DNA of 60,086 nucleotides from Candidatus Pacearchaeota archaeon. GTDB taxonomy: Archaea > Nanobdellota > Nanobdellia > Pacearchaeales > GW2011-AR1. Numbering within the stretch: the first letter of the stretch is position 1; every line of letters starts with the position of its first letter. Location: the NCBI GenBank assembly GCA_018303755.1, contig JAGVXO010000008.1, forward strand, positions 1 through 60,086. Reading direction: 5' to 3'. The notes beneath the pieces are model-generated. The model was not told the DNA's origin. It did no database searches and was given only the letters and a program-made list of their open reading frames with translations. Shown here piece after piece: positions 1-60,086 of the stretch. A program made the translations under genes and the position numbers.

Positions 1-249
1 TTGAGGAATTTAGCTCGTAGAAAATCCTCAATATATAATTTGATAAAAAAGACGCAGTCCGATTACTTCGAGAAAAAAATAATGTCCGAAACAGAGTATA
101 CCATAAAGATAGGGGTTTTCGGAGAGATGGTAAAAGAGATTGACAGACAGCTCCCTGAGATTTATGAACGGCTGATGAAACTTGGCGCAAAAAATATTGG
201 CAGTGAGAAAGAAATTAGGGGTAAAAAAAGAGTTAGATTTAAAAAGTAG
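1..249 (+). CDS. Hypothetical protein, probably 5'-truncated by the window edge
   Basis: ORF runs from base 1 to TAG at 247-249; no recognisable motif. Confidence 0.5.
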   Translation: MRNLARRKSSIYNLIKKTQSDYFEKKIMSETEYTIKIGVFGEMVKEIDRQLPEIYERLMKLGAKNIGSEKEIRGKKRVRFKK

Positions 250-277
250 GAAATTTACCTAATATAAAAAGAGCACC

Positions 278-1129
278 ATGATTAAGAGCATAAAACAGAT
301 GGTTAGGAATATAAAGAAGATCAGCAAAGGCAAGCCCACTGTTGGAGCAGGCGGGAGCAAAGAGACTTACATACATATAGGCCTTGAAGGCTTCGACTCG
401 CTTTTTGAACAGGGTTATGGGATTCCGACAGGATACGCTGTTTTAGTTGAAGGCGGGCCAGGTTCTGGAAAAACCATTTTTGGTCTCGCCGCCATAGATG
501 GGATGTGCAAGCAGGGAAAGAAATGTTTTTATATGAGCTTTGAAGAGCCAGAGGTAAGGCTCATTGAGCACATGAAAAATTTTAAGTGGCCCGTTGATGA
601 ATATATAAAAAAAGGGAAGCTGAGGATAACCCGGTTTGATGCACTTGACGTTTCAAGAAGCGTAGAAGCTTTGCTGAGTGCAGCAAAAAAAGAATTATTA
701 ATTGATGTTGACCCAGTCCTGTTTCCTGCAGATTTTAAGCCAGATTTTATAGTGGTTGATTCGCTTACAAGTATCTCAAGCGCATTTTCAGGTCAGGAAT
801 CCAGATTCAGAATTTATATTGAGCAACTGTTTAGGTATTTGGAAAAAAATGGAATAACCACCTTTTTGATAAGGGAAGTTTCCACGCCAACCCATATAGG
901 AAGTACATACAAGGAAGAAGGAGAGGCCGTTTCATTTCTCTCTGACGGTATAATTGTCATATACAACGTGATATACAATAAAGGCGATAGAGGGGGCGCA
1001 ATCGAGATACTCAAGATGAGAGGGGTAAATTTTAAAAAAAGGCTTGTTAGTTTCAAGATTATGGATAAAAAAGGGATGGTTGTTTATCCCAAGACGGTTT
1101 TAAAAAAAGGAACTTTTACGCTCACCTGA
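278..1129 (+). CDS. KaiC/RecA-superfamily ATPase (single-domain KaiC-like)
   Basis: Walker A GGPGSGKT, SFEE motif, Walker B FIVVDS, C-terminal SDGII..EILKMRG. Confidence 0.85.
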   Translation: MIKSIKQMVRNIKKISKGKPTVGAGGSKETYIHIGLEGFDSLFEQGYGIPTGYAVLVEGGPGSGKTIFGLAAIDGMCKQGKKCFYMSFEEPEVRLIEHMKNFKWPVDEYIKKGKLRITRFDALDVSRSVEALLSAAKKELLIDVDPVLFPADFKPDFIVVDSLTSISSAFSGQESRFRIYIEQLFRYLEKNGITTFLIREVSTPTHIGSTYKEEGEAVSFLSDGIIVIYNVIYNKGDRGGAIEILKMRGVNFKKRLVSFKIMDKKGMVVYPKTVLKKGTFTLT

Positions 1130-1283
1130 TTTATCCGTCCGTTGATTAATAGCCAAATTTAATGACCGGTAATTTTTGAAGGGATTCAGTGGAAACTTGT
1201 CATCATCAGGCTTATTTTCTCCAAAATATTTAAATAGGTTATTGCAATATAGATATCAATATTATACAAAGAGGTGAAAAAAT

Positions 1284-1487
1284 ATGGCTAAGCGAAAAGT
1301 GAATTGGGTGCTTACTTTGATAATAAGTATATTATTCGGTTCATTAGGTGTAGACCGGTTTATCATGGGGCACATAGGTCTCGGTATTTTGAAATTGATA
1401 ACCATGGGTGGCTGTGGTATTTGGTGGTTAATAGATTTGATATTAATCGCATTGAAGCACGATTTCAAAGATATAGAATGGGTTTAA
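1284..1487 (+). CDS. TM2 domain-containing small membrane protein
   Basis: LSILFGSLGVDRFIMGHIGLGILKLITMGGCGIWWLIDLI is the TM2 signature; GAGGTGA SD upstream. Confidence 0.85.
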   Translation: MAKRKVNWVLTLIISILFGSLGVDRFIMGHIGLGILKLITMGGCGIWWLIDLILIALKHDFKDIEWV

Positions 1488-1879
1488 TTTTTTTTATTTT
1501 ATTTAAGTATCTAAAGAAATTATGGGCCATTTTTCTCGAGTTTATTAGTTTTGGTACACCAAGAGCAATCGTAATAAATCTCTGTCTTATTATGGCTACG
1601 TTATTTTTTCTGCCCGCACAATATTTGCAAAAATCTTCCTTCCATTGTATTTTCAAGACATATATATTACCCTTATTTTTCAATGGTAATTGCCCCACTA
1701 CTGGTTTTTTTGCGAATTGTGATTGCCCTGCCTGTGGTCTTACTCATGCAGCACAAGCACTAGTTCATGGCAATTTCCAGCAGGCTTTGGCCTATAATCT
1801 CCTAGTTTTGCCGCTATTTATTGTTTTTTTCTCATTAATTGTCATAAATTTATTGAAAATTATGAAAAAGTTTAAATAA
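1478..1879 (+). CDS. DUF2752-like membrane protein
   Basis: CPACGLTHA...HGNFQQALAYNLL motif; start moved to ATG 1478 because the longer ORF overlaps the TM2 gene. Confidence 0.65.
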   Translation: MGLIFFILFKYLKKLWAIFLEFISFGTPRAIVINLCLIMATLFFLPAQYLQKSSFHCIFKTYILPLFFNGNCPTTGFFANCDCPACGLTHAAQALVHGNFQQALAYNLLVLPLFIVFFSLIVINLLKIMKKFK

Positions 1880-1936
1880 GGATTTATATTTAAGTTAATC
1901 AAATATCTCAATAATATAAAGGAGAGGTGAAAACAA

Positions 1937-2308
1937 ATGGCATCAAAAAAAATGGCACCAAAACAGTCGGTACCAAAACAAGCAGTATCTGATGTTGAAC
2001 AAGGTAAAATTTGTGCAATTTTAGCATGGATTTTTCCAATAGGGCTTATCTGGTATCTTGTTGATGAAAAGCTGAGGAAAAATAAATTTGCAGGATTTCA
2101 TGTAAAGCAGTCACTGGTATTATTCATTGCAGCAGTGATAATAAATGTCGTTGGAACAGTTATACCCGTTATAGGTTGGTTCATTATACTGCCAATTGGT
2201 AGCATATTGATTTTTGTCCTATGGGTTATGGGTCTGATTTCAGCGGCTTCAGGAACTCAGAAACAACTGCCAATTATCGGTAAGTTCGGCGAAAAATTTA
2301 ATTTTTAA
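1937..2308 (+). CDS. DUF4870-like membrane protein
   Basis: FAGFHVKQSLVLF...GTQKQLPIIGKF pattern, three hydrophobic segments, GAGGTGA SD. Confidence 0.8.
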   Translation: MASKKMAPKQSVPKQAVSDVEQGKICAILAWIFPIGLIWYLVDEKLRKNKFAGFHVKQSLVLFIAAVIINVVGTVIPVIGWFIILPIGSILIFVLWVMGLISAASGTQKQLPIIGKFGEKFNF

Positions 2309-2380
2309 ATTTTTTCTTTTATTTTATTCTTATTTTAACCGAAAGTAATATAAATGGCCCATATCATTTTCTAGTCTAAA

Positions 2381-2512
2381 CCCGTCGTAGTTTAACCTGG
2401 TAGAACCTTCGGCTGTAGATGAAATCACCACCCGACTTAAAGCATAAAAGCTAAGAATGACGGATGGTCAGCGGTTCCCGAAAGGTCGGCGGTTCAAATC
2501 CGCCCGACGGGA
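2381..2512 (+). tRNA. tRNA-Tyr(GTA) with a 58-nt intron at 37/38 (about 2419-2476)
   Basis: Acceptor CCCGTCG/CGACGGG, anticodon stem TTCGG/CCGAA, T-arm GGCGG-TTCAAAT-CCGCC; bulge-helix-bulge formed by CTGT:GCGG and TGA:TCA. Confidence 0.9.
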
Positions 2513-2587
2513 TATTATTTATTAAACTGCATAATCCTACTTTTCTAAGAAAGGTTTATTAATTACATTTATCTATAATAGATTGCA

Positions 2588-3664
2588 ATGAATGTTGAAG
2601 ACCGGTTCAATCTCATCCGTGAAGTCGGAGAGGAAGTAATCACAGAAGAAGAGCTTAAAAAACTTCTTGAAGAAAAAAAGCACCCTATAGCTTATGATGG
2701 TTTTGAGCCTTCAGGCAAAATTCACATTGCTCAAGGGGCATTAAGAGTTATTAATATTAATAAGATGATTAAGGCTGGTTGCAAGTTCAAGATATTCGTT
2801 GCAGACTGGCACGCTTTAGCAAATAATAAGTTAGGCGGAGATTTAGATAAAATCCAAACAGTTGGAAAATATTTCATTGAGGTATGGAAAGCCGCAGGCA
2901 TAGATACAACTAATGTAGAATTTGTATGGGGTTCTGATTTGGTTAAAGATGAGAAATACTGGGAAAAAGTCATGAAAGTTGCGGTCAATTCAACATTGAA
3001 TCGCATAGTAAGATGCTCCCAGATTATGGGCCGCTCAGAATCAGAGTCATTGCAAGCTTCTCAGATATTCTATCCTTGTATGCAATGCGCAGATATTTTT
3101 CATTTAGGTGTGGATATAGCCCAGTTAGGGATGGATCAAAGGAAGGTCAATATGCTTGCAAGAGAAATTGGGCCTTCTTTGGGTTTCTGGAAGCCAGTTG
3201 CTGTGCACCACCATATGCTTATGGGTTTGCAGGAGCCACCTGAAGAAAACCTGCCGGAGATAGAAAAAAAGATTGCAATGAAGATGTCCAAGTCAAAGCC
3301 CGACACAGCAATATTTATGCATGATCCTGAGCAGGAAGTAAAAAGAAAAATCTCTAAGGCTTACTGTCCAGAAAGAAAAACTAAAGATAACCCAATTATA
3401 GAATATATGAAGTATATTATTTTCGAAAAATATAAAAAAATAAAAATTGAGCGTTCAAGCAAATTCGGTGGAGATTTAGAACTGAATAATTGCCATGAAT
3501 TAGAAAGCCTATTCAGCGAGGGCAAGATACACCCTTTAGACTTAAAGAACACTGCCGCTAAATACATAAATGAAATATTAAATCCAGTAAGGCAGCATTT
3601 TGAAAAGAACAAGAAGGCTAAAGCATTGAAAGAAGAAGTTGAATCTTTTAACATAACAAGGTAG
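2588..3664 (+). CDS. tyrS: Tyrosyl-tRNA synthetase (archaeal type)
   Basis: AYDGFEPSGKIHIAQ, YPCMQCADI, LGMDQRKV, KMSKS. Confidence 0.95.
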   Translation: MNVEDRFNLIREVGEEVITEEELKKLLEEKKHPIAYDGFEPSGKIHIAQGALRVININKMIKAGCKFKIFVADWHALANNKLGGDLDKIQTVGKYFIEVWKAAGIDTTNVEFVWGSDLVKDEKYWEKVMKVAVNSTLNRIVRCSQIMGRSESESLQASQIFYPCMQCADIFHLGVDIAQLGMDQRKVNMLAREIGPSLGFWKPVAVHHHMLMGLQEPPEENLPEIEKKIAMKMSKSKPDTAIFMHDPEQEVKRKISKAYCPERKTKDNPIIEYMKYIIFEKYKKIKIERSSKFGGDLELNNCHELESLFSEGKIHPLDLKNTAAKYINEILNPVRQHFEKNKKAKALKEEVESFNITR

Positions 3665-3709
3665 TTCTTATTAGAAAAGTATAAATAATCATTTAACGTA
3701 GGATTTTTT

Positions 3710-4249
3710 ATGATATTCGATAAAAATTTTAAGGATATCCTGGCATCATCGATGATTTCAACATCAGGGGGCCTTTTTGCCGGCATTATTTTGGCAATAT
3801 ATGCTGATAAAATATTCTTAATACCAGGTATACTTGTTCTTCTGCCAGGCTTTCTTGAAATGAGAGGTAATATTAGCGGTACCCTATCAGCAAGAATAAG
3901 TTCAGGATTATTTATCCATGTGATAAAACCGAATCATATAAAGACAAAAATAATTAAAGGTAATGTTATTGCAGCATTATTTTTGGCGTTAATAATTTCA
4001 TTTTCATTGGGGCTGTTTGCCTTCGCTTTTAATTATTATATCTTTGGAATTTTCACAACAAAAATAATTTTGCTCCCATTAATTGCAGGCGTAATTGCCA
4101 ATTTGATTGAGGTGCCTCTTGCATTATTCACTACATTGTACCTTTTTAAGAAGGGACACGATCCAAATAATATAATGGGCCCATTTGTCAGTGCAACAGG
4201 GGATATAACAAGCATTATTGCATTGTTATTAGCATTGGTGATAGTATGA
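3710..4249 (+). CDS. MgtE/SLC41 integral-membrane domain protein (subunit 1)
   Basis: LLPGFLEMRGNISGTLSARISS and GHDPNNIMGPFVSATGD motifs. Confidence 0.8.
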   Translation: MIFDKNFKDILASSMISTSGGLFAGIILAIYADKIFLIPGILVLLPGFLEMRGNISGTLSARISSGLFIHVIKPNHIKTKIIKGNVIAALFLALIISFSLGLFAFAFNYYIFGIFTTKIILLPLIAGVIANLIEVPLALFTTLYLFKKGHDPNNIMGPFVSATGDITSIIALLLALVIV

Positions 4250-4938
4250 ATGACATTAATAAGCATATAAAAAAGTTGATTTCCATAAGAAGGGAAAAGC
4301 ATCATCCTTTGGTGCACCATATCCATAAAAAATACAATATCTCCAGAAAAACTCTTTTTTATATTAAGGAATATGGGCCACATTCTCATGTTGTAAAAAC
4401 AATAATGAAAGAAAGCCTCAAAATTTTATTCCTTGCATCGATAATAAGTTCACTCGGAGGTTTCGCACTTGAATTTATTAAGCCCCTATTTGTTTCATTT
4501 ATCCCCCTAGTTATAATGCTCCCTGCACTAAACAATATGATTGGGGCTTATGGTGCAATTATATCTTCCAGATTTACAACTCTTCTCCATGAAGGAAAAG
4601 TAGGGAAGAAATTATTTAAGAATGCAGAACTAAAAAATATATTTTGCCAGGTAATGATTATATCAATTATAACAACGATATTTTCTCTTTTAATTTCGTT
4701 CCTGATGTCTTATCTTGGAAAGGGGTTAGATTTCAATATTGCTTTAAAAATAGTGATTATCAGTTTAATCGACGTTATGTTCCTTATATGCCTGATTTTT
4801 ATCATTTCAATATTTGCTGGAGTTTATTATTATAAAAATAATGAAGATCCAAATAATTTTTTGATTCCAATTACGACATCAATTGCAGATTTTGGCAATA
4901 TGGGAATTTTAGCCGTTTTGATAATAATATTTTTATAA
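4246..4938 (+). CDS. MgtE/SLC41 integral-membrane domain protein (subunit 2)
   Basis: LPALNNMIGAYGAIISSRFTT and EDPNNFLIPITTSIAD; overlaps the previous gene's stop. Confidence 0.8.
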   Translation: MNDINKHIKKLISIRREKHHPLVHHIHKKYNISRKTLFYIKEYGPHSHVVKTIMKESLKILFLASIISSLGGFALEFIKPLFVSFIPLVIMLPALNNMIGAYGAIISSRFTTLLHEGKVGKKLFKNAELKNIFCQVMIISIITTIFSLLISFLMSYLGKGLDFNIALKIVIISLIDVMFLICLIFIISIFAGVYYYKNNEDPNNFLIPITTSIADFGNMGILAVLIIIFL

Positions 4939-4952
4939 AAAAAATAAAAAAA

Positions 4953-7193
4953 TTAGGCAAGAACTTTATCTGCCATTTTATCTTCAAGAGATTTATTCTT
5001 TACTGGGCTTATTTCTTTAGGTGTTGGCGTTGTTGAAGTTGCCACTTCAGCAGGAGTTTCTTCTATCTCCTGCCAATTTCCCACTACAATATCTCCTACA
5101 GGTTTTTCCTGCTTGAAATAAAGCTGATTGACAAAGCTTAAATCGTCTAGTTTGTTCATCATTATTTCTGATTCCGATATTGTGTACAGCACATCTCTTA
5201 TATATAGGCTTCTCCTTATCTCTTTGTTCCAATAGTCAAAGTAATAACCGCTTTTGATATAGATTTGGTCATCCTCAACGTGTGAGACTTTTCCTCTAAG
5301 TACAAAGCCATTAGCCAAGTCAATATTATAGACATAAGCACCTTGGAAAGTTACTTCTCCATAACTCCATGCATTTTGCGCAGGAGTTTTATGTTCTCTC
5401 ACAGTTATTGGTAGCACAAGCAGTCCTTTTTCTTTGTCAAAAAGGAAAGCTTTAGGGTCCCTTAATACGGGAGAATCAGTTCCTCTGTCTCCGATAGTAA
5501 CTTTGTACATCTCTACTGGATTACTTACATCAGTCACATCAAAGATGGCCATCTTAACTCCCTGATACCACGCAAAGTCAGTTTCTTCACCTGTTTCAGA
5601 TTTTGCCTCTTCAGCTTCCTTGCCTATTCCTATGAGGTGGTTTTCATCATAGGGATGCAGGTAATCAGAGTATCCCGGAATCTTGAGTTTTCCAAGCACA
5701 TTGGGGTTTGTAGGATTCGACATATCGATTACAAACAATGGGTCTGTATTCTTGAAAGTAACCATATATCCTCTGTCACCCATGAATCTTGCAGAATATA
5801 TTGTTTCTCCTGGTGCAAGCTCTTCAAGCTTTCCAACAAGATTCATTTCAGGATCAAGCACATATACATTATTTGTGGGTCTCTGTGTTTGTCCATTTCC
5901 GAGCCATTGCCCATCAATGGTTGTAGCTATCCTAAAATTCAGTTCATACTCATCCATTGAATACTGGTTCAGGACTCTTCCATTGACTTTGCCAGTGCCT
6001 ACATATTTTATATTTCCGTCTTCAAGATGGAATTTTGTTATTGCTGTCTTTTGTGTCATATCTTCTTTTATTTGTGTATCATTGACAGGCATTCCTACAT
6101 CTTCAACAGACTCATACTGTCTCCAATAATAGTTTGGATACATAGTTTGCACAATGTACAAATTATCCTGAGATGCAAAAACATTCTCTCCGGATCCTAC
6201 TATCAGTTCCTTCTTTGCTTCTAAATCATCCAAAGAGATAGAAGCAAGAGTCAGTATGCTTCTTGCTTGTACAGGGTCGATATATCCTATATCTATGCAT
6301 TTTTTTGAAGGTACAAAATCTTCTTTTGTTAGATTCTCCTTTTCAACTATGCTTTCTCTATACATTGGAATCATATCACTGCATTTAGCTACCGGTCCAT
6401 AATAGCGAGGATACGAATTCACGACAAAATAGACATCCTCATCAATCATTCTTGAAGTCAGATAATTTCCTTCAAAATCAAAGCTCTTCAAGAACTCAGG
6501 CTTCTCTTTATCTGAAATATCGTATACTTTTACTGAAGTTGCACTCATATACCATTGTTGCGGATAATAATAATCTGCTGATATTTTTACTTCAGAGGAT
6601 GCATCTCCGTTTACACCTGTCTGTGTTCTTTCAGCTTTCACTCCTTCGGCACCAGTGCTTAACAATGGGCCGTTATAGTTGGACTGTCCGAAAAGCACAA
6701 GATTATCTCCGTTTATGAACATCTCATTTATGTAGAAGTTATTATCTTCTATAGTTGAGATTATCTCTGCATCTTCAGCAGGATATGCCTCTGCTATATG
6801 CAATATATTGTGCGATATCGCATAGATATATTGGCCGTCAGTTTTCACGATATCTGCCTCATCAACTCCAGAAACTTGAACATTCGTTGTTGAATATACG
6901 TTTCCTGATGCTGAATCAGCAGATTCGGACTTAGCTGAAGCTGCGTCGCCCGCATTCTGCGTTAATGGCACATCCCCTCTATATATACCGCCATATTCAT
7001 AATTTCTGCTTTCGTTAAAAACTTTCTCGAAAGCTGTATCTGATTCAAATCTTTTTAATTCCTGAAATTTGTACTGATATTCATTGTTTATTCCAGGCAA
7101 TATATTCTCGCATCCGGAAAATATTGTCGCAACAAACATTAGGAGTACAAAAATCGCAAATAATTTATTTTTCATTTTATTGCCCTCCTTCAC
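4953..7193 (-). CDS. Secreted/lipid-anchored beta-propeller domain protein (COG4880-like)
   Basis: Signal peptide ending FSGC; YSTTNVQVSGVDEADIVKTDG, LNQYSMDE, GETIYSARFMGD, LKIPGYSDYLHP motifs. Confidence 0.85.
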   Translation of the reverse strand: MKEGNKMKNKLFAIFVLLMFVATIFSGCENILPGINNEYQYKFQELKRFESDTAFEKVFNESRNYEYGGIYRGDVPLTQNAGDAASAKSESADSASGNVYSTTNVQVSGVDEADIVKTDGQYIYAISHNILHIAEAYPAEDAEIISTIEDNNFYINEMFINGDNLVLFGQSNYNGPLLSTGAEGVKAERTQTGVNGDASSEVKISADYYYPQQWYMSATSVKVYDISDKEKPEFLKSFDFEGNYLTSRMIDEDVYFVVNSYPRYYGPVAKCSDMIPMYRESIVEKENLTKEDFVPSKKCIDIGYIDPVQARSILTLASISLDDLEAKKELIVGSGENVFASQDNLYIVQTMYPNYYWRQYESVEDVGMPVNDTQIKEDMTQKTAITKFHLEDGNIKYVGTGKVNGRVLNQYSMDEYELNFRIATTIDGQWLGNGQTQRPTNNVYVLDPEMNLVGKLEELAPGETIYSARFMGDRGYMVTFKNTDPLFVIDMSNPTNPNVLGKLKIPGYSDYLHPYDENHLIGIGKEAEEAKSETGEETDFAWYQGVKMAIFDVTDVSNPVEMYKVTIGDRGTDSPVLRDPKAFLFDKEKGLLVLPITVREHKTPAQNAWSYGEVTFQGAYVYNIDLANGFVLRGKVSHVEDDQIYIKSGYYFDYWNKEIRRSLYIRDVLYTISESEIMMNKLDDLSFVNQLYFKQEKPVGDIVVGNWQEIEETPAEVATSTTPTPKEISPVKNKSLEDKMADKVLA

Positions 7194-8235
7194 TTCTGCT
7201 TTTTTCTACTATAATCTTCTTATGCGCCTTGTATTTTTCTCTCATATTTTCAGAGGTTATCTCTCCAATCTTCTTTGCTACACTGATATCATATCCAAAA
7301 TCATTTATCTCTTCAGCTATGTCTCTTGCGATTTTTTCATTACTAGCTTCTTTGGCTCTTGAAATCAGATTTTGTAAATCTTCTATTTGGAGCATTATTG
7401 CATCTATCTCTTCACGGCTTAACACCGCATTAGTTGCTTGAGCACCGGCAGCTTCATTAACTGCTCCAAGATTAAATGATTTTTCTCGAGATGTAGCAGA
7501 TTGCATAACTTCAGGCTGGCCCAATCTTATTCTTGCATTTTGAAGAGCGTCTTCCGCCTTTGCAATCATTTCATTAGCTCTTTCTTTTCTTCCGGCAGTT
7601 AATCCCGTTTTTTCATCTATTGCTCTTTCTTCAGCATTGACTTTATTTTCACTTTTATTGCTCAATGCCTTATATTTTGTCTTAGCATTCTCTTTCTTTG
7701 TGTCTGCCTTATTCTCCATTTCTCGAGCCCTTTCTTTTATCCTTGAGAACACTTCTTCCAAATGAGCTATCTGTTCTGCGCCCATTACTTTTCTTTGCCT
7801 CTCTAAAATTTCATCTTTAATTTCTGCGACTTTTTGGTAATGCGATTCAACTTTATTTTGTAATTCAGAAATCTTTTCCATAGCTTGTTTTGCTTTTTCA
7901 GCATCACCATTGCTTTCAATCTCTTCTATAGCTTTTTCCACAGCAGCTATAGAACTATTATAACTTTTAGCTGCTTTTAGCAGTCCTTTTTCATTAGCCT
8001 TTTCGGCCATTTTCTTAGCTTCAAATATTCTTTCTTTTGCGATTTCCAATCCCTTTCCAGGTTTATCGGACGCTAAAGCCAGGCTTATCCGATCCAATGC
8101 CTTATCTAATCCGTAAAGTATAGAATCGGGCATTATTCCGTTCTCTTCTTCAGTTGTTACGCTTGCTTCTTGGGCAAAAGCGAATGGCATCAAAGCCACC
8201 AACATTATTAGCATTATGCTCATTAATTTTTTCAT
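7177..8235 (-). CDS. Secreted helical protein with DUF5667-like N-terminal domain
   Basis: Signal peptide (FAFA|QE), GIMPDSILYGLDKALDRI motif, coiled-coil composition. Confidence 0.65.
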   Translation of the reverse strand: MKKLMSIMLIMLVALMPFAFAQEASVTTEEENGIMPDSILYGLDKALDRISLALASDKPGKGLEIAKERIFEAKKMAEKANEKGLLKAAKSYNSSIAAVEKAIEEIESNGDAEKAKQAMEKISELQNKVESHYQKVAEIKDEILERQRKVMGAEQIAHLEEVFSRIKERAREMENKADTKKENAKTKYKALSNKSENKVNAEERAIDEKTGLTAGRKERANEMIAKAEDALQNARIRLGQPEVMQSATSREKSFNLGAVNEAAGAQATNAVLSREEIDAIMLQIEDLQNLISRAKEASNEKIARDIAEEINDFGYDISVAKKIGEITSENMREKYKAHKKIIVEKSRSEGGQ

Positions 8236-8324
8236 ATTGTTGCCTCCATAATTTTATTCATAGCCTTAACATTCTTAGAACTTATATTTAATTAATTTGT
8301 GAAATAATATGAAACAAGATGAAA

Positions 8325-9155
8325 CTAGCCCTTTATCCTTATCTTATTTGTATTGCCATAAGGGATTTTCTCTATTATTCCTTTTTGCTCTAAAGCTCTC
8401 AATTTTCTAGAAAGTTTTACTTTGCTGATGCCACTTTTTATCTCCAATTGCTTCTGCCACATTTCTCCGCATTTTATCAATATTTCCGTTATTTGTTTCT
8501 CTTCTTCGAATAGATTCTTTGTCAAATCATTTTTAACTATTTTTTTCTTTAGCTTTATTCCTAAGATAAAGGCAATGGCAATCGCGGAAGCAATAGCAAT
8601 AAATGAATATATCAGAATCGCATAATTCATTCCTGCATTGTATATCACCAATATTGCTGCATTTTTTGAGATATCTTTCCACTCTATTATTATCCTCTTC
8701 CCATCAATGCCTACGAACTGTGTTTTAGGTATTATAGAGTTTTTTTTCGAGCTTGAGTCATATTCAAGAAAAGCCCCTTCAGGAAGCTTTAACTTTACAT
8801 CCATAATTTTAGCATCAATATCTGATAAATCTAAAATAAAAAAATCATTTTTAGTTCTTTCAATCACAGTGCTTGTTCTGTATTTTATGTTTATCCAGCT
8901 TGCCTTGTCCTTTGTTTGTAGCTTTTTATAGCTTTTTAAATCAATGACTTCATATTTGACATTTGCACTTATTTCATTAGCATCATCCGGGAGGTTCCAT
9001 TCAAAATAATCTTTTTCGGCTAATTCAAAGCCTAAATTAACAGAAGCATAATTCTTCTCTAGTATGTATTCTGCTTGATAGCTTTCTATTGCACTAGCCG
9101 CTTGGATTAATATAAAGAAAGTTATTAATGCTATAAATAAGCGTTTCATGAACAT
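8325..9155 (-). CDS. Membrane-anchored protein with extracellular N-domain and C-terminal winged HTH (COG2512-like)
   Basis: Signal peptide, TM segment, then LFEEEKQI..GEMWQKQL..SKVKLSRKLRALEQKGIIEKIPYGNTNKI. Confidence 0.75.
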   Translation of the reverse strand: MFMKRLFIALITFFILIQAASAIESYQAEYILEKNYASVNLGFELAEKDYFEWNLPDDANEISANVKYEVIDLKSYKKLQTKDKASWINIKYRTSTVIERTKNDFFILDLSDIDAKIMDVKLKLPEGAFLEYDSSSKKNSIIPKTQFVGIDGKRIIIEWKDISKNAAILVIYNAGMNYAILIYSFIAIASAIAIAFILGIKLKKKIVKNDLTKNLFEEEKQITEILIKCGEMWQKQLEIKSGISKVKLSRKLRALEQKGIIEKIPYGNTNKIRIKG

Positions 9156-9310
9156 TAACTATATTTTTAGATATATAAATATTGCCCATTAAAATTGATT
9201 TTTATCGTTATTATAAGGAAAAATTGATAGAAAGTTTTATATATCAATTGATATACCCATCCAAATACAAGGAGTATATCTTAAAATGCAAATAACTTTT
9301 TAAAGGACAA

Positions 9311-9514
9311 ATGTCCATTAATTATATGAACAAATGGACTGAAATCGCGGTTGGATTGATTCTTGTTTTAATCGCAGTTATAGGCGTGTTTGGAGCTTAT
9401 ACTCCAACATGGGCAGCTGCAACATGGGTAGTGCTGAAAGGCGGAATTGTATGGATGATTTTCTTCATAGGACTTTTGCTTCTTTTGCTCGGAATAAGCG
9501 ACTTGAGAAATTAA
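9311..9514 (+). CDS. Small two-TM hypothetical membrane protein
   Basis: Two hydrophobic segments; ORF track. Confidence 0.6.
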   Translation: MSINYMNKWTEIAVGLILVLIAVIGVFGAYTPTWAAATWVVLKGGIVWMIFFIGLLLLLLGISDLRN

Positions 9515-9534
9515 CCTTAATTAACAGCTCATTT

Positions 9535-9685
9535 CATTCGCCTATTCTTCTTTTGCAAATCTGATATCTGCTTTGCACCTTGATTTCTTGGGGGTTTAAT
9601 TTAATATTAAATGGAAAATAATATTGATAAAAAGAAAAAATGAAAAGATACAAAAATGTGAAAAAAGAATTGGATGTTAGCAGAT
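9535..9685 (+). repeat. Dispersed intergenic element (degenerate copy)
   Basis: GCAAATCTGATATC followed by AAATGTGAAAAAAGAATTGGATGTTAGCA. Confidence 0.55.
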
Positions 9686-9690
9686 AAAAA

Positions 9691-10371
9691 TCATCCGCCG
9701 AAAAATACAATCAGCCCTGCTTCTATAAATGCTGCAATTAAAAGCAAAGGCAGTACTACAAGAAAGAACACAAGAAGAGCATCTCTGATATAAACCTTCA
9801 GTCTTTTCCATCTATCTTTATGAAAAACGAACAGCCCTGCTTTTAATCCTATACCAAAAGAAATTACAACAGCACTAATCTCAAAAATCCCATGAGGCGC
9901 AAGACGCCATAAGCTTAAAATTCCTGTTTCTGAAACAACAAGCCCTGACACAAGCCCTATAATAAATCCATTTGAAGCAAGAAGCAAAACAAAAAATATG
10001 CCTATTGGCGGAAAAATAATAAGAAAAAATCCAAGCAAAATTGATAAAAATGCAATTGAGGCATTATTAATAAAAATAAATCTTGCCATTCCAAAAAATC
10101 CAAGCCCCTGCGTTTCCTCAAGAATTCCCTGAATAAACTCTTTCAGCCATGCTAAAACAATGTCTAATAAAAAGTCAGGCGCAAGAAAAACAAATAAAAA
10201 TCCTGCAAGAAAAAAAGCAAGCAATATGGCTGTAACAGAAAATATAGAATGTCTTGAATATTTGATAAATCCAAATGCCATTCTATATCCAACAGCAATA
10301 GCACGATTATCTCTCTGCTTCAAATTAACTCTGTTAATATGCTTCTTTTTCTTATCTAATTTTTTTTTCAT
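9691..10371 (-). CDS. SpoIIM-family membrane protein
   Basis: IFINNAS, LASNGFIIG, LAPHGIFEISA, AAFIEA motifs. Confidence 0.85.
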   Translation of the reverse strand: MKKKLDKKKKHINRVNLKQRDNRAIAVGYRMAFGFIKYSRHSIFSVTAILLAFFLAGFLFVFLAPDFLLDIVLAWLKEFIQGILEETQGLGFFGMARFIFINNASIAFLSILLGFFLIIFPPIGIFFVLLLASNGFIIGLVSGLVVSETGILSLWRLAPHGIFEISAVVISFGIGLKAGLFVFHKDRWKRLKVYIRDALLVFFLVVLPLLLIAAFIEAGLIVFFGG

Positions 10372-11081
10372 TGTATTGATTCATTCAAAAGCTGTATTTT
10401 TCTTGAGTATTTATTTTTAAGATATGCCCCATAAGCAATTCCTGCAATAAGCCCCCCAAAATGTGCAGTATTTCCTATTGGAAGTCCTGTTCCTGCAGAA
10501 ACAATCCAAGTTAAAAACAATACAAGAGGAATCATTATATATGCCGGAAGTGAAAAAAATGGAAGAAAGATTATTGAAAATCTTAATTTTGGGGTGATTA
10601 TAACAAAAAGCCCTGCAATTGCAAAAATTGCTCCACTTGCTCCTACTCCAGGCATATCAGGACTGCCGAAAATCATACCCCCTATTGATGTTGAGCCAAA
10701 AAACACAGGAAAAATAACTGCAACAATGCCTGCAGCAATTCCTGAAATTATGTAAAACCAAAAAAATCTTCTGCTTCCGATAATCTTTTCGCAGAAACTT
10801 CCCAGGGAAAATAAAACAAACATATTTATCATAAGATGAAAAATATTCGCATGCATAAACATGCTGGTTATGATTGTCCATAAATATTTCCCATGGATAA
10901 TAAAAGAGGGATTGAGGGCAATATAATCAATAAAATTAGGATTAGTCCATATAATCACGGAGCCGATTATAAACAAGACAATATTTGCAAAAATAAGCTG
11001 TATAGTCACGCTCAATCTATTAAAAAAATTGCCTGTATTTAGTACATTCCTTGCAGTATATCTTCTTAATCTATTTCTCAT
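10368..11081 (-). CDS. Rhomboid intramembrane serine protease
   Basis: ITSMFMHANIFHLMINM, catalytic GASG, TAHFGG. Confidence 0.9.
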   Translation of the reverse strand: MRNRLRRYTARNVLNTGNFFNRLSVTIQLIFANIVLFIIGSVIIWTNPNFIDYIALNPSFIIHGKYLWTIITSMFMHANIFHLMINMFVLFSLGSFCEKIIGSRRFFWFYIISGIAAGIVAVIFPVFFGSTSIGGMIFGSPDMPGVGASGAIFAIAGLFVIITPKLRFSIIFLPFFSLPAYIMIPLVLFLTWIVSAGTGLPIGNTAHFGGLIAGIAYGAYLKNKYSRKIQLLNESIQ

Positions 11082-11085
11082 CTCT

Positions 11086-11811
11086 CTATTTTTTTGATTT
11101 AGTTTTATTTTTAGGAGTTTTTTTCTTTAATTTAGCTGCTTGTATCTTTTTTGAGTTTTTACCTGCATGGGCTTTTTTTAGAGAAGCCATTCGTGAGCGT
11201 TTTCTTTTTTCATTAGAAAGCTTTCTTCTTGCAACTTTATCTTTTTCCTGCTTCTTCTTTTCACGCTCGTGCTTCTTTAATTTTTTGCCTTCAATAAAAG
11301 TTATTTCATTTTCAACTTCTTCCAATTTTTTTGCGGCTTTTTTTATAGCAGAAGAAATTTCTGCTACTGCTTTTTTATTGTCATTCATCTCGTAAATCTC
11401 CCCGCATTCTGGGCAGGCAAAATCATTAAGCAGGGCATTTTCTTCTGTAATTTCTGTATTGCAGATTTTGCAAATATAAAATCTTTTTATCTCTCTGCTC
11501 TTCAACTGATGTTCAAGCTGTTCAATTTCGTTGCGCAGCCCTTTCTGAAGAAGCAAAAGTGCTCTGTCAATATTAAATGTCCAAAAATAAGTATACCATC
11601 CTTTTTTCTTATCTTTTTTTCTTGTAGAAGAAACAAGCCCATCATCAGAAAGTTTATAGAGTATATTTCTTGCTTGGTTTATTGTCAATCCGAGTTTTTT
11701 TGCAATAATGAACTCATTTACATTCCTCTTGTCAAATAAAATATCAACTATTGGTGGGGCATTCTTTCCGCCAATTGAAGAACTTATTTCTTTAAGAAGC
11801 TCAATATCCAT
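11086..11811 (-). CDS. tfe: Transcription factor E alpha, with Lys-rich C-terminal tail
   Basis: wHTH (INQARNILYKL..GWYTYFW) plus Zn ribbon CKIC..CPEC. Confidence 0.85.
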   Translation of the reverse strand: MDIELLKEISSSIGGKNAPPIVDILFDKRNVNEFIIAKKLGLTINQARNILYKLSDDGLVSSTRKKDKKKGWYTYFWTFNIDRALLLLQKGLRNEIEQLEHQLKSREIKRFYICKICNTEITEENALLNDFACPECGEIYEMNDNKKAVAEISSAIKKAAKKLEEVENEITFIEGKKLKKHEREKKKQEKDKVARRKLSNEKRKRSRMASLKKAHAGKNSKKIQAAKLKKKTPKNKTKSKK

Positions 11812-11911
11812 TAAGTGTAATCAAAGCAAATCATTAATATAGTTTTCTATGTTCTGTAACTACTATTAAATTTATCAAAACATATAAATAGAATATTTCA
11901 AAACTAACCCT

Positions 11912-12580
11912 ATGGGTTTCTTTACAAAAAAGAAAAAAGAAGAGGATTTAGTTCCAAGGCTTCCAGAACTCCCGAAGCTTCCTGACTTTGCAGAAAGAAA
12001 TATGGGAATTGTCAAACCAGACAGAAAAACTGATGCACTGCCTTCTTTTCCAAATTCTCCTCTTGGAGAAAAAATAAACAGAAATACAATAAGGGAAGCA
12101 GTATATTCGGAGAATGAAGAAGATAATCTGCAACAGATGCCTGAAAGAGTATCTGAAACTTTTCAGGCGCACCTTACAAAAAAATCGAGCATAGACTCTG
12201 ATATGAAAGCATCAGAATTTATTCCTGTCGAGCGAAGCGAATCCCCAAGATCTTTTGAAATGTCTCCTAATTTAAAAAAGAAAGAAATTCCAAAGTCTAT
12301 GGAAATGTCTTCAAGTTGGAAAGGGAGTGAAGAATCATTTATCCCTAATGAAAAAATTAAGAATCCAGAGCAAATTTTTGTAAAGCTCGAAAAATTTGAA
12401 AGTGCAATCGAAGAATTTAGCAGGATAAAAAATAAACTGATTGATATGGAGTCAATGCTGAGAAAAATAAGGGATATCAAATTAAAAGAGGAAAAGGAAT
12501 TGTCCGAATGGGAAAATGAAATTGAGTCAATAAAATCAAGGCTTGAAAAAATTGACAGAGAGATATTTGAAAGGAAGTGA
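11912..12580 (+). CDS. Hypothetical protein with C-terminal coiled coil
   Basis: Long ORF with genome-typical composition. Confidence 0.6.
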   Translation: MGFFTKKKKEEDLVPRLPELPKLPDFAERNMGIVKPDRKTDALPSFPNSPLGEKINRNTIREAVYSENEEDNLQQMPERVSETFQAHLTKKSSIDSDMKASEFIPVERSESPRSFEMSPNLKKKEIPKSMEMSSSWKGSEESFIPNEKIKNPEQIFVKLEKFESAIEEFSRIKNKLIDMESMLRKIRDIKLKEEKELSEWENEIESIKSRLEKIDREIFERK

Positions 12581-12587
12581 TTTCTGA

Positions 12588-12947
12588 ATGAAAGGTCCGA
12601 TATATACAAGAATAAATTATGAAAACGCGCTCGGAATAAAAAAAGAAGTGCTTAACTCGCGCGCGAATCTTCTGGTAATGCTGAGAAAAATAGAAAACTA
12701 TAAAACTCTCCGGGCGCAGGAATTTATTCTTAAAATAAAGCTGAAGAATACTATGAAAGAAACAAGAGAAAAAATTGCAAAATTAGGGGAAGTTCTTCCA
12801 AAAGTAGAAATGCCAAAGCAGAAAAAAGATATTGTTCAGGGGAATATTCAGGAAAATGCCCCAATTCTTAAAAAAGAACCAAGTGCAAAAGATAGAATAG
12901 AGCGTGAATTAGATGAAATCAAGAAGCAGCTCGCAGAATTATCATAA
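12588..12947 (+). CDS. Hypothetical protein
   Basis: ORF 7 nt downstream of the previous gene, same strand. Confidence 0.6.
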   Translation: MKGPIYTRINYENALGIKKEVLNSRANLLVMLRKIENYKTLRAQEFILKIKLKNTMKETREKIAKLGEVLPKVEMPKQKKDIVQGNIQENAPILKKEPSAKDRIERELDEIKKQLAELS

Positions 12948-13023
12948 GTCTATAAACAAAGATTAATCCAAACAGAATTGAACCCATAATAGATTTTATA
13001 AACACCAATTTATTATAAAAACT

Positions 13024-13911
13024 ATGAAAACAAAAACAATATTCAGTTTTTTAATTATGGCAATGCTCTCAATATCATTAGCAACTGCTATTATATGGTC
13101 AGAAAGCACATCCAATAAATCGTCAGACTCATCAGACAGCATAAAAAATAACCAGATTAATCTGAAAGTTGGGCAAGAATCGGGTTATCTTAAAGAGTTC
13201 AAAGAAATAAACATAGAGCTAAGAAGCTTATCAGCAGTCCAATGTTTTAAGGCACCATGCCCAAATCCTGCTACAATAATTGTAAAGCAAAAAGGAGACG
13301 TAATCAAAAAATTAAATATATTTACTTTAATAGAAGGGCAGGAAACAAACATTTATGAAGTAAATATCAAGCTCATAGGAACATATCAAACCTATGCTAT
13401 TTTTGAATTAAGCCTTAGCAAAGAAGACATTAACATAAATGAAAGGCAAAAAGTAATTGTAAAAATTGAAAACGAATTTGAAAAAGAAAAAGATGTGAAA
13501 ATAGAAACGATTGAGGGGAAAAGAGTTATCTCTGTTTCAGGAATTAAGAAAGTTGAAGACGAAGATAAAGGAAATAATAGCCAGATAGAACAAAAGGATA
13601 ATGCAACAACTGCAAGCACAGAAGAAGAAATTAAAACAAAAGACGGCAAAATATATGTAAATGAAAAAGAAATAAAAATTATGCCAGATACTGCTTCTGA
13701 AAAAGCAATAGCAGTTTTAGAAATGAAAAAAGGCGTTGAAATTGTGCTTAAAGACACAGGAAAACCCTTTTATGAAATTAAAGGAAAAAAAGATTCAAAA
13801 CTATTCAGAATATTTAATAAAGAAATGGAAGTTAAAACAGAAATTGATGCAGAAACAGGAGAGATAATATCTGTTAAAAAACCTTGGTGGGCATTCTTAG
13901 CAAGTGAGTAG
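13024..13911 (+). CDS. Secreted hypothetical protein
   Basis: N-terminal signal peptide; C-terminal IDAETGEII..KKPWWAFLA (PepSY-like ending). Confidence 0.6.
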   Translation: MKTKTIFSFLIMAMLSISLATAIIWSESTSNKSSDSSDSIKNNQINLKVGQESGYLKEFKEINIELRSLSAVQCFKAPCPNPATIIVKQKGDVIKKLNIFTLIEGQETNIYEVNIKLIGTYQTYAIFELSLSKEDININERQKVIVKIENEFEKEKDVKIETIEGKRVISVSGIKKVEDEDKGNNSQIEQKDNATTASTEEEIKTKDGKIYVNEKEIKIMPDTASEKAIAVLEMKKGVEIVLKDTGKPFYEIKGKKDSKLFRIFNKEMEVKTEIDAETGEIISVKKPWWAFLASE

Positions 13912-13984
13912 AAAGCAAAATAAACCTGTGCATATTACGAATATTTTTAAACATCTTGTTCTTATGTTTTTAATGGTTAAAATA

Positions 13985-15736
13985 ATGGAAAGAAAAGAGC
14001 TCATAGATGCCTATCTTGATTTCTTTAAATCAAAGTCTCATAAAATCATCCCATCATCATCTCTTGTTCCGGAAAATGACCCTACAGTTCTGTTTACAAC
14101 AGCAGGAATGCATCCCCTTGTTCCTTATTTACTTGGGCAGAAACACCCTCTCGGAAAAAGAATATGCAATGTTCAGAAATGCATAAGAACGCAGGATATA
14201 GAAAGTGTTGGAGATGAAGTGCACCATACTTTTTTTGAAATGTTGGGAAACTGGAGTTTAGGCGATTATTTTAAAAAAGAATCAATAGAGTATAGCTATG
14301 AATTTTTAATAAAAATTTTAAAAATTCCAAAAGAAAAACTTGCAGTAAGCTGTTTTAAAGGAGATGCAAATGCACCTAAAGATAATGAAAGCGCAGGAAT
14401 ATGGAAAAAATTAGGCATAAGTGAAAAAAGAATTGCCTTTTTAGAAAAAGAAGACAACTGGTGGGGTCCTGCAGGAAACACAGGCCCTTGCGGACCTGAC
14501 ACAGAAATATTTTTTTATACAGGGAAAAAAACTCCCGAAGTTTTCAGCCCAAAAGACAAAAAATGGGTTGAAATATGGAACAATGTTTTTATGCAGTATA
14601 ATAAAAACAAAAACGGGAAATACACAGAATTAACCCAAAAAAACGTGGATACAGGAATGGGTGTTGAAAGAACTATCGCTGTTTTAAATAATCTTAGTGA
14701 TAATTACCAAACAGATATATTTCTTCCAATAATACAGGCAATAGAAAATATTTCTGGGAAGAAATATAATGAAAGTGAAGAAATAAAAAAAGCAATGAGG
14801 ATAATTGCAGACCATATAAGAGCAGCTGTTTTTATCTTAGGTGATAAGCATCAAATAACTCCAAGCAATATTGAGCATGGATATGTTTTAAGAAGATTAA
14901 TTCGAAGAGCAATAAGATATGGAAGAATAATTGGAATTAAAAATGAGTTCACAGACAAAATCGCAGAGGCAGTTATTCCCCTCTATTCAGATTATCCTGA
15001 ATTAAAAAAGAGCAGAAAATTTATTCTTGATAATTTGAAGCTTGAGGAAGAAAAATTTTCAAATACAATTGAACAGGGGCTGAGAAAATTCCACCAGCTC
15101 AAAGGAAAAAATCTAAATGGAAAAGATGCGTTCCTGCTTTTTCAGAGCTACGGCTTTCCAATTGAAATGACTTTAGAGCTTGCTGAAGAAGAAGGAATAA
15201 AAGTTAATATCGAAGAATATGAAAGCGAACTTAAAAAGCATCAGGAATTATCAAGGACTTCAAGCGAAGGCAGATTTAAATCAGGATTAGCAGACAATTC
15301 TGAAAAAACAACACGCCTGCATACTGCAACGCATTTATTAAATGAAGCATTAAGAATTGTGCTAAAAGACAATAATATAAAACAGAAAGGCTCAAATATT
15401 AATTCAGAAAGATTAAGGTTTGATTTTAATTTTCCGAGAAAACTTGAAGAAAATGAAATTAAGGAAATTGAAACTCTAATAAATAAAAAAATATCTGAAT
15501 CTCTTGAAGTGATAAAAGAAGAAATGTCTATAAGCAAAGCAATAAACTCGGGCGCGCAGGCAGAATTCGGCGCAAAATATCCAAGAATTGTTTCTGTTTA
15601 CGCAATAGGCAATTTCAGCAGGGAGATATGCACAGGCCCGCATGTAAAAAACACAAAAGACATCGGGCATTTTAAAATAATAAAAGAAGAAGGCGTGGCT
15701 GCAGGAATAAGAAGAATTAAGGCAGTTGTTGAGTAA
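13985..15736 (+). CDS. alaS: Alanyl-tRNA synthetase, short form (no C-Ala domain)
   Basis: DPTVLFTTAGM, HHTFFEMLGNWS, VDTGMGVER, IADHIR, editing HTATH and CTGPH; ends at GIRRIKAVVE; start placed at MERKEL. Confidence 0.95.
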   Translation: MERKELIDAYLDFFKSKSHKIIPSSSLVPENDPTVLFTTAGMHPLVPYLLGQKHPLGKRICNVQKCIRTQDIESVGDEVHHTFFEMLGNWSLGDYFKKESIEYSYEFLIKILKIPKEKLAVSCFKGDANAPKDNESAGIWKKLGISEKRIAFLEKEDNWWGPAGNTGPCGPDTEIFFYTGKKTPEVFSPKDKKWVEIWNNVFMQYNKNKNGKYTELTQKNVDTGMGVERTIAVLNNLSDNYQTDIFLPIIQAIENISGKKYNESEEIKKAMRIIADHIRAAVFILGDKHQITPSNIEHGYVLRRLIRRAIRYGRIIGIKNEFTDKIAEAVIPLYSDYPELKKSRKFILDNLKLEEEKFSNTIEQGLRKFHQLKGKNLNGKDAFLLFQSYGFPIEMTLELAEEEGIKVNIEEYESELKKHQELSRTSSEGRFKSGLADNSEKTTRLHTATHLLNEALRIVLKDNNIKQKGSNINSERLRFDFNFPRKLEENEIKEIETLINKKISESLEVIKEEMSISKAINSGAQAEFGAKYPRIVSVYAIGNFSREICTGPHVKNTKDIGHFKIIKEEGVAAGIRRIKAVVE

Positions 15737-15752
15737 TATTAGCTTTTTCAAA

Positions 15753-16256
15753 TTATATTCTCATCTCAGACAAAGGCAGTCCAGAAACTCTACGGGCAGT
15801 GTTCTCTGCATCTGCTCTTGCACAATTTTCCCACTCACCGCAAGAATCTTGAATCTTTCTATTTGCATACCAGCAATCAAAATGCTCTCTTTCTGAGGAA
15901 TATCTTGAACTGGCCCCTTCTGCTTTCGGCCCATCATACCTAAGATAGCCCTCTACAATACATTCTCCGCTTAATGCTTTTGGGCATCTCTCGCCTGCTG
16001 TAAAACACAAATGTGAAATTCTCTCATTAGGACAGGGATTATAGATTGAATATCCTTTCATCCATATTATCTGGTGTAATTTTTTATGGGCAAAGCCCGG
16101 AACTTGAAAAAATTTATTTTTATCTAATCGTTCAATAATTGGTGCATGATATGCCTCAACTTCTTCCCTGCTTGCATGTGGAGTGGCCTGGATTAAATCA
16201 AAAATTTCTCTATACTCGCCATCAAAAGAATTCTGAAGAGTAGAATTCCCAACCAT
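15753..16256 (-). CDS. Hypothetical protein (orphan)
   Basis: 167-aa ORF, no motif recognised. Confidence 0.5.
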   Translation of the reverse strand: MVGNSTLQNSFDGEYREIFDLIQATPHASREEVEAYHAPIIERLDKNKFFQVPGFAHKKLHQIIWMKGYSIYNPCPNERISHLCFTAGERCPKALSGECIVEGYLRYDGPKAEGASSRYSSEREHFDCWYANRKIQDSCGEWENCARADAENTARRVSGLPLSEMRI

Positions 16257-16307
16257 AATTAAAAAAATAAACCTGCCTTTTTAAATTATATTGTAATTCT
16301 CTTTTTA

Positions 16308-16592
16308 CTAACTTACCAGATAAACCGTATCATTAGGCCTTACCTTTTCAAGTGTTTTAAGTCCTATTGCCTCGCCTTTCTTTGCTTCTGCAATTTTTTT
16401 ATGCTCAACCTGCATACTATCAACTTCCTGCACAAAATCAGTTGTAGCGCCTTTTATATGTATATCATTTCCAACATTAAGTTTTGCCTTAAGTTCAATA
16501 ACTGCAACTCCAACTTTATCAAAGTAATGCGTAACTCTGCCAATCTCTTTTTCTTTTTCCATCACTTTTTCCTTTTTTCCTATTTTTTCCAT
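16308..16592 (-). CDS. Translation elongation factor-like small beta-barrel protein (U32 C-terminal-like)
   Basis: IGRVTHYFDKVGVAVIEL..GDIHIKGATTDF.Q.V.SMQ pattern. Confidence 0.75.
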   Translation of the reverse strand: MEKIGKKEKVMEKEKEIGRVTHYFDKVGVAVIELKAKLNVGNDIHIKGATTDFVQEVDSMQVEHKKIAEAKKGEAIGLKTLEKVRPNDTVYLVS

Positions 16593-16633
16593 TTTAAACT
16601 AAAGGCATGCACCTATATAAATTTAATTATTGA

Positions 16634-16806
16634 CTCGCTCGCCTGCGGGCTCGCTTTAATTTAGTTCGCTTCGCTCACCCAGAGAATTATCCAAGCAAAT
16701 CTGACGCCATTTATACTTTGGTTCTCCATTATTTGATTTAACATTAAATAAAACAAAAACACCAATGAGCTCACCTAAAATAAGGTAAAAGAATGGAATG
16801 TTAAAA
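16634..16806 (+). repeat. Dispersed intergenic element
   Basis: CTCGC/GTTCGCTTCGC hairpins, GCAAATCTGACGCCATT, CACCAATG..CTAAAATAAGG..ATGGAATGTTA. Confidence 0.75.
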
Positions 16807-16842
16807 GAAAAATAATAAAAAGAAAGAAAAGCAATAAAGAAT

Positions 16843-17235
16843 TTAAGCAACTGCAAAAATCTCATAAAATACCCAAATAATTAAAACTATCCAAATAATT
16901 ATGTAGAGCCATGATTTTTTGACAAATGTCCTGTCTTTAAGCATTTTTCTTGCAAGAGGAAGAAATTCTTTTGCATAAACAGAAACTCCGACAGCTGCCA
17001 AAAGCCCTAAAAATAGCATTACTGCAAAAATATCTACAATTCCAAATCCTGCTTCAATTAAATAAAACAGCACAACTGCAGAAAGCACTAAAGAAATAAA
17101 TGCTGTCAGCATAGGAATTGCATAAACTGTATCAACAACTTTTATCCATGAAATCGGCTTAATCAGTATCACGATTATTTTTATCAAAGCAACTGCTGCC
17201 AAAATCAGCGCAAACCATTGTATTATATCAAGCAT
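16843..17235 (-). CDS. Hypothetical membrane protein
   Basis: Four hydrophobic segments. Confidence 0.6.
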   Translation of the reverse strand: MLDIIQWFALILAAVALIKIIVILIKPISWIKVVDTVYAIPMLTAFISLVLSAVVLFYLIEAGFGIVDIFAVMLFLGLLAAVGVSVYAKEFLPLARKMLKDRTFVKKSWLYIIIWIVLIIWVFYEIFAVA

Positions 17236-17509
17236 CTCACTACCTCATTTCATTCAATTTATCAGCAACTGATGTAATATTTGCTATCAAAGAAGCAAAA
17301 ATGCCGAAAGCACTGAAAGTAAATCCCCCTGTCCATATTATAAAATAAGCGCACGGATTATTCCAAATATTAAAAGTCCGAGAGCAATTATTCCAATAGT
17401 CCATGCAAAATAATATAAGAAAATAAGAGTTTTTTTATTGCTTTTTTTTGCAGGCATGTTTGCACCTCTTTAATATATCTAAAGTAATAAGTATTTATAT
17501 AATTATGCT

Positions 17510-19600
17510 TCACTCAACAAAAATAGCAGGTCTGTTTGGCTTTGCTTTTGAACTTTTATTTTCAGGGTCGTACTTGCTTCGGTCATTTACTGCAAAAACT
17601 TTAACTTCTTTTCCAATTCTTCTGCTCAAAACTTCAGAATTATAATTTTCAAATTCATTTGGAATTGCATAAAGATAAACGTTCTCTGCATCTTTTCCTT
17701 GTTTCTCTTTTATTATTTTTAATATATTCAAAATATCTTCAATTGTCTTTTCAACTGCCTCTTCTGATTTTTCCAGATTCAAATCAATCTTCTTCTCATC
17801 TGCAATAGGCCATTTTTCCAAGCTGATAAAACTTTTATTTCCGATTCTGTTCCATATCTCCTCTGCAATATGCGGTGCAAAAACAGAAAGCATTTTCAGA
17901 AAACTTTCAATATCTTTTTTAGAAACTTCGCTTTCCTGTTCAATTGCTTCAAAAATCTTTCTTAGCTTAATAATTGCAAGATTATATCTAAACTCAACTA
18001 TCTCTTCGCTAAGCTCTTTAATCGTTTTATTAATCCTGCTCTCAATTTTTCTGCTCGATTTCCCAGTTTTCATTTTTGGGAGAGTTTCAAAAACTTTCTT
18101 GATAAATCTCAAACTTCCTTCTATGCCCTTGTCGCTCCATTGTGTGTCTTTTTCGGGCAAAGCAACACTCATTAAAAATATTCTCGCCGTGTCAATTCCG
18201 TATTTTTTCGAAACTTCTTCAGGCAGTACAACATTTCCTCTTGATTTGCTCATTACAGCTCCATCTTCTCCATGAAGCATTCCTTGGTTGAATAATTTTA
18301 AAAATGGCTCATCAATTTTTAAATATCCTAAGTCTCTTAATGCCTTTGTAAAAAATCTCGCATAAATCAAGTGCATGCATGCGTGTTCAGCGCCTCCAAT
18401 ATACTGGTCAATAGGCATCCAATAATTTACTTTTGATTTATCAAAGGGAATTTTAGAATTTTTATTATCTGCATATCTTAAATAATACCACGAGCTGTCA
18501 AAAAAAGTGTCCATTGTGTCTGTCTCTCTGCGTGCATCGCCTTTGCATTTTGGACATTTAATTTTAATCCATTTTTCATCTGTTGCAAGAGGATTGCCTT
18601 TTCCAAATTTTACATTTTCAGGAAGTTTTACTGGAAGCTCTTTTTCAGGAACAGGAATAATTCCGCATTTAGCACAATAAACTATAGGTATCGGAGTTCC
18701 CCAGTATCTCTGCCTCGAAATAAGCCAGTCCCTTAATTTATACTGAATTGTTTTTTTGCCCAATTTTTTAAATTCAAGTGCCTTTGTAATATGCTCTTTT
18801 GCCTCGTCGCTGTCAAGTTCGCTGAATGCGCCTGAGTTGATAAGTTTTCCAAAACTCTCATAACATTCTTGTCCTCTAAATCTTTTCCAGATGATTAAAA
18901 TATCATTATCCCTAACTAAAAACTTATCCACCTTATTTTCATCAATCCAAACAATATTATGTATTTTACTTTCTTCTTTGCTTATTTCATTTCTTTTATC
19001 ACTATTTAATTCAAAATACAATGTCTCAAAATGAGCATCCCTATTTTGTTTCTTTGTTTCATGGTAAAATTTAGAATGAACAACCCCTTCAATTTTTTTG
19101 ATAAATTTAATATCAGTATATCCTGTTTCTTCTTCTATTTCTCTTTTCGCTGCACTTAATAAATCCTCTCCGGATTCAATGCCTCCAATTACAAAACCTC
19201 TCCAGTCATTTTTTTTCCATTGCAAAAGCAAATATTTATTATTCTTGGGATTTTTTATAATAGCCACAACTGCCTTTATTTCTACTTTAGGTTCATTTTT
19301 TCTATAAGCATCAGAACCTGAAGTGTTTACATAAACTGGTTGGATAACTTCTTTAATGGGAATATTATACTTCTTTGCAAACTCAAAGTCCCTCGCGTCG
19401 TGCGCAGGAACAGCCATCACCATTCCGCTTCCGTAATCAGCAACAACAAAATTTCCTGCATAAACAGGCACTTTTTCATTTGTCATAGGATTAACTGCAT
19501 AACTTCCTGTAAAAACTCCCTCTTTTTCAAGAGCTTCAAAATCTTTCTCACTTGTTGATTTTATTTTTTTCAAAAAATCTTCTCCCAAAACTTTTTCCAA
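17510..19600 (-). CDS. leuS: Leucyl-tRNA synthetase, C-terminal part (bacterial type) with inserted Nudix domain
   Basis: [51 protein letters not shown]; Nudix box [22 protein letters not shown]. Confidence 0.9.
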
Positions 19601-20267
19601 TCCAGTTTTTCTGCATTGTCTTTATTTTTTCAGGCCAATCAAGTTTTATTATATCTTCTAAAAGCTCGTCTGCATATTCTGTTGTTTTAATGAACCACTG
19701 CTCGAGCTGTTTAATCTCAACATCTGTATCTGTATGTCTCCAGCACTTTCCATTATGCACCTGCTCATTTGCAAGAACACTATCGCATTTTGAACACCAA
19801 TTAACCCCGGATTTTTTTCTGTATACAAGTCCTTTTTCTAAAAATTTCAAAAAGAAAAATTGGTTCCATTTGTAATACTCTGGCTCTGAAGTTTTTAACA
19901 TCCTGCTCCAGTCATAGCTTAATCCAAGAGATTTCTGCTGTGAAATAAAATTAGCAATTGCGCTTTCAGTAAATTTCTTGGGATGAGCCGCGGCTTTAAT
20001 TGCAGCATTTTCAGCAGGCAGTCCAAAAGAGTCATATCCCATTGGATACAACACATTAAAACCCTTCATTCGCATAAATCTCGCATAAATATCCCCGATA
20101 GTATAATTAAAGGCATGTCCCATGTGCAGTCCGCTTCCAGAAGGATATGGAAACATCTCAAGGCAGTAATACTTTTTTCCTTTTCCTTCTTTAACCTGAA
20201 ATGCTTTTTTCTCTTCCCATGCTTTCTGCCACTTTTTCTCTATCTTTGAAAAATCAATCTCAGCCAT
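19548..20267 (-). CDS. leuS: Leucyl-tRNA synthetase, N-terminal part (out of frame with the remainder)
   Basis: [40 protein letters not shown]; the frame ends 12 codons after GKSFG; start placed at MAEIDF. Confidence 0.9.
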
Positions 20268-20307
20268 GTAAGAATATACAGAAGTGAATATATAAAATTT
20301 CCTAATC

Positions 20308-20678
20308 TTAAATACACTCAATCTGTGCAGGAAGAGTTTTTATTATGTCGCATTCCTTAGAAGGACATTTCATACAAGGATCTCCTTGATAACAATAAGC
20401 ATAAAGCTGTTTTTCATTTAAAAATTTATAGCACTCGCCAATATCACATAAATTTCCTGCATCGCATTGGATAATTTGAGGACAATCATAAAATTTGCAA
20501 TTATTGTTTGAATCTCTTCCAACATATGTTCCATCAATACAAAATTTTGCGTCTGCTGTGCAGGCATAAGGTTTGGAAGCAGGGTTTATGAAGAAATAAC
20601 CCAAAACTAAAATTAAAACAAGAAGAAAAATAATAATCCAAGCAGCCCATAATTCCTTCTTACCCTTTTTTTAGCCAT
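20308..20678 (-). pseudogene. Cys-rich membrane-anchored/secreted protein, frameshifted in an A7 tract just after the ATG
   Basis: ATG at 20678 is out of frame with KKELWAAWIIIFLLVLILVLGYF..CTADAKFCIDGTYVGRD..NCKF; one extra A restores it. Confidence 0.55.
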
Positions 20679-20719
20679 TATAATTAATATCGAATAGTAT
20701 ATTTAAACATTACTTGTTA

Positions 20720-21697
20720 TCAAATCTTCCTGTATCCAACAACCTCTCCTAAATAGTCGAGCCATTCAGCTGCTTTTTTATTCGCCTCTCCGTTTGAAAC
20801 CAAAAGCACAGGAAGCTTTTCTTTCTGTCCTTCCTGAAGAACTTTGATAATATCCTTTTCACTTATGCTTTTTTTATCTCTTGCAACACATAAATAACTG
20901 GAAACATTTCCTTCTTTAACTGTGCTCACAATTCCTAAAAATTCTTTTTTCCTCATAATAATTTCTTTAGCAATCTTAAGATTATTACTTTCAAGAAAAT
21001 TCATAACACCCTCAAAAAATCCTGAATTAACTCGGGGTTTTTGCTTTTTTCCACCTATACTGGAAATTTTTTTAACAATCTCTTGTTTGATAATTTCAAT
21101 TTTTTCAGCTGGCTTTTCAACAATCTTTTCTGCAGACTTTTCAAAAATATTCTCCATTGGCTTTTCAACAATAATTCCTGCAGGTTTTTCTACCTCTCCT
21201 ATTGTTTCAGTTGATTCCTTTGGAATTTTTGGCGCTTCAGCGAACTTTTCAACCAAGATAGTATTTTTCCTCGCATCCTCTTCACTTATTTCAATAAATC
21301 TCCAGAATAATTTTCCCTCGTGCTGAAATGGAAATGCAAAATCTTTTATCGCCCTTAATGCAACTCTTATTGCAGGCAACATCTCAGAATCATTCAAAAC
21401 TTTTTTTTCTTTTAACAAAAAATATGCTTCTTTTTCTTTTCCGCCAAGATATCCTGAAAACTTTGTCAGCTGCAATTCTTGTCCATGAATATAATAAACC
21501 GGCGAGTTTCCAACCCTTAAAACACTAATCTTTAACTCTTTATCAGAAAGCAATCCTGAAAGAAATGCAGAAGTCAGAAGAGTGTCTATTCCAAGATGAT
21601 TCGAAAGTGAGATGGGAATGCTCGGCCCTCTTGTCTGAATAAACTGCATAATCTTTTCTTTTGATGATTCAAGATTTGAACTTCCTAAGTGCTCCAT
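20720..21697 (-). CDS. Conserved hypothetical protein
   Basis: 325-aa ORF, possible N-terminal wHTH. Confidence 0.6.
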   Translation of the reverse strand: MEHLGSSNLESSKEKIMQFIQTRGPSIPISLSNHLGIDTLLTSAFLSGLLSDKELKISVLRVGNSPVYYIHGQELQLTKFSGYLGGKEKEAYFLLKEKKVLNDSEMLPAIRVALRAIKDFAFPFQHEGKLFWRFIEISEEDARKNTILVEKFAEAPKIPKESTETIGEVEKPAGIIVEKPMENIFEKSAEKIVEKPAEKIEIIKQEIVKKISSIGGKKQKPRVNSGFFEGVMNFLESNNLKIAKEIIMRKKEFLGIVSTVKEGNVSSYLCVARDKKSISEKDIIKVLQEGQKEKLPVLLVSNGEANKKAAEWLDYLGEVVGYRKI

Positions 21698-21737
21698 AAA
21701 TACAAAACATCTCTGAATGTTATAAAGTTTGTTGTGG

Positions 21738-22298
21738 TTATATTCTAGTCCATGCTACTTCATAATATGTTATGTCTCCCTCTGAATCCACAACAGCAAT
21801 AAGCAGATTTTTCTTTGTTGAATGTGCAACTCGGTTCTTTGCAGAAAAATCCTGCCATGTTAGCTCAGAAGATTCAGAAACAGGGTATAATATCCATTTT
21901 GCATGCTCTTTGCCAGGACGATGTCCCCTATCATAAACTCGGAAATCAGCTCCAAACTTAAGGGCAGTTTTAAGAATATATCCCTTTTCCCTCATATCCT
22001 TATAAACCGGATATTTAACATAAATCTTTTTATCAACTTTCTTGCATCTCTCACTAAGCTCATTAAATCCCATCTTGCGCGAAGAATAATACACTTCCAT
22101 TTTCCCTTTTTCAACAAGATAAAGCGCTTCTGAAAAAGAATAAACAATTCTCTTTCCAGAAAACTCGCCAAAAAGGCTCTGGCTGTACAAATCCCTCGCA
22201 TATTTAGAACTGCTGGAAATATTCTCTCCGCTAAAAACAGCGCGGACAGTCTTTTTTTCTTTTCCAATCTGCTTGCTTTTAACTTTCTTTACCGGCAT
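21738..22298 (-). CDS. endA: tRNA splicing endonuclease
   Basis: EALYL, VYKDMREKGYILKTALKFGADFRVY, catalytic Y/H/K positions, RVAHSTKK. Confidence 0.9.
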   Translation of the reverse strand: MPVKKVKSKQIGKEKKTVRAVFSGENISSSSKYARDLYSQSLFGEFSGKRIVYSFSEALYLVEKGKMEVYYSSRKMGFNELSERCKKVDKKIYVKYPVYKDMREKGYILKTALKFGADFRVYDRGHRPGKEHAKWILYPVSESSELTWQDFSAKNRVAHSTKKNLLIAVVDSEGDITYYEVAWTRI

Positions 22299-22349
22299 AA
22301 AAGTAATAACACTTTTGAATATTTAAAAGTTGGTATAATGCAAGAATCA

Positions 22350-22510
22350 AGACAATTCTTTAATACCCCATAAGTTTGCATTATTTTACATCTTTTCAAG
22401 AGGATTTCTTTTCAATTAAACATCCTGAAGGACCAATGGATAAATGACGTCAGATTTGCAGAATGTCATCAGATTTGAAAAATAAAAAGTGCGCGAAGCG
22501 CACCAAAATT
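22350..22510 (-). repeat. Dispersed intergenic element
   Basis: Reverse strand reads GGTGCGCTTCGCGCAC..GCAAATCTGACGTCATTTAT..AAATAATGCAAACTTATGGGTATTA. Confidence 0.7.
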
Positions 22511-22552
22511 ATAAACAAAAAGATTTAAAAACAACTGCGCTAATCTAAACAA

Positions 22553-22774
22553 ATGGGTAGAATAAAATCTGCTGCAATAAAAAGAGCAGCAAGAATTCTT
22601 TCAGGAAAAAGGCCTGGATTTAGCAGCAGCTTTGAAGGAAATAAAATGGCGCTAAAGAATACAGAGCTTCCTGACAAAAGTACAAAAAATAAAATTGCGG
22701 GATATATCACGAGAATGAAAAGATATGAAGAGCAGAAAACAAAAATACTTAAAAACCCTGTTAATGTTCAGTAA
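22553..22774 (+). CDS. rps17e: 30S ribosomal protein S17e
   Basis: MGRIKS..IKR, FEGNK, KNKIAGYITR. Confidence 0.85.
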   Translation: MGRIKSAAIKRAARILSGKRPGFSSSFEGNKMALKNTELPDKSTKNKIAGYITRMKRYEEQKTKILKNPVNVQ

Positions 22775-22779
22775 GCAAA

Positions 22780-23118
22780 ATGGCAGCAATAGTCAACAAA
22801 GAGAAACAGGAAATGAATGAAAAAACATCTGTTAAAAGAATAGAAACAAATGAAGTGTTCATAGGAAACAAGCCGTTTATGAAATATGTTGTTGCAACAA
22901 TGATGCAGCTGAAAGAAAACAATTCTGCGGTGATAAAAGCCCGCGGAAAATTCGTTTCACGCGGAGTCGATGTTGCAGAAGTTGCTAAAAAACGTCTGAA
23001 AGAAATAGAAAATACAGAGCTCTCTGATTCTGTAAAAATAGGAACAGACAGCTTCAAAAATGAAGATGGAAAAGAAATAAGTGTTTCTACAATAGAGATA
23101 AGCCTTCTTAAAAGATAG
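22780..23118 (+). CDS. albA: DNA/RNA-binding protein Alba
   Basis: VFIGNKPFMKYV, IKARGKFVSRGVDVAE, VSTIEI. Confidence 0.9.
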   Translation: MAAIVNKEKQEMNEKTSVKRIETNEVFIGNKPFMKYVVATMMQLKENNSAVIKARGKFVSRGVDVAEVAKKRLKEIENTELSDSVKIGTDSFKNEDGKEISVSTIEISLLKR

Positions 23119-23124
23119 TTTTTG

Positions 23125-23382
23125 TTAAATTTTATTTCCCTTTTTATTATTTTTTATCAAAATTTCAAGTTTTTCATTTGTTTCTTCAAGTTTTTCAAGA
23201 AGCTGTTTAAGCCTGCTTGAACGCTTTAAATTTATGAATGCAGAAACAATCCAGAAGACAATATAAATTCCTATAAGTCCGCCTATGATTTTTATAATAA
23301 ATAAAATTGTATTAACAGTATTCTCTAGATTTGCACCTAAAGTTGTAACCACCTCTTCAACAGCCATAGTCAGAATAAACAA
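23125..23382 (-). CDS. Small membrane protein with coiled-coil tail
   Basis: Single TM followed by a heptad pattern. Confidence 0.5.
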   Translation of the reverse strand: MFILTMAVEEVVTTLGANLENTVNTILFIIKIIGGLIGIYIVFWIVSAFINLKRSSRLKQLLEKLEETNEKLEILIKNNKKGNKI

Positions 23383-23604
23383 TCAAGATTTATAAATTTA
23401 TCAGCCGATAGAAAATAACCAAAAGACAAGTCTTGATGAAATATTAAAATTCAATAAGAGTTTGCAAAAAGAATGTGTTTTTAGAAAAATCATCGTGGGC
23501 GGGTGGGTGGGGAATAATCAAATATAAAAGGAATATGTAACCTTAAGGAGTTAAAATCATGATAACAGAACACTTTTTAAACGCCCAAATATTTGCATAA
23601 TCGC

Positions 23605-23678
23605 GCCTGCATAGCTCAGTTGGTTAGAGCGCGAGTCTCATAAGCTCGAGGTCCTGAGTTCAATCCTCAGTGCAGGCA
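23605..23678 (+). tRNA. tRNA-Met(CAT), probably the elongator
   Basis: Acceptor GCCTGCA/TGCAGGC, anticodon loop CTCATAA, T-loop TTCAATC; Ile2 cannot be fully excluded. Confidence 0.9.
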
Positions 23679-23729
23679 TGCCTGCACTAGAATATAAAAA
23701 TTATTAAACTAACAATTTCTATATAAGAT

Positions 23730-23960
23730 ATGCTATTAACTCCTATATCAAGAAGGATAATTGAAGAAGAGGCCGGAAAACCAATTCAAGAAATTGTATC
23801 AGAAGATTTCAACCAAAGTCCAGGAAATAATCAAAGATATCCTAGGTATTTAATCCCGGAGGAAGTTGAAAAATTAAGAAAAGAAACTGCCCAAAGAAGA
23901 TTTCCACAAGCCCATAAACATTGGTATGATCCTCAAATGTTTTTAAGATATTTTAGATAA
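23730..23960 (+). CDS. Hypothetical protein
   Basis: 76-aa ORF with upstream AT-rich promoter-like sequence. Confidence 0.4.
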   Translation: MLLTPISRRIIEEEAGKPIQEIVSEDFNQSPGNNQRYPRYLIPEEVEKLRKETAQRRFPQAHKHWYDPQMFLRYFR

Positions 23961-24474
23961 AATCAGAAAGGTATTATTTAACTCATCAAACAAAAACTTA
24001 TAAACTTAATAGTCTTAATTTAATAATCTAAAAAAGGATGAAACAAAAAACACAAGCAGAAAGAAAAAGCGAATATAAAACATACGAGCCAGTTGCAGGC
24101 AGATATGAAGCACTGGAGCATGATATTCTGGGTCCCCTCGGACTCGCAATATAAAACAAATAAAGAAAATGAATTCTGGTGGAATGTTATAATGGGCATT
24201 TAGCCATGAACCAAAAAAGATTTTTATTGTTTAAATTATTTTACTTTTAACCTTCTATAAAGGTTGTTTATTCAATTACTAATCATTTATCCTCTTTCAA
24301 ATAAAACATCAATTATAGACAATTCTGGTAATTGAGCTATATTTTGCCCAGAATTCTCTATCTGAATAATTCTGAAAAATATTGTTGTAACCAACAGAAT
24401 TATCCATAATCAGCAAGAATTTAATAAAATTCATCGTGGGCGGGGAATATCCTCTAAAGAAATCTAATTAATTT

Positions 24475-24828
24475 TTATCCGGCAAAATTAATTCCGTCGC
24501 CTTTTCTTCTTGGAATCAAATGAAAATGCGCATGCATAACTATCTGCCCTGCATCTGGAAAATTATTCTGTATAAGATTAAATCCTGTTGCTCCCTGCCT
24601 TAATCTTATCTCTGCAACATTTTTTACTGCATCAATTAACTCTTCTCCCATACTTGCAGGCATATCAAGAATATTTGCAAAATGATTCTTCGGAATAACC
24701 AATGTATGTCCTTCAACGCGCGGATGCGCGTCGGGAAATGCAAGAAAATTATCATTTTCATAAACCTTCTCAGTTTTTATTTCTCCCGTTGCAATTCTGC
24801 AGAAGACGCAATTTTCTTTTTCAGCCAT
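24475..24828 (-). CDS. hit: HIT family hydrolase
   Basis: CVFCRIA, GHTLVIPK, HAHFHLIPR histidine triad; start placed at MAEKEN. Confidence 0.9.
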   Translation of the reverse strand: MAEKENCVFCRIATGEIKTEKVYENDNFLAFPDAHPRVEGHTLVIPKNHFANILDMPASMGEELIDAVKNVAEIRLRQGATGFNLIQNNFPDAGQIVMHAHFHLIPRRKGDGINFAG

Positions 24829-24864
24829 AACAAATAAAAACAATCCTTTTTTATAAGCTTTATC

Positions 24865-24936
24865 GGGCTCATAGTATAATGGTTCTTGCGCTCGGCTGGC
24901 AGTCGAGAAATCCGCGTTCGATTCGCGGGAAGTCCA
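24865..24936 (+). tRNA. tRNA-Ala(GGC) with two acceptor-stem mismatches
   Basis: G3:U70 identity pair, anticodon stem CTCGG/TCGAG around CTGGCAG, T-arm CCGCG-TTCGATT-CGCGG; C6/A67 and A7/G66 unpaired. Confidence 0.75.
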
Positions 24937-25235
24937 TTTATGAATCATAAATCGAATTTAAAATATGACATCTTATCATAAATTTATCGACGGAAAAGAG
25001 AGTTTTACCAAAAAATTTATTTATAAAATTAAAATTAAAATTATTATGCAGGCGATAAAATTAAATTTGAATAAAAAATGCTGAATAAAAATAAAGATTT
25101 ATCGACGGAACAATTTAAAAAAGAAATAGGTTTATAAAGTATAATGCATTACATTATTTATAATAATCATCCAGCATGATTTAAAATTTCTTGAGAATCA
25201 TGTTGGAAGCTCTATGGGGCAAGGAGGTGATTTAA

Positions 25236-25271
25236 ATGGCAAAGAAGAAAAAAGCAAAAAAGAAAAAGTAA
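25236..25271 (+). CDS. Candidate 11-aa basic micropeptide MAKKKKAKKKK
   Basis: Perfect GGAGGTGA SD at 25223-25230, TTTATAAA box at 25131-25138. Confidence 0.5.
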   Translation: MAKKKKAKKKK

Positions 25272-25291
25272 ATTAGCTAAAAATTATTTTT

Positions 25292-26965
25292 TTATTTTTT
25301 AATTCTTGTTTTAATGATTTTTCCAAGGGATATTAAATTCTTCCCTTGAATAACTTCTTTTATTATTTTTTTTATCTCAGAAATGCGGACAACAATCTGC
25401 TCTGTTGTATCTCTATCTCTTATCGTTGCTGTTTTGTCAGATACACTTTTGTCGTCGATTGTTATGCACATTGGAGTTCCAATCTCATCATTCCTCGCAT
25501 ATCTTCTGCCAACGCTTCCACTTTTATCATACATAATATTCCATTCTTCCCTTAATTCCTTAACAAGCTTCTCAGCAATTTCCTCATATTCCGGATTTTT
25601 TACAATTGGAAAAACAGCCGCTTTGTAAGGAGCAAATTTTGCAGGAAGTTTCAAAACAATGTTCTGTCTTGAAGAATCATAACAATATGATTTAGTCAGC
25701 AGAGCAAGAAAAACTCTTTCCATGCCGAATGTCGGCTCAATTACTCTAGGAATAATTTTGGATTTTGTCTGTTCATCAAACACTTCCATGCTCTCATTAG
25801 ACGCTTTCTGATGCTGCGTCAAATCATACTGCCCCCTATTGGCATTTCCTGCAACTTCTTTTGAACCAAAAGGATATTCATAATCAATATCAAAAGTTGC
25901 ACTCGAATAGTGGCTTAATTCTTCCTTTGTATGCTCTCTTATTTTTATTTTTTTCAGACCAAGAGAATAAAACCACCTTATTTGTTCTGCGAGCCAGTAA
26001 GCGTGCCATTCATCTATTCTGCCATTATTTAAAATATTTCCAATCGTGGTATCTTTAAGTTCATTGCTATTTAATTTTTGGGTTTCTTCATCTAATATTT
26101 TTATATTTAACTTAAGTTGTTCCTCTCCCAAAAGTGAACATTTTTTTTCTTCTGGATGAATAAAAAATTCAAATTCCCCTATATGAAACTCTCTTGAACG
26201 GAATAAAAAATCTCTCGGAGCAATTTCATTCCTGAAACATCTTCCAATCTGCGCAATTCCAAAAGGCAGCGGCATTCTCGAAGTCTGCATAATTTGTTTA
26301 AAATCAAGGAACATTCCCTGTGCTGTTTCTCCCCGAAGATAAACTTCTGTTTGTTCTGAACCCACCTTAGTTTTAAACATCTGTTCAACAATTTTCGCAT
26401 TAGCCCAATCAAACTCTCCGCTGCAATTAGGGCATTTTATTTTTTCTAAATCTGGCTTGTCTATTTTGCTTGATTTCTTGCAGTTTTTGCAAACAACCAA
26501 ATAATCATTAACATTAAAATTAGTTATATGCCCTGAAGCTTTCCATGTTTTCGGATGACTTATGATACTTGCTTCAATTCCAACCATATTTTCTCTTTGC
26601 TTGACAAAAAAATTCCACCAGTCCTGTTTTAGATTATTAAATAATTCAACTCCTAAAGGCCCAAAATCCCAGAATCCTGCTAATCCTCCATAAATTGCGC
26701 TTGAAGGATAAACAAATCCTTTTGATTTGCAGAAATTAGCAAGTTCTTCTATAGTTATCTGCTTTTTCTCTTCAGTTCCCTTTTCCAAGAATTCATTTTT
26801 ATTGTTTTCTTTTTCAGAATTTAATTCATTTAATTTTCTCTCTGCATCTTCTCTTGTTTTTCCTCCATAGCAAACAAGAGTTGAATGCACTTTTTCTCCT
26901 TCACGCACGCTTTTTCTTATATAAAAATAATCCTTTCCATTTACTTTTTGTTTTACTATATACAT
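25292..26965 (-). CDS. glyS: Glycyl-tRNA synthetase (alpha2 type) with extra N-terminal module
   Basis: YGGLAGFWDFGPLG, YLRGETAQG, QIGRCFRNEI, FRSREF, VIEPTFG, GRRYARNDEIGTP. Confidence 0.95.
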   Translation of the reverse strand: MYIVKQKVNGKDYFYIRKSVREGEKVHSTLVCYGGKTREDAERKLNELNSEKENNKNEFLEKGTEEKKQITIEELANFCKSKGFVYPSSAIYGGLAGFWDFGPLGVELFNNLKQDWWNFFVKQRENMVGIEASIISHPKTWKASGHITNFNVNDYLVVCKNCKKSSKIDKPDLEKIKCPNCSGEFDWANAKIVEQMFKTKVGSEQTEVYLRGETAQGMFLDFKQIMQTSRMPLPFGIAQIGRCFRNEIAPRDFLFRSREFHIGEFEFFIHPEEKKCSLLGEEQLKLNIKILDEETQKLNSNELKDTTIGNILNNGRIDEWHAYWLAEQIRWFYSLGLKKIKIREHTKEELSHYSSATFDIDYEYPFGSKEVAGNANRGQYDLTQHQKASNESMEVFDEQTKSKIIPRVIEPTFGMERVFLALLTKSYCYDSSRQNIVLKLPAKFAPYKAAVFPIVKNPEYEEIAEKLVKELREEWNIMYDKSGSVGRRYARNDEIGTPMCITIDDKSVSDKTATIRDRDTTEQIVVRISEIKKIIKEVIQGKNLISLGKIIKTRIKK

Positions 26966-27134
26966 AATTTAGCCACTACAAAAGGATATTTAAGTATTTC
27001 GAGCGCGCTCGAAATACAATCTTGCTTAATAAAAGCGCGCCGGCCATTCCGTGAAAAAAGCCGGCGCATCATATCTACAAAAGGATATGACTATGAACTT
27101 GGAGTTGGAATTATTAGGAGACAATATTCCTCTA

Positions 27135-27206
27135 AGCGAGGACCGGGAATCGAACCCGGGAAAATTCGCTCTGCAGGCGAACGCAGTACCATTGTGCCAT
27201 CCTCGC
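27135..27206 (-). tRNA. tRNA-Cys(GCA)
   Basis: Acceptor GCGAGGA/TCCTCGC, U73, loop CTGCAGA, T-loop TTCGATT. Confidence 0.9.
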
Positions 27207-27254
27207 ACACTCATTAATAATAAAATCAAAAAAACACTTTATTTAAACATATTG

Positions 27255-27305
27255 ATAGGCACGCCTGCGGGCGCACTTATTTATTCTGCAAATCTGCTAT
27301 CTATT
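27255..27305 (+). repeat. Dispersed intergenic element, hairpin half only
   Basis: ACGCCTGCGGGCGCACTTATTTATTCTGCAAATCTGCTATC. Confidence 0.6.
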
Positions 27306-27361
27306 TGTAAAATTGGTTTATTATATTTTTAGGATATATCCAATAAATTTAAACTAAATAA

Positions 27362-27946
27362 TCAACCCTTTTTCTTTTTCACAATGCACATTTTGCATGG
27401 CTTATATTTTGCTTTTTTATAAAATGCTTCGCTGTTTGAACTTACTTTGTATTTTTTCTTTATAAGCTTTCCAAAACGGCATAAATGCTTGTGATAAACT
27501 TTTGTCTGTGAAGAGCCAAGATAATCATATTTCGGGATGTTTAATTTATCGCGCAGCTTTTCAATATAAACTGGGACCTCTTTTTCAATTTCTTGGATAA
27601 CTGGCTTTTCAACAATTCTTTCAACAGGGCGGTCAACAAATCTAACAACTGGCTTTTCAATTTCTTTTATAACTTCTTTGAAAATCGGCTTTTCAATAGT
27701 TCTCGTCTCTCTCGTGTTAACCTCTCTCAAAATCTCAGGCTCAAGAAGAAAAAACAAAAGCACAGTATAAAACAAAATAAGAAAAAAAGCAAGGATAATA
27801 GAATACTCTGAATTAAGTTTCAGTATGAATACTGCAATAAACTCTATCAAAGCAATGAAAAACCATGAAAAAATTGCAAATAAAACATTATTCTCATTCC
27901 ATATTCTATGTTCATTTACATTTTGAGAACTATTATAATTATCCAT
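27362..27946 (-). CDS. Membrane protein with C-terminal Ada-like metal-binding motif
   Basis: Two TM segments; YLGSSQTKVYHKHLC...YKPCKMC. Confidence 0.6.
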   Translation of the reverse strand: MDNYNSSQNVNEHRIWNENNVLFAIFSWFFIALIEFIAVFILKLNSEYSIILAFFLILFYTVLLFFLLEPEILREVNTRETRTIEKPIFKEVIKEIEKPVVRFVDRPVERIVEKPVIQEIEKEVPVYIEKLRDKLNIPKYDYLGSSQTKVYHKHLCRFGKLIKKKYKVSSNSEAFYKKAKYKPCKMCIVKKKKG

Positions 27947-27996
27947 AGAATACTAAGCAAACCAAAGTTTATAAAATCTATTGCTCAACAAAATAA

Positions 27997-28404
27997 ATGA
28001 TTTACCAAAATCCTTTTGTTATTCTCCCATTAACAGGGCTTTTAATTGGCTGGATTACAAATTATATAGCAATAAAACTGCTTTTCTTTCCAAGGAAAAA
28101 AACTTTTGGAATTCAAGGATTAATTCCAAAAAGAAAAGAAAAAATTGCAGAAAGAATAGCAGAAGCCAGTCTTTCAATTCTGCCGGAAAAAATAGACAAA
28201 TTGAGAAAAATCCCGTTTATAGGAAATAAAATAGAAAATTACATAAAAACAGAGGTTGCGCAAAAAATAAAAAATATGGATGATAAAACACTTCAGGAAA
28301 TTGTTGAAAAAGTTGCAAAAAAAGAACTTTTCTTTATAGAAATTTCCGGAGCCATAATCGGATTTTTAATTGGAATTGCGCAGGCAGTTATACTGGGTGT
28401 TTAA
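27997..28404 (+). CDS. DUF445-like membrane protein
   Basis: LIGWITNYIAIKLLFFP, QGLIPKRK, KELFFIEISGAIIGFLIG. Confidence 0.75.
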   Translation: MIYQNPFVILPLTGLLIGWITNYIAIKLLFFPRKKTFGIQGLIPKRKEKIAERIAEASLSILPEKIDKLRKIPFIGNKIENYIKTEVAQKIKNMDDKTLQEIVEKVAKKELFFIEISGAIIGFLIGIAQAVILGV

Positions 28405-28649
28405 CCAACCCTGCGAGAATTGCAATAACTCTTCTCAAAATCCTCTATCCATTCATCTTCTCCATATCTTAAAATGTAAAAATAACAGCTTATTCTGGCA
28501 ACTTTAGATCTTACCCCTTTTTCAAGTCCATTTGAAACTCTTCTGGAAATAATCTCCCTTGCCCAATTTATGTCTCTTTCAATAAATGCTAATTCAACAT
28601 TATCATACCATTCTTTCATTGGCTTTCTTGTTTGTTCATTAACTACCAT
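28401..28649 (-). CDS. Hypothetical protein (orphan)
   Basis: 82-aa ORF directly downstream of tRNA-Arg. Confidence 0.4.
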   Translation of the reverse strand: MVVNEQTRKPMKEWYDNVELAFIERDINWAREIISRRVSNGLEKGVRSKVARISCYFYILRYGEDEWIEDFEKSYCNSRRVG

Positions 28650-28658
28650 TTCCCAAAA

Positions 28659-28773
28659 TGCCCCCGACAGGATTTGAACCTGCGACCCCTAGCTTTCTTC
28701 GGCTGCGGGATTATAAAAACCCGCTAGCGATTTTTAGAAGGCTAGTGCTCTATCCAGGCTGAGCTACAGGAGC
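28659..28773 (-). tRNA. tRNA-Arg(TCT) with a 40-nt intron at 37/38 (28695-28734)
   Basis: Acceptor GCTCCTG/CGGGGGC, anticodon stem CTAGC/GCTAG, BHB central helix CTTC:GAAG. Confidence 0.9.
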
Positions 28774-28902
28774 ATACATAACTTAAAAATTAAAGGTATA
28801 AAAATCTGTCTAATTTCATATAAATCTAAAAATATCACAATTTTAAAGAAATACATGGTGCCAACATATAAATTCTTTTAAACTCAAAATATTTATATTT
28901 TT

Positions 28903-29199
28903 ATGCCCAATAATATTCGTGATAGAGCACCTATGGATGATGATTTTTTTGATAGAGGATATAGGGCAATTAAACAATTTGCAAAAACTAAATCTAAAAA
29001 AAAGGATTCTCCGAATTTAACCAGAGAAGAAGCTATTGGAGTGCTTGAAATTACTCCTGGTTTATATTTTGATGTACGAGATGCGTTTGTTGGAAGAATA
29101 GAAACAACTTGGGATAAAGTACTTGATTCTATGGTTGGTTGGGGATGGTTTATTAAAGAATGTCATGAAGAGCAAGAATATTACATTCCTGCGGTTTAA
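28903..29199 (+). CDS. Hypothetical protein (orphan)
   Basis: 98-aa ORF. Confidence 0.45.
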   Translation: MPNNIRDRAPMDDDFFDRGYRAIKQFAKTKSKKKDSPNLTREEAIGVLEITPGLYFDVRDAFVGRIETTWDKVLDSMVGWGWFIKECHEEQEYYIPAV

Positions 29200-29201
29200 T
29201 A

Positions 29202-30104
29202 TTAAATCTCAAACCTCATCAAATCTCTCCCAATTTCCGTGTTTTTAAATGCCTTTTTCGCCAAATCAAGGAATTTTTTTTCATTCAGCGAATGCCTCTG
29301 GCTCATGTGAATTAAGACAAGTTTTTTTGATTTTGAAAGTTTTGCAATTCTAACAGCGTCGCTGACAGTAAGATGATAATATGCCTTTGCAAGCTCAGCT
29401 TCATCAAGATAAGTCGCCTCACATATCAACAAATCAGAATTTCTGGCAAATTTTACAATTTTATCATCAAACAAAGTATCAAGTACAATTGAAACTTTTC
29501 TTCCATTCTGCAGATAAGTAACAGATTTATAATTTATTTTTTTTCCATTAATAATTATATCTTTTCCCTGCTTAAGTTTCCCGAGAACAGGACTATTTGA
29601 AATCTTTATTTTTGCAAGTTTTTTCTTGTCAATTCTCAACTTGTCTTTTTCAGCAAAATTATATGCAAGACAAGAAATATTATGCTTTGCATTTTCTGCA
29701 CCAACGATAAAATCTTCTGTTTCAATAATATTTCCTGCGCTGACTTCAGAAATATCAATAGAAACTCTCCATGTTCTTGCAAATGTCTCCATCATCTTGC
29801 TAAGATATTCTTTTGTTCCTTTAGGCCCATAAATCTTCAATGTTTTGGAATAATCATTAAGCGCAAGCGTCTGCAATAATCCTGGAATGCCGAGAACATG
29901 ATCTCCATGCCAATGAGTAATAAACAATCTTGTAATTCTGCACGGATTTATTCTTGCTTTTCTAAACTGCCTCTGAATTCCCTCTCCACAGTCAAAAAGC
30001 ATGCTTTCAGCTTTGTAATCCAGCAAAATGCCCGGATGATTTTTTTCTGCAGTTGGAACTGCGCTTCCTGAGCCAAGAAGCACAACATTAATTTTCTCTG
30101 CCAT
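29202..30104 (-). CDS. rnz: Ribonuclease Z
   Basis: LGSGSAVPT, FDCGEG, HWHGDHVLG, CEATY, LIHMSQR. Confidence 0.95.
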   Translation of the reverse strand: MAEKINVVLLGSGSAVPTAEKNHPGILLDYKAESMLFDCGEGIQRQFRKARINPCRITRLFITHWHGDHVLGIPGLLQTLALNDYSKTLKIYGPKGTKEYLSKMMETFARTWRVSIDISEVSAGNIIETEDFIVGAENAKHNISCLAYNFAEKDKLRIDKKKLAKIKISNSPVLGKLKQGKDIIINGKKINYKSVTYLQNGRKVSIVLDTLFDDKIVKFARNSDLLICEATYLDEAELAKAYYHLTVSDAVRIAKLSKSKKLVLIHMSQRHSLNEKKFLDLAKKAFKNTEIGRDLMRFEI

Positions 30105-30512
30105 AAAATAATCAGGAAAAAGGAGTTTAAATATATTAAGAAAAAGGGATTTACTATTTTTACAAAGAATACATGAGAATAATCTGGCTCTGCCAAGATT
30201 ATTCTTTTTTAATCTGTTAATCTAAAAGGATTTTGATATATTTAACATGAGGTAATCATAATCCTCCTGTCTTCATCTAATTTATTTGGGCATTATTAAA
30301 AAATAATTTCATAGCCGATTAATCCTGCTGAAAGCGAGCAATTGCACGAGCCAAAGTAGTTTATACAATGAGTGCAATTACGAGTAGGATTAATTATCAC
30401 TTTTCACTTACTTTTAAAAAAAAGTTCTGAATATCAAATCAAAAAACAATAAAGCTTCAGCTACAACTCAAAGACACCAGAAATAGTGTCCCTGAAAATT
30501 AAAAAAACAGGA

Positions 30513-30761
30513 CTAACCTTTTATTGCAGCCGATGCAGGCGAGATAAACACAATCGTGTCTCCTCTAAGGAAAGTCAACCCAAGGTTTCTTTTTACTTCA
30601 TTTCCATGCATTTCTTTGGTGTTATCCAGCACAATGTTAATGTGGATATCAAATGCAAGAAGAGTTCCGACAAGTTGCTTTTCACTCTTTAACTGCACCA
30701 AAATTTCCTTGCCTTTTGATATATTCAAAAGGTCAAGCGGCCGTTCAATTCCATTCGCCAT
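30513..30761 (-). CDS. Sm/Lsm archaeal protein
   Basis: RPLDLL, GTLLAFDIHINIVL, FLRGDTIVFIS. Confidence 0.9.
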   Translation of the reverse strand: MANGIERPLDLLNISKGKEILVQLKSEKQLVGTLLAFDIHINIVLDNTKEMHGNEVKRNLGLTFLRGDTIVFISPASAAIKG

Positions 30762-30988
30762 AACTATTCACTTAAATTCAAGTTTTTAAATATTTGCTTT
30801 CACGCAAAGTTTTGTATAATAAAACAAATAAAATTTATAGATGGCTGTTTTTTCATGCTAAACTCAGAACCAGATAATTCAATTATTATAATTAATATTT
30901 CTTGCAAATTTTTATTAAAAATTTCACCACTTAATTCAAATAAATAAAATGACGATAAGTTTTTATAACCTTTAGTCTATATTCTGTA

Positions 30989-31993
30989 ATGCCAATTAAT
31001 CTTTGCAATTCTGAATATGAAGAAATTAAGGGAATATACAAGCAAAGGCAAATCTCTGCTGAAAAATTGCTGGAAGAAAAAGTTATGCCCTTGCAAAAAA
31101 GAGTTTCTAGATTTTCTGGAGAGTTAATTGCAGTACTAACAAGAGATTATGAACAAATCTCAACTTGCACTCCTGCAAGTTATGGAATAAAAGAAGAGGT
31201 TTATATTGGAATTATAACTCCACAAACAAGATTTCCTGCAGTTGAATGGCTTCGAGACCCATATAATATAAATTTCTGCGGAGTTATTCTTTCAGGAGTG
31301 GAAAATCCCCATTCATTAGAATTAGATTCTGGATTTGAAAGGGAGTTTAGAAAAGAGGAAAAAGGAGAATTTCATAGTTGGTCACTCAGTGATACAGTAA
31401 CATTATTATATTTTATGGAGAGGCCGCCTCAAGCTCCAGCAACCCCAAAAGAATCTGGCTGTTTTGGCGGCATAGATCACTTGCTAATTGAAACACAAGA
31501 ACCAAGATTAGAATTATATATTGGAAGTGGTGAAGCAGTTCCTTTTTTGCAAGAGAAATTAAGGGGGTGGGAATATCTGCAGTTAGCAGAAACTCTTGAA
31601 CAAGCTTTACCAATACCCGAAGAACTTGAAAGAAGAATAGAAAAAGAACAATTAGATCTTTATGATAAGCTTAAAAAAGAAGAACAAAAAGCCAGAGCAT
31701 TAACAGAAAGAAGAGAAAGAAGATTAAACAGTTTGACAAATGGAGAAGGCATATTTTATTATGAAGGAGGTATAGAGCTAACTGACGAAGTTGTAGAATG
31801 GAACAGATACAGCCCCTCAATTGAAGAATCAAAAAGAAGAATTAGAGGACTTGTAAATACAGCTGTAAATCGAGGATATCATGAAACAGGAAGGCAGATA
31901 AGAAGAGTATTAGATGTAGGCGTCGTAAAGAATATTAATATAAAAGAATTCTTTTCCCATAGAAAAGAAATGTATGACAATTCTTTGAAATAA
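30989..31993 (+). CDS. Hypothetical protein (orphan)
   Basis: 334-aa ORF, no motif recognised. Confidence 0.55.
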   Translation: MPINLCNSEYEEIKGIYKQRQISAEKLLEEKVMPLQKRVSRFSGELIAVLTRDYEQISTCTPASYGIKEEVYIGIITPQTRFPAVEWLRDPYNINFCGVILSGVENPHSLELDSGFEREFRKEEKGEFHSWSLSDTVTLLYFMERPPQAPATPKESGCFGGIDHLLIETQEPRLELYIGSGEAVPFLQEKLRGWEYLQLAETLEQALPIPEELERRIEKEQLDLYDKLKKEEQKARALTERRERRLNSLTNGEGIFYYEGGIELTDEVVEWNRYSPSIEESKRRIRGLVNTAVNRGYHETGRQIRRVLDVGVVKNINIKEFFSHRKEMYDNSLK

Positions 31994-32036
31994 AATCCTC
32001 AGAAAACTATTTAAACCAACTTCTGAATATTTCTTT

Positions 32037-32402
32037 ATGAAATTAGGAAGAAAAATATCTGGCGGGAAATACAAAAGCCAGAGAAAAAAGAAAAAGTACG
32101 AGCTTAGCAGACAGCCTAGAATTGTGAAACTGAAAGAAAGAAAAGCAAAATTATTGAAAACACGCGGAGGAAATTCAAAAACAGTTCTTTTTTCTTCAAA
32201 TAAAATTAATCTGATTGACAAAAAAACAAAAAAAGCAAAACAAGTTTCTATAACAAATGTTATTGAAACTCCTTCAAATCGTTTTCTTGCAAGGCAAAAT
32301 ATTCTTACAAAGGGCGCAATTGTGCAAACCGAATTAGGTAAGGCAATAATAACAAACCGTCCTGGGCAGGAAGGATGCGTGCAGGGTGTGCTGATTGAAT
32401 AA
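32037..32402 (+). CDS. rps8e: 30S ribosomal protein S8e
   Basis: GRKISGG, TRGGN, RQNILTKGAIVQT, TNRPGQEG. Confidence 0.9.
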   Translation: MKLGRKISGGKYKSQRKKKKYELSRQPRIVKLKERKAKLLKTRGGNSKTVLFSSNKINLIDKKTKKAKQVSITNVIETPSNRFLARQNILTKGAIVQTELGKAIITNRPGQEGCVQGVLIE

Positions 32403-32420
32403 AAAATTAGATTTATAATC

Positions 32421-32585
32421 GCTCGCTTTATTCTGGTTCGCGCTTCGCGCATATTTTATTATTCTTCAAATCCTACTCCATTTGTTCATGGGTTCTTCAA
32501 ATGCTTTAATTTAATATCGAATAAAATAAAAACTCCAATGTGCTCACCTAAAATGCGGGAAAGGAGTGGGATGCTAGAAGAATAA
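32421..32585 (+). repeat. Dispersed intergenic element
   Basis: GGTTCGCGCTTCGCGC..CAAATCC..CCAATGTGCTCACCTAAAATGCGGGAAAGGAGTGGGATGCTAGAA. Confidence 0.75.
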
Positions 32586-32641
32586 ATTTTCAAAAATCTC
32601 AATATGTTGGCGATATTATGCTCTTTGCAAAATAAATCCTG

Positions 32642-33124
32642 TTAGAATTTATCAGACAATTCTTTATGAGAAGAGCCCATATATTTTGGTCTAGACAATC
32701 CCCTTAATGGAGAGTCTGATTTTGGTTTTGCTAATTGAGGTTTTGGTTTAGAAACAGATTTATTTTTTTGTTCATGTTCTGGATTATATTCTAGTTTTGG
32801 CACTTCTTGATATTCAAATTTAAATTCTCTTCCGCCTATATTAATAGAGCTAGGCATTGCCCTAGCCATTTGTTGAAATAACTTATTAGTTCCTTCTCTT
32901 GTACGCCCGTATATATCAACAATTACTTTATATCCAGATTCATAAATGTTTAATCTTACATATCTTGCATTTTCCCTATACTCTGTTTCCCCTTCTTTAT
33001 TTTTTGAAGGCAGAAGAACATATTGATTCGGAAAAAGCCCTCCCCCAATTTTTCTAAGAACAAAACCTCTCAAACTTCCTCTTCTTTGCCCTTCATGTTG
33101 TTTCTTAATACGTCCTCTTCCCAT
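32642..33124 (-). CDS. Hypothetical protein
   Basis: 160-aa ORF divergent from tfb. Confidence 0.45.
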   Translation of the reverse strand: MGRGRIKKQHEGQRRGSLRGFVLRKIGGGLFPNQYVLLPSKNKEGETEYRENARYVRLNIYESGYKVIVDIYGRTREGTNKLFQQMARAMPSSINIGGREFKFEYQEVPKLEYNPEHEQKNKSVSKPKPQLAKPKSDSPLRGLSRPKYMGSSHKELSDKF

Positions 33125-33254
33125 AAAAAATAAAGTATTCTCTTATTTTAAAGCATTATTGTGATGAAAAATCCCAGAATAAAATTTTCAAACCATAAAG
33201 TTTAAAAGCCATCCTTCGATATATTTATAAAGGTTACTAAAAACTTATAAACTA

Positions 33255-34193
33255 ATGAGCAGTGTTCAAAGATGCCCTGAGTGCAATAGTATTAATCTTA
33301 CATATGATGAAGAAAAAGGAGAGGTGATATGCAACGACTGCGGACTTCTTATTGAAGAAAAAATGGTTGATACAGGCATTGACTTGTCTGGAAAATTTGA
33401 CAAATCAGAGAAAAAGGGGCGTGGCGGAGCACCTATAAACATGCAAAAGTTTGACAAGGGGCTTACAACAAATGTGGGAGAGATTTCTGATATTTACAAA
33501 CTAGACACAAAACAAACAAGAAAATTTTTAAGATTGAAAAAATGGCAGGAAAGAGTTTCAACAAGCATTGAAAGAAATTTAAGATTAGCTATGGCAGAAT
33601 TAAGAAGAGTTGCTTCCTATCTTAATCTCCCGACAGTAATTGGCGACGAAGCTGCAAGAATTTATAACTATGTCCTGCAAAGGGGCTATGTAAGAGGAAG
33701 AAGCATGGAGTCTGTAATAGCTGCATGCATCTATGCTGCCTGCCGTTCATACAACATTCCAAGAACTCTTGATGAAATCGCGCATGCATCAGACATTGAA
33801 AGAAAAGAAATAGGAAGAACTTACAGATTCATAATAAGAAGAATGACAATCAAAGTTACTCCAAGTTCGCCAAATGATTACATCTCGAGATTCTCAAGTA
33901 TTCTTCATCTTTCTCCAAAAACCCAGAATCATGCATTAAGAATATTAAAAAAAGCAAATGAAGAAGAACTTACAAGCGGGCGAGGCCCCGCAGGAATTGC
34001 AGCAGCAGCACTTTATATTGCTGCGCTTCTCAACGACGAGAAAAAAACACAGAGAGAGGTTGCAGATGTCGCAGGAATAACAGAAGTAACAATAAGGAAT
34101 AGATACAAAGAACTAATAGATAGATTGGGATTAGAAGACAAAATGAAGCTCACTGAATTGGAGAAAAAAGATAAAGGCGGAAGCAAGAAATAA
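33255..34193 (+). CDS. tfb: Transcription initiation factor IIB
   Basis: Zn ribbon CPEC..CNDCG, VRGRSMES, GRGPAGIAAAALY, TQREVA..VTIRNRYKEL. Confidence 0.95.
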   Translation: MSSVQRCPECNSINLTYDEEKGEVICNDCGLLIEEKMVDTGIDLSGKFDKSEKKGRGGAPINMQKFDKGLTTNVGEISDIYKLDTKQTRKFLRLKKWQERVSTSIERNLRLAMAELRRVASYLNLPTVIGDEAARIYNYVLQRGYVRGRSMESVIAACIYAACRSYNIPRTLDEIAHASDIERKEIGRTYRFIIRRMTIKVTPSSPNDYISRFSSILHLSPKTQNHALRILKKANEEELTSGRGPAGIAAAALYIAALLNDEKKTQREVADVAGITEVTIRNRYKELIDRLGLEDKMKLTELEKKDKGGSKK

Positions 34194-34458
34194 TTTTATG
34201 TAAAATTCCGCCATTATAAAAAATAACTTACTTTTCTAAAGCAAGGAAATATAATTAAATCAATAAACAATCCAAAAATTACAATTTCTAATAAGATTCA
34301 TATTAAGATGTTTAGAATATTAAAAATATTAGAAAAAGAATAATCTTGGCGAAGCCAGATTATTCAGTTATTACACCCTCCTTTTTGTGTAACTACTATA
34401 TAAAAGATACAAACCGAAAACTTTAAATACCACTTCTTAATAGTGTCAGTATTAAAAA

Positions 34459-35175
34459 ATGACACAAAAATCATTGTTTATACTTTCAGCATTTTTAGCA
34501 TTAGCAATGCTCATAAACATTGCTTCATTTGCATCAGCAGAAATAATTTGGTCGCTTCCGACAGAAGTTGAATTTCAGGTGGTTAATTCAACAATGCCTC
34601 CTACTCTTCAGATGCATATCATAAAACCAGAAGCAAACAAAGTTTATTACACCAGAAGTATACCTTTGATTGTAGAAACAAATATACCTGCAACATGTTC
34701 ATATTCTCTTGATAATGCTCCAAGCGTTTCTCTTGGTACAAAGAATTATTTTTCAAGAATACTTAATGTGCTTTATGGAAAGCATAAAATAAGTGTAACA
34801 TGCACTGCAGGAAATCAGACAGTCACAAAATCCGTAAATTTCACCTCAAAAAAGAAATGTGAATCAAAACCAAATATTGAAGAAGAAACTGACGATGAAA
34901 TTGAAGACCAATTTCACAATCCAGTTTATGGAGAATGGACTTGTATAAACAATCGCTTTCAGAGATGGAATATAATTGAAGGAATTGAAGAGCTGGAATA
35001 CGGCGGAGTTTGCGGATTAGAGCTTCCAGCAAGTGGAAAAACAAGCGGATTTCAATTCAGCTTCTGGTATGCACTTTTATTCATGCTAATCTTCTTAATT
35101 GTATTATTATTGGTGCTTATAATTGCAATCGCTGCGCGATTGTCCCAAAGACGGCAAAGACAACGAAGAAAGTGA
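34459..35175 (+). CDS. Surface protein: signal peptide, Ig-like domain, C-terminal TM anchor
   Basis: N-terminal signal, ATCSYSLDN..GKHKISVTC, hydrophobic C-terminus followed by an Arg-rich stop-transfer. Confidence 0.65.
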   Translation: MTQKSLFILSAFLALAMLINIASFASAEIIWSLPTEVEFQVVNSTMPPTLQMHIIKPEANKVYYTRSIPLIVETNIPATCSYSLDNAPSVSLGTKNYFSRILNVLYGKHKISVTCTAGNQTVTKSVNFTSKKKCESKPNIEEETDDEIEDQFHNPVYGEWTCINNRFQRWNIIEGIEELEYGGVCGLELPASGKTSGFQFSFWYALLFMLIFLIVLLLVLIIAIAARLSQRRQRQRRK

Positions 35176-35310
35176 TTAAATTCGATTTGGCTTATCATTG
35201 TTTTTTAAACACACCATAACTTTTCCTTATTTTAGGTTTGTTCATTAGTATTGTTTATTTTATGTTTAATTCAAATTTTATTCAATATCCAGTTAAAATA
35301 TATTAAAATC

Positions 35311-35580
35311 CAATGAGCTAAATAGCATAGGATTTGCAAAATAAACAAGTGCGCGAAGCGAACCAATAATTAATTTTTCTAACATCCCATTCCTTTTCAC
35401 ATTTAACATCTTTTTATTGGAGTTTCATTATTTTAACATCATCAATTAAAAGTACATAAAAAACCAATGTGCTCATGGGTTTGGTATTTGAAAAATAAAC
35501 AGGCAGGCGAAGCAAATTTATAAACTGGCGAGGCGAAGCCGAGCCAATATATGACGAGCCAGCAGGCGAGCCAAATATCT
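35311..35580 (-). repeat. Dispersed intergenic element, tandem hairpin-tail-hairpin arrangement
   Basis: Reverse strand reads GGCTCGCCTGCTGGCTCG..GCTCGGCTTCGCCTCGCC..CCAATAAAAAGATGTTAAATGTGAAAAGGAATGGGATGTTAG..GGTTCGCTTCGCGCAC..GCAAATCC. Confidence 0.75.
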
Positions 35581-35628
35581 CTCTGCAGAAGCATAGTTTT
35601 TTAAGCAGATTTATTTTAATATTTTTAA

Positions 35629-35712
35629 GCGGGAGTGCCAGAGTGGTCAAATGGGAGAGACTCAAGATCTCTTGGCTTAGTGCCTTCATAGGTTCAAATC
35701 CTATCTCCCGCA
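35629..35712 (+). tRNA. tRNA-Leu(CAA)
   Basis: Acceptor GCGGGAG/CTCCCGC, loop CTCAAGA, long variable arm. Confidence 0.92.
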
Positions 35713-35907
35713 TAAAAATGATTTGAATGGAAAACTAAACCACGCATGCAGGATTACAAAAACCCCCATAGGGCTTTATGATTTCCTTCATTTTTTAACA
35801 TTAATTAGTCAGTTTCTGTATAATTTATAATTCACAAAGCATAAGGTTTATAAAGAGGTACTTATTATACAGATAATGTATAATTTGTACTTCAATTTAA
35901 TAATAAA

Positions 35908-36459
35908 ATGGAAAAACAAGATAAAGAATCAGTTATGAGTAAAACCAAAATAAGGGGACTTTCACAAAGAGAAGTAGAAATCATGGCTTGGCTTGAGTTT
36001 TATCAAAAGTACTTTTTTAAATCTAAAGAGATTAAGCAATTTTTTAGCAACAAAAATAATCTTTATAGGGGAATACAAAAGCTTCTATCTAAAAAAAGAA
36101 TAATTAAGCTTAATCAAAATAAATATTATCTTGTTCCAATTAAAGCCAAGTCTGGAGCATGGATAGAACATGATTTTATGGTTATAGATGAAATCTGCAA
36201 CTCAGGAAATTATTACATTGGTGGATGGAGTGCGGCTAATTATTGGCGTCTTACAGATCAAATCCCTTCTTGGATAGATGTATTTACAACAAATAAAAAA
36301 GGAAGAAAAATAATTCTCAATAATAAAATTCTATTTCACCAGCTTAGAAAAATAGACAAATCAAAATATGTGATAAAAATGATAAATGGACATGAATTTA
36401 AAATATTAAATAAAAGAGAAACTAAAAAATGGTTGAAATTAAGAGAATACCTGCTATAG
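35908..36459 (+). CDS. Type IV TA antitoxin, AbiEi-like
   Basis: N-terminal wHTH-like region, YYIGGWSAANYWRLTDQIP motif; overlaps the AbiEii gene. Confidence 0.75.
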   Translation: MEKQDKESVMSKTKIRGLSQREVEIMAWLEFYQKYFFKSKEIKQFFSNKNNLYRGIQKLLSKKRIIKLNQNKYYLVPIKAKSGAWIEHDFMVIDEICNSGNYYIGGWSAANYWRLTDQIPSWIDVFTTNKKGRKIILNNKILFHQLRKIDKSKYVIKMINGHEFKILNKRETKKWLKLREYLL

Positions 36460-37232
36460 AATTTGAAGATATATTAGCAAGAACAAAGTTTAATCATTCT
36501 AAGCTGACTAAGGATTATTTTCTTACTCTAATTCTATATTTGATTAAAGATGTAGAAGGAATTTATTTTAAAGGTGGAACAGCTTTAAATAAGATTTTCT
36601 TAAATCATGCGAGGCTATCAGAAGATATAGATTTTACTTTAACAAGAGAGGTTTCTGAAGTTAAGAAAGAGATAATCCCAATCATTGAAAAATCTGGCTT
36701 ATCTGACAAAATAAGTGAAGATAAAAATGTAGAAGGGTTTCTGAGAATAATTGTTCATTATACTGGATTCGATGGTGAGAAAGAAAGTGTTTTCATTGAT
36801 TTAAACCAAAAAGGAAAACTAATTCTTCCATCAGAACTTCATAAAATCAATCATTTTTATTCGCCATTTATTCCAGAATTTTCTATTAAAACTTTAGCAA
36901 GAGAAGAACTGGTTGCTGAAAAAGTCGCTGCATCAATTAGGAGAAATAAACCAAGAGACCATTTTGATGTTTATCAGATAATTCATACAGGTATTCCCAT
37001 CAAGATGGAAATTGTTAAAAAGAAATGCTCGGATTCTGGCGATGAGTTCTCTATCATCAAAATGTTCAATAAAGCCAAAACTCTAAAAAACAGATGGGAT
37101 AAAGATATGGGTTCCCTTATCTCTGAACCTATCTCTTTTCAAGAAGTCATGAAATTCTTAGCCAAACACTTTAAACTCAAAGACGAAAAAGAAAACGCCA
37201 AAAACGCCAAGAAGAAAAATGAGAAAAGATAA
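36429..37232 (+). CDS. AbiEii/AbiGii nucleotidyltransferase toxin
   Basis: FKGGTALNKIF..RLSEDIDF, AEKVAA..RNKPRDHFD. Confidence 0.9.
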   Translation: MVEIKRIPAIEFEDILARTKFNHSKLTKDYFLTLILYLIKDVEGIYFKGGTALNKIFLNHARLSEDIDFTLTREVSEVKKEIIPIIEKSGLSDKISEDKNVEGFLRIIVHYTGFDGEKESVFIDLNQKGKLILPSELHKINHFYSPFIPEFSIKTLAREELVAEKVAASIRRNKPRDHFDVYQIIHTGIPIKMEIVKKKCSDSGDEFSIIKMFNKAKTLKNRWDKDMGSLISEPISFQEVMKFLAKHFKLKDEKENAKNAKKKNEKR

Positions 37233-37525
37233 TTAAAGCAGGTGCATATAATTTACGCTTCGAACTTTTAGTTGAGGGGGATTAACCCGCATTTTTATAA
37301 ATTAATTTCAATTTACTTCGTGGCCTGCAGGAGTTCGGCTTGTTCACCCATTGTCACCCATCCCCTGCCCCTTCCCTCGAGGGAATGGGACGTTGTTATC
37401 TGATAAAACGGATGGTAATTTATGATATCATCTATTTTTTAACATCTAAATCTTAAAACTCTATATTCTCGTGTCAAACAAAAGATTTATAAATACCAAT
37501 AAATTGGTTAATATAAACCAAATAG

Positions 37526-38179
37526 TTGGTTAATACATGCCACAAAACAGGACTAAAAATGTTAACACAAATACAGCTTAGATTATTTGAACCCTTAACG
37601 AGGAATTTGCTTAAAGAGTATACTATTAAAGAAATAAAAGAGTCTTCTGGTGAAAAATCAAATAATGCAATAACTCTCGCTTTAAAGAAATTTAAGGATG
37701 AAAATATAGCTAAAGAAAGAAGAATCGGAAGATCTTTGCTTTACATGCTTAATACAGATAATGAGGTTGTTTTTAATTATATTCAGATGATAAATACTCA
37801 GAAAATCCCTAAAACTGCTCTAAGAGCAATAGAAAGAATAAAAGAAGAGGTAGAAAAGCACACATCATTTTTTTCTATAGTCATATTTGGCTCTTACGCG
37901 ATAGGAAAACAAACTAAAGACTCTGATTTAGATGTAGCGGTTTTTATTGAGGATAATAGCAAGAAAAAAGAAATAGAATCTGCTATAAAATCATCTGAAC
38001 TTAAAATTCCATTAGATATTCATGGTCATGTTATTCCTACTGATGAATTTTTAGAGATGCTGAAAATAGATGAAGAAAACTTAGGTAAACAGATAGCAAG
38101 GAAACATTTATCAATTTATAATTCCCCTATATTTTACTTATTATTGAAAAGAGGCATAAAAAACGGATTCAGATACTAA
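37526..38179 (+). CDS. wHTH-MNT nucleotidyltransferase antitoxin
   Basis: IFGSYAIGKQTKDSDLDV; true start may be ATG 37559. Confidence 0.85.
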   Translation: MVNTCHKTGLKMLTQIQLRLFEPLTRNLLKEYTIKEIKESSGEKSNNAITLALKKFKDENIAKERRIGRSLLYMLNTDNEVVFNYIQMINTQKIPKTALRAIERIKEEVEKHTSFFSIVIFGSYAIGKQTKDSDLDVAVFIEDNSKKKEIESAIKSSELKIPLDIHGHVIPTDEFLEMLKIDEENLGKQIARKHLSIYNSPIFYLLLKRGIKNGFRY

Positions 38180-38642
38180 ACTATATTTGGAAAGGGCAGA
38201 GAACGAATTAAGACTTGCAGAAATGATAATGCAGTTAAGCGTAAATCTTGATATTCAAACAAAAATACCAGACATAAGCAAAACAGACACTTATTTCAGT
38301 TCAGTTATATCGCATTCATATTATTCTATCTTTTATACAGCAAAGGCTTATTTGATTATGAAAGGAATAATAACCAAAATCCCTAATGAACACAAGAAAA
38401 CCTACAATCAATTCAGAAAGATAGTTTCACAAGGGATTGTTGATAAAGAACTGCTAATTTTATATGATGAGGTATTAGTAAAAGCCGATAACTTGCTAGG
38501 GATATTTAAAGTTGAAAAGAAAAAACGAGGATAGTTTACTTATCAAAGAATAGCTCAAGCAAATCTTGAACCTGCAAAGGAAAGTCTAGAAAATGCAAAG
38601 ACTTTCTTAAAGCACATTTACGATTTGTGTGATAATGCTTAA
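38163..38642 (+). pseudogene. HEPN-domain toxin interrupted by in-frame TAG at 38532-38534
   Basis: YLERAENEL, SHSYYSIFYTAKAYL, EHKKT; the frame continues 35 codons past TAG; putative start reads ACG at 38163. Confidence 0.75.
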
Positions 38643-38794
38643 TCTTATTTACATTTTTCAAAACAGAGAAAAAGAAAAGAGGAGAATTTACCTATAAAAC
38701 AATTCCACAAGCCAATAAAGAACCAGCTCAAGAAAGCTTAAATAACTCACAGACATTTTTTAAGCATATATACAAAATGTGCGAGGATTTATAA
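38641..38794 (+). pseudogene. Orphan 3' fragment of a paralogous HEPN gene
   Basis: Encodes EKKKRGEFTYKTIPQANKEPAQESLNNSQTFFKHIYKMCEDL*, 27/42 identical to the preceding gene's C-terminus. Confidence 0.8.
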
Positions 38795-38812
38795 TCGGAG
38801 AATTTTTAAGAA

Positions 38813-41800
38813 TTATGCAGAAACTTTCGCAACAGCAGTATCAATTCTTGTATTCGCAGCTTTAATCTTCTTTAATAATTCTCCAGACTTCTCTGTTTTA
38901 ACCGCTGTAACAACTCCATCAATCATACATCCAACTTCCCTTGAATTAAGATTAAGCAAAATATCATTTCCTGCTTTAACTGCAAGAACCGCTCTGTCTT
39001 CACAGGAGTATTTACTCAAAGAATTAGCATTCAAAGCATCAGTAATAACCAATCCATCCCAACCCCCAAATTCCGGCATGTTGTGGGGATTAAGCCCAGG
39101 CACAAATACAGCAGGAGTTTTTTTGTCCCAAGGAACATCCTTTCCATTATAAATAATATTACTCATCATAATTGCGTCTAAATTATCTCGTAAATCAATA
39201 AATGGTTTCATATTAGTAGTTTTAATTGATGTAAAAGATTCATCTGCAGTAACGATATTTTCATCACTATTTCCATCCTTATCAGATTCATGGCTAATAT
39301 ATCCGGGAAAATGTTTTCCTGTGACTAAAACTTTTCCTGTCATATCTGAAATAAATTGTGTTGCGCAAAGTTTAATTCCCTCAACACTATTAGAAAATGA
39401 TCTCTTATTATTTCCCATAAAATCTGTATCTTCTGCTATATCCAACACAGGCGCAAAATCAATGTTAATACCCATATTATACATTTTTTGCGCAGCATTA
39501 GAAAATGCATTATTAAACGCTAAAAAATCATCCCCCGCCAATGCCTCGCTGCATAATGTCCGAGGATATCCAAGATTAACCCCTAATTTTTCCAACCTAT
39601 TAACTCCCTTACCCTCAACATCTGCTGAAATTAATTTAATCCCTTTCTTCTTGCAATCTGCGATTAATGTTTTAACTTGATTTTCAGAGTTAACATTGTA
39701 TCCCATAATAATAACTCCTCCAATATAACTTCCCTTATATTTGACAATATCCTCGTCACAAGTCGTTGTAGCACCAGCAGAAGGCACAGTCATTATCATT
39801 TTCGCAATCATTGGAACAAGTTCAGCCTCGGTTGGAATTTCGGTAGAAGTTGTTTGTGCAGGGACAGGTGTAGTAGAAGACGAACTACCCTCTGCAGAAC
39901 GAACAATAATTACAACTTGTTCAACATCTTCCTTATCAGATGTTCCATCACCAGTAATATCGCAACTCTTTTGTTCTTGTGGAGGGAATAAACCAAAGAC
40001 ATCTATATAATCAACAAAAGATTCAATAAAATTTTTCTTATCATTATTAATTGAGTCTTGCAATGCCTGCGCATCTGCCATTGTGAGAATTCCATCCGCA
40101 TTAATGTCTCCATTTTCAGGACAAGTCCTAACGCCCGTGGTTGAAATGGGGGTTGTGGGAGTTGTGGAAGTATCACTAAAAACCCCTGCATTTTTAATAG
40201 CATTATATTTTTCAACGATATTATTACAATAATATACATGAGTTGTTTCTCCATTTATAGTTTGATCATCTTCACAACGACCAAAATATTTTTTTGCAGC
40301 AGCTTTAATTTTTTCATCAGTCCATCCATTAGAATCAATCGTACCTGCGCCCTTCTTTAAATAAACTCCTGCAGCATAAAATGAATCTTTAATTTTTAAT
40401 GGGCTCAACAAAGTTTTACCCATTATTCCTCCAGTTTCCTCAATTACTTCTTCCCACGTGCCCACATCAGGATTAGCCTTTCCTGTGGGGGTAGTTTCTA
40501 TAATCTCCAAATTTGGATAATTTTTTTTCAAATAATTTTTACCTATTCTAAACTGCATTGGTCCAAAAACATTATATCCATTATTCCAATTACATACTCT
40601 TCCAGAAGGAGGGTCAATATCCTCGCTTATCCAACCTCGAACATCATCTAGATTATTTTTTGCATCATACCATAAATGAGTACCTTTTGATTCCTTACCA
40701 TCTCCACATTCTTGATGAGAAATTGCTGCAAGAAGTTCTGGAGGCACACCAGTTTTTTTAGATGCTTCTTTAAATAAAGGAATTAAAATATTTGGAATCT
40801 CAATATTTGTCCCACTAACTGCGGTTGTACCAGTCGCACTCGCCGTCCCCTGCCCATCCCTCTCCTCGCTCGTCGTCTCCTCTATCGTCGTTTTCGTCTC
40901 ATCATCTTCATGCTTCTCAACCAGCCACGCATCAAACAACGCCCTCGAATATCCATCATAAGCCCAGGCTTTTGTAAATTCAATGCGTGCTTTCTGAACA
41001 TCTGTTAATTGATAAGTATTTTCCAAGCGAGTTGCTTCTGTGTTTAATTCATTAATTAAATTTTTATAATCCTCTGATGAAACTGCTTCAAGCATAATAT
41101 CATCAGCAATTTCATTGAATGTATAAAAAGCAGTTCTTTCACTATCAGAACTAAGTAATGGTTTTACTTTTCCACCATCAACCTTAGCAGCTTCATCTGC
41201 TGCTTCATTAAGAGAAGCAATAGTTTTATCTAATGCTCCGTAATTTCCATCAGTTATTGCATCGCTTATTGACTCTCTGTCAATCCAGCACCTTATTTTT
41301 GTGCTGTCGCAATAACCAACATCTTGCCATCTTTCAGGAGATGTCGGCTCGCCAGGATTATTTGTTGCGCAAACTCGAGTAATTCCTCTGTTATATAATT
41401 CAGGCATCGCTGCTTCTTCAACACCTGATTGGCGATTTGGATTTAGCAAACCATAAGCACTTGCAGTCCCTGAAATGCAGGTTTTCTCTGAAGTTATTTT
41501 TGTATTGCCTGCCTGTTGTTCAATATATTTATCTCTTAAATAATTCAAAGCAAAGCTTGTTGAAACCTGCTTAAACCCGCACTCTTCCTGCGTATTAACT
41601 CTTACACAAAGTTGTTTAAATCCAGAAGGCGCAATAAAGTCCTTTGCCTGGTCAACATATCCCCCTGCAGGAACATAGCCAGTATCAACAACATAACTTC
41701 CCGAACTTTCAAAATAAGAAATTCCGGTTGAATCTTTTAGATAAACACTATATTGTGTTCCTTGATCTGCTCCTGAAAATATATGATAATAAACTTTATA

Positions 41801-44800
41801 GTGTGATTGAGCAGGAACTGTTGCAGTTGTCTGCGGAATCTCATCAAACCACGCAGCAAACTGAGGAGGAGAATCTGGCTCTATTAGTGCCTTAAATTTA
41901 TTAGGATATGCAATAGAAACAAAAGATTTGCATACAGAAGTTCCAACTTCCTGAGTTGAACGAACCCTAAATGCATTCATTGCATTTATAGCATAATAAT
42001 TTTTAAAATAATCAATTGATTTCTGCATATTTTCCCACGCACTGGCAACACTCAAGTATTCACCTCCGCCTCTCGCTCCCTGCCCTGTAACTTTCTCAAG
42101 AAGTTTAGGAATAATTGTATTTATTAAAGGAGAAAACTGCCTCCAGAAAAATTCGCATTTGTATATCGCTGTAACTTCGTCGCATATTCCCACATATCTT
42201 CCTGTATTAATATTTTCCTGCAAACAATCTCTTGATGCTTCAAGTATAGAAGTAAAGCTGTCAATTCCTGCTTTTATTCCAGTTAAACAAACAGGTACAA
42301 TAATTCCCTCTTTTGCATTAGGCAGACATAGAAAAATACTTCCGACAATTCCTGACTGCACAACATCGCTGACATGATATTTTCCTCCAAGATTGCATCT
42401 GCTCGCAGGGCATATCACAGGATCGCAGACATTAAACATTATCTGGCAGTCTTTAGGAGACATAAATTCTGCGCATGTAGTTCCAGGAATGCTTGCTGCA
42501 GGATTTCCAACTTTGTATTTATTTCCTCCAATACTAATTTCAGATATTCCTGCTTTGTATTTAGAAGATGCCTCTTCAAGCACCTTTATTGCCTTGCCTA
42601 CCCATGAATTTGTTTCCTGTTCTGACAAACCATAAAATGTTCCAATTTTTTGTCCTGTAAATGCATTAAACTGCTGACATATATCATCGCCAAATCCAGC
42701 ATCAAACTCCTCTCTTCCATTTGTGCCAACATTGCAAAGCCAGAAACTTGAAACTCTTCCTGACTCTTGAAATGCTTCAACATTTCCAAATGAAGAAATA
42801 ATTGGTTTTGTAGCAGCATACCATCCCTTATTAGTATCAATAGGCACAAGCGCAGCAAGTCCTTTATACGGCTCTGTTTCATGATAACGAACTTCAGGAT
42901 TTGTATATTTATTATTATAAGAATTTGCGTCGACTTTTGTGAATTGAGAATGCTCTGCAAGAACTTTTGTTTTTATTTGATCAGAAACTAAACTTCCATC
43001 TGTCTCAAAAACCCCAACAGGGGTATAAATATCAGAATCATCTATTGGTTGCAAAGTTACAAAATATTTTTTTATTTCAGAACCATCTCTATATAAAACT
43101 GCATGGACAGGAGTTCCTTGTGTAATTTGTCCTTTAGTTGCAAGAGCAGTATACCCATTATATACCTCACCCGGAATTTGCTGTCCCAAAGCATTAAGAT
43201 CTTTCGGCAAACTTACTCCAAGTCCTACTCCATCTCCCCACCCAGCAGCATTTGCCATTTCTGATGCCACACTCGTCGGATTGTTTGCCTGCTCTTCGCG
43301 CAGCCACGAAAGCTCACCATAAAGTTCGCTTTCTGCCATTGCTTTTATTCTCACATTAGTATCTTTTGATTGATAAACCCTTAAAAGAAGTTCTGTTCTC
43401 TGCAAATCACTAACTCCGACACTTCCTGGGTCTAATCCTTGCAGAATATTATTAGCATCTTGTGCAGTTAATTTCTTATCTTTATCATTTGCATCAATAA
43501 GCTCACTTACAAGAGAATATTTCTGAACAGCACCCAAATGTATCCCAATTGCTTTTTCTGTATCAACTGACTCTCCTCCGAAAATTCCTGATTTTGTCAC
43601 AGCATTTCCTGCTTCTTCTCTTGCCTTTATATCTTTATCATGCTGTGCTACAATTTGCTGATAAAACTTTACATCTGCATCAATTGCATCAGCATTTTTT
43701 CTGTAACAATCTTCCAAGTCATTATATTTTCCACTTGTCATTCCATATTTTTCAACCAAATCTCCAGGATTTCCGCTATTCGCCAATGCCTGATTACATA
43801 GTTCATTCCATCCTCCCTGCCCTTTCATTATCTGCTGTCTCGCAATTGCCCCTCCATTCATTCCTTCTGCAAGTGCCTTAACCTGCATAACAGCCGAAGT
43901 TGCAAAGCACGCAGCTTTCATTGTCTTGACAACTGTTCCAAGTGACTCAGAAATATTCTGCCATTTTGCAATGCTTTCATTTAATCTTTTTATTCTTTCA
44001 AGCGACTTTTCAGGATTAAGCTGTATTAATCTTTTTTCAATTCCAATTGCATAACTTACATTAACCACAGAGCTGACATCTTTAGTCACAGAATCAACTT
44101 TCACAACTGCCACTCGTTTCAAATTTATTTTCTTAACATAAATATTTTTGTTGCAAATTGCTTTTTGCGTTCCGACAGGAATTTCTTCAGATGCCTTCTC
44201 GGTTTTTCCAGCAGTATCAGTCGCACAGTTTGCAGAAACTTTTATTGAGTTGTCATCAAAAGATTCAAGCTGAATATTTTCACTATCACTATAATCAAGA
44301 TAATCTCCTTCTGTTATCCTCTTTAAATTTCCATTAACATTTACTTCAACACCTTTATCCTCGAACAGCGGCGCTTTAACAGAAACGAGGCGCACAGTAT
44401 GCGAATATCCGTCAATTTCAAAACTTCCTATTGCAGAACTCAAATCAAAATCATTCAATTTTTCAAACTCTGAAAAATCAATTTCGCCTTTATACTTGTC
44501 AGAATATTTTGTTATATATTCATACATTATTTTAAATTGATTTGTTCCTTGCGCAAGGCGGAGCAATTTTTCAACAGAAATTTTTCCATACTTTCCATTT
44601 TCAACAGCAGGATAATCCAAACTGCCATAATTTTCCTCAACATCGCCATAACCCTCTTTTGCTTTTCCAAATACTCCGCTAAATTCATTAGTTATAACTT
44701 CATTTTCAATAGAAGAAAATCCTGAAAAAGTAACTTTTGTTGTATCCTCTATTTCTCCACCTCTAATCATTATAATCTTAAATTTTTTATCCTCTTTTTT

Positions 44801-46120
44801 ATTTTGTTCCTCTATTTTTTTTGCAACATCTTCTGTCTTTGGAGTAAACGAAATTTCCTCTCCGAGATTATTAACCTCTTTTTCAATATCTTTAAATGAT
44901 TTTGGATTTACAGGTTGAACAAGCAGCACAAAATCAGTTGTCTTGTCAAATAATTTTCCAGCATATCCAAAATAATATTCTTCCTTAACTACATCGCCTA
45001 TTGAATACTCTTTTTGCTCACCGCCATCAACACTCAAAAAAACATTTCTTCTTCTCAATTCCAAAGCAAGTGTTTTTCCATTGCAGTCAATTCTCGCGCT
45101 TCCTGTTCCTGCTCCAAACGCCTGAACATCAAGCACTCTGCAGTTATAATCTTCTGCAAATTCAGCTCCTTTAATCACGTCAAAATTATCATTGTCAATT
45201 TCTATTCTCGCAGTCGGCTCAGGAAGTGCCAAATCAGAAAGCGTTGCAGTAAAACCAGAATTGCATAAATTGCCATCAAGATACAAAGGAGAAGAAATTT
45301 TCTTTGTATTAATTGTGAAACTTGAAATTCTCCTGTCAACATCCATATAAATTCCTATCTGCGCTTTGTCAGAACTTACAGATTCAACTCTTAAAAATGC
45401 CCTTCCATTCAGAAATGAAAATTCCTTGTATCTCTGATGCCATTCTTCATTTGTTAAAACGGGAATTCGCATTTCATTGACTCCTGTTCCAAATCCAACA
45501 GGCACATCATACTGAATTCGCGCAGTCATATTTCCTGTTACAAATTCAGGCATTGAACTTTCATTATACTGTCTTTTTATTATAAGAACAGCATAACCAA
45601 TATTATTAAAAGCTAAAAACCCGTTGCTATCTCTCTGCTGTGAAAGTGCAGAGCGTGGAGGATAGTATGCAATTCCAGCAAGTCCAGAAGGCGTCTGTCC
45701 TTGCGAAGTTAATATTACATTGCTCATTTTTTCTGCAGCAATAGTTGGATTAACCATAACTGCCTGCAATTTACAATAAACAAGAACATCCTGCTCTTCT
45801 AATAAATCACTTCTCACAACAGCAGGCGTGCATCCTCCTGGTGCTATTTGAACAACAAAATCTTTCCTATCTCTGCATACTGCATTAATGTCAACAGAAC
45901 TTCCTCCATAATACCCTTGATAATTTCCTCCTGAAAAACTTCCAGAAAGTCCAGGTGCAAATGTCTGTGGATTTGATGATGAAAAACTTCCGCTTGTTCC
46001 AGAAGAACTAAATGCACTCGTTGTTTCACTTGTTGTGCTTACAGCATCTTCAGCACTAACAAAAACAGCAGCAGCTATTAAAAAAATTGCAATCAATGCA
46101 AAAGCAAATATTTTTCTCAT
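38813..46120 (-). CDS. Giant exported protein (2435 aa): Cys-rich N-terminal core + lytic transglycosylase-like + dockerin-like + GH3 NagZ-like domains
   Basis: Signal peptide; LLAAISHQEC/GPMQF; two DxxxDG repeats; ISADVEG, NIDFAPVLD, KHFPG, ITDAL, KAGNDILL. Confidence 0.85.
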   Translation of the reverse strand: MRKIFAFALIAIFLIAAAVFVSAEDAVSTTSETTSAFSSSGTSGSFSSSNPQTFAPGLSGSFSGGNYQGYYGGSSVDINAVCRDRKDFVVQIAPGGCTPAVVRSDLLEEQDVLVYCKLQAVMVNPTIAAEKMSNVILTSQGQTPSGLAGIAYYPPRSALSQQRDSNGFLAFNNIGYAVLIIKRQYNESSMPEFVTGNMTARIQYDVPVGFGTGVNEMRIPVLTNEEWHQRYKEFSFLNGRAFLRVESVSSDKAQIGIYMDVDRRISSFTINTKKISSPLYLDGNLCNSGFTATLSDLALPEPTARIEIDNDNFDVIKGAEFAEDYNCRVLDVQAFGAGTGSARIDCNGKTLALELRRRNVFLSVDGGEQKEYSIGDVVKEEYYFGYAGKLFDKTTDFVLLVQPVNPKSFKDIEKEVNNLGEEISFTPKTEDVAKKIEEQNKKEDKKFKIIMIRGGEIEDTTKVTFSGFSSIENEVITNEFSGVFGKAKEGYGDVEENYGSLDYPAVENGKYGKISVEKLLRLAQGTNQFKIMYEYITKYSDKYKGEIDFSEFEKLNDFDLSSAIGSFEIDGYSHTVRLVSVKAPLFEDKGVEVNVNGNLKRITEGDYLDYSDSENIQLESFDDNSIKVSANCATDTAGKTEKASEEIPVGTQKAICNKNIYVKKINLKRVAVVKVDSVTKDVSSVVNVSYAIGIEKRLIQLNPEKSLERIKRLNESIAKWQNISESLGTVVKTMKAACFATSAVMQVKALAEGMNGGAIARQQIMKGQGGWNELCNQALANSGNPGDLVEKYGMTSGKYNDLEDCYRKNADAIDADVKFYQQIVAQHDKDIKAREEAGNAVTKSGIFGGESVDTEKAIGIHLGAVQKYSLVSELIDANDKDKKLTAQDANNILQGLDPGSVGVSDLQRTELLLRVYQSKDTNVRIKAMAESELYGELSWLREEQANNPTSVASEMANAAGWGDGVGLGVSLPKDLNALGQQIPGEVYNGYTALATKGQITQGTPVHAVLYRDGSEIKKYFVTLQPIDDSDIYTPVGVFETDGSLVSDQIKTKVLAEHSQFTKVDANSYNNKYTNPEVRYHETEPYKGLAALVPIDTNKGWYAATKPIISSFGNVEAFQESGRVSSFWLCNVGTNGREEFDAGFGDDICQQFNAFTGQKIGTFYGLSEQETNSWVGKAIKVLEEASSKYKAGISEISIGGNKYKVGNPAASIPGTTCAEFMSPKDCQIMFNVCDPVICPASRCNLGGKYHVSDVVQSGIVGSIFLCLPNAKEGIIVPVCLTGIKAGIDSFTSILEASRDCLQENINTGRYVGICDEVTAIYKCEFFWRQFSPLINTIIPKLLEKVTGQGARGGGEYLSVASAWENMQKSIDYFKNYYAINAMNAFRVRSTQEVGTSVCKSFVSIAYPNKFKALIEPDSPPQFAAWFDEIPQTTATVPAQSHYKVYYHIFSGADQGTQYSVYLKDSTGISYFESSGSYVVDTGYVPAGGYVDQAKDFIAPSGFKQLCVRVNTQEECGFKQVSTSFALNYLRDKYIEQQAGNTKITSEKTCISGTASAYGLLNPNRQSGVEEAAMPELYNRGITRVCATNNPGEPTSPERWQDVGYCDSTKIRCWIDRESISDAITDGNYGALDKTIASLNEAADEAAKVDGGKVKPLLSSDSERTAFYTFNEIADDIMLEAVSSEDYKNLINELNTEATRLENTYQLTDVQKARIEFTKAWAYDGYSRALFDAWLVEKHEDDETKTTIEETTSEERDGQGTASATGTTAVSGTNIEIPNILIPLFKEASKKTGVPPELLAAISHQECGDGKESKGTHLWYDAKNNLDDVRGWISEDIDPPSGRVCNWNNGYNVFGPMQFRIGKNYLKKNYPNLEIIETTPTGKANPDVGTWEEVIEETGGIMGKTLLSPLKIKDSFYAAGVYLKKGAGTIDSNGWTDEKIKAAAKKYFGRCEDDQTINGETTHVYYCNNIVEKYNAIKNAGVFSDTSTTPTTPISTTGVRTCPENGDINADGILTMADAQALQDSINNDKKNFIESFVDYIDVFGLFPPQEQKSCDITGDGTSDKEDVEQVVIIVRSAEGSSSSTTPVPAQTTSTEIPTEAELVPMIAKMIMTVPSAGATTTCDEDIVKYKGSYIGGVIIMGYNVNSENQVKTLIADCKKKGIKLISADVEGKGVNRLEKLGVNLGYPRTLCSEALAGDDFLAFNNAFSNAAQKMYNMGINIDFAPVLDIAEDTDFMGNNKRSFSNSVEGIKLCATQFISDMTGKVLVTGKHFPGYISHESDKDGNSDENIVTADESFTSIKTTNMKPFIDLRDNLDAIMMSNIIYNGKDVPWDKKTPAVFVPGLNPHNMPEFGGWDGLVITDALNANSLSKYSCEDRAVLAVKAGNDILLNLNSREVGCMIDGVVTAVKTEKSGELLKKIKAANTRIDTAVAKVSA

Positions 46121-47994
46121 GATGTTTTTACTTCAATTTTTTGAACATCGAGCAATTCATAATTTTTCTGCAACTGCTCTAAACCAACAGGAGGCGGAAG
46201 AAGAGGAACACTTATAGTTACCTTTCTCGAATTTTTCAGCTCATCTTCAAGAATAAACTTTGTTGTTTTTCCTCCTGCAATAAGCGCATTTGAAACTGTC
46301 TGCTCTGGGATATTAATATCAAAACACTGCTCTGTCTTTTTTCCAAAATATCCTAAAATTCCAGGAGATGCAACCATAGTGCATTTTCTTGTGCTTCCTC
46401 CAGGAATTTTCAAAGAAGCTGACGAAAATACACTCACACTTATATTATAAATTCCTTCTGATAATTTTATTGTTTTTTGCTGAGGATAAACTGCAACTCT
46501 CTTGTCATTTTCTCCATCAAAAGAAATAACTGCAATTCCGTTCTTGTCTCTTGCACCAAGCTCAATTCCTCCGACAATCGCTTCAATAGGCAGCTCATAA
46601 ACTTTTCTCATCATTATATTCGCAATTCCAGGGCTGTTTGTAGAAACATAGTAATTAGTTGTTTCATAACCGCTTGCAGAAGCAGTTATTCTTCCATTTA
46701 CGCACTGAGGAAAGTCAGAAGATAAAATCGCATCATTTCCAGAAAGTTTTGTTTTTCCAATAGCGCATTTTTCATTCAGGCATATAAAAGAAATATCTGC
46801 TTCAACAGGATTAATTAAATTATCATAAGTGAAAACATCTATTTTCGTATTTTTATAATTGCAGAATTCGTCCATAGAACTGCTTTCTTCTTCACTTGAT
46901 AATGCAAGGGAATTTCTCGGAACGCTTTTATCAACAACAACTGCAACAGGAAACTGGAATAATTCGCTTCCTTTATACACTTGAATAAGCGCAGGATGAT
47001 AAATATCATAGACAAAATGATAAGGCACATAACAGAATCCTATCACTCCAAGTCCCTGCTCAAGTCCTACTGGCTCTGCAATCATCATACCATTTTCAGC
47101 AGGCCATATTTCAACTCTTGTAGGCCAGGAACTATCATAAATAAACGCAATATTTGCATCGCTGTCAAAATTCAAATCAAAATATCCTTTATATTTTTTA
47201 TCTTTTGCAACGTTCTCATTCCTCAAAGCAGCAAGATTTGCAGAGATTCCTGTTTTTATTTCATCTACAACTTCTTGAGGATTCCACATCAATGGGCTGC
47301 ACGAAAATTCGACGCCTGTCGCAGGCGCATAATTATACATTACATCAACAGCATAATTTTCCAAAAATGCCTCTTTTTTCTCCTTATCATAAATCTCTTT
47401 TGCAGAATTATACAATTCTCCGAATTTAGTTTTTACTTCAATAGTATGTGATTTTTTTACAGCACTCGCATCTGCCTTTGATGCAGAAAGTGCCATAGAT
47501 ATACTAACAACAACCCTCTCATCATATATCTTAGTTTTTACTTCTGGCGTATCACTGTTAATTATAAATCCCTGTTTTCTAAGATTTGAAAAGTCGCATT
47601 TTATTATTTCGGTTTGGATAAAATCAGAAAACTGATTTTCAATCACTGATTTTGATGGTACCTGTTCTTTTATAACTCCATTTCCAGAAACATAATACCA
47701 ATAAGGAACAGGATTTCCAAGAAAATCAAGCTGTGAAGAAAAAGGCGCATAAGAGCTTCCTGGAGAAAAATCAGGCACTTCAATATATCCTGCCTGGCTT
47801 CCTGCAATCTTAGTTGCCTGAATTGTGCTTGACTCAACACAGCTGTCAAAAAGAGTATAAACACCATCAAATTCACTCTGCGCAGAACCTGGGAAAAGTT
47901 TATCTCTAAGCAAAAAAACAGCAACAACCGCTGCAACAAGAACAATCGCGATAATTACAAATAACGTAATTTGCCCTCTTTTAATCATATGCAA
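46117..47994 (-). CDS. Exported protein with class III (prepilin-like) N-terminus
   Basis: KRG|QITLFVIIAIVLVAAVV; stop overlaps the giant gene's start (ATGA). Confidence 0.7.
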   Translation of the reverse strand: MHMIKRGQITLFVIIAIVLVAAVVAVFLLRDKLFPGSAQSEFDGVYTLFDSCVESSTIQATKIAGSQAGYIEVPDFSPGSSYAPFSSQLDFLGNPVPYWYYVSGNGVIKEQVPSKSVIENQFSDFIQTEIIKCDFSNLRKQGFIINSDTPEVKTKIYDERVVVSISMALSASKADASAVKKSHTIEVKTKFGELYNSAKEIYDKEKKEAFLENYAVDVMYNYAPATGVEFSCSPLMWNPQEVVDEIKTGISANLAALRNENVAKDKKYKGYFDLNFDSDANIAFIYDSSWPTRVEIWPAENGMMIAEPVGLEQGLGVIGFCYVPYHFVYDIYHPALIQVYKGSELFQFPVAVVVDKSVPRNSLALSSEEESSSMDEFCNYKNTKIDVFTYDNLINPVEADISFICLNEKCAIGKTKLSGNDAILSSDFPQCVNGRITASASGYETTNYYVSTNSPGIANIMMRKVYELPIEAIVGGIELGARDKNGIAVISFDGENDKRVAVYPQQKTIKLSEGIYNISVSVFSSASLKIPGGSTRKCTMVASPGILGYFGKKTEQCFDINIPEQTVSNALIAGGKTTKFILEDELKNSRKVTISVPLLPPPVGLEQLQKNYELLDVQKIEVKTS

Positions 47995-48059
47995 AATAAA
48001 TAAATCACGTATATAAATGTTATTGGGTTAAGAAAAAAGAGAGTCAGAAGTAAAATAAA

Positions 48060-48131
48060 TGGCCCTGCCAGGAATCGAACCTGGGTTGCTTCCACGTCAA
48101 AGAGGCGTCTTAACCACTGGACCACAAGGCC
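48060..48131 (-). tRNA. tRNA-Val(GAC)
   Basis: Acceptor GGCCTTG/CAGGGCC, loop TTGACGT, T-arm CCAGG-TTCGATT-CCTGG; one C:A mismatch in the anticodon stem. Confidence 0.75.
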
Positions 48132-48175
48132 TTGAAAAAGCCAGTGCATAATCATATAAAAAATTATCCATAAGG

Positions 48176-48360
48176 TAAGTGCACACCCTGCGGAGCGCAC
48201 GTTTATTTAGTAAATCCCTAATCCGCAAGTATATTTGTTTCTTGAGTGCTCTTAATTAATGAGATTAAAATCAAAAAAAAGGAATGTAAAAAGGAATGTA
48301 AAAATGAAGATTCAATGAAAAGATGTTAAATTAGGAAAAGTTATAAGATGCTAAAAAAAT
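48176..48360 (+). repeat. Dispersed intergenic element (degenerate copy)
   Basis: GCACACCCTGCGGAGCGCAC..TAAATCC..CAATGAAAAGATGTTAAATTAGGAAAAGTTATAAGATGCTA. Confidence 0.55.
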
Positions 48361-48437
48361 CTCAAAATCCCAAACTAAAAAGCTTTAAATACCCTCTTCA
48401 AGATAAATCAATATAAATAAAAAGCACCATAATAAAA

Positions 48438-48749
48438 ATGAAAAAACCAAAAACAACAAACAGATTTTGCCCTTATTGCAAAAAGAAAACACTTCATAAA
48501 ATAAAGTTATTATCAACAGGAACTAAAAGAGGAACTCTTAAACGCGGTTCTCTTATAAGAGCAAAATGGCGCCACGCAATGCCTGGTATGGGAAACAAAG
48601 GAAGATACGGAAGCAAACCTCCTATAAACAAATGGAAAAGAAAAACAAAAAGCACAAAAAAACACGTGTTTATTTATACTTGCCAAACCTGCACTAAATC
48701 TCATCAATCTAAAAAAGGAATAAGAGTGTCAAAAGTAATGTTTGAATAA
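48438..48749 (+). CDS. rpl44e: 50S ribosomal protein L44e
   Basis: RFCPYCKKKTLH..KGRYGSKP..KSTKK..YTCQTC. Confidence 0.9.
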   Translation: MKKPKTTNRFCPYCKKKTLHKIKLLSTGTKRGTLKRGSLIRAKWRHAMPGMGNKGRYGSKPPINKWKRKTKSTKKHVFIYTCQTCTKSHQSKKGIRVSKVMFE

Positions 48750-48750
48750 A

Positions 48751-49344
48751 ATGGCTGGAGAAAAAAAGAAATTTTTTGATGTTGAAATACCTTTTATAGA
48801 AAAAAAAGTAGAACTTTTTGCATTTGAGCAGTCAGCGCTTGACAAAAAAACAATTAAATTAGACCTGACAAATCTTCTGAAAGGAAGGGCGCTGGAAATT
48901 AGCCTTTATGTAGAATTAAAAAATAATAAACTAATTGCAATTCCAAAAAAAGCAGAACTTATAAATTCCTATGTGAGAAGATTATCAAGAGGAGGAACAG
49001 ACTATGCAGAAGATTCTTTTCTTGCAGAATGCAAAGATAACCGGATAAGAGTAAAACCGCTTATAATTGCAAGAAATAGAGTTTCAAATAGAGTACTAAA
49101 AGGATTAAGAGAAAAAGCAAAAGAAGAGATAATTCATTATGCGAAGTCAAAAACATTCGAAGAAATTCTGCTGGGAGTAATAAATAACAAGCTTCAAAAG
49201 GAGCTTATGCCAAAACTCAAAAAAATATATCCTGTAGCAGTATATGAAATAAAATTCATAGGAATAGAAAATCCGAAAGGATATGAAAAATACGAGCAAG
49301 AAAAAGAAATTGAGCAATCTGCTAAAAAAGAAAAGGAAGAATAA
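48751..49344 (+). CDS. rps3ae: 30S ribosomal protein S3Ae (divergent)
   Basis: KTIKLDLTNLL, YVRRLSRGGTDYAEDSF, LKKIYPVAVYEI. Confidence 0.75.
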   Translation: MAGEKKKFFDVEIPFIEKKVELFAFEQSALDKKTIKLDLTNLLKGRALEISLYVELKNNKLIAIPKKAELINSYVRRLSRGGTDYAEDSFLAECKDNRIRVKPLIIARNRVSNRVLKGLREKAKEEIIHYAKSKTFEEILLGVINNKLQKELMPKLKKIYPVAVYEIKFIGIENPKGYEKYEQEKEIEQSAKKEKEE

Positions 49345-49835
49345 TGATACAAAAAACACTTGTTCTTATAAAGCCAGACGGAATACAAAGAGGGCTTATT
49401 GGAGAGATAATAAAAAGATTTGAGCAAAAAGGGCTTAAGATAGTCGGAATGAAAATGCTTAAATCTGAGAAAAAATTAGCTGAAGAGCATTATTCAGAAG
49501 AAATTGCGAAAAAACATGGCGAACCTGTAAGAAAAGCGCTTCTTGATTTTATAATAAGCGCACCTATAATTGCAATGTGTATTGAAGGAAGCAGTGCAAT
49601 ATCAAGTGTAAGAAAAATTGTCGGAAATACCTATCCTGGAGATGCAGATATCGGAACAATAAGAGGAGATTATGCGCATGCATCAAAAGCATATGCAAAG
49701 TCAAATGCAAAAGCGCTTCCAAATTTAGTTCACGCTTCTGAAAATGAGCAAGATGCAAAGCGCGAAATCGCACTTTGGTTTGCATCTAATGAAATTAATA
49801 GTTATAAGCTAAGCCACGAGGATTTTATTTTCTAG
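49344..49835 (+). CDS. ndk: Nucleoside diphosphate kinase
   Basis: TLVLIKPDG, GTIRGD, NLVHASE. Confidence 0.95.
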   Translation: MIQKTLVLIKPDGIQRGLIGEIIKRFEQKGLKIVGMKMLKSEKKLAEEHYSEEIAKKHGEPVRKALLDFIISAPIIAMCIEGSSAISSVRKIVGNTYPGDADIGTIRGDYAHASKAYAKSNAKALPNLVHASENEQDAKREIALWFASNEINSYKLSHEDFIF

Positions 49836-50112
49836 AAGATAAATGATTCTTAAAATCCTGTCCTAAATGAGACAAACTATTTCCAATATTTTTTGTTCTT
49901 TCTTCAAGAATTCCTAATGTCCTGCTCTGATTTATTAAAAAACCCGCAATAACAAACATTCCTGCAACAATAATTCCCATGTCTGCAATAAGTATATTTT
50001 CAGTTTCCCATGTTCCACCAACAATCACTTTTGCTATTTGATATATCACAATAATGAATAAAACTAGATAAATTATTCTCAAAAATGCCCTGACAATCTT
50101 ATTTAAAACCAT
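49825..50112 (-). CDS. Small membrane protein
   Basis: Two TM segments. Confidence 0.5.
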   Translation of the reverse strand: MVLNKIVRAFLRIIYLVLFIIVIYQIAKVIVGGTWETENILIADMGIIVAGMFVIAGFLINQSRTLGILEERTKNIGNSLSHLGQDFKNHLSSRK

Positions 50113-50293
50113 CCTAAATTCTTAGCAAGCCATAAAAACAAAAGAATTGCAAGTATCAAAAAATCCCATTTTAAAACATGCATAAACCAATCTGCCTTTA
50201 TTGATTGTGCCATATAAATATGTTAAATACTTAGCCCTTTAAAATTCTTGTTATTCGGCTAATATCAATAAATAAATGAAACTTTTACTCTTC

Positions 50294-50587
50294 TCAAAAA
50301 TACCTAAAATTTCCCCCCTCTATTTTAATTGCTTTGCCATTAATTATCGCCCCTGCAATTTTTTTCCTTGCAGATAAAACTAATCTATGAAATGTTGGTT
50401 GTGAAATATTCATTTTTTTAGCGCAATTTTCCTGCTCTAATCCTTCTAAATCTTTTAATCTCACTGCTTCAAATTCATCAATAGCCAATATAACCTCCTG
50501 CAATTTTCTCAATGGAATCCCCCGAGGCTTAAAATAAGTAATATCTGGATTAAATCTAACTCTCCTGCATAATCTTGGGCGTACCAT
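50294..50587 (-). CDS. DUF134 HTH protein
   Basis: MVRPRLCRRV, YFKPRGIP, EFEAVRLKD, MNISQPTFHR. Confidence 0.9.
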   Translation of the reverse strand: MVRPRLCRRVRFNPDITYFKPRGIPLRKLQEVILAIDEFEAVRLKDLEGLEQENCAKKMNISQPTFHRLVLSARKKIAGAIINGKAIKIEGGNFRYF

Positions 50588-50595
50588 TTTTAAAA

Positions 50596-50829
50596 TCAAT
50601 CGTGCTCTTCGAATTTTTTATCCTGTTCAGAATCGTTGTTTCTTAGCCATTTTAAAAGCATAGCAACATGCTCTTTTTCTTCATCTCTGTTATGCTCAAG
50701 AATTTTTTTCAGCTCTTCATCTTCAGCTTCTTCAATTCTTGTTTCATACCAATTAATGGCTTCAAGTTCTTCAATAACACTCTGCCTTGTTTTCTTCAAG
50801 TCGCTATTTTCAACATCTTTTGAATACAT
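50596..50829 (-). CDS. Encapsulated-ferritin-like (EncFtn/Flp) protein
   Basis: SVIEELEAINWYETR, HNRDEEKEHVAMLLKWLR. Confidence 0.85.
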   Translation of the reverse strand: MYSKDVENSDLKKTRQSVIEELEAINWYETRIEEAEDEELKKILEHNRDEEKEHVAMLLKWLRNNDSEQDKKFEEHD

Positions 50830-50902
50830 TTTAACCTCCGTTAAGATAAATACGTCCCGATATATAAAACTTGCTGAAATAAAAAAGAAAAGCAGGAAAA
50901 GA

Positions 50903-51138
50903 TTACTTAATTTCTTTTAATCTCTTCTCTATGTCCTGCTTTTCCAATTCAATTTCTTTAAGCTCAGCTTCAAGGACTTTTTTTCTTCATCTTTTGTCAA
51001 AGTCATTGGAACTCTGAATCCAAATCCTCTGCCACAGCCTCGGCTAAATCCTCTCCGCATTCCGCCTCCGCAAGGTCCTAATCCTCTTCCTGTCATAGCA
51101 CCCATTCCTTGAGGCCCTGTTTTGTCCATATTTGGCAT
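50903..51138 (-). CDS. DUF5320-like protein, reading frame shifted at an A7 tract (50978-50984)
   Basis: MPNMDKTGPQGMGAMTGRGLGPC; the -1 frame continues VLEAELKEIELEKQDIEKRLKEIK* to 50903. Confidence 0.75.
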
Positions 51139-51275
51139 TTTATTTTCCTCCAGTTTGTGTTTATTTCATTATGAATATATATTCATAACACTATTTAAAC
51201 CTTTCGGCGAATAAAATGAATAAACAAATATCCAATTCTAAAACTTTAAAAACCACAGCATTCTATTTTCTTTAT

Positions 51276-51349
51276 GCCCCCATAGCTCAGCTGGTTAGAG
51301 CGGCAGTTTTGTAAACTGTAGGTCGTCGGTTCAAACCCGGCTGGGGGCT
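51276..51349 (+). tRNA. tRNA-Thr(TGT)
   Basis: Acceptor GCCCCCA/TGGGGGC, loop TTTGTAA, U73. Confidence 0.92.
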
Positions 51350-51399
51350 TGGAATAATTTTAAAAATAATATTTCCCATTAAAAAAAGAGAATATTTTT

Positions 51400-51620
51400 G
51401 GCTCGCCTGCTGCTCGCGATTGCACTCGTTGTATAAAATTCATTAGTTCGTGCAATCGCTCGGGCTCGCTTATAATGGCGCGCCTTCGGCGCACTTGTTC
51501 TATTCTGCAAATCCGCTATCCCTTTGCACATTAATTATTCAAATGATTTAATTTATTTTAAAATCAAAAACACCAACGAACCAACTTAAAATGTGGGAAA
51601 GTTATGGGATATTTAAAAAT
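51400..51620 (+). repeat. Dispersed intergenic element
   Basis: GGCTCGCCTGCTGCTCG, GCGCCTTCGGCGCAC, GCAAATCCGCTATC, CACCAACG..CTTAAAATGTGGGAAAGTTATGGGAT. Confidence 0.75.
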
Positions 51621-51636
51621 ACAGATTTGAAAAAAC

Positions 51637-52197
51637 CTAATCAATAATAACCTCTGCCTTTTTTTCTGAAATAAAAATGTCTGCAATCTGTTTTGGCACA
51701 CTCGAAATCTCATCTTTTTTAAATGGGCCTACTGGCATACCATCAAGCCCTATAACCTCTTCTATATCTTCTAAGAAAAGAAGCACTTTTAATTCTTCAA
51801 CATCATCTAACTGAACATTGTTTGACATCTGGCTTGCAAGTTTTTTTTCTGCTCTTTCAACACCCTGCATTATTTCATCAAAAAGCTCTCTTTCAAAATC
51901 AAGCATATTATCAAAATCTCTTTTGCTCGCCCCTGTCTCGCTCGCAACAAACGCCAGCCCGAGAAGCTTTTTCTTTCTCAAAAGCATAAGCTCTTTGAAA
52001 ATAGCAACAGCATTCTCCAGCTGTTTCTTGGTTTTGGAAATTTCCTCTGAAAACATCTCGCCTTTTTGCCCTGCAATTTTTCTCTTATCAGAAAGATATT
52101 CAAAAACCTCTGAGATAAATTTTTTTTGCAGTGGCTGCAGTTGTTCGCTGTATCTCTCTTTCCTGAGGAATTCATACAAGTCATTATAAGTAATCAT
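51637..52197 (-). CDS. GINS-family replication protein (A then B domain, Gins51-like)
   Basis: ITYNDLYEFLRKER..LQPL; C-terminal GLDGMPVGPFKKDEISSVP..ADIFI. Confidence 0.65.
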   Translation of the reverse strand: MITYNDLYEFLRKERYSEQLQPLQKKFISEVFEYLSDKRKIAGQKGEMFSEEISKTKKQLENAVAIFKELMLLRKKKLLGLAFVASETGASKRDFDNMLDFERELFDEIMQGVERAEKKLASQMSNNVQLDDVEELKVLLFLEDIEEVIGLDGMPVGPFKKDEISSVPKQIADIFISEKKAEVIID

Positions 52198-52289
52198 AAA
52201 GTTTTTAGCATAAGGCAATTTATAACGATTATGGTTGTAAAAAACAACCTAAACAACAGATTTATAAGTTAATACTCCATTTAAAAAAT

Positions 52290-53435
52290 ATGTTCGGATT
52301 TTTAAAAGAAAAGCTCAAAAAGTTCATAGAATCAGCAAGGCATCCTAAAGGAAAAGAAGAAGAGTCTGCAAAGGCAGAGGTTCAGGAAAAAAACAAGGAG
52401 AAATTAGAGTATATTACAGAGGAAGCTGGAGAAAAAGCAGATAAAAAACCAAGGAAAAAACAAAAGCCAGAAGTAAAAGAAATAAAAATTGAAAAGCCTG
52501 TTGAAGAAGCGATTGAAGAAAAGCTCGCTGAAGAGACAAAAAAGCAAAGTGAAGAAAAAGTCGGTTTTTTTGCAAAAATAAAATCAAGATTCTCAACTAC
52601 ACGTTTTGACCAGGAAACATTTAATGAATTATTTGAAAAGCTTGAAGCTTTGCTTCTTGAAAACAATGTCTCTTTAGAAGTCGTGGATAAAATAAGGGCA
52701 GACATGGAAAAGCGCCTTGTAAACATAGAAATTGAAAAATCAAAAATAGAACAGGAGATAAAAAATTCCCTAAAAGAAACTCTTCTTGAAATTCTCATTG
52801 AGCCATTTGATATAACTGAAAAAATAAAAGAAAATGGGGGCACATTCGTAATGCTTTTTTTTGGAATAAACGGAAGCGGAAAAACAACTTCAATTGCAAA
52901 AATCGCCTCGCTTCTGCAGGAAAATAAAATAAGCTGTGTAATTGCAGCAGGAGATACTTTCAGAGCAGCATCAATAGAACAGCTGAAAAAGCACGGAGAT
53001 AAATTAGGAATAAAAATAATCCATCAGAATTACGGCTCTGACCCTGCAGCAGTTGCATTTGATGCAATAAAATACGCAGAAGCGCACGGAATAAAGGCAG
53101 TTCTCATAGATACAGCAGGAAGAATGCATACAAAAGACAATCTAATGAAAGAAATGGAAAAAATTATCCGTGTTGCAAAACCAGACATAAAAATATTTGT
53201 AGGAGAATCTATAACAGGAAATGATGCAACAGAACAAGCAAGGCAGTTCAATAGCTCATTCGGAGTTGATGCAATAATCCTGACAAAAGCAGATGTTGAT
53301 GAAAAAGGTGGAACAGCAATTTCTGTCGGATATATAACGGGCAAGCCAATATTGTTTTTAGGAACAGGGCAGGATTATCATTCTCTTGAAAAATTCCATC
53401 CAAATGAAATAATTGCTAATCTTGGGCTTGAATAG
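52290..53435 (+). CDS. ftsY: SRP receptor FtsY
   Basis: GINGSGKTT, DTFRAAS, DTAGR, TKAD; acidic/basic N-terminal region. Confidence 0.95.
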   Translation: MFGFLKEKLKKFIESARHPKGKEEESAKAEVQEKNKEKLEYITEEAGEKADKKPRKKQKPEVKEIKIEKPVEEAIEEKLAEETKKQSEEKVGFFAKIKSRFSTTRFDQETFNELFEKLEALLLENNVSLEVVDKIRADMEKRLVNIEIEKSKIEQEIKNSLKETLLEILIEPFDITEKIKENGGTFVMLFFGINGSGKTTSIAKIASLLQENKISCVIAAGDTFRAASIEQLKKHGDKLGIKIIHQNYGSDPAAVAFDAIKYAEAHGIKAVLIDTAGRMHTKDNLMKEMEKIIRVAKPDIKIFVGESITGNDATEQARQFNSSFGVDAIILTKADVDEKGGTAISVGYITGKPILFLGTGQDYHSLEKFHPNEIIANLGLE

Positions 53436-54117
53436 TTTCTTTAAATTTCTTATCAATTATTTTATCAAGATTAACTATCTTAAATAATAGAATAAGCAGT
53501 GTCAGCCAGAAAATTCCAAGGAAAAATCCTGCAATAACATCGCTAAACCAGTGCACATTAAGATAAATTCTGCTAAATCCAATAATCAAAAATAATAATA
53601 TACTGCAAACAATAAATAAATACCTTGCAAATTTATTTTTTATCTCGTATTTAAAAGAATAAATAACCAGTGAAAAAAAGATTACTGCCATTGTTGCATG
53701 CCCGCTTGGAAAGCTTGAGCCAGAAAATTCAATTAATACATTCGCAGGTCTTAATCTATAAACAAGAAATTTAATCAGCAGTCCGCTTAAAAAACCAGCC
53801 AAAATGCTGAAAAAAAGAAGAACTGCAGAATAAAATTTTTTCATATAAACAAAAACAAACAGCAGAACTATCAGCAAAAAAGCAAAAACAAATGGGCTGA
53901 TGATATTGGTGAAAAAAATCATCACCCAAGTGATAATCTCTCCATGAAACGCACTAACTGATTGGTTTATTAAAAAATCAAGAAAAAGGATTTTGTTCTC
54001 ACTAACAACCATCCATAAAATCAGAGAAAATACCAAAATAGATAAAATGCAGAGTATTAAGGCAAACAAATGGTGCTTTGCAAATCTTTTTGTTTTTCGC
54101 TCAGAAATTATAGCCAT
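53416..54117 (-). CDS. PAP2-family membrane phosphatase
   Basis: KFLVYRLRP, SFPSGH, SRIYLNVHWFSDV. Confidence 0.9.
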   Translation of the reverse strand: MAIISERKTKRFAKHHLFALILCILSILVFSLILWMVVSENKILFLDFLINQSVSAFHGEIITWVMIFFTNIISPFVFAFLLIVLLFVFVYMKKFYSAVLLFFSILAGFLSGLLIKFLVYRLRPANVLIEFSGSSFPSGHATMAVIFFSLVIYSFKYEIKNKFARYLFIVCSILLFLIIGFSRIYLNVHWFSDVIAGFFLGIFWLTLLILLFKIVNLDKIIDKKFKETIQAQD

Positions 54118-54203
54118 ATCTAAACATAATTAATTATCTATTTAAAATATTCCAAGCATCCCTAAACCACAACTTTATTAACCTTATACTTCCTAATTTT
54201 GAT

Positions 54204-55586
54204 ATGCTTGAAGCAATTGGAAATGCGCTGAAAAAAGGAATTGACAGAATAGCATCAGCTGTATTTGTTGATAAAACTCTGGTAGATTCTACTGTTAAAG
54301 AGCTTCAAAGAGCGCTGATTATGGCAGACGTAAATATTGCGCTTGTAAAAGAAATAAGTGAAAAGATAAAGCAGGAAGGGGAAAAATATGTGAAAAATGT
54401 TGAGAAAAAAGAACACATAATAAAAATTCTCAATGATGAAATAATAAGAATAATTGGTGAAGAGAAAAAAGAGCTTGAGCTTGGAAAAAAAGACGCAATT
54501 CTTTTCGTTGGATTATATGGGACAGGAAAAACGACTTCAATTGCAAAAATAGCCTCATGGTACAAGAAAAGAGGGAAAAGTGTTGCAATCTTGGGACTTG
54601 ATGTGCATCGCCCTGCTGCATCAGAACAGTTGGAGCAGTTGGGAGAAAAAATACAGGTGCCTGTTTTTATAGATAAAACAGAAAAAAAGCCGTTGAAAAT
54701 TTATGAAAAATACAAAAAAGAACTTGACAAATACAATCTCGTTCTGATTGATTCTGCAGGAAGAGATGCTTTAGAGAAATCGCTGATTAAAGAAATTAAA
54801 GAAATTAAGGAAGCTGTGAAACCAACACATACAATTTTTGTAATCGCAGCAGATATAGGGCAGGCTGCAAAACAGCAGGCAGTAATTCTGAAAGAAGCAT
54901 GTGGTATTGACGGAGTGATTATAACAAGAATGGATTCTTCTGCAAAAGCAGGAGGCGCCTTAACTGCCTGCAATGAAGTAAATGCGCCTGTTTATTTCAT
55001 AGGAACAGGAGAAAAAATAAACGATATTGAGCAGTTTAATCCAAAAGCATTTGTTTCGCGCCTTTTAGGAATGGGTGATTTGGAAACTTTAATTGAAAAA
55101 GTAAAATCAGCAACAGATGAAAAAACTCAGGAAAAGCTGAAAAAGAATCTTGAAGAGGGCAAATTTACCCTTGCAGATTTAGCTGAACAATTAGAATCAA
55201 TGCAATCAGTCGGCCCATTAGGCAAAATTGCAGAAATGATTCCAGGATTAGGAAAAGCAAAAATTCCTGATAATGCGCTTGAAACACAGGAAAAAAAATT
55301 AAAGGGATGGAAGCACGCAATAAAAAGTATGACAAAAGAAGAAATTGAAAATCCTGAATTGCTCGAAAAGCAAACCTCAAGAATTTCGCGAATTGCAAAG
55401 GGCTCTGGAACAAGTACTGGAGATATTAAACAATTAATAAAACAATACAAAATGATAAAAGAGCTTGCCTCAAGCGCAGGCGCAATGGACATGGAAAATA
55501 TGCATGACCCGAATAAAATGATGTCAAACAAACAGCTGATGAAACTCGCAAAGAAATTCGGAAAAAAGAAGACGATTAGGTTTTGA
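54204..55586 (+). CDS. srp54: Signal recognition particle protein SRP54
   Basis: GLYGTGKTT, DVHRPAA, DSAGR, TRMD, M-domain SMT.EE..RIAKGSG. Confidence 0.95.
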   Translation: MLEAIGNALKKGIDRIASAVFVDKTLVDSTVKELQRALIMADVNIALVKEISEKIKQEGEKYVKNVEKKEHIIKILNDEIIRIIGEEKKELELGKKDAILFVGLYGTGKTTSIAKIASWYKKRGKSVAILGLDVHRPAASEQLEQLGEKIQVPVFIDKTEKKPLKIYEKYKKELDKYNLVLIDSAGRDALEKSLIKEIKEIKEAVKPTHTIFVIAADIGQAAKQQAVILKEACGIDGVIITRMDSSAKAGGALTACNEVNAPVYFIGTGEKINDIEQFNPKAFVSRLLGMGDLETLIEKVKSATDEKTQEKLKKNLEEGKFTLADLAEQLESMQSVGPLGKIAEMIPGLGKAKIPDNALETQEKKLKGWKHAIKSMTKEEIENPELLEKQTSRISRIAKGSGTSTGDIKQLIKQYKMIKELASSAGAMDMENMHDPNKMMSNKQLMKLAKKFGKKKTIRF

Positions 55587-55672
55587 ATAGTAAACTAAAA
55601 AAAGAAAGAAGAAGAAAATAAAAAGATTAAGAATAAAAAACAAAAAAGAAAGAGAAGTAAAATAAAAATCAA

Positions 55673-56164
55673 TTAATAATCAGAGAAATTATAATGTCCG
55701 CAAGCCGGTGTAGATACAATCATTTGGGCTTGGGCATAACTAAGTGCAGTAGATTCATCTGCCAACAACATTTTCACTTCAACGCCATTTATTAATTTAG
55801 TTTGTGCTTCTGAAACTTCCGAGCTGCCTAAATTTCCATATTTATTTATAACCTTTATTGTAGCAGCACTATCTGTAGCAGTTTTGAGTTCAATCAAATA
55901 AGGACTTCCAACAAGATAGACTGTCTCCTTAGGATGATGCCCTTCTTTATTTACCGCTAAATCTAAAAATCTGCCATCGCATTTAAGATCATTTAGGGAA
56001 GTTAGCTTTTGATCCATCTCTAATTGTGTATAAACTCTATATGTCCCATTTATATCTTTGTTTACTCTTATCACATCTCCAGTAATGCTCGTAGTTACAA
56101 GCGAAGCAACCACTGCAACAATAAGAACAACAGCAATCACTCCAACCCATTCTTTGCTTTTCAT
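55673..56164 (-). CDS. N-terminally anchored surface protein
   Basis: N-terminal TM; start at ATG 56164 after GGAGGTGA (the track's MKGGDK is the translated SD). Confidence 0.65.
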   Translation of the reverse strand: MKSKEWVGVIAVVLIVAVVASLVTTSITGDVIRVNKDINGTYRVYTQLEMDQKLTSLNDLKCDGRFLDLAVNKEGHHPKETVYLVGSPYLIELKTATDSAATIKVINKYGNLGSSEVSEAQTKLINGVEVKMLLADESTALSYAQAQMIVSTPACGHYNFSDY

Positions 56165-56275
56165 TTTATCACCTCCTTTCAATCACTATTTTGTATTTTA
56201 GTTCAATCTTTCGTTTTCGTGTTGAAAACTTATTGAAAGATTAACAATCCAAAGGGGGGGGCGTTATAAATATTT
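56162..56275 (-). promoter_or_regulatory. Promoter/leader copy 1: TATA (TTTATAA), C8 tract, GGAGGTGA SD
   Basis: Shares two sequence blocks with 60001-60086. Confidence 0.65.
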
Positions 56276-56311
56276 CGGTTACTTTTAGATTATGGGTTTT
56301 TTGGATAATTA

Positions 56312-56530
56312 CGCTCGCTCGGCTTCGCCTCGCTCGCCTTAAATGCAATTAGTGGCGCTTCGCGCCCGTTTTATTTTGCAAATCTGACGCCGATTGATTT
56401 ATTGATTATTTAAATATTTTAATTGATATTAATAAAAAAAGAAGAATGCAAAAAGCACCAATGAACAAACTTAAAATAAGGCAAAATTATGGGTGTTAGC
56501 AAAATAAATTTCAGCAAATCTGCTAATCAT
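56312..56530 (+). repeat. Dispersed intergenic element
   Basis: GCTCGGCTTCGCCTCGC, GGCGCTTCGCGCC, GCAAATCTGACGCC, CACCAATG..CTTAAAATAAGGCAAAATTATGGGTGTTAGC. Confidence 0.75.
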
Positions 56531-56719
56531 TCGTCCATTATATTTCTTGTATACTCAACAATTCGTATTAAAGGCATACTGCAAATACTGCCTTGTTGTT
56601 GATTTCAGCATGCTCGCACGCTCGCAATAGTTGCAATAAAAAAATCGAATTAAAATGAACAAAAATATTTACTGGGATAAAGAAGCAAACTTTATAAATA
56701 CGGATAAACTGCCATCAAT

Positions 56720-56926
56720 ATGGAAATTAAAATCGTTTTAGAAAAGCAAGAAGAAGGGGGGTACACTGTTTATGTGCCATCACTTTCAGGATGTATCTCT
56801 GAAGGCGAAACATTAGATGAAGCTATAAAAAATATAAAAGAAGCAATAGGACTTTATTTAGAAGCAGATGAAAATGAAATAGTTTTCTACAAAGACAATG
56901 CAAAAGAAGAAATCATTGAAATATGA
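56720..56926 (+). CDS. hicB: HicB-family antitoxin
   Basis: EEGGYTVYVPSLSGCISEGETLDEAIKNIKEAIGLYLE. Confidence 0.9.
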   Translation: MEIKIVLEKQEEGGYTVYVPSLSGCISEGETLDEAIKNIKEAIGLYLEADENEIVFYKDNAKEEIIEI

Positions 56927-57051
56927 AACTTCCTCAAATTTCAGGTAAAGAATTAATTAAAAAAAATCCAAACCACCAAAATTTAAAAAGGGGAACCCTG
57001 CATCAAATAATTAAATCAGCAGAACTAACTCCAGAAGAAATTTTTTCTTAA
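56923..57051 (+). pseudogene. hicA: HicA toxin with in-frame internal deletion
   Basis: MKLPQISGKELIK fused to PNHQNLKRGTLHQIIK; the central GSH catalytic segment is absent; ATGA overlap with hicB. Confidence 0.75.
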
Positions 57052-57060
57052 TCTATTAAA

Positions 57061-57684
57061 ATGTCTCCAGAAAAACTCATTTATCAAGGCGCAGAGGCAG
57101 TTATTTCAAAAGAAGGGGAATTTATAATAAAAGACAGGATTTCAAAGGGTTATCGTATTCCTGAATTAGACAGGAAAATAATAAAACAAAGAACAAAGCA
57201 GGAAGCAAGAATTCTTGAAAAGGCGTCAAAATTAATTAATGTGCCATTTCCTGAACCATTAAATGACAAAAATCAGACATTTATAAAAATGCCTTTTATA
57301 AAAGGAAAAAAAATGTCAGAAGAGCTTGATAATTTAGATAAAAAAACTGCAGAGAAAACATGCACCAAAATAGGCGAGTCAATTGCAAAACTTCATGATG
57401 CAGATATTATCCACGGAGATTTGACAACAAGCAACATGATTCTTGATTCAAAAAACAACATATGGTTTATAGATTTTGGATTGGGGTTTCATTCAAAAAG
57501 AATAGAAGACAAGGCAGTTGATTTGCATTTAATAAAACAGGCATTAGAAGCAAAGCACTTTAAAAACTGGAATAAATATTTTGAAGCAATAGTTGTCGGC
57601 TATAAAAACTCAAAAGATTGTTATAAAACACTTGAACAGCTTAAAAAAGTGGAGTCAAGAGGCAGATACAAAGATAAGCATTAG
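57061..57684 (+). CDS. bud32: KEOPS complex kinase Bud32
   Basis: QGAEAVI, KDRISKGYR, HGDLTTSN, IDFG, EDKAVDL, RGRY. Confidence 0.92.
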   Translation: MSPEKLIYQGAEAVISKEGEFIIKDRISKGYRIPELDRKIIKQRTKQEARILEKASKLINVPFPEPLNDKNQTFIKMPFIKGKKMSEELDNLDKKTAEKTCTKIGESIAKLHDADIIHGDLTTSNMILDSKNNIWFIDFGLGFHSKRIEDKAVDLHLIKQALEAKHFKNWNKYFEAIVVGYKNSKDCYKTLEQLKKVESRGRYKDKH

Positions 57685-57717
57685 TTTTATAAACAAAAAC
57701 TAATACTTCTTTAATAA

Positions 57718-57790
57718 AGCCCTGTAGGATAGTGGTCAAGTCTACGAGCCTTTGGAGCTTGTGACCCAGGTTCGAATCCTGGCAGGGCTA
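57718..57790 (+). tRNA. tRNA-Gln(TTG)
   Basis: A1:U72 acceptor AGCCCTG/CAGGGCT, loop CTTTGGA, T-loop TTCGAAT. Confidence 0.92.
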
Positions 57791-57862
57791 TATCTATTTA
57801 GGCAATTAGTATTATTTCTGCTCAAACTAAAACTTTAAAAACCTGTTTAAAGAAAGGTTATT

Positions 57863-58234
57863 ATGGCAGCTAAAAAAACAGGGGCAAAGGTGAAAAAAGA
57901 AAAGGCTGTGCCTGAAAGAGTAGAAGCAGAGAACATAGAAGAGATTATAGTTGAACTTGCAAAGCAAGGAAATACTCCTGCAAAAATCGGGCAGATACTG
58001 AAAGAAAAATATGGGATGCACAAAGTAAAAACATTCGGGAAAAAAATAACAAAAATATTAAAGGAAAAAGGCGTAAGCTTCAAAAAAGATATTGATTTTG
58101 TAAAAGAGAAAATTAAAAAAATTGAAGCGCATAAATCCAAAAACAAGCAGGACAAAAGGGCAAAAATAGAGCTTACAAGAATGATCCATCTCAAAAAGAA
58201 AATGGATGCCTATCTTCTAAAAAAACAGAATTGA
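57863..58234 (+). CDS. rps15: 30S ribosomal protein S15P/S13e (short, divergent)
   Basis: IEEIIVELAKQG.TPAKIGQILKEKYG, HKSKNKQD; located next to the DHH gene as in other archaea. Confidence 0.8.
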   Translation: MAAKKTGAKVKKEKAVPERVEAENIEEIIVELAKQGNTPAKIGQILKEKYGMHKVKTFGKKITKILKEKGVSFKKDIDFVKEKIKKIEAHKSKNKQDKRAKIELTRMIHLKKKMDAYLLKKQN

Positions 58235-59571
58235 TTGAGCGAGAGGTGACAATGTTAAAAGCAATAAAAGAATCTGCAAAAGAGTTTATCAAAAAAACAG
58301 AATTCAAAAAGATAAGAGTGATAAGCCATAACGATTCGGATGGAATAACCTCTGCAGCAATAATAACAAAAGCACTTCAAAGGCTCGGCAGAAAATTCTC
58401 CTTGATAATTGTAAAACAGCTTGAAGAGGAGTTTATAAGAACTCTTCCAGAAGAGGAAATTATCCTGTTTCTCGACCTTGCCTCAAACAGCTTTAATTAT
58501 ATCAAAAAATTAAAAACAGAAGTGTTTATTCTTGACCATCACGAAATAATCTCTGAAATTCCTGAAAATGTAACAATAATCAATCCGCATTTGTTTAATG
58601 AAGAAGAAATAAGTGGAGCAGGAATTTCTTATTTGTTTGCAAGAGAATTAAACGATGAGAATAAAGATTTAGCATATCTCGCAGTTATTGGGATGGTTGG
58701 AGATATGCTTGAAAAAAATTTGGGAAAAATATTGCAAGGCATTCTGAATGATTCAAAAGTAATTGTAAAAAAGGGGCTGACATTATATCCTGCAACGCGC
58801 CCGTTGAACAAAGTCCTTGAGTATAATTCAGATGTTTATATCCCTGGAGTGACTGGTTCTAATCAAGGTACAAAAGAATTTCTCAGGGAAAATGGAATAG
58901 GAAGAATTGGAGGGCAGTTCAAAAGCATAATTGAGCTCGACAAAGAAGAGATGTCCAAATTAATCACAGCAATAACTCTTCAAGCAACCAACAAGAATGG
59001 TGCTTCTGATTTAATAGGCAATATTTATTTGATAAACATTTTCAATAAACTTGAAGATGTGCGGCAGGTAAGTGCAATGCTAAATGCCTGCAGCAGATTG
59101 GGAGAAAGCGGAATTGCAATTGCATATGCCCTCCAGAATAAAAAGGCGAAAGAATCTGCAGAAGTAATCTATGCAAAATACAAGCAGAGTTTAGTTAATG
59201 CACTTGACTCGCTTCCAAAATTAAAAAAGATAAAAGATAAAAATTACCTGATAATAAATGCAGAAGACAAAATAAAAGACACGATAATAGGAACAATTGC
59301 AAGCATAATCTCAAATTCAAAAGAGTATGAGGAAGGAACTGCAATTATTGCAATGGCTTATAATGAGGATAAAATAAAAGTATCTGCGAGAATGGTTGGC
59401 AAGAACGGAAAAAATATACGTGAAGTTTTGAATTCGGTTATTGAAATCATAGGCGGAGAAGTCGGAGGGCACAAATTCGCAGCAGGATGCCTTGTGGAAA
59501 AGTCAAAAGAAGCCGAATTCATAAAAGAGCTCAAAAAGCACCTTGAGGTAGAATTGGTAAAGATAAAATAA
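58231..59571 (+). CDS. DHH/RecJ-like phosphoesterase
   Basis: SHNDSDG, FLDL, LDHH, GMVGD, DHHA1 GGHKFAAG. Confidence 0.9.
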   Translation: MIEREVTMLKAIKESAKEFIKKTEFKKIRVISHNDSDGITSAAIITKALQRLGRKFSLIIVKQLEEEFIRTLPEEEIILFLDLASNSFNYIKKLKTEVFILDHHEIISEIPENVTIINPHLFNEEEISGAGISYLFARELNDENKDLAYLAVIGMVGDMLEKNLGKILQGILNDSKVIVKKGLTLYPATRPLNKVLEYNSDVYIPGVTGSNQGTKEFLRENGIGRIGGQFKSIIELDKEEMSKLITAITLQATNKNGASDLIGNIYLINIFNKLEDVRQVSAMLNACSRLGESGIAIAYALQNKKAKESAEVIYAKYKQSLVNALDSLPKLKKIKDKNYLIINAEDKIKDTIIGTIASIISNSKEYEEGTAIIAMAYNEDKIKVSARMVGKNGKNIREVLNSVIEIIGGEVGGHKFAAGCLVEKSKEAEFIKELKKHLEVELVKIK

Positions 59572-59604
59572 AAGAAAGAAAAAGGAAAAAGTAATTTTGA
59601 AAAA

Positions 59605-60003
59605 TTAACCAGTTGAATTGGTTCTATTTGAATTATTTGTTGGGTTCGTCGAGTTTGTTACAGGCATTAAAGTAGCATTAATGCTAATCGTCCTGCCAGC
59701 AATCACACGGACATCAACAATATAACTATTATACCCGGATTTAGTTAGTTTTATACGATAGAATCTAGGAGTTAATCCATTTAGTGTTTTTGGAGTAGTT
59801 CCTTTATTAACACCATCTAGATATATGCTCGCTGATGTGGGGATACTTGCTATTTTCAAGCCTCCTGTTTGCGTACTGCTATTGGTGCTATTTGTAGTAT
59901 TCGCTATAGGGCTAAACATTGGAGAATTTGAAGACAGGGCATTATATCCAATAAATCCCACTACCAATAAAACTGCTGCTGCAATTATCCATGCATATTT
60001 CAT
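59605..60003 (-). CDS. PEGA-domain surface protein with N-terminal anchor
   Basis: SIPTSASIYLDG..GTTP..L.GL....Y.IKLTKSGY; N/S/T-rich linkers. Confidence 0.85.
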   Translation of the reverse strand: MKYAWIIAAAVLLVVGFIGYNALSSNSPMFSPIANTTNSTNSSTQTGGLKIASIPTSASIYLDGVNKGTTPKTLNGLTPRFYRIKLTKSGYNSYIVDVRVIAGRTISINATLMPVTNSTNPTNNSNRTNSTG

Positions 60004-60086
60004 TTTATCACCTCCTTTCAATCACTTTAATCAAATCCTCCTTTCAGAAGATTAACATTTTGAGGGGGGGGGCGTTATAAATATTT
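60001..60086 (-). promoter_or_regulatory. Promoter/leader copy 2: TATA (TTTATAA), C9 tract, GGAGGTGA SD
   Basis: Shares blocks with 56162-56275. Confidence 0.65.

Follow-up and report, generated by a model that had tools for sequence, protein, structure and literature searches.

A 60,086-nt stretch of DNA (here, the window) from an AT-rich, largely leaderless groundwater Pacearchaeota (DPANN) raises the question of what the short hairpin-bearing repeats scattered between its genes are. An initial annotation, made from the letters of the sequence, had listed a family of about 9 such elements and proposed a REP/MITE-like mobile element or a structured RNA family. We made an nhmmer model from the window copies and used a refined model across the whole assembly (769 kb, 82% complete). 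Each of the nine loci listed holds a copy in the orientation given (E = 5e-15 to 1e-39), and the blocks that had been named are real, namely hairpins with GCTTCGC/CTCGC, a core resembling GCAAATCTGACGCC and a tail of the form CCAAT..AAAT..ATGGG.TGTTA. The existence of the family is therefore upheld, and its size had been understated: the window has 10 copies at 9 loci, the 35311 locus being a head-to-tail pair, and the assembly has about 227 matches at 171 loci, or 4.2% of its DNA. These loci are fairly evenly spaced, about one per 4.5 kb, and about one-fifth of host gene spacers carry the repeat. Four window copies adjoin tRNA genes, as had been observed, and genome-wide 15 of the 27 tRNA genes have a copy within 150 nt.

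The repeat is not an assembly artifact, because the 32421 locus was recovered in six independent metagenome assemblies at 99.98 to 100% identity and five of these also carry the 35311 pair; the remaining one (L012) departs from the window at position 34414.

Copies of the repeat in the window, with nhmmer E values, parts recognized and surroundings.
Copy	Position	Strand	E value	Features and context
1 (9535 locus)	9482..9696	+	8e-28	Degenerate head hairpin CAGCTCATTTCATTCGCC, core, tail; between convergent genes
2	16631..16815	+	4.5e-36	Head hairpins GCTCGCCTGCGGGCTCGC and GTTCGCTTCGCTCAC, core, tail
3	22346..22511	-	4e-25	One GCGCTTCGCGC hairpin; CAAATCTGA core segment duplicated internally (22464-22506); gene's own TATA box between tail and leaderless start at 22298
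4 (partial)	27251..27364	+	5e-15	Head and core without tail (model positions 26-132); 52 nt from tRNA-Cys 5' end
5	32418..32588	+	6e-39	Between ribosomal protein S8e and convergent gene; identical in six other assemblies
6	35195..35372	-	2e-33	Tail-side member of head-to-tail pair
7	35370..35571	-	1e-32	Head-side member of pair; head points at tRNA-Leu 5' end, 58 nt away
8	48175..48370	+	1e-26	Head 55 nt from tRNA-Val 5' end
9	51400..51626	+	9e-36 (51440-51626)	Extra distal module starting near 51400, with stem CGATTGCAC..GTGCAATCG of 9-10 bp and loop of roughly 25 nt (fold); proximal hairpin GCGCCTTCGGCGC, 51480-51492
10	56310..56510	+	1e-39 (top score)	Distal hairpin block 56312-56338; proximal hairpin GGCGCTTCGCGCC 56354-56366; T tract 56369-56377; GCAAATC 56378-56384; tail 56454-56506 (tail model R1 match)

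The unit is 150 to 200 nt long and has four parts in a constant order. The head consists of one to three short GC stem-loops followed by TTTATT. After it come the core, GCAAATC..CATTGG..TTTAATT, a spacer rich in A and the tail, CCAATGA..TAAAATAAGGnAAAGTTATGGGATGTTAG. The head starts at the junction of (A/T)AT and GGC/GCTCGC, and the tail ends in ..GATGTTAGAAAAAT. Pairs of copies share 64% identity on average in a star-like pattern, with no young copies (a single pair reaches 90% or more). At the level of modules, nearest neighbors are 0.80 to 0.82 identical, core and tail identities are uncorrelated (r=-0.003), and the phylogeny gives no subfamily signal linking modules. Column conservation spans 30% to 99%: boxes conserved at 90 to 99% in at least 136 very old copies alternate with saturated, fixed-length segments at 30 to 50%. 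About 60 conserved positions keep a fixed order, and the "variable" segments fall into discrete shared subtypes. The strong conservation of blocks such as GCAAATC and TATGGGATGTTAG exceeds the need of oligo-T termination. Partial copies occur, as do head-only and tail-only fragments. Co-occupancy of loci is about 2.4 times the Poisson expectation, and the similarity between array neighbors (0.65) does not exceed that between random pairs (0.64).

The repeat encodes no protein and is not a gene for a structured RNA. Similar reverse-strand translations of the tail do exist in two copies, as first reported; as a sign of coding they are incidental, because overlap by more than 30% with an ORF of at least 70 aa is seen in just 9 of 176 copies (mean ORF overlap, 4%), and we rejected tail coding on that minimal overlap and on the stops present in most copies. 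RNAalifold returned an empty consensus fold on both strands for 136 copies. A candidate helix between CATTGG and CCAATG was discarded, since it lacks compensatory changes and the changes that occur break the pairing. Rfam matched only tRNAs in the window at gathering thresholds, and permissive scans of two loci gave nothing near threshold. Together, the empty fold, the uncompensated helix and the Rfam result tell against the structured RNA family that had been suggested.

Copies lie 0 to 30 nt from stop codons (median of 21 to 30 nt for those abutting a stop), and those abutting a start codon are found from about 30 nt outward (median, 76 to 78 nt). The copy-free stretch of about 30 nt before starts fits the host promoters, whose TATA boxes peak at -29 to -27 from the ATG. 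The tail points toward a gene's 3' end in 100 arrays versus 63 (p=0.005), and tandem-gene spacers contain 57 antisense arrays against 27 in the sense orientation (p=0.0014), an orientation bias of about 60:40 only. The favored orientation sets oligo-T tracts directly after the upstream gene. In genes followed tail-first, the first T5 run comes at a median of 19.5 nt past the stop codon (76% within 60 nt; 1.88 runs per 150 nt), compared with 113 nt in genes without an element (33%; 0.96 runs per 150 nt) and 175 nt in genes followed head-first (27% within 60 nt). Genes followed tail-first thus have a sense-strand tract of T5 or longer close behind the stop codon, which those followed head-first generally lack, and a terminator role is predicted on this basis. 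Among the terminator-like calls in 40100-60086, the top two are likewise proximal hairpins, one in copy 9 (on the + strand) and one in copy 10. Termination as the selected function predicts depletion between divergent genes; none is seen (36 arrays, 22% versus a background of 19%), which counts against it, as do the modest orientation bias and the block conservation in excess of what oligo-T tracts need. The earlier view that the copies are not simple terminators is supported.

We also examined the distribution of the repeat. The full element has no match in 282 kb of relatives' loci. Its tail motif, about 35 nt long and conserved across deep congeners, is multi-copy in 4 to 5 of 20 congeners (at E<=0.01, 27 matches in G001, 24 in G007, 18 in G014 and 7 in G005, the last rising to 10 at E<=0.05) and absent from the nearest, G015; among 185,579 species genomes it is multi-copy in Pacearchaeota only. 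One congener, G005, carries a small number of units built in the same way, and these relatives appear to be low-copy, because the G005-type core pattern is no more frequent than background in the genus. Viral contigs gave five single tail-pattern matches only, which we take as chance. The lack of matches in relatives' loci, along with a tail motif that is multi-copy in so few congeners, points to a selfish or patchy element. Congeners share 66 to 79% S8e identity and their downstream neighbor is not syntenic; a metagenome scan for closer relatives found nothing above 74%, and population contigs are 99.98 to 100% identical.

In the reading that we prefer and hold with moderate confidence, the repeat is an old, apparently inactive, non-autonomous selfish element of REP/BOX/PATE-like character that has been retained as terminator-type punctuation. 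It would have spread by orientation- and site-specific insertion beside gene ends and existing copies, always head to tail. Filtering, as the placement shows, has left only those copies that keep coding regions and the roughly 35-nt leaderless core promoters intact. Block-wise purifying selection may then have retained them as transcription punctuation. Oligo-T is the archaeal intrinsic termination signal, and an element read tail-first places several such tracts no more than about 20 nt past the upstream stop codon; in the head-first direction it presents a stem-loop and then a T-rich tract.

A second reading, unlikely in our judgment, holds that the copies are more than junk and takes the repeat as a punctuation system specific to this Pacearchaeota lineage that would be read by a dedicated protein factor and would end or insulate transcription between packed leaderless genes. 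In a variant of it, the head stem-loops would be single-stranded DNA (ssDNA) signals for a non-HUH mobilizing or priming enzyme, and the repeat would then represent a new archaeal class of hairpin-guided element.

Compensatory change is confined to the head stem-loops (3 to 6 bp stems), where it is also seen across species: the pair beside the closing pair is paired in 94% (75 GC, 29 CG) versus 57% in shuffles, a sign of selection on the stem-loops. The covariation for which the initial annotation proposed a check is thus found in the head and not in the rest of the element. The head is strongly strand-asymmetric, the forward strand having CTTCG 108 times against 7 for CGAAG and GCTCGC 94 times against 1 for GCGAGC. 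Because of this asymmetry, it is the reverse strand that bears C(GNA)G triloops together with tandem G.A pairs, an extra-stable DNA mini-hairpin motif (PMC13037366, PMC3201870); the GCGAAGC motif holds for the strand opposite to the one first labeled "+". In most host heads the triloop on the reverse strand is C(GAA)G or C(GCA)G, in many cases accompanied by tandem G.A pairs. Excess stability of the head blocks was considered and rejected: with standard nearest-neighbor DNA parameters they do no better than shuffled GC-rich sequence, with fold z scores from -2.1 to +1.5 that are negative only in the long-stem copy 9 and lie between +0.4 and +1.5 in the other six folds (the copy 2 head was folded as DNA on both strands).

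Strand asymmetry and the mini-hairpin motif favor the explanation that the repeat is the remnant of a hairpin-guided ssDNA transposon of the REP/RAYT or IS200/IS605-PATE type, in which an HUH (Y1) enzyme would read the head mini-hairpins on one strand and insert beside a target that the element recreates. Arrays agree with it in that all 52 multi-copy arrays are head to tail with members in the same orientation. The lack of terminal inverted repeats (TIRs) common to the head and tail termini would also fit, as would the lack of target-site duplications in 63 single copies (flank-shared string of 4.21 nt versus 4.32 +/- 0.11 when shuffled, with somewhat fuzzy boundaries), since PATEs are defined without either (PMC3119063). 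We nevertheless judge this explanation improbable. PF01797 (Y1/HUH) and PF07282 (TnpB) are absent from the 82%-complete assembly, while positive controls matched both (6 of 14 control genomes for PF01797); the claim that the window holds no mobilizer thus extends to the whole assembly. Hairpins stand at one end only, no inverted REPIN-type pairs occur among the 52 arrays, there are no young copies, and orientation does not follow regional strand composition (r=-0.08). Four G005 units keep a stem-loop in the corresponding position; its stems are unrelated and AT-rich, and its loops differ (TAT, TATC, CAA). Because these homologs do without it, the GNA loop is not a conserved requirement, and the idea of a special DNA hairpin is weakened.

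The lack of correlation between orientation and regional GC skew also led us to reject replichore polarity (KOPS/Chi-like, or a lagging-strand bias); regional GC skew in this host simply tracks gene strand. Two candidate autonomous copies (head..ORF..tail), at C6:44959-45586 (105-aa ORF) and C35:16934-17641 (125-aa ORF), were dismissed, having no Pfam match and no likeness to a transposase. The sole insertion sequence seen in the 82%-complete genome is of the rve type (C3:1-1075 and C17:47537-48552; inserted at window position 34414 in L012) and starts TGTAGTATCC.., unlike either repeat end. No empty-site allele was found, the nearest available relative having 79% S8e amino acid identity. These searches gave no TIRs, target duplications, REPIN pairs, empty sites, near-identical copies or candidate mobilizer; they weigh against the selfish-mobile part of our preferred reading, and the "REP/MITE-like mobile element" of the initial annotation gained nothing from them.

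A further explanation turns to the tail, in which a purine-rich block, TAAAATAAGG, about 20 nt and the junction of TTAG and A would form an outward BRE/TATA promoter. The repeats would then be portable promoters or small non-coding RNA genes whose products are antisense RNAs to a neighbor's 3' end or, in arrays, short GC-hairpin RNAs ending at the next TTTATT. The deep conservation of the tail motif and its restriction, as a multi-copy sequence, to Pacearchaeota are consistent with this; the TATA-like part of the tail resembles host promoters (TTTAAATA and AAGATTTA classes), and at the host spacing of 27 to 29 nt the predicted start coincides with the element's outer edge. We rate it improbable as well. 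A promoter weight matrix trained on the host genome did not set the elements (best score per element, 3.8 in forward and 4.8 in reverse orientation) above random windows of the genome (4.3; held-out promoters, 8.2), which is modest evidence because the matrix is weak. Genes downstream still have a TATA box of their own, located between tail and ATG, and no gene begins at the predicted position. The empty consensus fold, the confinement of covariation to the head and the Rfam result described above speak against RNA genes.

Finally, it is very improbable that the repeats were never copied and are protein-binding boxes at fixed spacing (a boundary, insulator or nucleoid-organizing site) selected locus by locus, which would suit the alternation of conserved boxes with saturated segments, the star-like phylogeny with unlinked modules and the fairly even spacing of loci, since the ordered conserved positions and the subtypes shared in variable segments point to common descent, the patchy occurrence in the genus and absence from the nearest relative argue against an essential host signal, and partial copies and fragments look like decay.

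Reduction and gene density characterize DPANN genomes; in this one, a single non-coding repeat takes up 4% of the DNA and one-fifth of the gene spacers. If block-wise conservation reflects function, the genome would offer about 170 candidate transcription-boundary signals in a lineage whose termination and promoter architecture are unstudied. If the repeat is purely selfish, an archaeal genome under strong reduction would have been colonized, then frozen, by an element whose mobilizer has vanished.

The view of the repeat as an undescribed, dispersed, non-coding, hairpin-bearing family is supported: it appears to fit no described family, and we found none such in the literature searched. It lacks defining features of a MITE, a REP/REPIN and a PATE. 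BOX (boxA-boxB(n)-boxC) and SPRITE of Streptococcus pneumoniae are likewise modular and non-coding, with about a hundred or more intergenic copies and terminator-like stem-loops, and to our knowledge no mobilizer has been found for them. The number of BOX modules varies within one element, whereas the Pacearchaeota modules keep a fixed order and whole units are arrayed head to tail; the hosts of BOX and SPRITE are bacterial, and there is no sequence relation.

PATEs, from Haloquadratum walsbyi and other haloarchaea, are similar in being archaeal, too short for a transposase, free of TIRs and target duplications, numerous and heterogeneous, with near-terminal palindromes (PMC3119063). In PATEs, each terminus has a palindrome close by, and the ends correspond to those of IS200/IS605 elements (TnpA/TnpB) in the same genome (PMC3119063), whereas the Pacearchaeota repeat has palindromes at the head only, copies that are far more diverged, and neither TnpA nor TnpB in the assembly. 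REP, BIME and REPIN sequences are also short GC-rich extragenic palindromes of high copy number, with proposed roles that include termination and mRNA stabilization (PMC3116915, PMC3733652). REPs are 20 to 40 bp long, are headed by GTAG or CGTC, often occur as inverted pairs and are found together with a RAYT gene (PMC3116915, PMC3733652); our repeat, in contrast, is a 150- to 200-nt composite in an archaeal host, arrayed only head to tail, without a GTAG/CGTC tag or RAYT.

MITEs such as Correia of Neisseria and SM1-4 of Sulfolobus share a non-autonomous, intergenic nature and may carry promoter or terminator signals, but have terminal inverted repeats and usually target-site duplications (PMC3184786, PMC10969869), neither of which was found here. 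The C(GAA)G and C(GCA)G triloops recall the d(GCGAAGC)/GNA mini-hairpins of the phage G4 origin and RSF1010 ssiA, which are single origin sites and not a dispersed family (PMC13037366). In lifestyle, we liken the repeat to the bacterial REP, BOX and SPRITE elements and the archaeal PATEs.

The most likely account of the element is an old selfish repeat; its copies would persist as terminator-type punctuation, constrained block by block. A copy is present at each locus listed in the initial annotation, in the orientation stated there, and alignment of the ten copies in the window shows an identical order of blocks throughout. The head consists of one to three short GC-rich stem-loops (GCGCTTCGCGC, GTTCGCTTCGCTCAC, GGCTCGCCTGCGGGCTCGC and others; GCGAGGCGAAGCCGAGC is an example from the family) followed by TTTATT(T/C)T. 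The core comprises (T/G)GCAAATC, about 9 variable bases, and ATTTRTACATTGGTTC with TTTAATT. After an A-rich spacer of variable length, the tail is formed by CCAATGA with one of three discrete 9-mers and ends in TAAAATAAGGnAAAGTTATGGGATGTTAG; GCAAATC and TATGGGATGTTAG are among the conserved boxes of the repeat. A profile built from the ten window copies identified 224 matches in the genome, and 227 after a second iteration. These span 32.4 kb, or 4.2% of the assembly, and fall into 171 loci (119 single, 49 double, 2 triple and 1 quadruple). The repeat is confirmed, and the family is about 20 times larger than the window suggests. Six independent metagenome assemblies contain the locus at 32421 at 99.98-100% identity, and five contain the head-to-tail pair at 35311. 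The sixth, contig L012, diverges from the window from position 34414 on and represents a polymorphism caused by insertion or rearrangement.

The window is contig C16 of an archaeal assembly of 769 kb (36 contigs, 32-33% GC, 82% complete) that encodes TFB and has two long tRNA matches from Rfam (115 and 132 nt, one with an intron) that ARAGORN did not call. In upstream regions genome-wide, TATA-like hexamers form a sharp peak 27-29 nt before start codons (-29 to -27), and a Shine-Dalgarno-like motif is present in only 22 of 290 upstream regions; the host genome is largely leaderless. A promoter and leader cassette that is reused before several genes has the order TATA, 7-9 consecutive G/C bases, AAGATTAACA, a strong GGAGGTGAT Shine-Dalgarno motif and ATG, and at no fewer than five loci it lies immediately next to a repeat head. 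The metagenome contig L009 is identical to the window downstream of the intron-containing tRNA gene, and upstream of it carries a class II aminoacyl-tRNA synthetase gene 74% identical to that of the window; the change at this tRNA gene is a recombinant or chimeric junction. A Pfam search with the two small open reading frames (ORFs) enclosed by repeat parts returned no match.

Coordinates of selected repeat copies and of other features in the window and on further contigs (window positions unless a contig is named)
Position	Strand	Feature
17510-19600	-	Leucyl-tRNA synthetase fragment with a NUDIX domain inserted at residues 110-224; its N-terminal part is apparently split off
22298-22330		Example of a TATA-like hexamer upstream of a start codon
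22346-22511	-	Repeat copy 3
28659-28773	-	tRNA gene with intron; intron-less version at L009:661-760
30177-30209; 34333-34365		Two 33-nt arms, 94% complementary to one another, each also a self-hairpin (GAATAATCTTGGC-GAA-GCCAGATTATTC, C(GAA)G loop); outside the repeat family; look like stand-alone terminator-type stem-loops
34414		Later sequence replaced in L012 (6379-8366) by an rve-family (DDE) insertion sequence, then an N6/N4 methyltransferase gene
C3:1-1075; C17:47537-48552		Same rve-family insertion sequence
51400-51626	+	Repeat copy 9
56153-56275; 59992-60086; also C9, C31, C34		Promoter and leader cassette
56310-56510	+	Repeat copy 10
56528-56562		Lone core fragment (CAGCAAATCTGCTAATCATTCGTCCATTAT) immediately beyond the copy 10 tail, lacking both hairpin and tail; resembles the decayed remnant of a third-party copy
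C6:44959-45586; C35:16934-17641		Head plus core, and tail, in the same orientation, on either side of a short ORF (C6, 105 aa, forward; C35, 125 aa, reverse)

Elements occupy about one-fifth of spacers, and their arrays lie between tandem, convergent and divergent genes in 52%, 26% and 22% of cases, against a background of 62%, 19% and 19% (chi-square p=0.006). Where an element borders a stop codon, with either of its ends, the median gap is 21-30 nt, and gaps of 0-15 nt are common. For abutting start codons the distances begin near 30 nt, with a median of 76-78 nt, a gap that leaves room for the BRE, TATA box and ~22 nt of a leaderless gene. Copy 3, for example, is followed by TTTAAATA, 21 nt and the ATG at 22298. 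Such gaps, together with the TATA-like stretch before this ATG, indicate that the copies do not supply their neighbors' promoters. A minority reading is that the tail is itself an outward promoter, as it resembles BRE/TATA (GAAAAGATGTAAAATA and AACTTAAAATA versus the AAGATTTAAATA classes of the genome), and the genomic spacing would put the start between TTAG and A, at the element edge. However, a weight matrix trained on the genome's own promoters scores the elements no better than random windows, and no gene starts at the predicted site.

The copies show an orientation bias. Of 163 arrays, 100 have the tail turned towards a gene 3' end (p=0.005), and between tandem genes 57 are antisense and 27 sense (p=0.0014). 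This bias is local, as orientation tracks neither GC skew of the region nor gene-strand bias (r=-0.08). Copies are mildly enriched at tRNA genes: 12 of 27 such genes have one within 150 nt upstream (p=0.003), with the head facing the tRNA in 10 of those. The established signal for intrinsic termination by archaeal RNA polymerase is oligo-T. Runs of T5 or longer number 1.61 per copy on the reverse strand and 0.69 on the forward strand, so the favored orientation is the one that provides terminator tracts; the head supplies only a stem-loop and T4-5. The first T5 run after the stop codon lies at a median of 19.5 nt in genes that meet the tail first (76% within 60 nt), compared with 113 nt (33%) in genes without an element and 175 nt (27%) in genes that meet the head first. 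This asymmetry supports, but does not prove, a punctuation role. Since copies are not depleted between divergent genes, termination does not drive where they are located.

The GC block of the head is strongly strand-asymmetric. On the '+' strand, CTTCG outnumbers CGAAG by 108 to 7 and GCTCGC outnumbers GCGAGC by 94 to 1, and the opposite strand therefore has C(GNA)G triloops, among which GAA predominates and GCA, GTA and GGA also occur. C-G-closed GNA triloops, GCGNAGC especially, are exceptionally stable as DNA (PMC13037366, PMC3201870). Tandem G.A/A.G pairs are frequent in the stems (for example, GCGAGGC-GAA-GCCGAGC). Of 117 distinct hairpins, 94% form the pair beside the closing pair (GC 75, CG 29), versus 57% in 500 shuffles (maximum, 68%), and stem pairs 3-5 are Watson-Crick in 50-59% and G.A in 18-27%; the head stem is under structural constraint. 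By nearest-neighbor energies, head blocks are no more stable than shuffled GC-rich sequence (z, -2.1 to +1.5, the only negative value being that of the long-stem copy 9), and the two strands differ little, with a slight advantage for the reverse one. A simple scan of 20 kb for intrinsic-terminator-like sites ranked the proximal hairpins of copies 9 and 10 highest. Four units of the same architecture (stem-loop, ATATTTTATTnTCTGGAAA, spacer and tail AAATTAGGTAAAGATATGGTATGTTTA) occur in the congener G005, with perfect stem-loops that covary, at the same position but with unrelated stems and loops: CAGTTTTGT-TTC-ACAAAACTG, CTTGCC-TATC-GGCAAG, CTAGC-TAT-GCTAG and GGAATTTTGC-CAA-GCAAAATTCC. The conserved feature is therefore a stem-loop with a T-rich tract directly behind it, not the special loop.

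The copies are old, with a mean pairwise identity of 64% and only one pair at 90% or above. For modules of ~50 nt, nearest-neighbor identity is 0.80-0.82, which we roughly estimate to be the chance value under a star phylogeny. Across pairs of copies, core identity does not correlate with tail identity (r=-0.003), the two modules share one nearest-neighbor copy in 4 of 136 cases, and the variable segments fall into discrete subtypes, with almost no linkage between those of core and tail. Conservation per column ranges from ~30%, near saturation in AT-rich DNA, to 99% (CAAAT, TTTAAT, AAAT and TATGG.ATG). Uniform neutral decay of old copies cannot explain this range, and profile ascertainment is insufficient at this scale; we infer purifying selection on individual copies. 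Block-limited gene conversion seems a less likely cause.

All 52 multi-copy arrays are head-to-tail, and 30% of loci are co-occupied versus ~12% expected (Poisson, ~870 spacers). Array neighbors are no more similar than random pairs, which, combined with the head-to-tail rule, points to insertion, in a specific orientation, next to a copy already in place and argues against recent local duplication. Of the indirect signs of a copying mechanism that is site-specific, these arrays are the best. In relatives, a consensus BLAST search of 30 genomes gave nothing convincing, and the full profile had 0 matches in 282 kb of relatives' loci, where our genome would give ~80. A tail-only sequence model has multi-copy matches in four congeners (27 in G001, 24 in G007, 18 in G014 and 7-10 in G005) and few or none in the other 16, including the nearest by S8e (G015, 79%). 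In G001 and G007, the tail motif sits in a different conserved context, CAGTnACTTTCnCATT-TAAATnAGGCAAAnnTATGGCATGATTTCAGAAnAGTTTTGAAAATACTnCAATAAT, with mixed orientation to genes. Among 185,579 species genomes, multiple copies of an exact 16-base tail pattern are confined to Pacearchaeota of this genus. The tail is therefore an old, genus-level motif, whereas the composite element, which dates back at least to the G005 split, has expanded only in the lineage studied here. So patchy a distribution is more in keeping with a selfish element than with an essential host signal.

The alternative proposal of a structured RNA is unsupported. RNAalifold on 136 full copies gave an empty consensus on both strands, and the CATTGG..CCAATG inverted repeat shows uncompensated changes (among them 31 cases of G-C to G-A and 17 of G-C to A-C), on which grounds we reject a long structured RNA. 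A known RNA family is likewise rejected, as Rfam at gathering thresholds returned only tRNAs and permissive scans of two loci gave nothing near threshold. Protein coding is ruled out by a mean overlap of 4% with ORFs of at least 70 aa, and the similar reverse-strand peptides noted in two copies are incidental.

The other proposal, a non-autonomous mobile element, is plausible, although unproven. Searches of the 82% complete assembly found no Y1/HUH and no TnpB gene, and the sole insertion sequence seen is rve-type, with ends unlike the repeat. A classical MITE is rejected because the termini are not inverted repeats and the flanks of 63 single copies share strings (4.21 nt) no longer than in shuffled pairings (4.32 +/- 0.11). 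REP/REPIN identity is rejected on the missing Y1/HUH gene, unit size and array orientation. The element fits none of the defined families and is set apart from REP/REPIN by units of 150-200 nt and arrays that are never inverted.

Follow-up and report, generated by a model that had tools for sequence, protein, structure and literature searches.

A giant, predicted surface protein of Pacearchaeota with an exchangeable head of candidate wall hydrolases and a pilin-signal partner

Why would an archaeon encode a giant exported protein that ends in relatives of cell wall hydrolases? The question is raised by a two-gene locus in the window, that is, the whole 60,086-nucleotide stretch of a Candidatus Pacearchaeota archaeon with a tiny genome analysed here (Table 1). 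The initial annotation had read the larger gene, P0001, as a signal peptide, a Cys-rich core, a lysozyme-like domain, a dockerin-like pair and a GH3 domain, and this order was borne out. All the strings that it quoted (CDPVICPASRC, CLPNA...PVCLTG, CDEVTAIYKCE, LLAAISHQEC with E as residue 1804, GPMQF and DSFYAAGVYL) occur in the translation, and Thr/Ser-rich linkers lie at aa 1740-1775, 1983-2003 and 2075-2105. The N-terminal segment MRKIFAFALIAIFLIAAAVFVSA holds the sole 19-mer window of the giant with a hydrophobicity above 1.6; no other part is strongly hydrophobic, so this segment is taken as a Sec-type signal. This signal, together with the conserved disulfide cysteines, predicts that the giant is extracellular. 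A search of the genome found no second copy or fragment of the gene, and an identical protein (P0003) is on record in two contigs.

Table 1. Features of the giant gene, its partner and the adjoining upstream region, numbered from the first letter of the window.
Feature	Coordinates	Strand	Basis
Giant gene P0001, 2435 aa: Sec signal, carrier core, three-module head	38813..46120	-	ORF
GH3 N-terminal-type domain, aa 2131-2426; KHFPG at 2269, nucleophile Asp2361 (ITDAL)	38843..39730	-	PF00933
Dockerin-like pair, Ca-loop/helix repeats, aa 2004-2069	39914..40111	-	PF00404, below cut-off
Divergent GH23 (SLT / goose-lysozyme-like) domain, aa 1772-1982	40175..40807	-	Profile comparisons
Predicted catalytic Glu1804	40709-40711	-	Alignment
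Carrier's helical end and Thr-rich linker, aa 1701-1771	40808..41020	-	Helices in AF2 model; linker from sequence
Conserved carrier core, aa 80-1700, 28 invariant Cys	41021..45883	-	Homologues and conservation profile
Most conserved part of core, aa 1050-1640 (CDPVICPxSRC, LCLPN...PVCLTG, ICDE..Y.CEFFW)	41201..42973	-	Conservation profile
Ser/Thr/Gly-rich low-complexity stretch, aa 24-79	45884..46051	-	Sequence; poorly conserved among homologues
Sec-type signal peptide, aa 1-23	46052..46120	-	Hydrophobicity; cleavage site predicted from sequence
Partner gene P0002 (listed as 625 aa; probable ATG at 47988)	46117..47994	-	ORF, class III signal
Putative TATA-like box TTTATATA, 22 nt upstream of partner ATG	48010..48017	-	Sequence alone
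tRNA-Val(GAC), directly upstream of partner	48060..48131	-	tRNA gene

Most of the giant is a carrier that belongs to a large archaeal family. Its homologues number more than 367, with E-values near 0, and where names are given these are Pacearchaeota or Nanoarchaeota. The 120 homologues listed score 995-1742 bits at 34-52% identity and mostly cover 92-100% of aa 80-1760. "Cys-rich" proved a relative term (30 Cys in ~1620 aa), yet 28 cysteines are invariant across these 120 homologues. Within aa 1050-1640 the P0001 residue is kept in 37-69% of 119 homologues, per 50-residue block, and this part of the carrier was found in 102 of 401 genomes of the phylum sample and in 24 of the 26 of its own family, nearly always as one copy. 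An AF2 model of aa 541-1740 reached a pLDDT of 70.8, and Foldseek returned no relatives of this model beyond Ig-like beta-sandwiches, hence no match to solved folds and no functional clue. About 80% of the tails in the family have no recognised domain and, in the core tree, most members outside one clade are "unarmed", so the carrier's primary role must lie outside wall hydrolysis.

Assignment of the giant's C-terminal domain to GH3 is certain from its profile match (PF00933, E 1.7e-32, 113.6 bits, cut-off 27). The closest solved structures are NagZ-type GH3 beta-N-acetylglucosaminidases (E 5e-19), with GLVITDAL of the giant aligned to GLIVTDAL of 3sql. The domain shares with NagZ/YbbD-type enzymes (3sql, 6k5j, 3tev, 3bmx) the GH3 N-terminal fold family, KHFPG, the Asp of ITDAL and D-x-EG..R, and its setting resembles that of Bacillus subtilis YbbD, which is extracellular. 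The "NagZ-like" label therefore holds for the family and for the nearest structures, but not for the catalytic dyad: where the NagZ signature KH[FI]PG[HL]G-x4-D-[ST]-H carries its Asp-His pair, the giant has KHFPGYISHESDKDGNSDEN, which reads KHFPGY...N-S-D, and the score against the NagZ equivalog NF003740 (96.4 bits) falls far under the cut-off of 207. Most of 40 stand-alone GH3 relatives with the motif retain D-[ST]-H, and identity to stand-alone relatives is at most 32%. N-[ST]-D is common to the giant, P0018, P0291 and P0296, a small GH3 subgroup of four otherwise diverse proteins, and P0296 joins this GH3 type to a polysaccharide deacetylase and NAGPA. Because the acid/base His of NagZ is absent, both the activity and the specificity of the GH3 domain are uncertain. 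The Ca-loop module that precedes it scores 16.6 bits against dockerin PF00404 (E 0.009, cut-off 22.9). Two solved dockerins are the sole PDB sequence matches of repeat 1, GDINADGILTMADA (E 0.02-0.03); repeat 2, CDITGDGTSDKEDV, was unaligned, and a search of the 82%-complete genome for cohesin PF00963 gave nothing at E<=0.01. A dockerin identity for this module is thus a weak assignment.

The first module of the head is harder to recognise. It had no Pfam or NCBIfam match at E<=1 and no direct PDB match, and ten near relatives likewise had no match to PF01464. A profile search nevertheless gathered 128 relatives, and a more distant one, P0200, scores 28.6 bits against Pfam SLT (cut-off 21.3) over the same stretch. 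When the profile was compared with the PDB, goose-type lysozymes came top with the catalytic Glu aligned (E 0.025). When the domain was compared by hhalign with the PF01464 heads that sister giants carry, the match ran over its whole length with probabilities of 92-94% and E-values of 8e-7 to 2e-8, and QEC was paired with QES and GPMQ with GLMQ. In a 35-sequence family alignment, E1804 is nearly invariant (>=90%) and the G and Q of GPMQ vary little or not at all. On this profile evidence the domain probably belongs to the GH23/SLT superfamily, and E1804 stands where the catalytic Glu is expected. The SLT-like call can accordingly be kept at superfamily level, although there is no Pfam match and the fold was not confirmed by an AF2 model, which was built from 4 sequences and is poor (pLDDT 48.9; Foldseek on it is meaningless). 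Like family 1 lytic transglycosylases and goose-type lysozymes, the domain has a Glu after the first helix (AAISHQEC versus ...QES) and GxMQ. Unlike them, it has an insertion of 60-70 residues between the Glu and GPMQ, another after GPMQ, conserved Cys pairs, a third motif KYFG where AYNxG is expected, and a similarity below Pfam detection. A screen with SLT or GH23 HMMs would miss P0001.

Could such divergent domains be catalytically dead? One or both may have become lectin-like wall-binding modules for adhesion, as the replaced acid/base His of GH3, the strong divergence of the GH23-like domain and its KYFG motif would allow. Nevertheless, Asp2361 (the nucleophile), the KH pair and the sugar-binding motif D-x-EG..R persist in the GH3 domain, and few sequences of the 35-sequence family alignment depart from Glu1804 or GPMQ. 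Moreover, decay would not readily explain why N-[ST]-D recurs in four otherwise diverse proteins; a conserved alternative that works is the likelier reading. We consider loss of catalysis very unlikely.

The heads are not fixed to their carriers. The tails of close homologues hold SLT, PF18013 (tail-tip lysozyme), Amidase_3, GH73 glucosaminidase, DUF2272 or GH3 domains as recognised by Pfam, and an M15-like motif was read in P0018. In the core tree, the sister giants with SLT, PF18013, Amidase_3, GH73 and DUF2272 heads form one clade (100/99 support) in which the head types are intermixed; for example, the cores of P0007 and P0011/P0012 are near-identical and their heads differ. Because near-identical carriers of close relatives bear different enzymes, the heads must have been exchanged. 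Thus, the proposed layout of a conserved core with a variable enzyme tail is borne out, both by the catalogue of homologue tails and by the swaps visible in the core tree.

How is the giant held, and with what does it travel? Its ORF and that of the partner overlap by 4 nt (ATGA), so the two genes are probably translationally coupled. The N-terminus of P0002 reads M-IKRG and then, after the predicted cleavage site, QITLFVIIAIVLVAAVVAVFLL, which is the pattern of a class III (type IV pilin-type) signal (KRG/QITLFVII...): a short basic N-terminus, a G/Q motif and a hydrophobic helix of ~20 residues. Its homologues read KKGQVTIFII and KRGQLAIIII, and genes for a prepilin peptidase (Peptidase_A24, C9:41215) and two PilB-type ATPases lie elsewhere in the genome. 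Coupling of the giant to a prepilin-like gene, noted from the start, is therefore confirmed by the signal and the overlap. Display on a pilus was overstated and may be kept only as a conjecture: the locus has no genes for pilus machinery.

In a related locus (L001), the giant has immediately upstream of it a gene with 51% identity to P0002; the same adjacency is found in two further loci (L002, L003) and in distant families, and the partner family occurs in 329 of the 401 sampled genomes. In several near-complete genomes the locus is syntenic, between S3Ae/L44e and TFIIB/S8e, with a partner of 616-626 aa always directly upstream. The module appears to be inherited vertically in Pacearchaeota/Woesearchaeota-type archaea. 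Upstream of the partner, tRNA-Val(GAC) stands where relatives carry small ORFs, and there is no mini-ORF here. On the downstream side, the next ORFs of at least 80 aa (38187-38534 and below) lie on the opposite strand and encode an MNT/HEPN toxin-antitoxin pair. These adjoining genes, the PF18013 "phage tail tip lysozyme" heads of some sisters and a phage tail fibre as best BFVD match of the carrier might suggest a virus or mobile-element remnant, with the giant as a tail-lysin or tape-measure-like protein. The BFVD match is, however, meaningless because its TM score is 0.05 and its rmsd 63 A. With a Sec signal, no virus genes near the locus, and a single copy that follows the lineage at a syntenic housekeeping position, a viral origin is barely credible.

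What is the substrate of the head? We found no Mur ligase, no SEDS protein and no SLT domain other than the giant's divergent one in the genome; since it is 82% complete, gene absences are provisional. As neither Mur ligases nor SEDS were found, the substrate is probably a foreign wall. NagA and NagB were not found in this 82%-complete genome either, so that released GlcNAc would not be usable by the standard route. Amino-sugar feeding is therefore unsupported, and the earlier suggestion that the giant serves to feed on bacteria was dropped. The head may instead act on other GlcNAc polymers, such as detrital chitin and chito-oligosaccharides or, if the host is an archaeon, its glycans or pseudomurein. 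GH23 has chitin-active members and NagZ-type GH3 enzymes hydrolyse chito-oligosaccharides (CAZy families); besides, the giant's GH3 domain is without the NagZ dyad and groups with P0296, and its GH23-like domain has no direct Pfam SLT match. Yet almost the same carriers bear the peptidoglycan-specific heads Amidase_3, SLT and GH73, as well as the M15-like motif of P0018, and relatives of the GH23-like domain on bacterial contigs adjoin M23, Amidase_2 and C39-like wall enzymes. The missing NagA and NagB also speak against the use of GlcNAc from such polymers by the standard route. Action on other polymers is thus unlikely.

We favour a two-gene surface module in which the GH23-like/GH3 head of the giant locally thins a bacterial wall for attachment or membrane access, with a probability of about 0.6. 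This reading builds on what the analysis establishes: the structure of the two genes, the family of the carrier and where it occurs, the GH3 identity, the placement in the GH23 superfamily by profiles, head swapping, and a genome with no genes found for synthesis of its own wall. The exported giant would be held at the cell surface through its pilin-like partner, and the head would contact the peptidoglycan of a neighbouring bacterium. The GH23 domain would then cleave MurNAc-GlcNAc bonds of the glycan strands and the GH3 domain would remove terminal GlcNAc at the new ends. A wall thinned in this way could finally give the archaeon a hold on a bacterial partner or prey, or access to the membrane of that bacterium.

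Alternatively, the giant could be primarily a structural envelope or spike protein whose head is a bacteriolytic weapon for competition or defence, and not a means of host attachment or feeding. The carrier is indeed single-copy, nearly universal in its family and strongly conserved even where no enzymes are recognised, and in other archaea peptidoglycan hydrolases have been shown by experiment to kill bacteria, with Nanoarchaeota rich in such genes (PMC12352652). On the other hand, a protein of 2,435 aa that is probably retained on the cell makes a poor diffusible bacteriocin. This alternative shares its mechanism with wall thinning for attachment and differs in purpose alone; killing and attachment are not separated here. 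We regard a weapon as improbable.

A broader and doubtful, though conceivable, extension of the wall-thinning module is that pilin-signal protein and giant carrier form an undescribed contact organelle, spread throughout the Pacearchaeota/Woesearchaeota lineage. Disulfide-locked aa 1050-1640 would be its working part, for example for membrane engagement or as a conduit into the partner cell, and each head would adapt it to the envelope of a particular bacterial host. If so, head type would predict host type, and many such archaea would live on bacteria, not on archaea.

How do these features compare with known systems? The initial annotation was wrong to call the giant undescribed. The family is fam00969 (earlier AR20, Castelle 2015), with proteins of up to 3,000 aa proposed to attach to or degrade bacterial walls, hence bacterial episymbionts (Castelle et al. 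2021, PMC8204110), and much the same bacterial-wall proposal was made by Vigneron et al. 2022 (PMC9723730). The core of P0001 is homologous to this family (E near 0) and agrees with it in lineage, size range, predicted extracellular location and proposed wall role. In contrast to the giant described here, fam00969 was published as one family with one LT domain. The words "pilin" and "pili" have 0 occurrences in PMC8204110, and neither of the two fam00969 papers mentions a pilin-type partner gene, an exchange of heads on a constant carrier, heads of the GH3 type or the unannotated GH23-like domain. Within the literature that could be searched, nothing was found on the two-enzyme head, on head swapping or on a fixed partner gene, which to that extent are new here.

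The partner recalls type IV minor-pilin/tip-adhesin complexes and archaeal pilin-signal surface proteins in its class III signal and in the prepilin peptidase and PilB-type ATPases of the genome. It differs from components of type IV filament systems in its length of ~620 aa and in having no recognisable pilin globular domain, and its physical link to the giant is a conjecture. As for the analogy with polymorphic toxins, the layout agrees: a constant carrier bears swapped C-terminal enzymes, and the tree reveals repeated head replacement between close relatives. The genetics do not, as the giant has no immunity gene directly downstream, no orphan cassettes or cassette array and no detected pre-toxin or release domain. 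Instead, it is a single-copy gene at a housekeeping locus with vertical inheritance, and its effectors would be wall hydrolases working outside the target cell.

The giant protein (P0001) ends in a head whose first domain, at residues 1772-1982, had no match in Pfam, NCBIfam or the PDB when searched as a single sequence, and a 4-sequence profile of this domain returned nothing relevant from the PDB. Among the core homologues it occurred only in P0011, P0012 and P0023 (45-50% identity). Searched with a profile, 1.84 billion representatives yielded 128 relatives, and the ten closest held no Pfam domain when scanned. A 35-sequence profile, unlike the two narrower searches, reached goose-type lysozymes in the PDB: these made up four of its five matches and were aligned at the catalytic Glu (best E 0.025). 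In addition, hhalign against a profile built from the sister giants' PF01464 heads matched the whole domain with a probability of 92-94% (E 8e-7 to 2e-8), pairing QEC with QES, GPMQ with GLMQ and KYFG with AYNxG; plain hmmsearch with the GH23-like profile did not reach these SLT heads. Finally, P0200, a distant member of the GH23-like family, matched Pfam SLT over the same stretch above the gathering score, and three other distant members did so just under it; M23, Amidase_2 or C39-like proteins were neighbours of the members with SLT matches. These three profile lines (PDB, hhalign and distant members) place the domain in the GH23/SLT superfamily. Glu1804 is nearly invariant (at least 90% of sequences), and the Gly and Gln of GPMQ are invariant or nearly so. 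An AF2 model from the 4-sequence alignment reached a pLDDT of 48.9, and Foldseek on it returned rhodopsins and noise. Two GH23-like relatives lie on bacterial contigs, with PilMNO, a two-component system, ClpB, a T4SS pilin and a C39-like peptidase as neighbours. Since the domain is unannotated in the giant and its three nearest head relatives, SLT/GH23 HMM screens undercount "armed" archaea.

PF00933 matched the second enzyme domain over residues 2131-2426 (window 38843-39730; E 1.7e-32). The solved structures nearest to it, among them 3sql, 6k5j and 3tev, are without exception NagZ/YbbD-type beta-N-acetylglucosaminidases of family GH3, with E-values as low as 5e-19. It retains KHFPG, D-x-EG..R and the nucleophile Asp2361 (GLVITDAL). 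The initial annotation had called it NagZ-like: the GH3 assignment stands, but the NagZ signature KH[FI]PG[HL]G-x4-D-[ST]-H is absent, the giant reading KHFPGY-ISHESDKDG-N-S-D (residues 2269-2288; the Asp of N-S-D is D2286), and the NCBIfam NagZ equivalog score is far under cut-off. Thus, judged by its sequence, the domain is a GH3 member and not a NagZ by signature. D-[ST]-H is retained in most stand-alone GH3 relatives. The variant KHFPG[YL]G-x4/5-N-[ST]-D also occurs in the sister giant P0018, in P0291 (376 aa) and in P0296 (1,675 aa, an unrelated multi-enzyme protein). It therefore marks out a small, conserved subgroup of GH3 whose acid/base is probably an Asp. Members of this subgroup sit within secreted multi-enzyme wall-active proteins; P0296, outside the carrier family, has a polysaccharide deacetylase and NAGPA alongside its GH3.

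Between the two enzyme domains, the dockerin-like pair matched PF00404 under cut-off and gave two PDB matches, both dockerins (E 0.02-0.03), which covered only the first loop-helix. A cellulosome-like assembly is not supported, as a search for cohesins in the 82%-complete genome gave none. We treat the module as a dockerin-type Ca-loop spacer.

Both enzyme domains are carried on a long conserved core. Residues 1-23 of the giant, its sole strongly hydrophobic stretch, read as a Sec signal and are followed by a Ser/Thr/Gly-rich stretch. Core residues 80-1700 aligned full length with 120/120 listed homologues (34-52% identity, 995-1742 bits), 28 of the 30 core cysteines being invariant in the 120-sequence alignment; over residues 1050-1640, the giant's residue was kept in 37-69% of homologues per 50-residue block. 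Neither Pfam nor NCBIfam recognises a domain in the carrier. When residues 541-1740 were modelled with AF2 from a 40-row alignment (mean pLDDT 70.8), the model comprised beta-sandwiches, helical hairpins of great length and a helical/beta region rich in Cys. In Foldseek searches of the PDB and BFVD, this model gave only meaningless matches or weak ones to Ig-like sandwiches (ApaG, Ig domains of GH2, CARDB; TM about 0.06, E 0.009 at best).

As the initial annotation had proposed, we collected core homologues and catalogued their C-terminal domains, and found varied wall-hydrolase tails. By precomputed Pfam, the best 120 core homologues included 13 tails with SLT, four with PF18013 (tail-tip lysozyme), two with DUF2272, and one each with Amidase_3, GH73 glucosaminidase, TSP_3 and GH3 (the last in P0018, together with SLT); nothing was recognised in the remaining tails. 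In a maximum-likelihood tree on the conserved region 1050-1640, one clade (100/99 support) holds 21/23 rows with a recognised wall-hydrolase head. Head types are intermixed inside this clade, so heads have been replaced on an otherwise constant carrier. The giant, with its GH23-like and GH3 domains, forms a group with three proteins that have SLT heads (98/97), and the sister of P0018, which carries SLT and GH3, is a protein with Amidase_3 and PF18013; GH3 was thus added at least twice. Core branch lengths of only 0.05-0.08 separate P0007 (PF18013) from P0011/P0012 (GH23-like), a recent head replacement on nearly identical cores that is open to dating and to mapping in the DNA. Such swapping of heads while the carrier stays constant could mark host switching. 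The original observation is confirmed and its interpretation partly supported: the domain reading and layout first proposed were right, and the sequence strings quoted with them are all present at their residues.

Five long "unannotated" tails of family members gave nothing in Pfam. The tail of P0091, another homologue of the giant, holds the ES, GIMQIN and YYNGW motifs typical of SLT with no Pfam match at E<=0.01; with such motifs in "unannotated" tails, the armed fraction is underestimated. Repeated CSDCG..C..EC Cys-knots also occur in this tail, as in those of P0030, P0038, P0045 and P0090, and may represent a small module, rich in Cys, that has not been described before.

One copy of the giant is present in its own genome (assembly of 769 kb in 36 contigs), and its neighbourhood is archaeal, with ribosomal proteins L44e and S3Ae, GINS, FtsY and intron-bearing tRNAs; the GC content is ~33%. 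Giant and partner gene (P0002) lie between S3Ae/L44e and TFIIB/S8e in three contigs of 575-857 kb, the same placement as in the window. Among 401 sampled genomes of the phylum, the conserved region was present in 102 (24/26 of the same family, 2/2 sampled from other families of the order), almost always as one copy within open frames of about 1,000-3,200 aa, and the partner family in 329. In every case examined, the partner and the conserved region of the giant shared a strand and were 4-5 kb apart; this also holds in family f14, whose giant can barely be recognised. On this synteny and distribution, we reject a viral or mobile origin.

Features of the locus and side features of the window
Feature	Position	Strand	Remarks
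Giant (P0001)	38813-46120	-	single open frame, 2,435 codons
Partner (P0002)	46117-47994	-	625-codon frame; stop overlaps the giant's ATG by 4 nt
L44e/S3Ae/NDK	48438-49835		after the pair
Two toxin-antitoxin-type pairs	35908-38534	+	convergent to the giant's 3' end
AbiEii nucleotidyltransferase toxin	36429-37232	+	in one pair; 183-aa ORF upstream
MNT/HEPN pair	37526-38179 / 38187-38534	+	the other pair
Long Rfam tRNA match, 132 nt	2381-2512	+	not reported by ARAGORN; probably an intron-bearing archaeal tRNA
Long Rfam tRNA match, 115 nt	28659-28773	-	not reported by ARAGORN; probably an intron-bearing archaeal tRNA

An N-terminal [KR]G-Q-hydrophobic motif is common to the partner homologues, and a Peptidase_A24 prepilin peptidase and two PilB-type ATPases are encoded on other contigs of the genome. 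In the window, a TTTATATA box precedes the partner's ATG by 22 nt. Relatives carry small ORFs upstream of the partner; the window has none there and instead a tRNA-Val, 65 nt upstream. In a relative (L001, 4306-5805), the partner gene is preceded by a 56-aa ORF and by a tandem pair of paralogous ORFs of 225 and 266 aa whose N-terminal halves are nearly identical; the window holds no counterpart to any of these.

Whose wall would such a head attack? Neither a Mur-ligase domain, nor a SEDS polymerase, nor another SLT was found in the 82%-complete genome. Action on the organism's own wall is rejected on the absence of Mur ligases and SEDS: the organism would therefore make no murein and no pseudomurein, which leaves only a foreign substrate. 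Feeding on bacteria, one of the uses first suggested, is not supported by the standard route, since NagA and NagB, through which released GlcNAc would serve as food, were absent from the same genome. At 82% completeness, this favours breaching or attachment rather than feeding. We give a probability of about 0.6 to the giant being a surface module directed at foreign peptidoglycan, and the biology of the original interpretation is plausible. To our knowledge, no member of the Pacearchaeota or Woesearchaeota has been cultured together with an identified partner. The locus gives concrete handles on who their hosts are and how they make contact with them: a head of ~670 aa, residues E1804 and D2361, and the partner protein.

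The initial annotation was wrong to call the system undescribed. Castelle et al. 2021 (PMC8204110) described the family as fam00969, proposed that it binds and degrades bacterial cell walls, and proposed some of these archaea as episymbionts of bacteria; Vigneron et al. 2022 (PMC9723730) reported a "large lytic murein transglycosylase" and predatory Woesearchaeota. A 2025 PLoS Biology study (PMC12352652) found by experiment that archaeal peptidoglycan hydrolases kill bacteria, with Nanoarchaeota rich in them. As both the family and the general hypothesis had been published before, what is gained here is refinement, not discovery. The literature searched makes no mention of the pilin-signal partner, the architecture of constant carrier and exchangeable head, GH3 heads or the unannotated GH23-like domain. 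Peculiar to the giant is its two-glycosidase head, which joins a hidden GH23-like domain to a non-canonical GH3.
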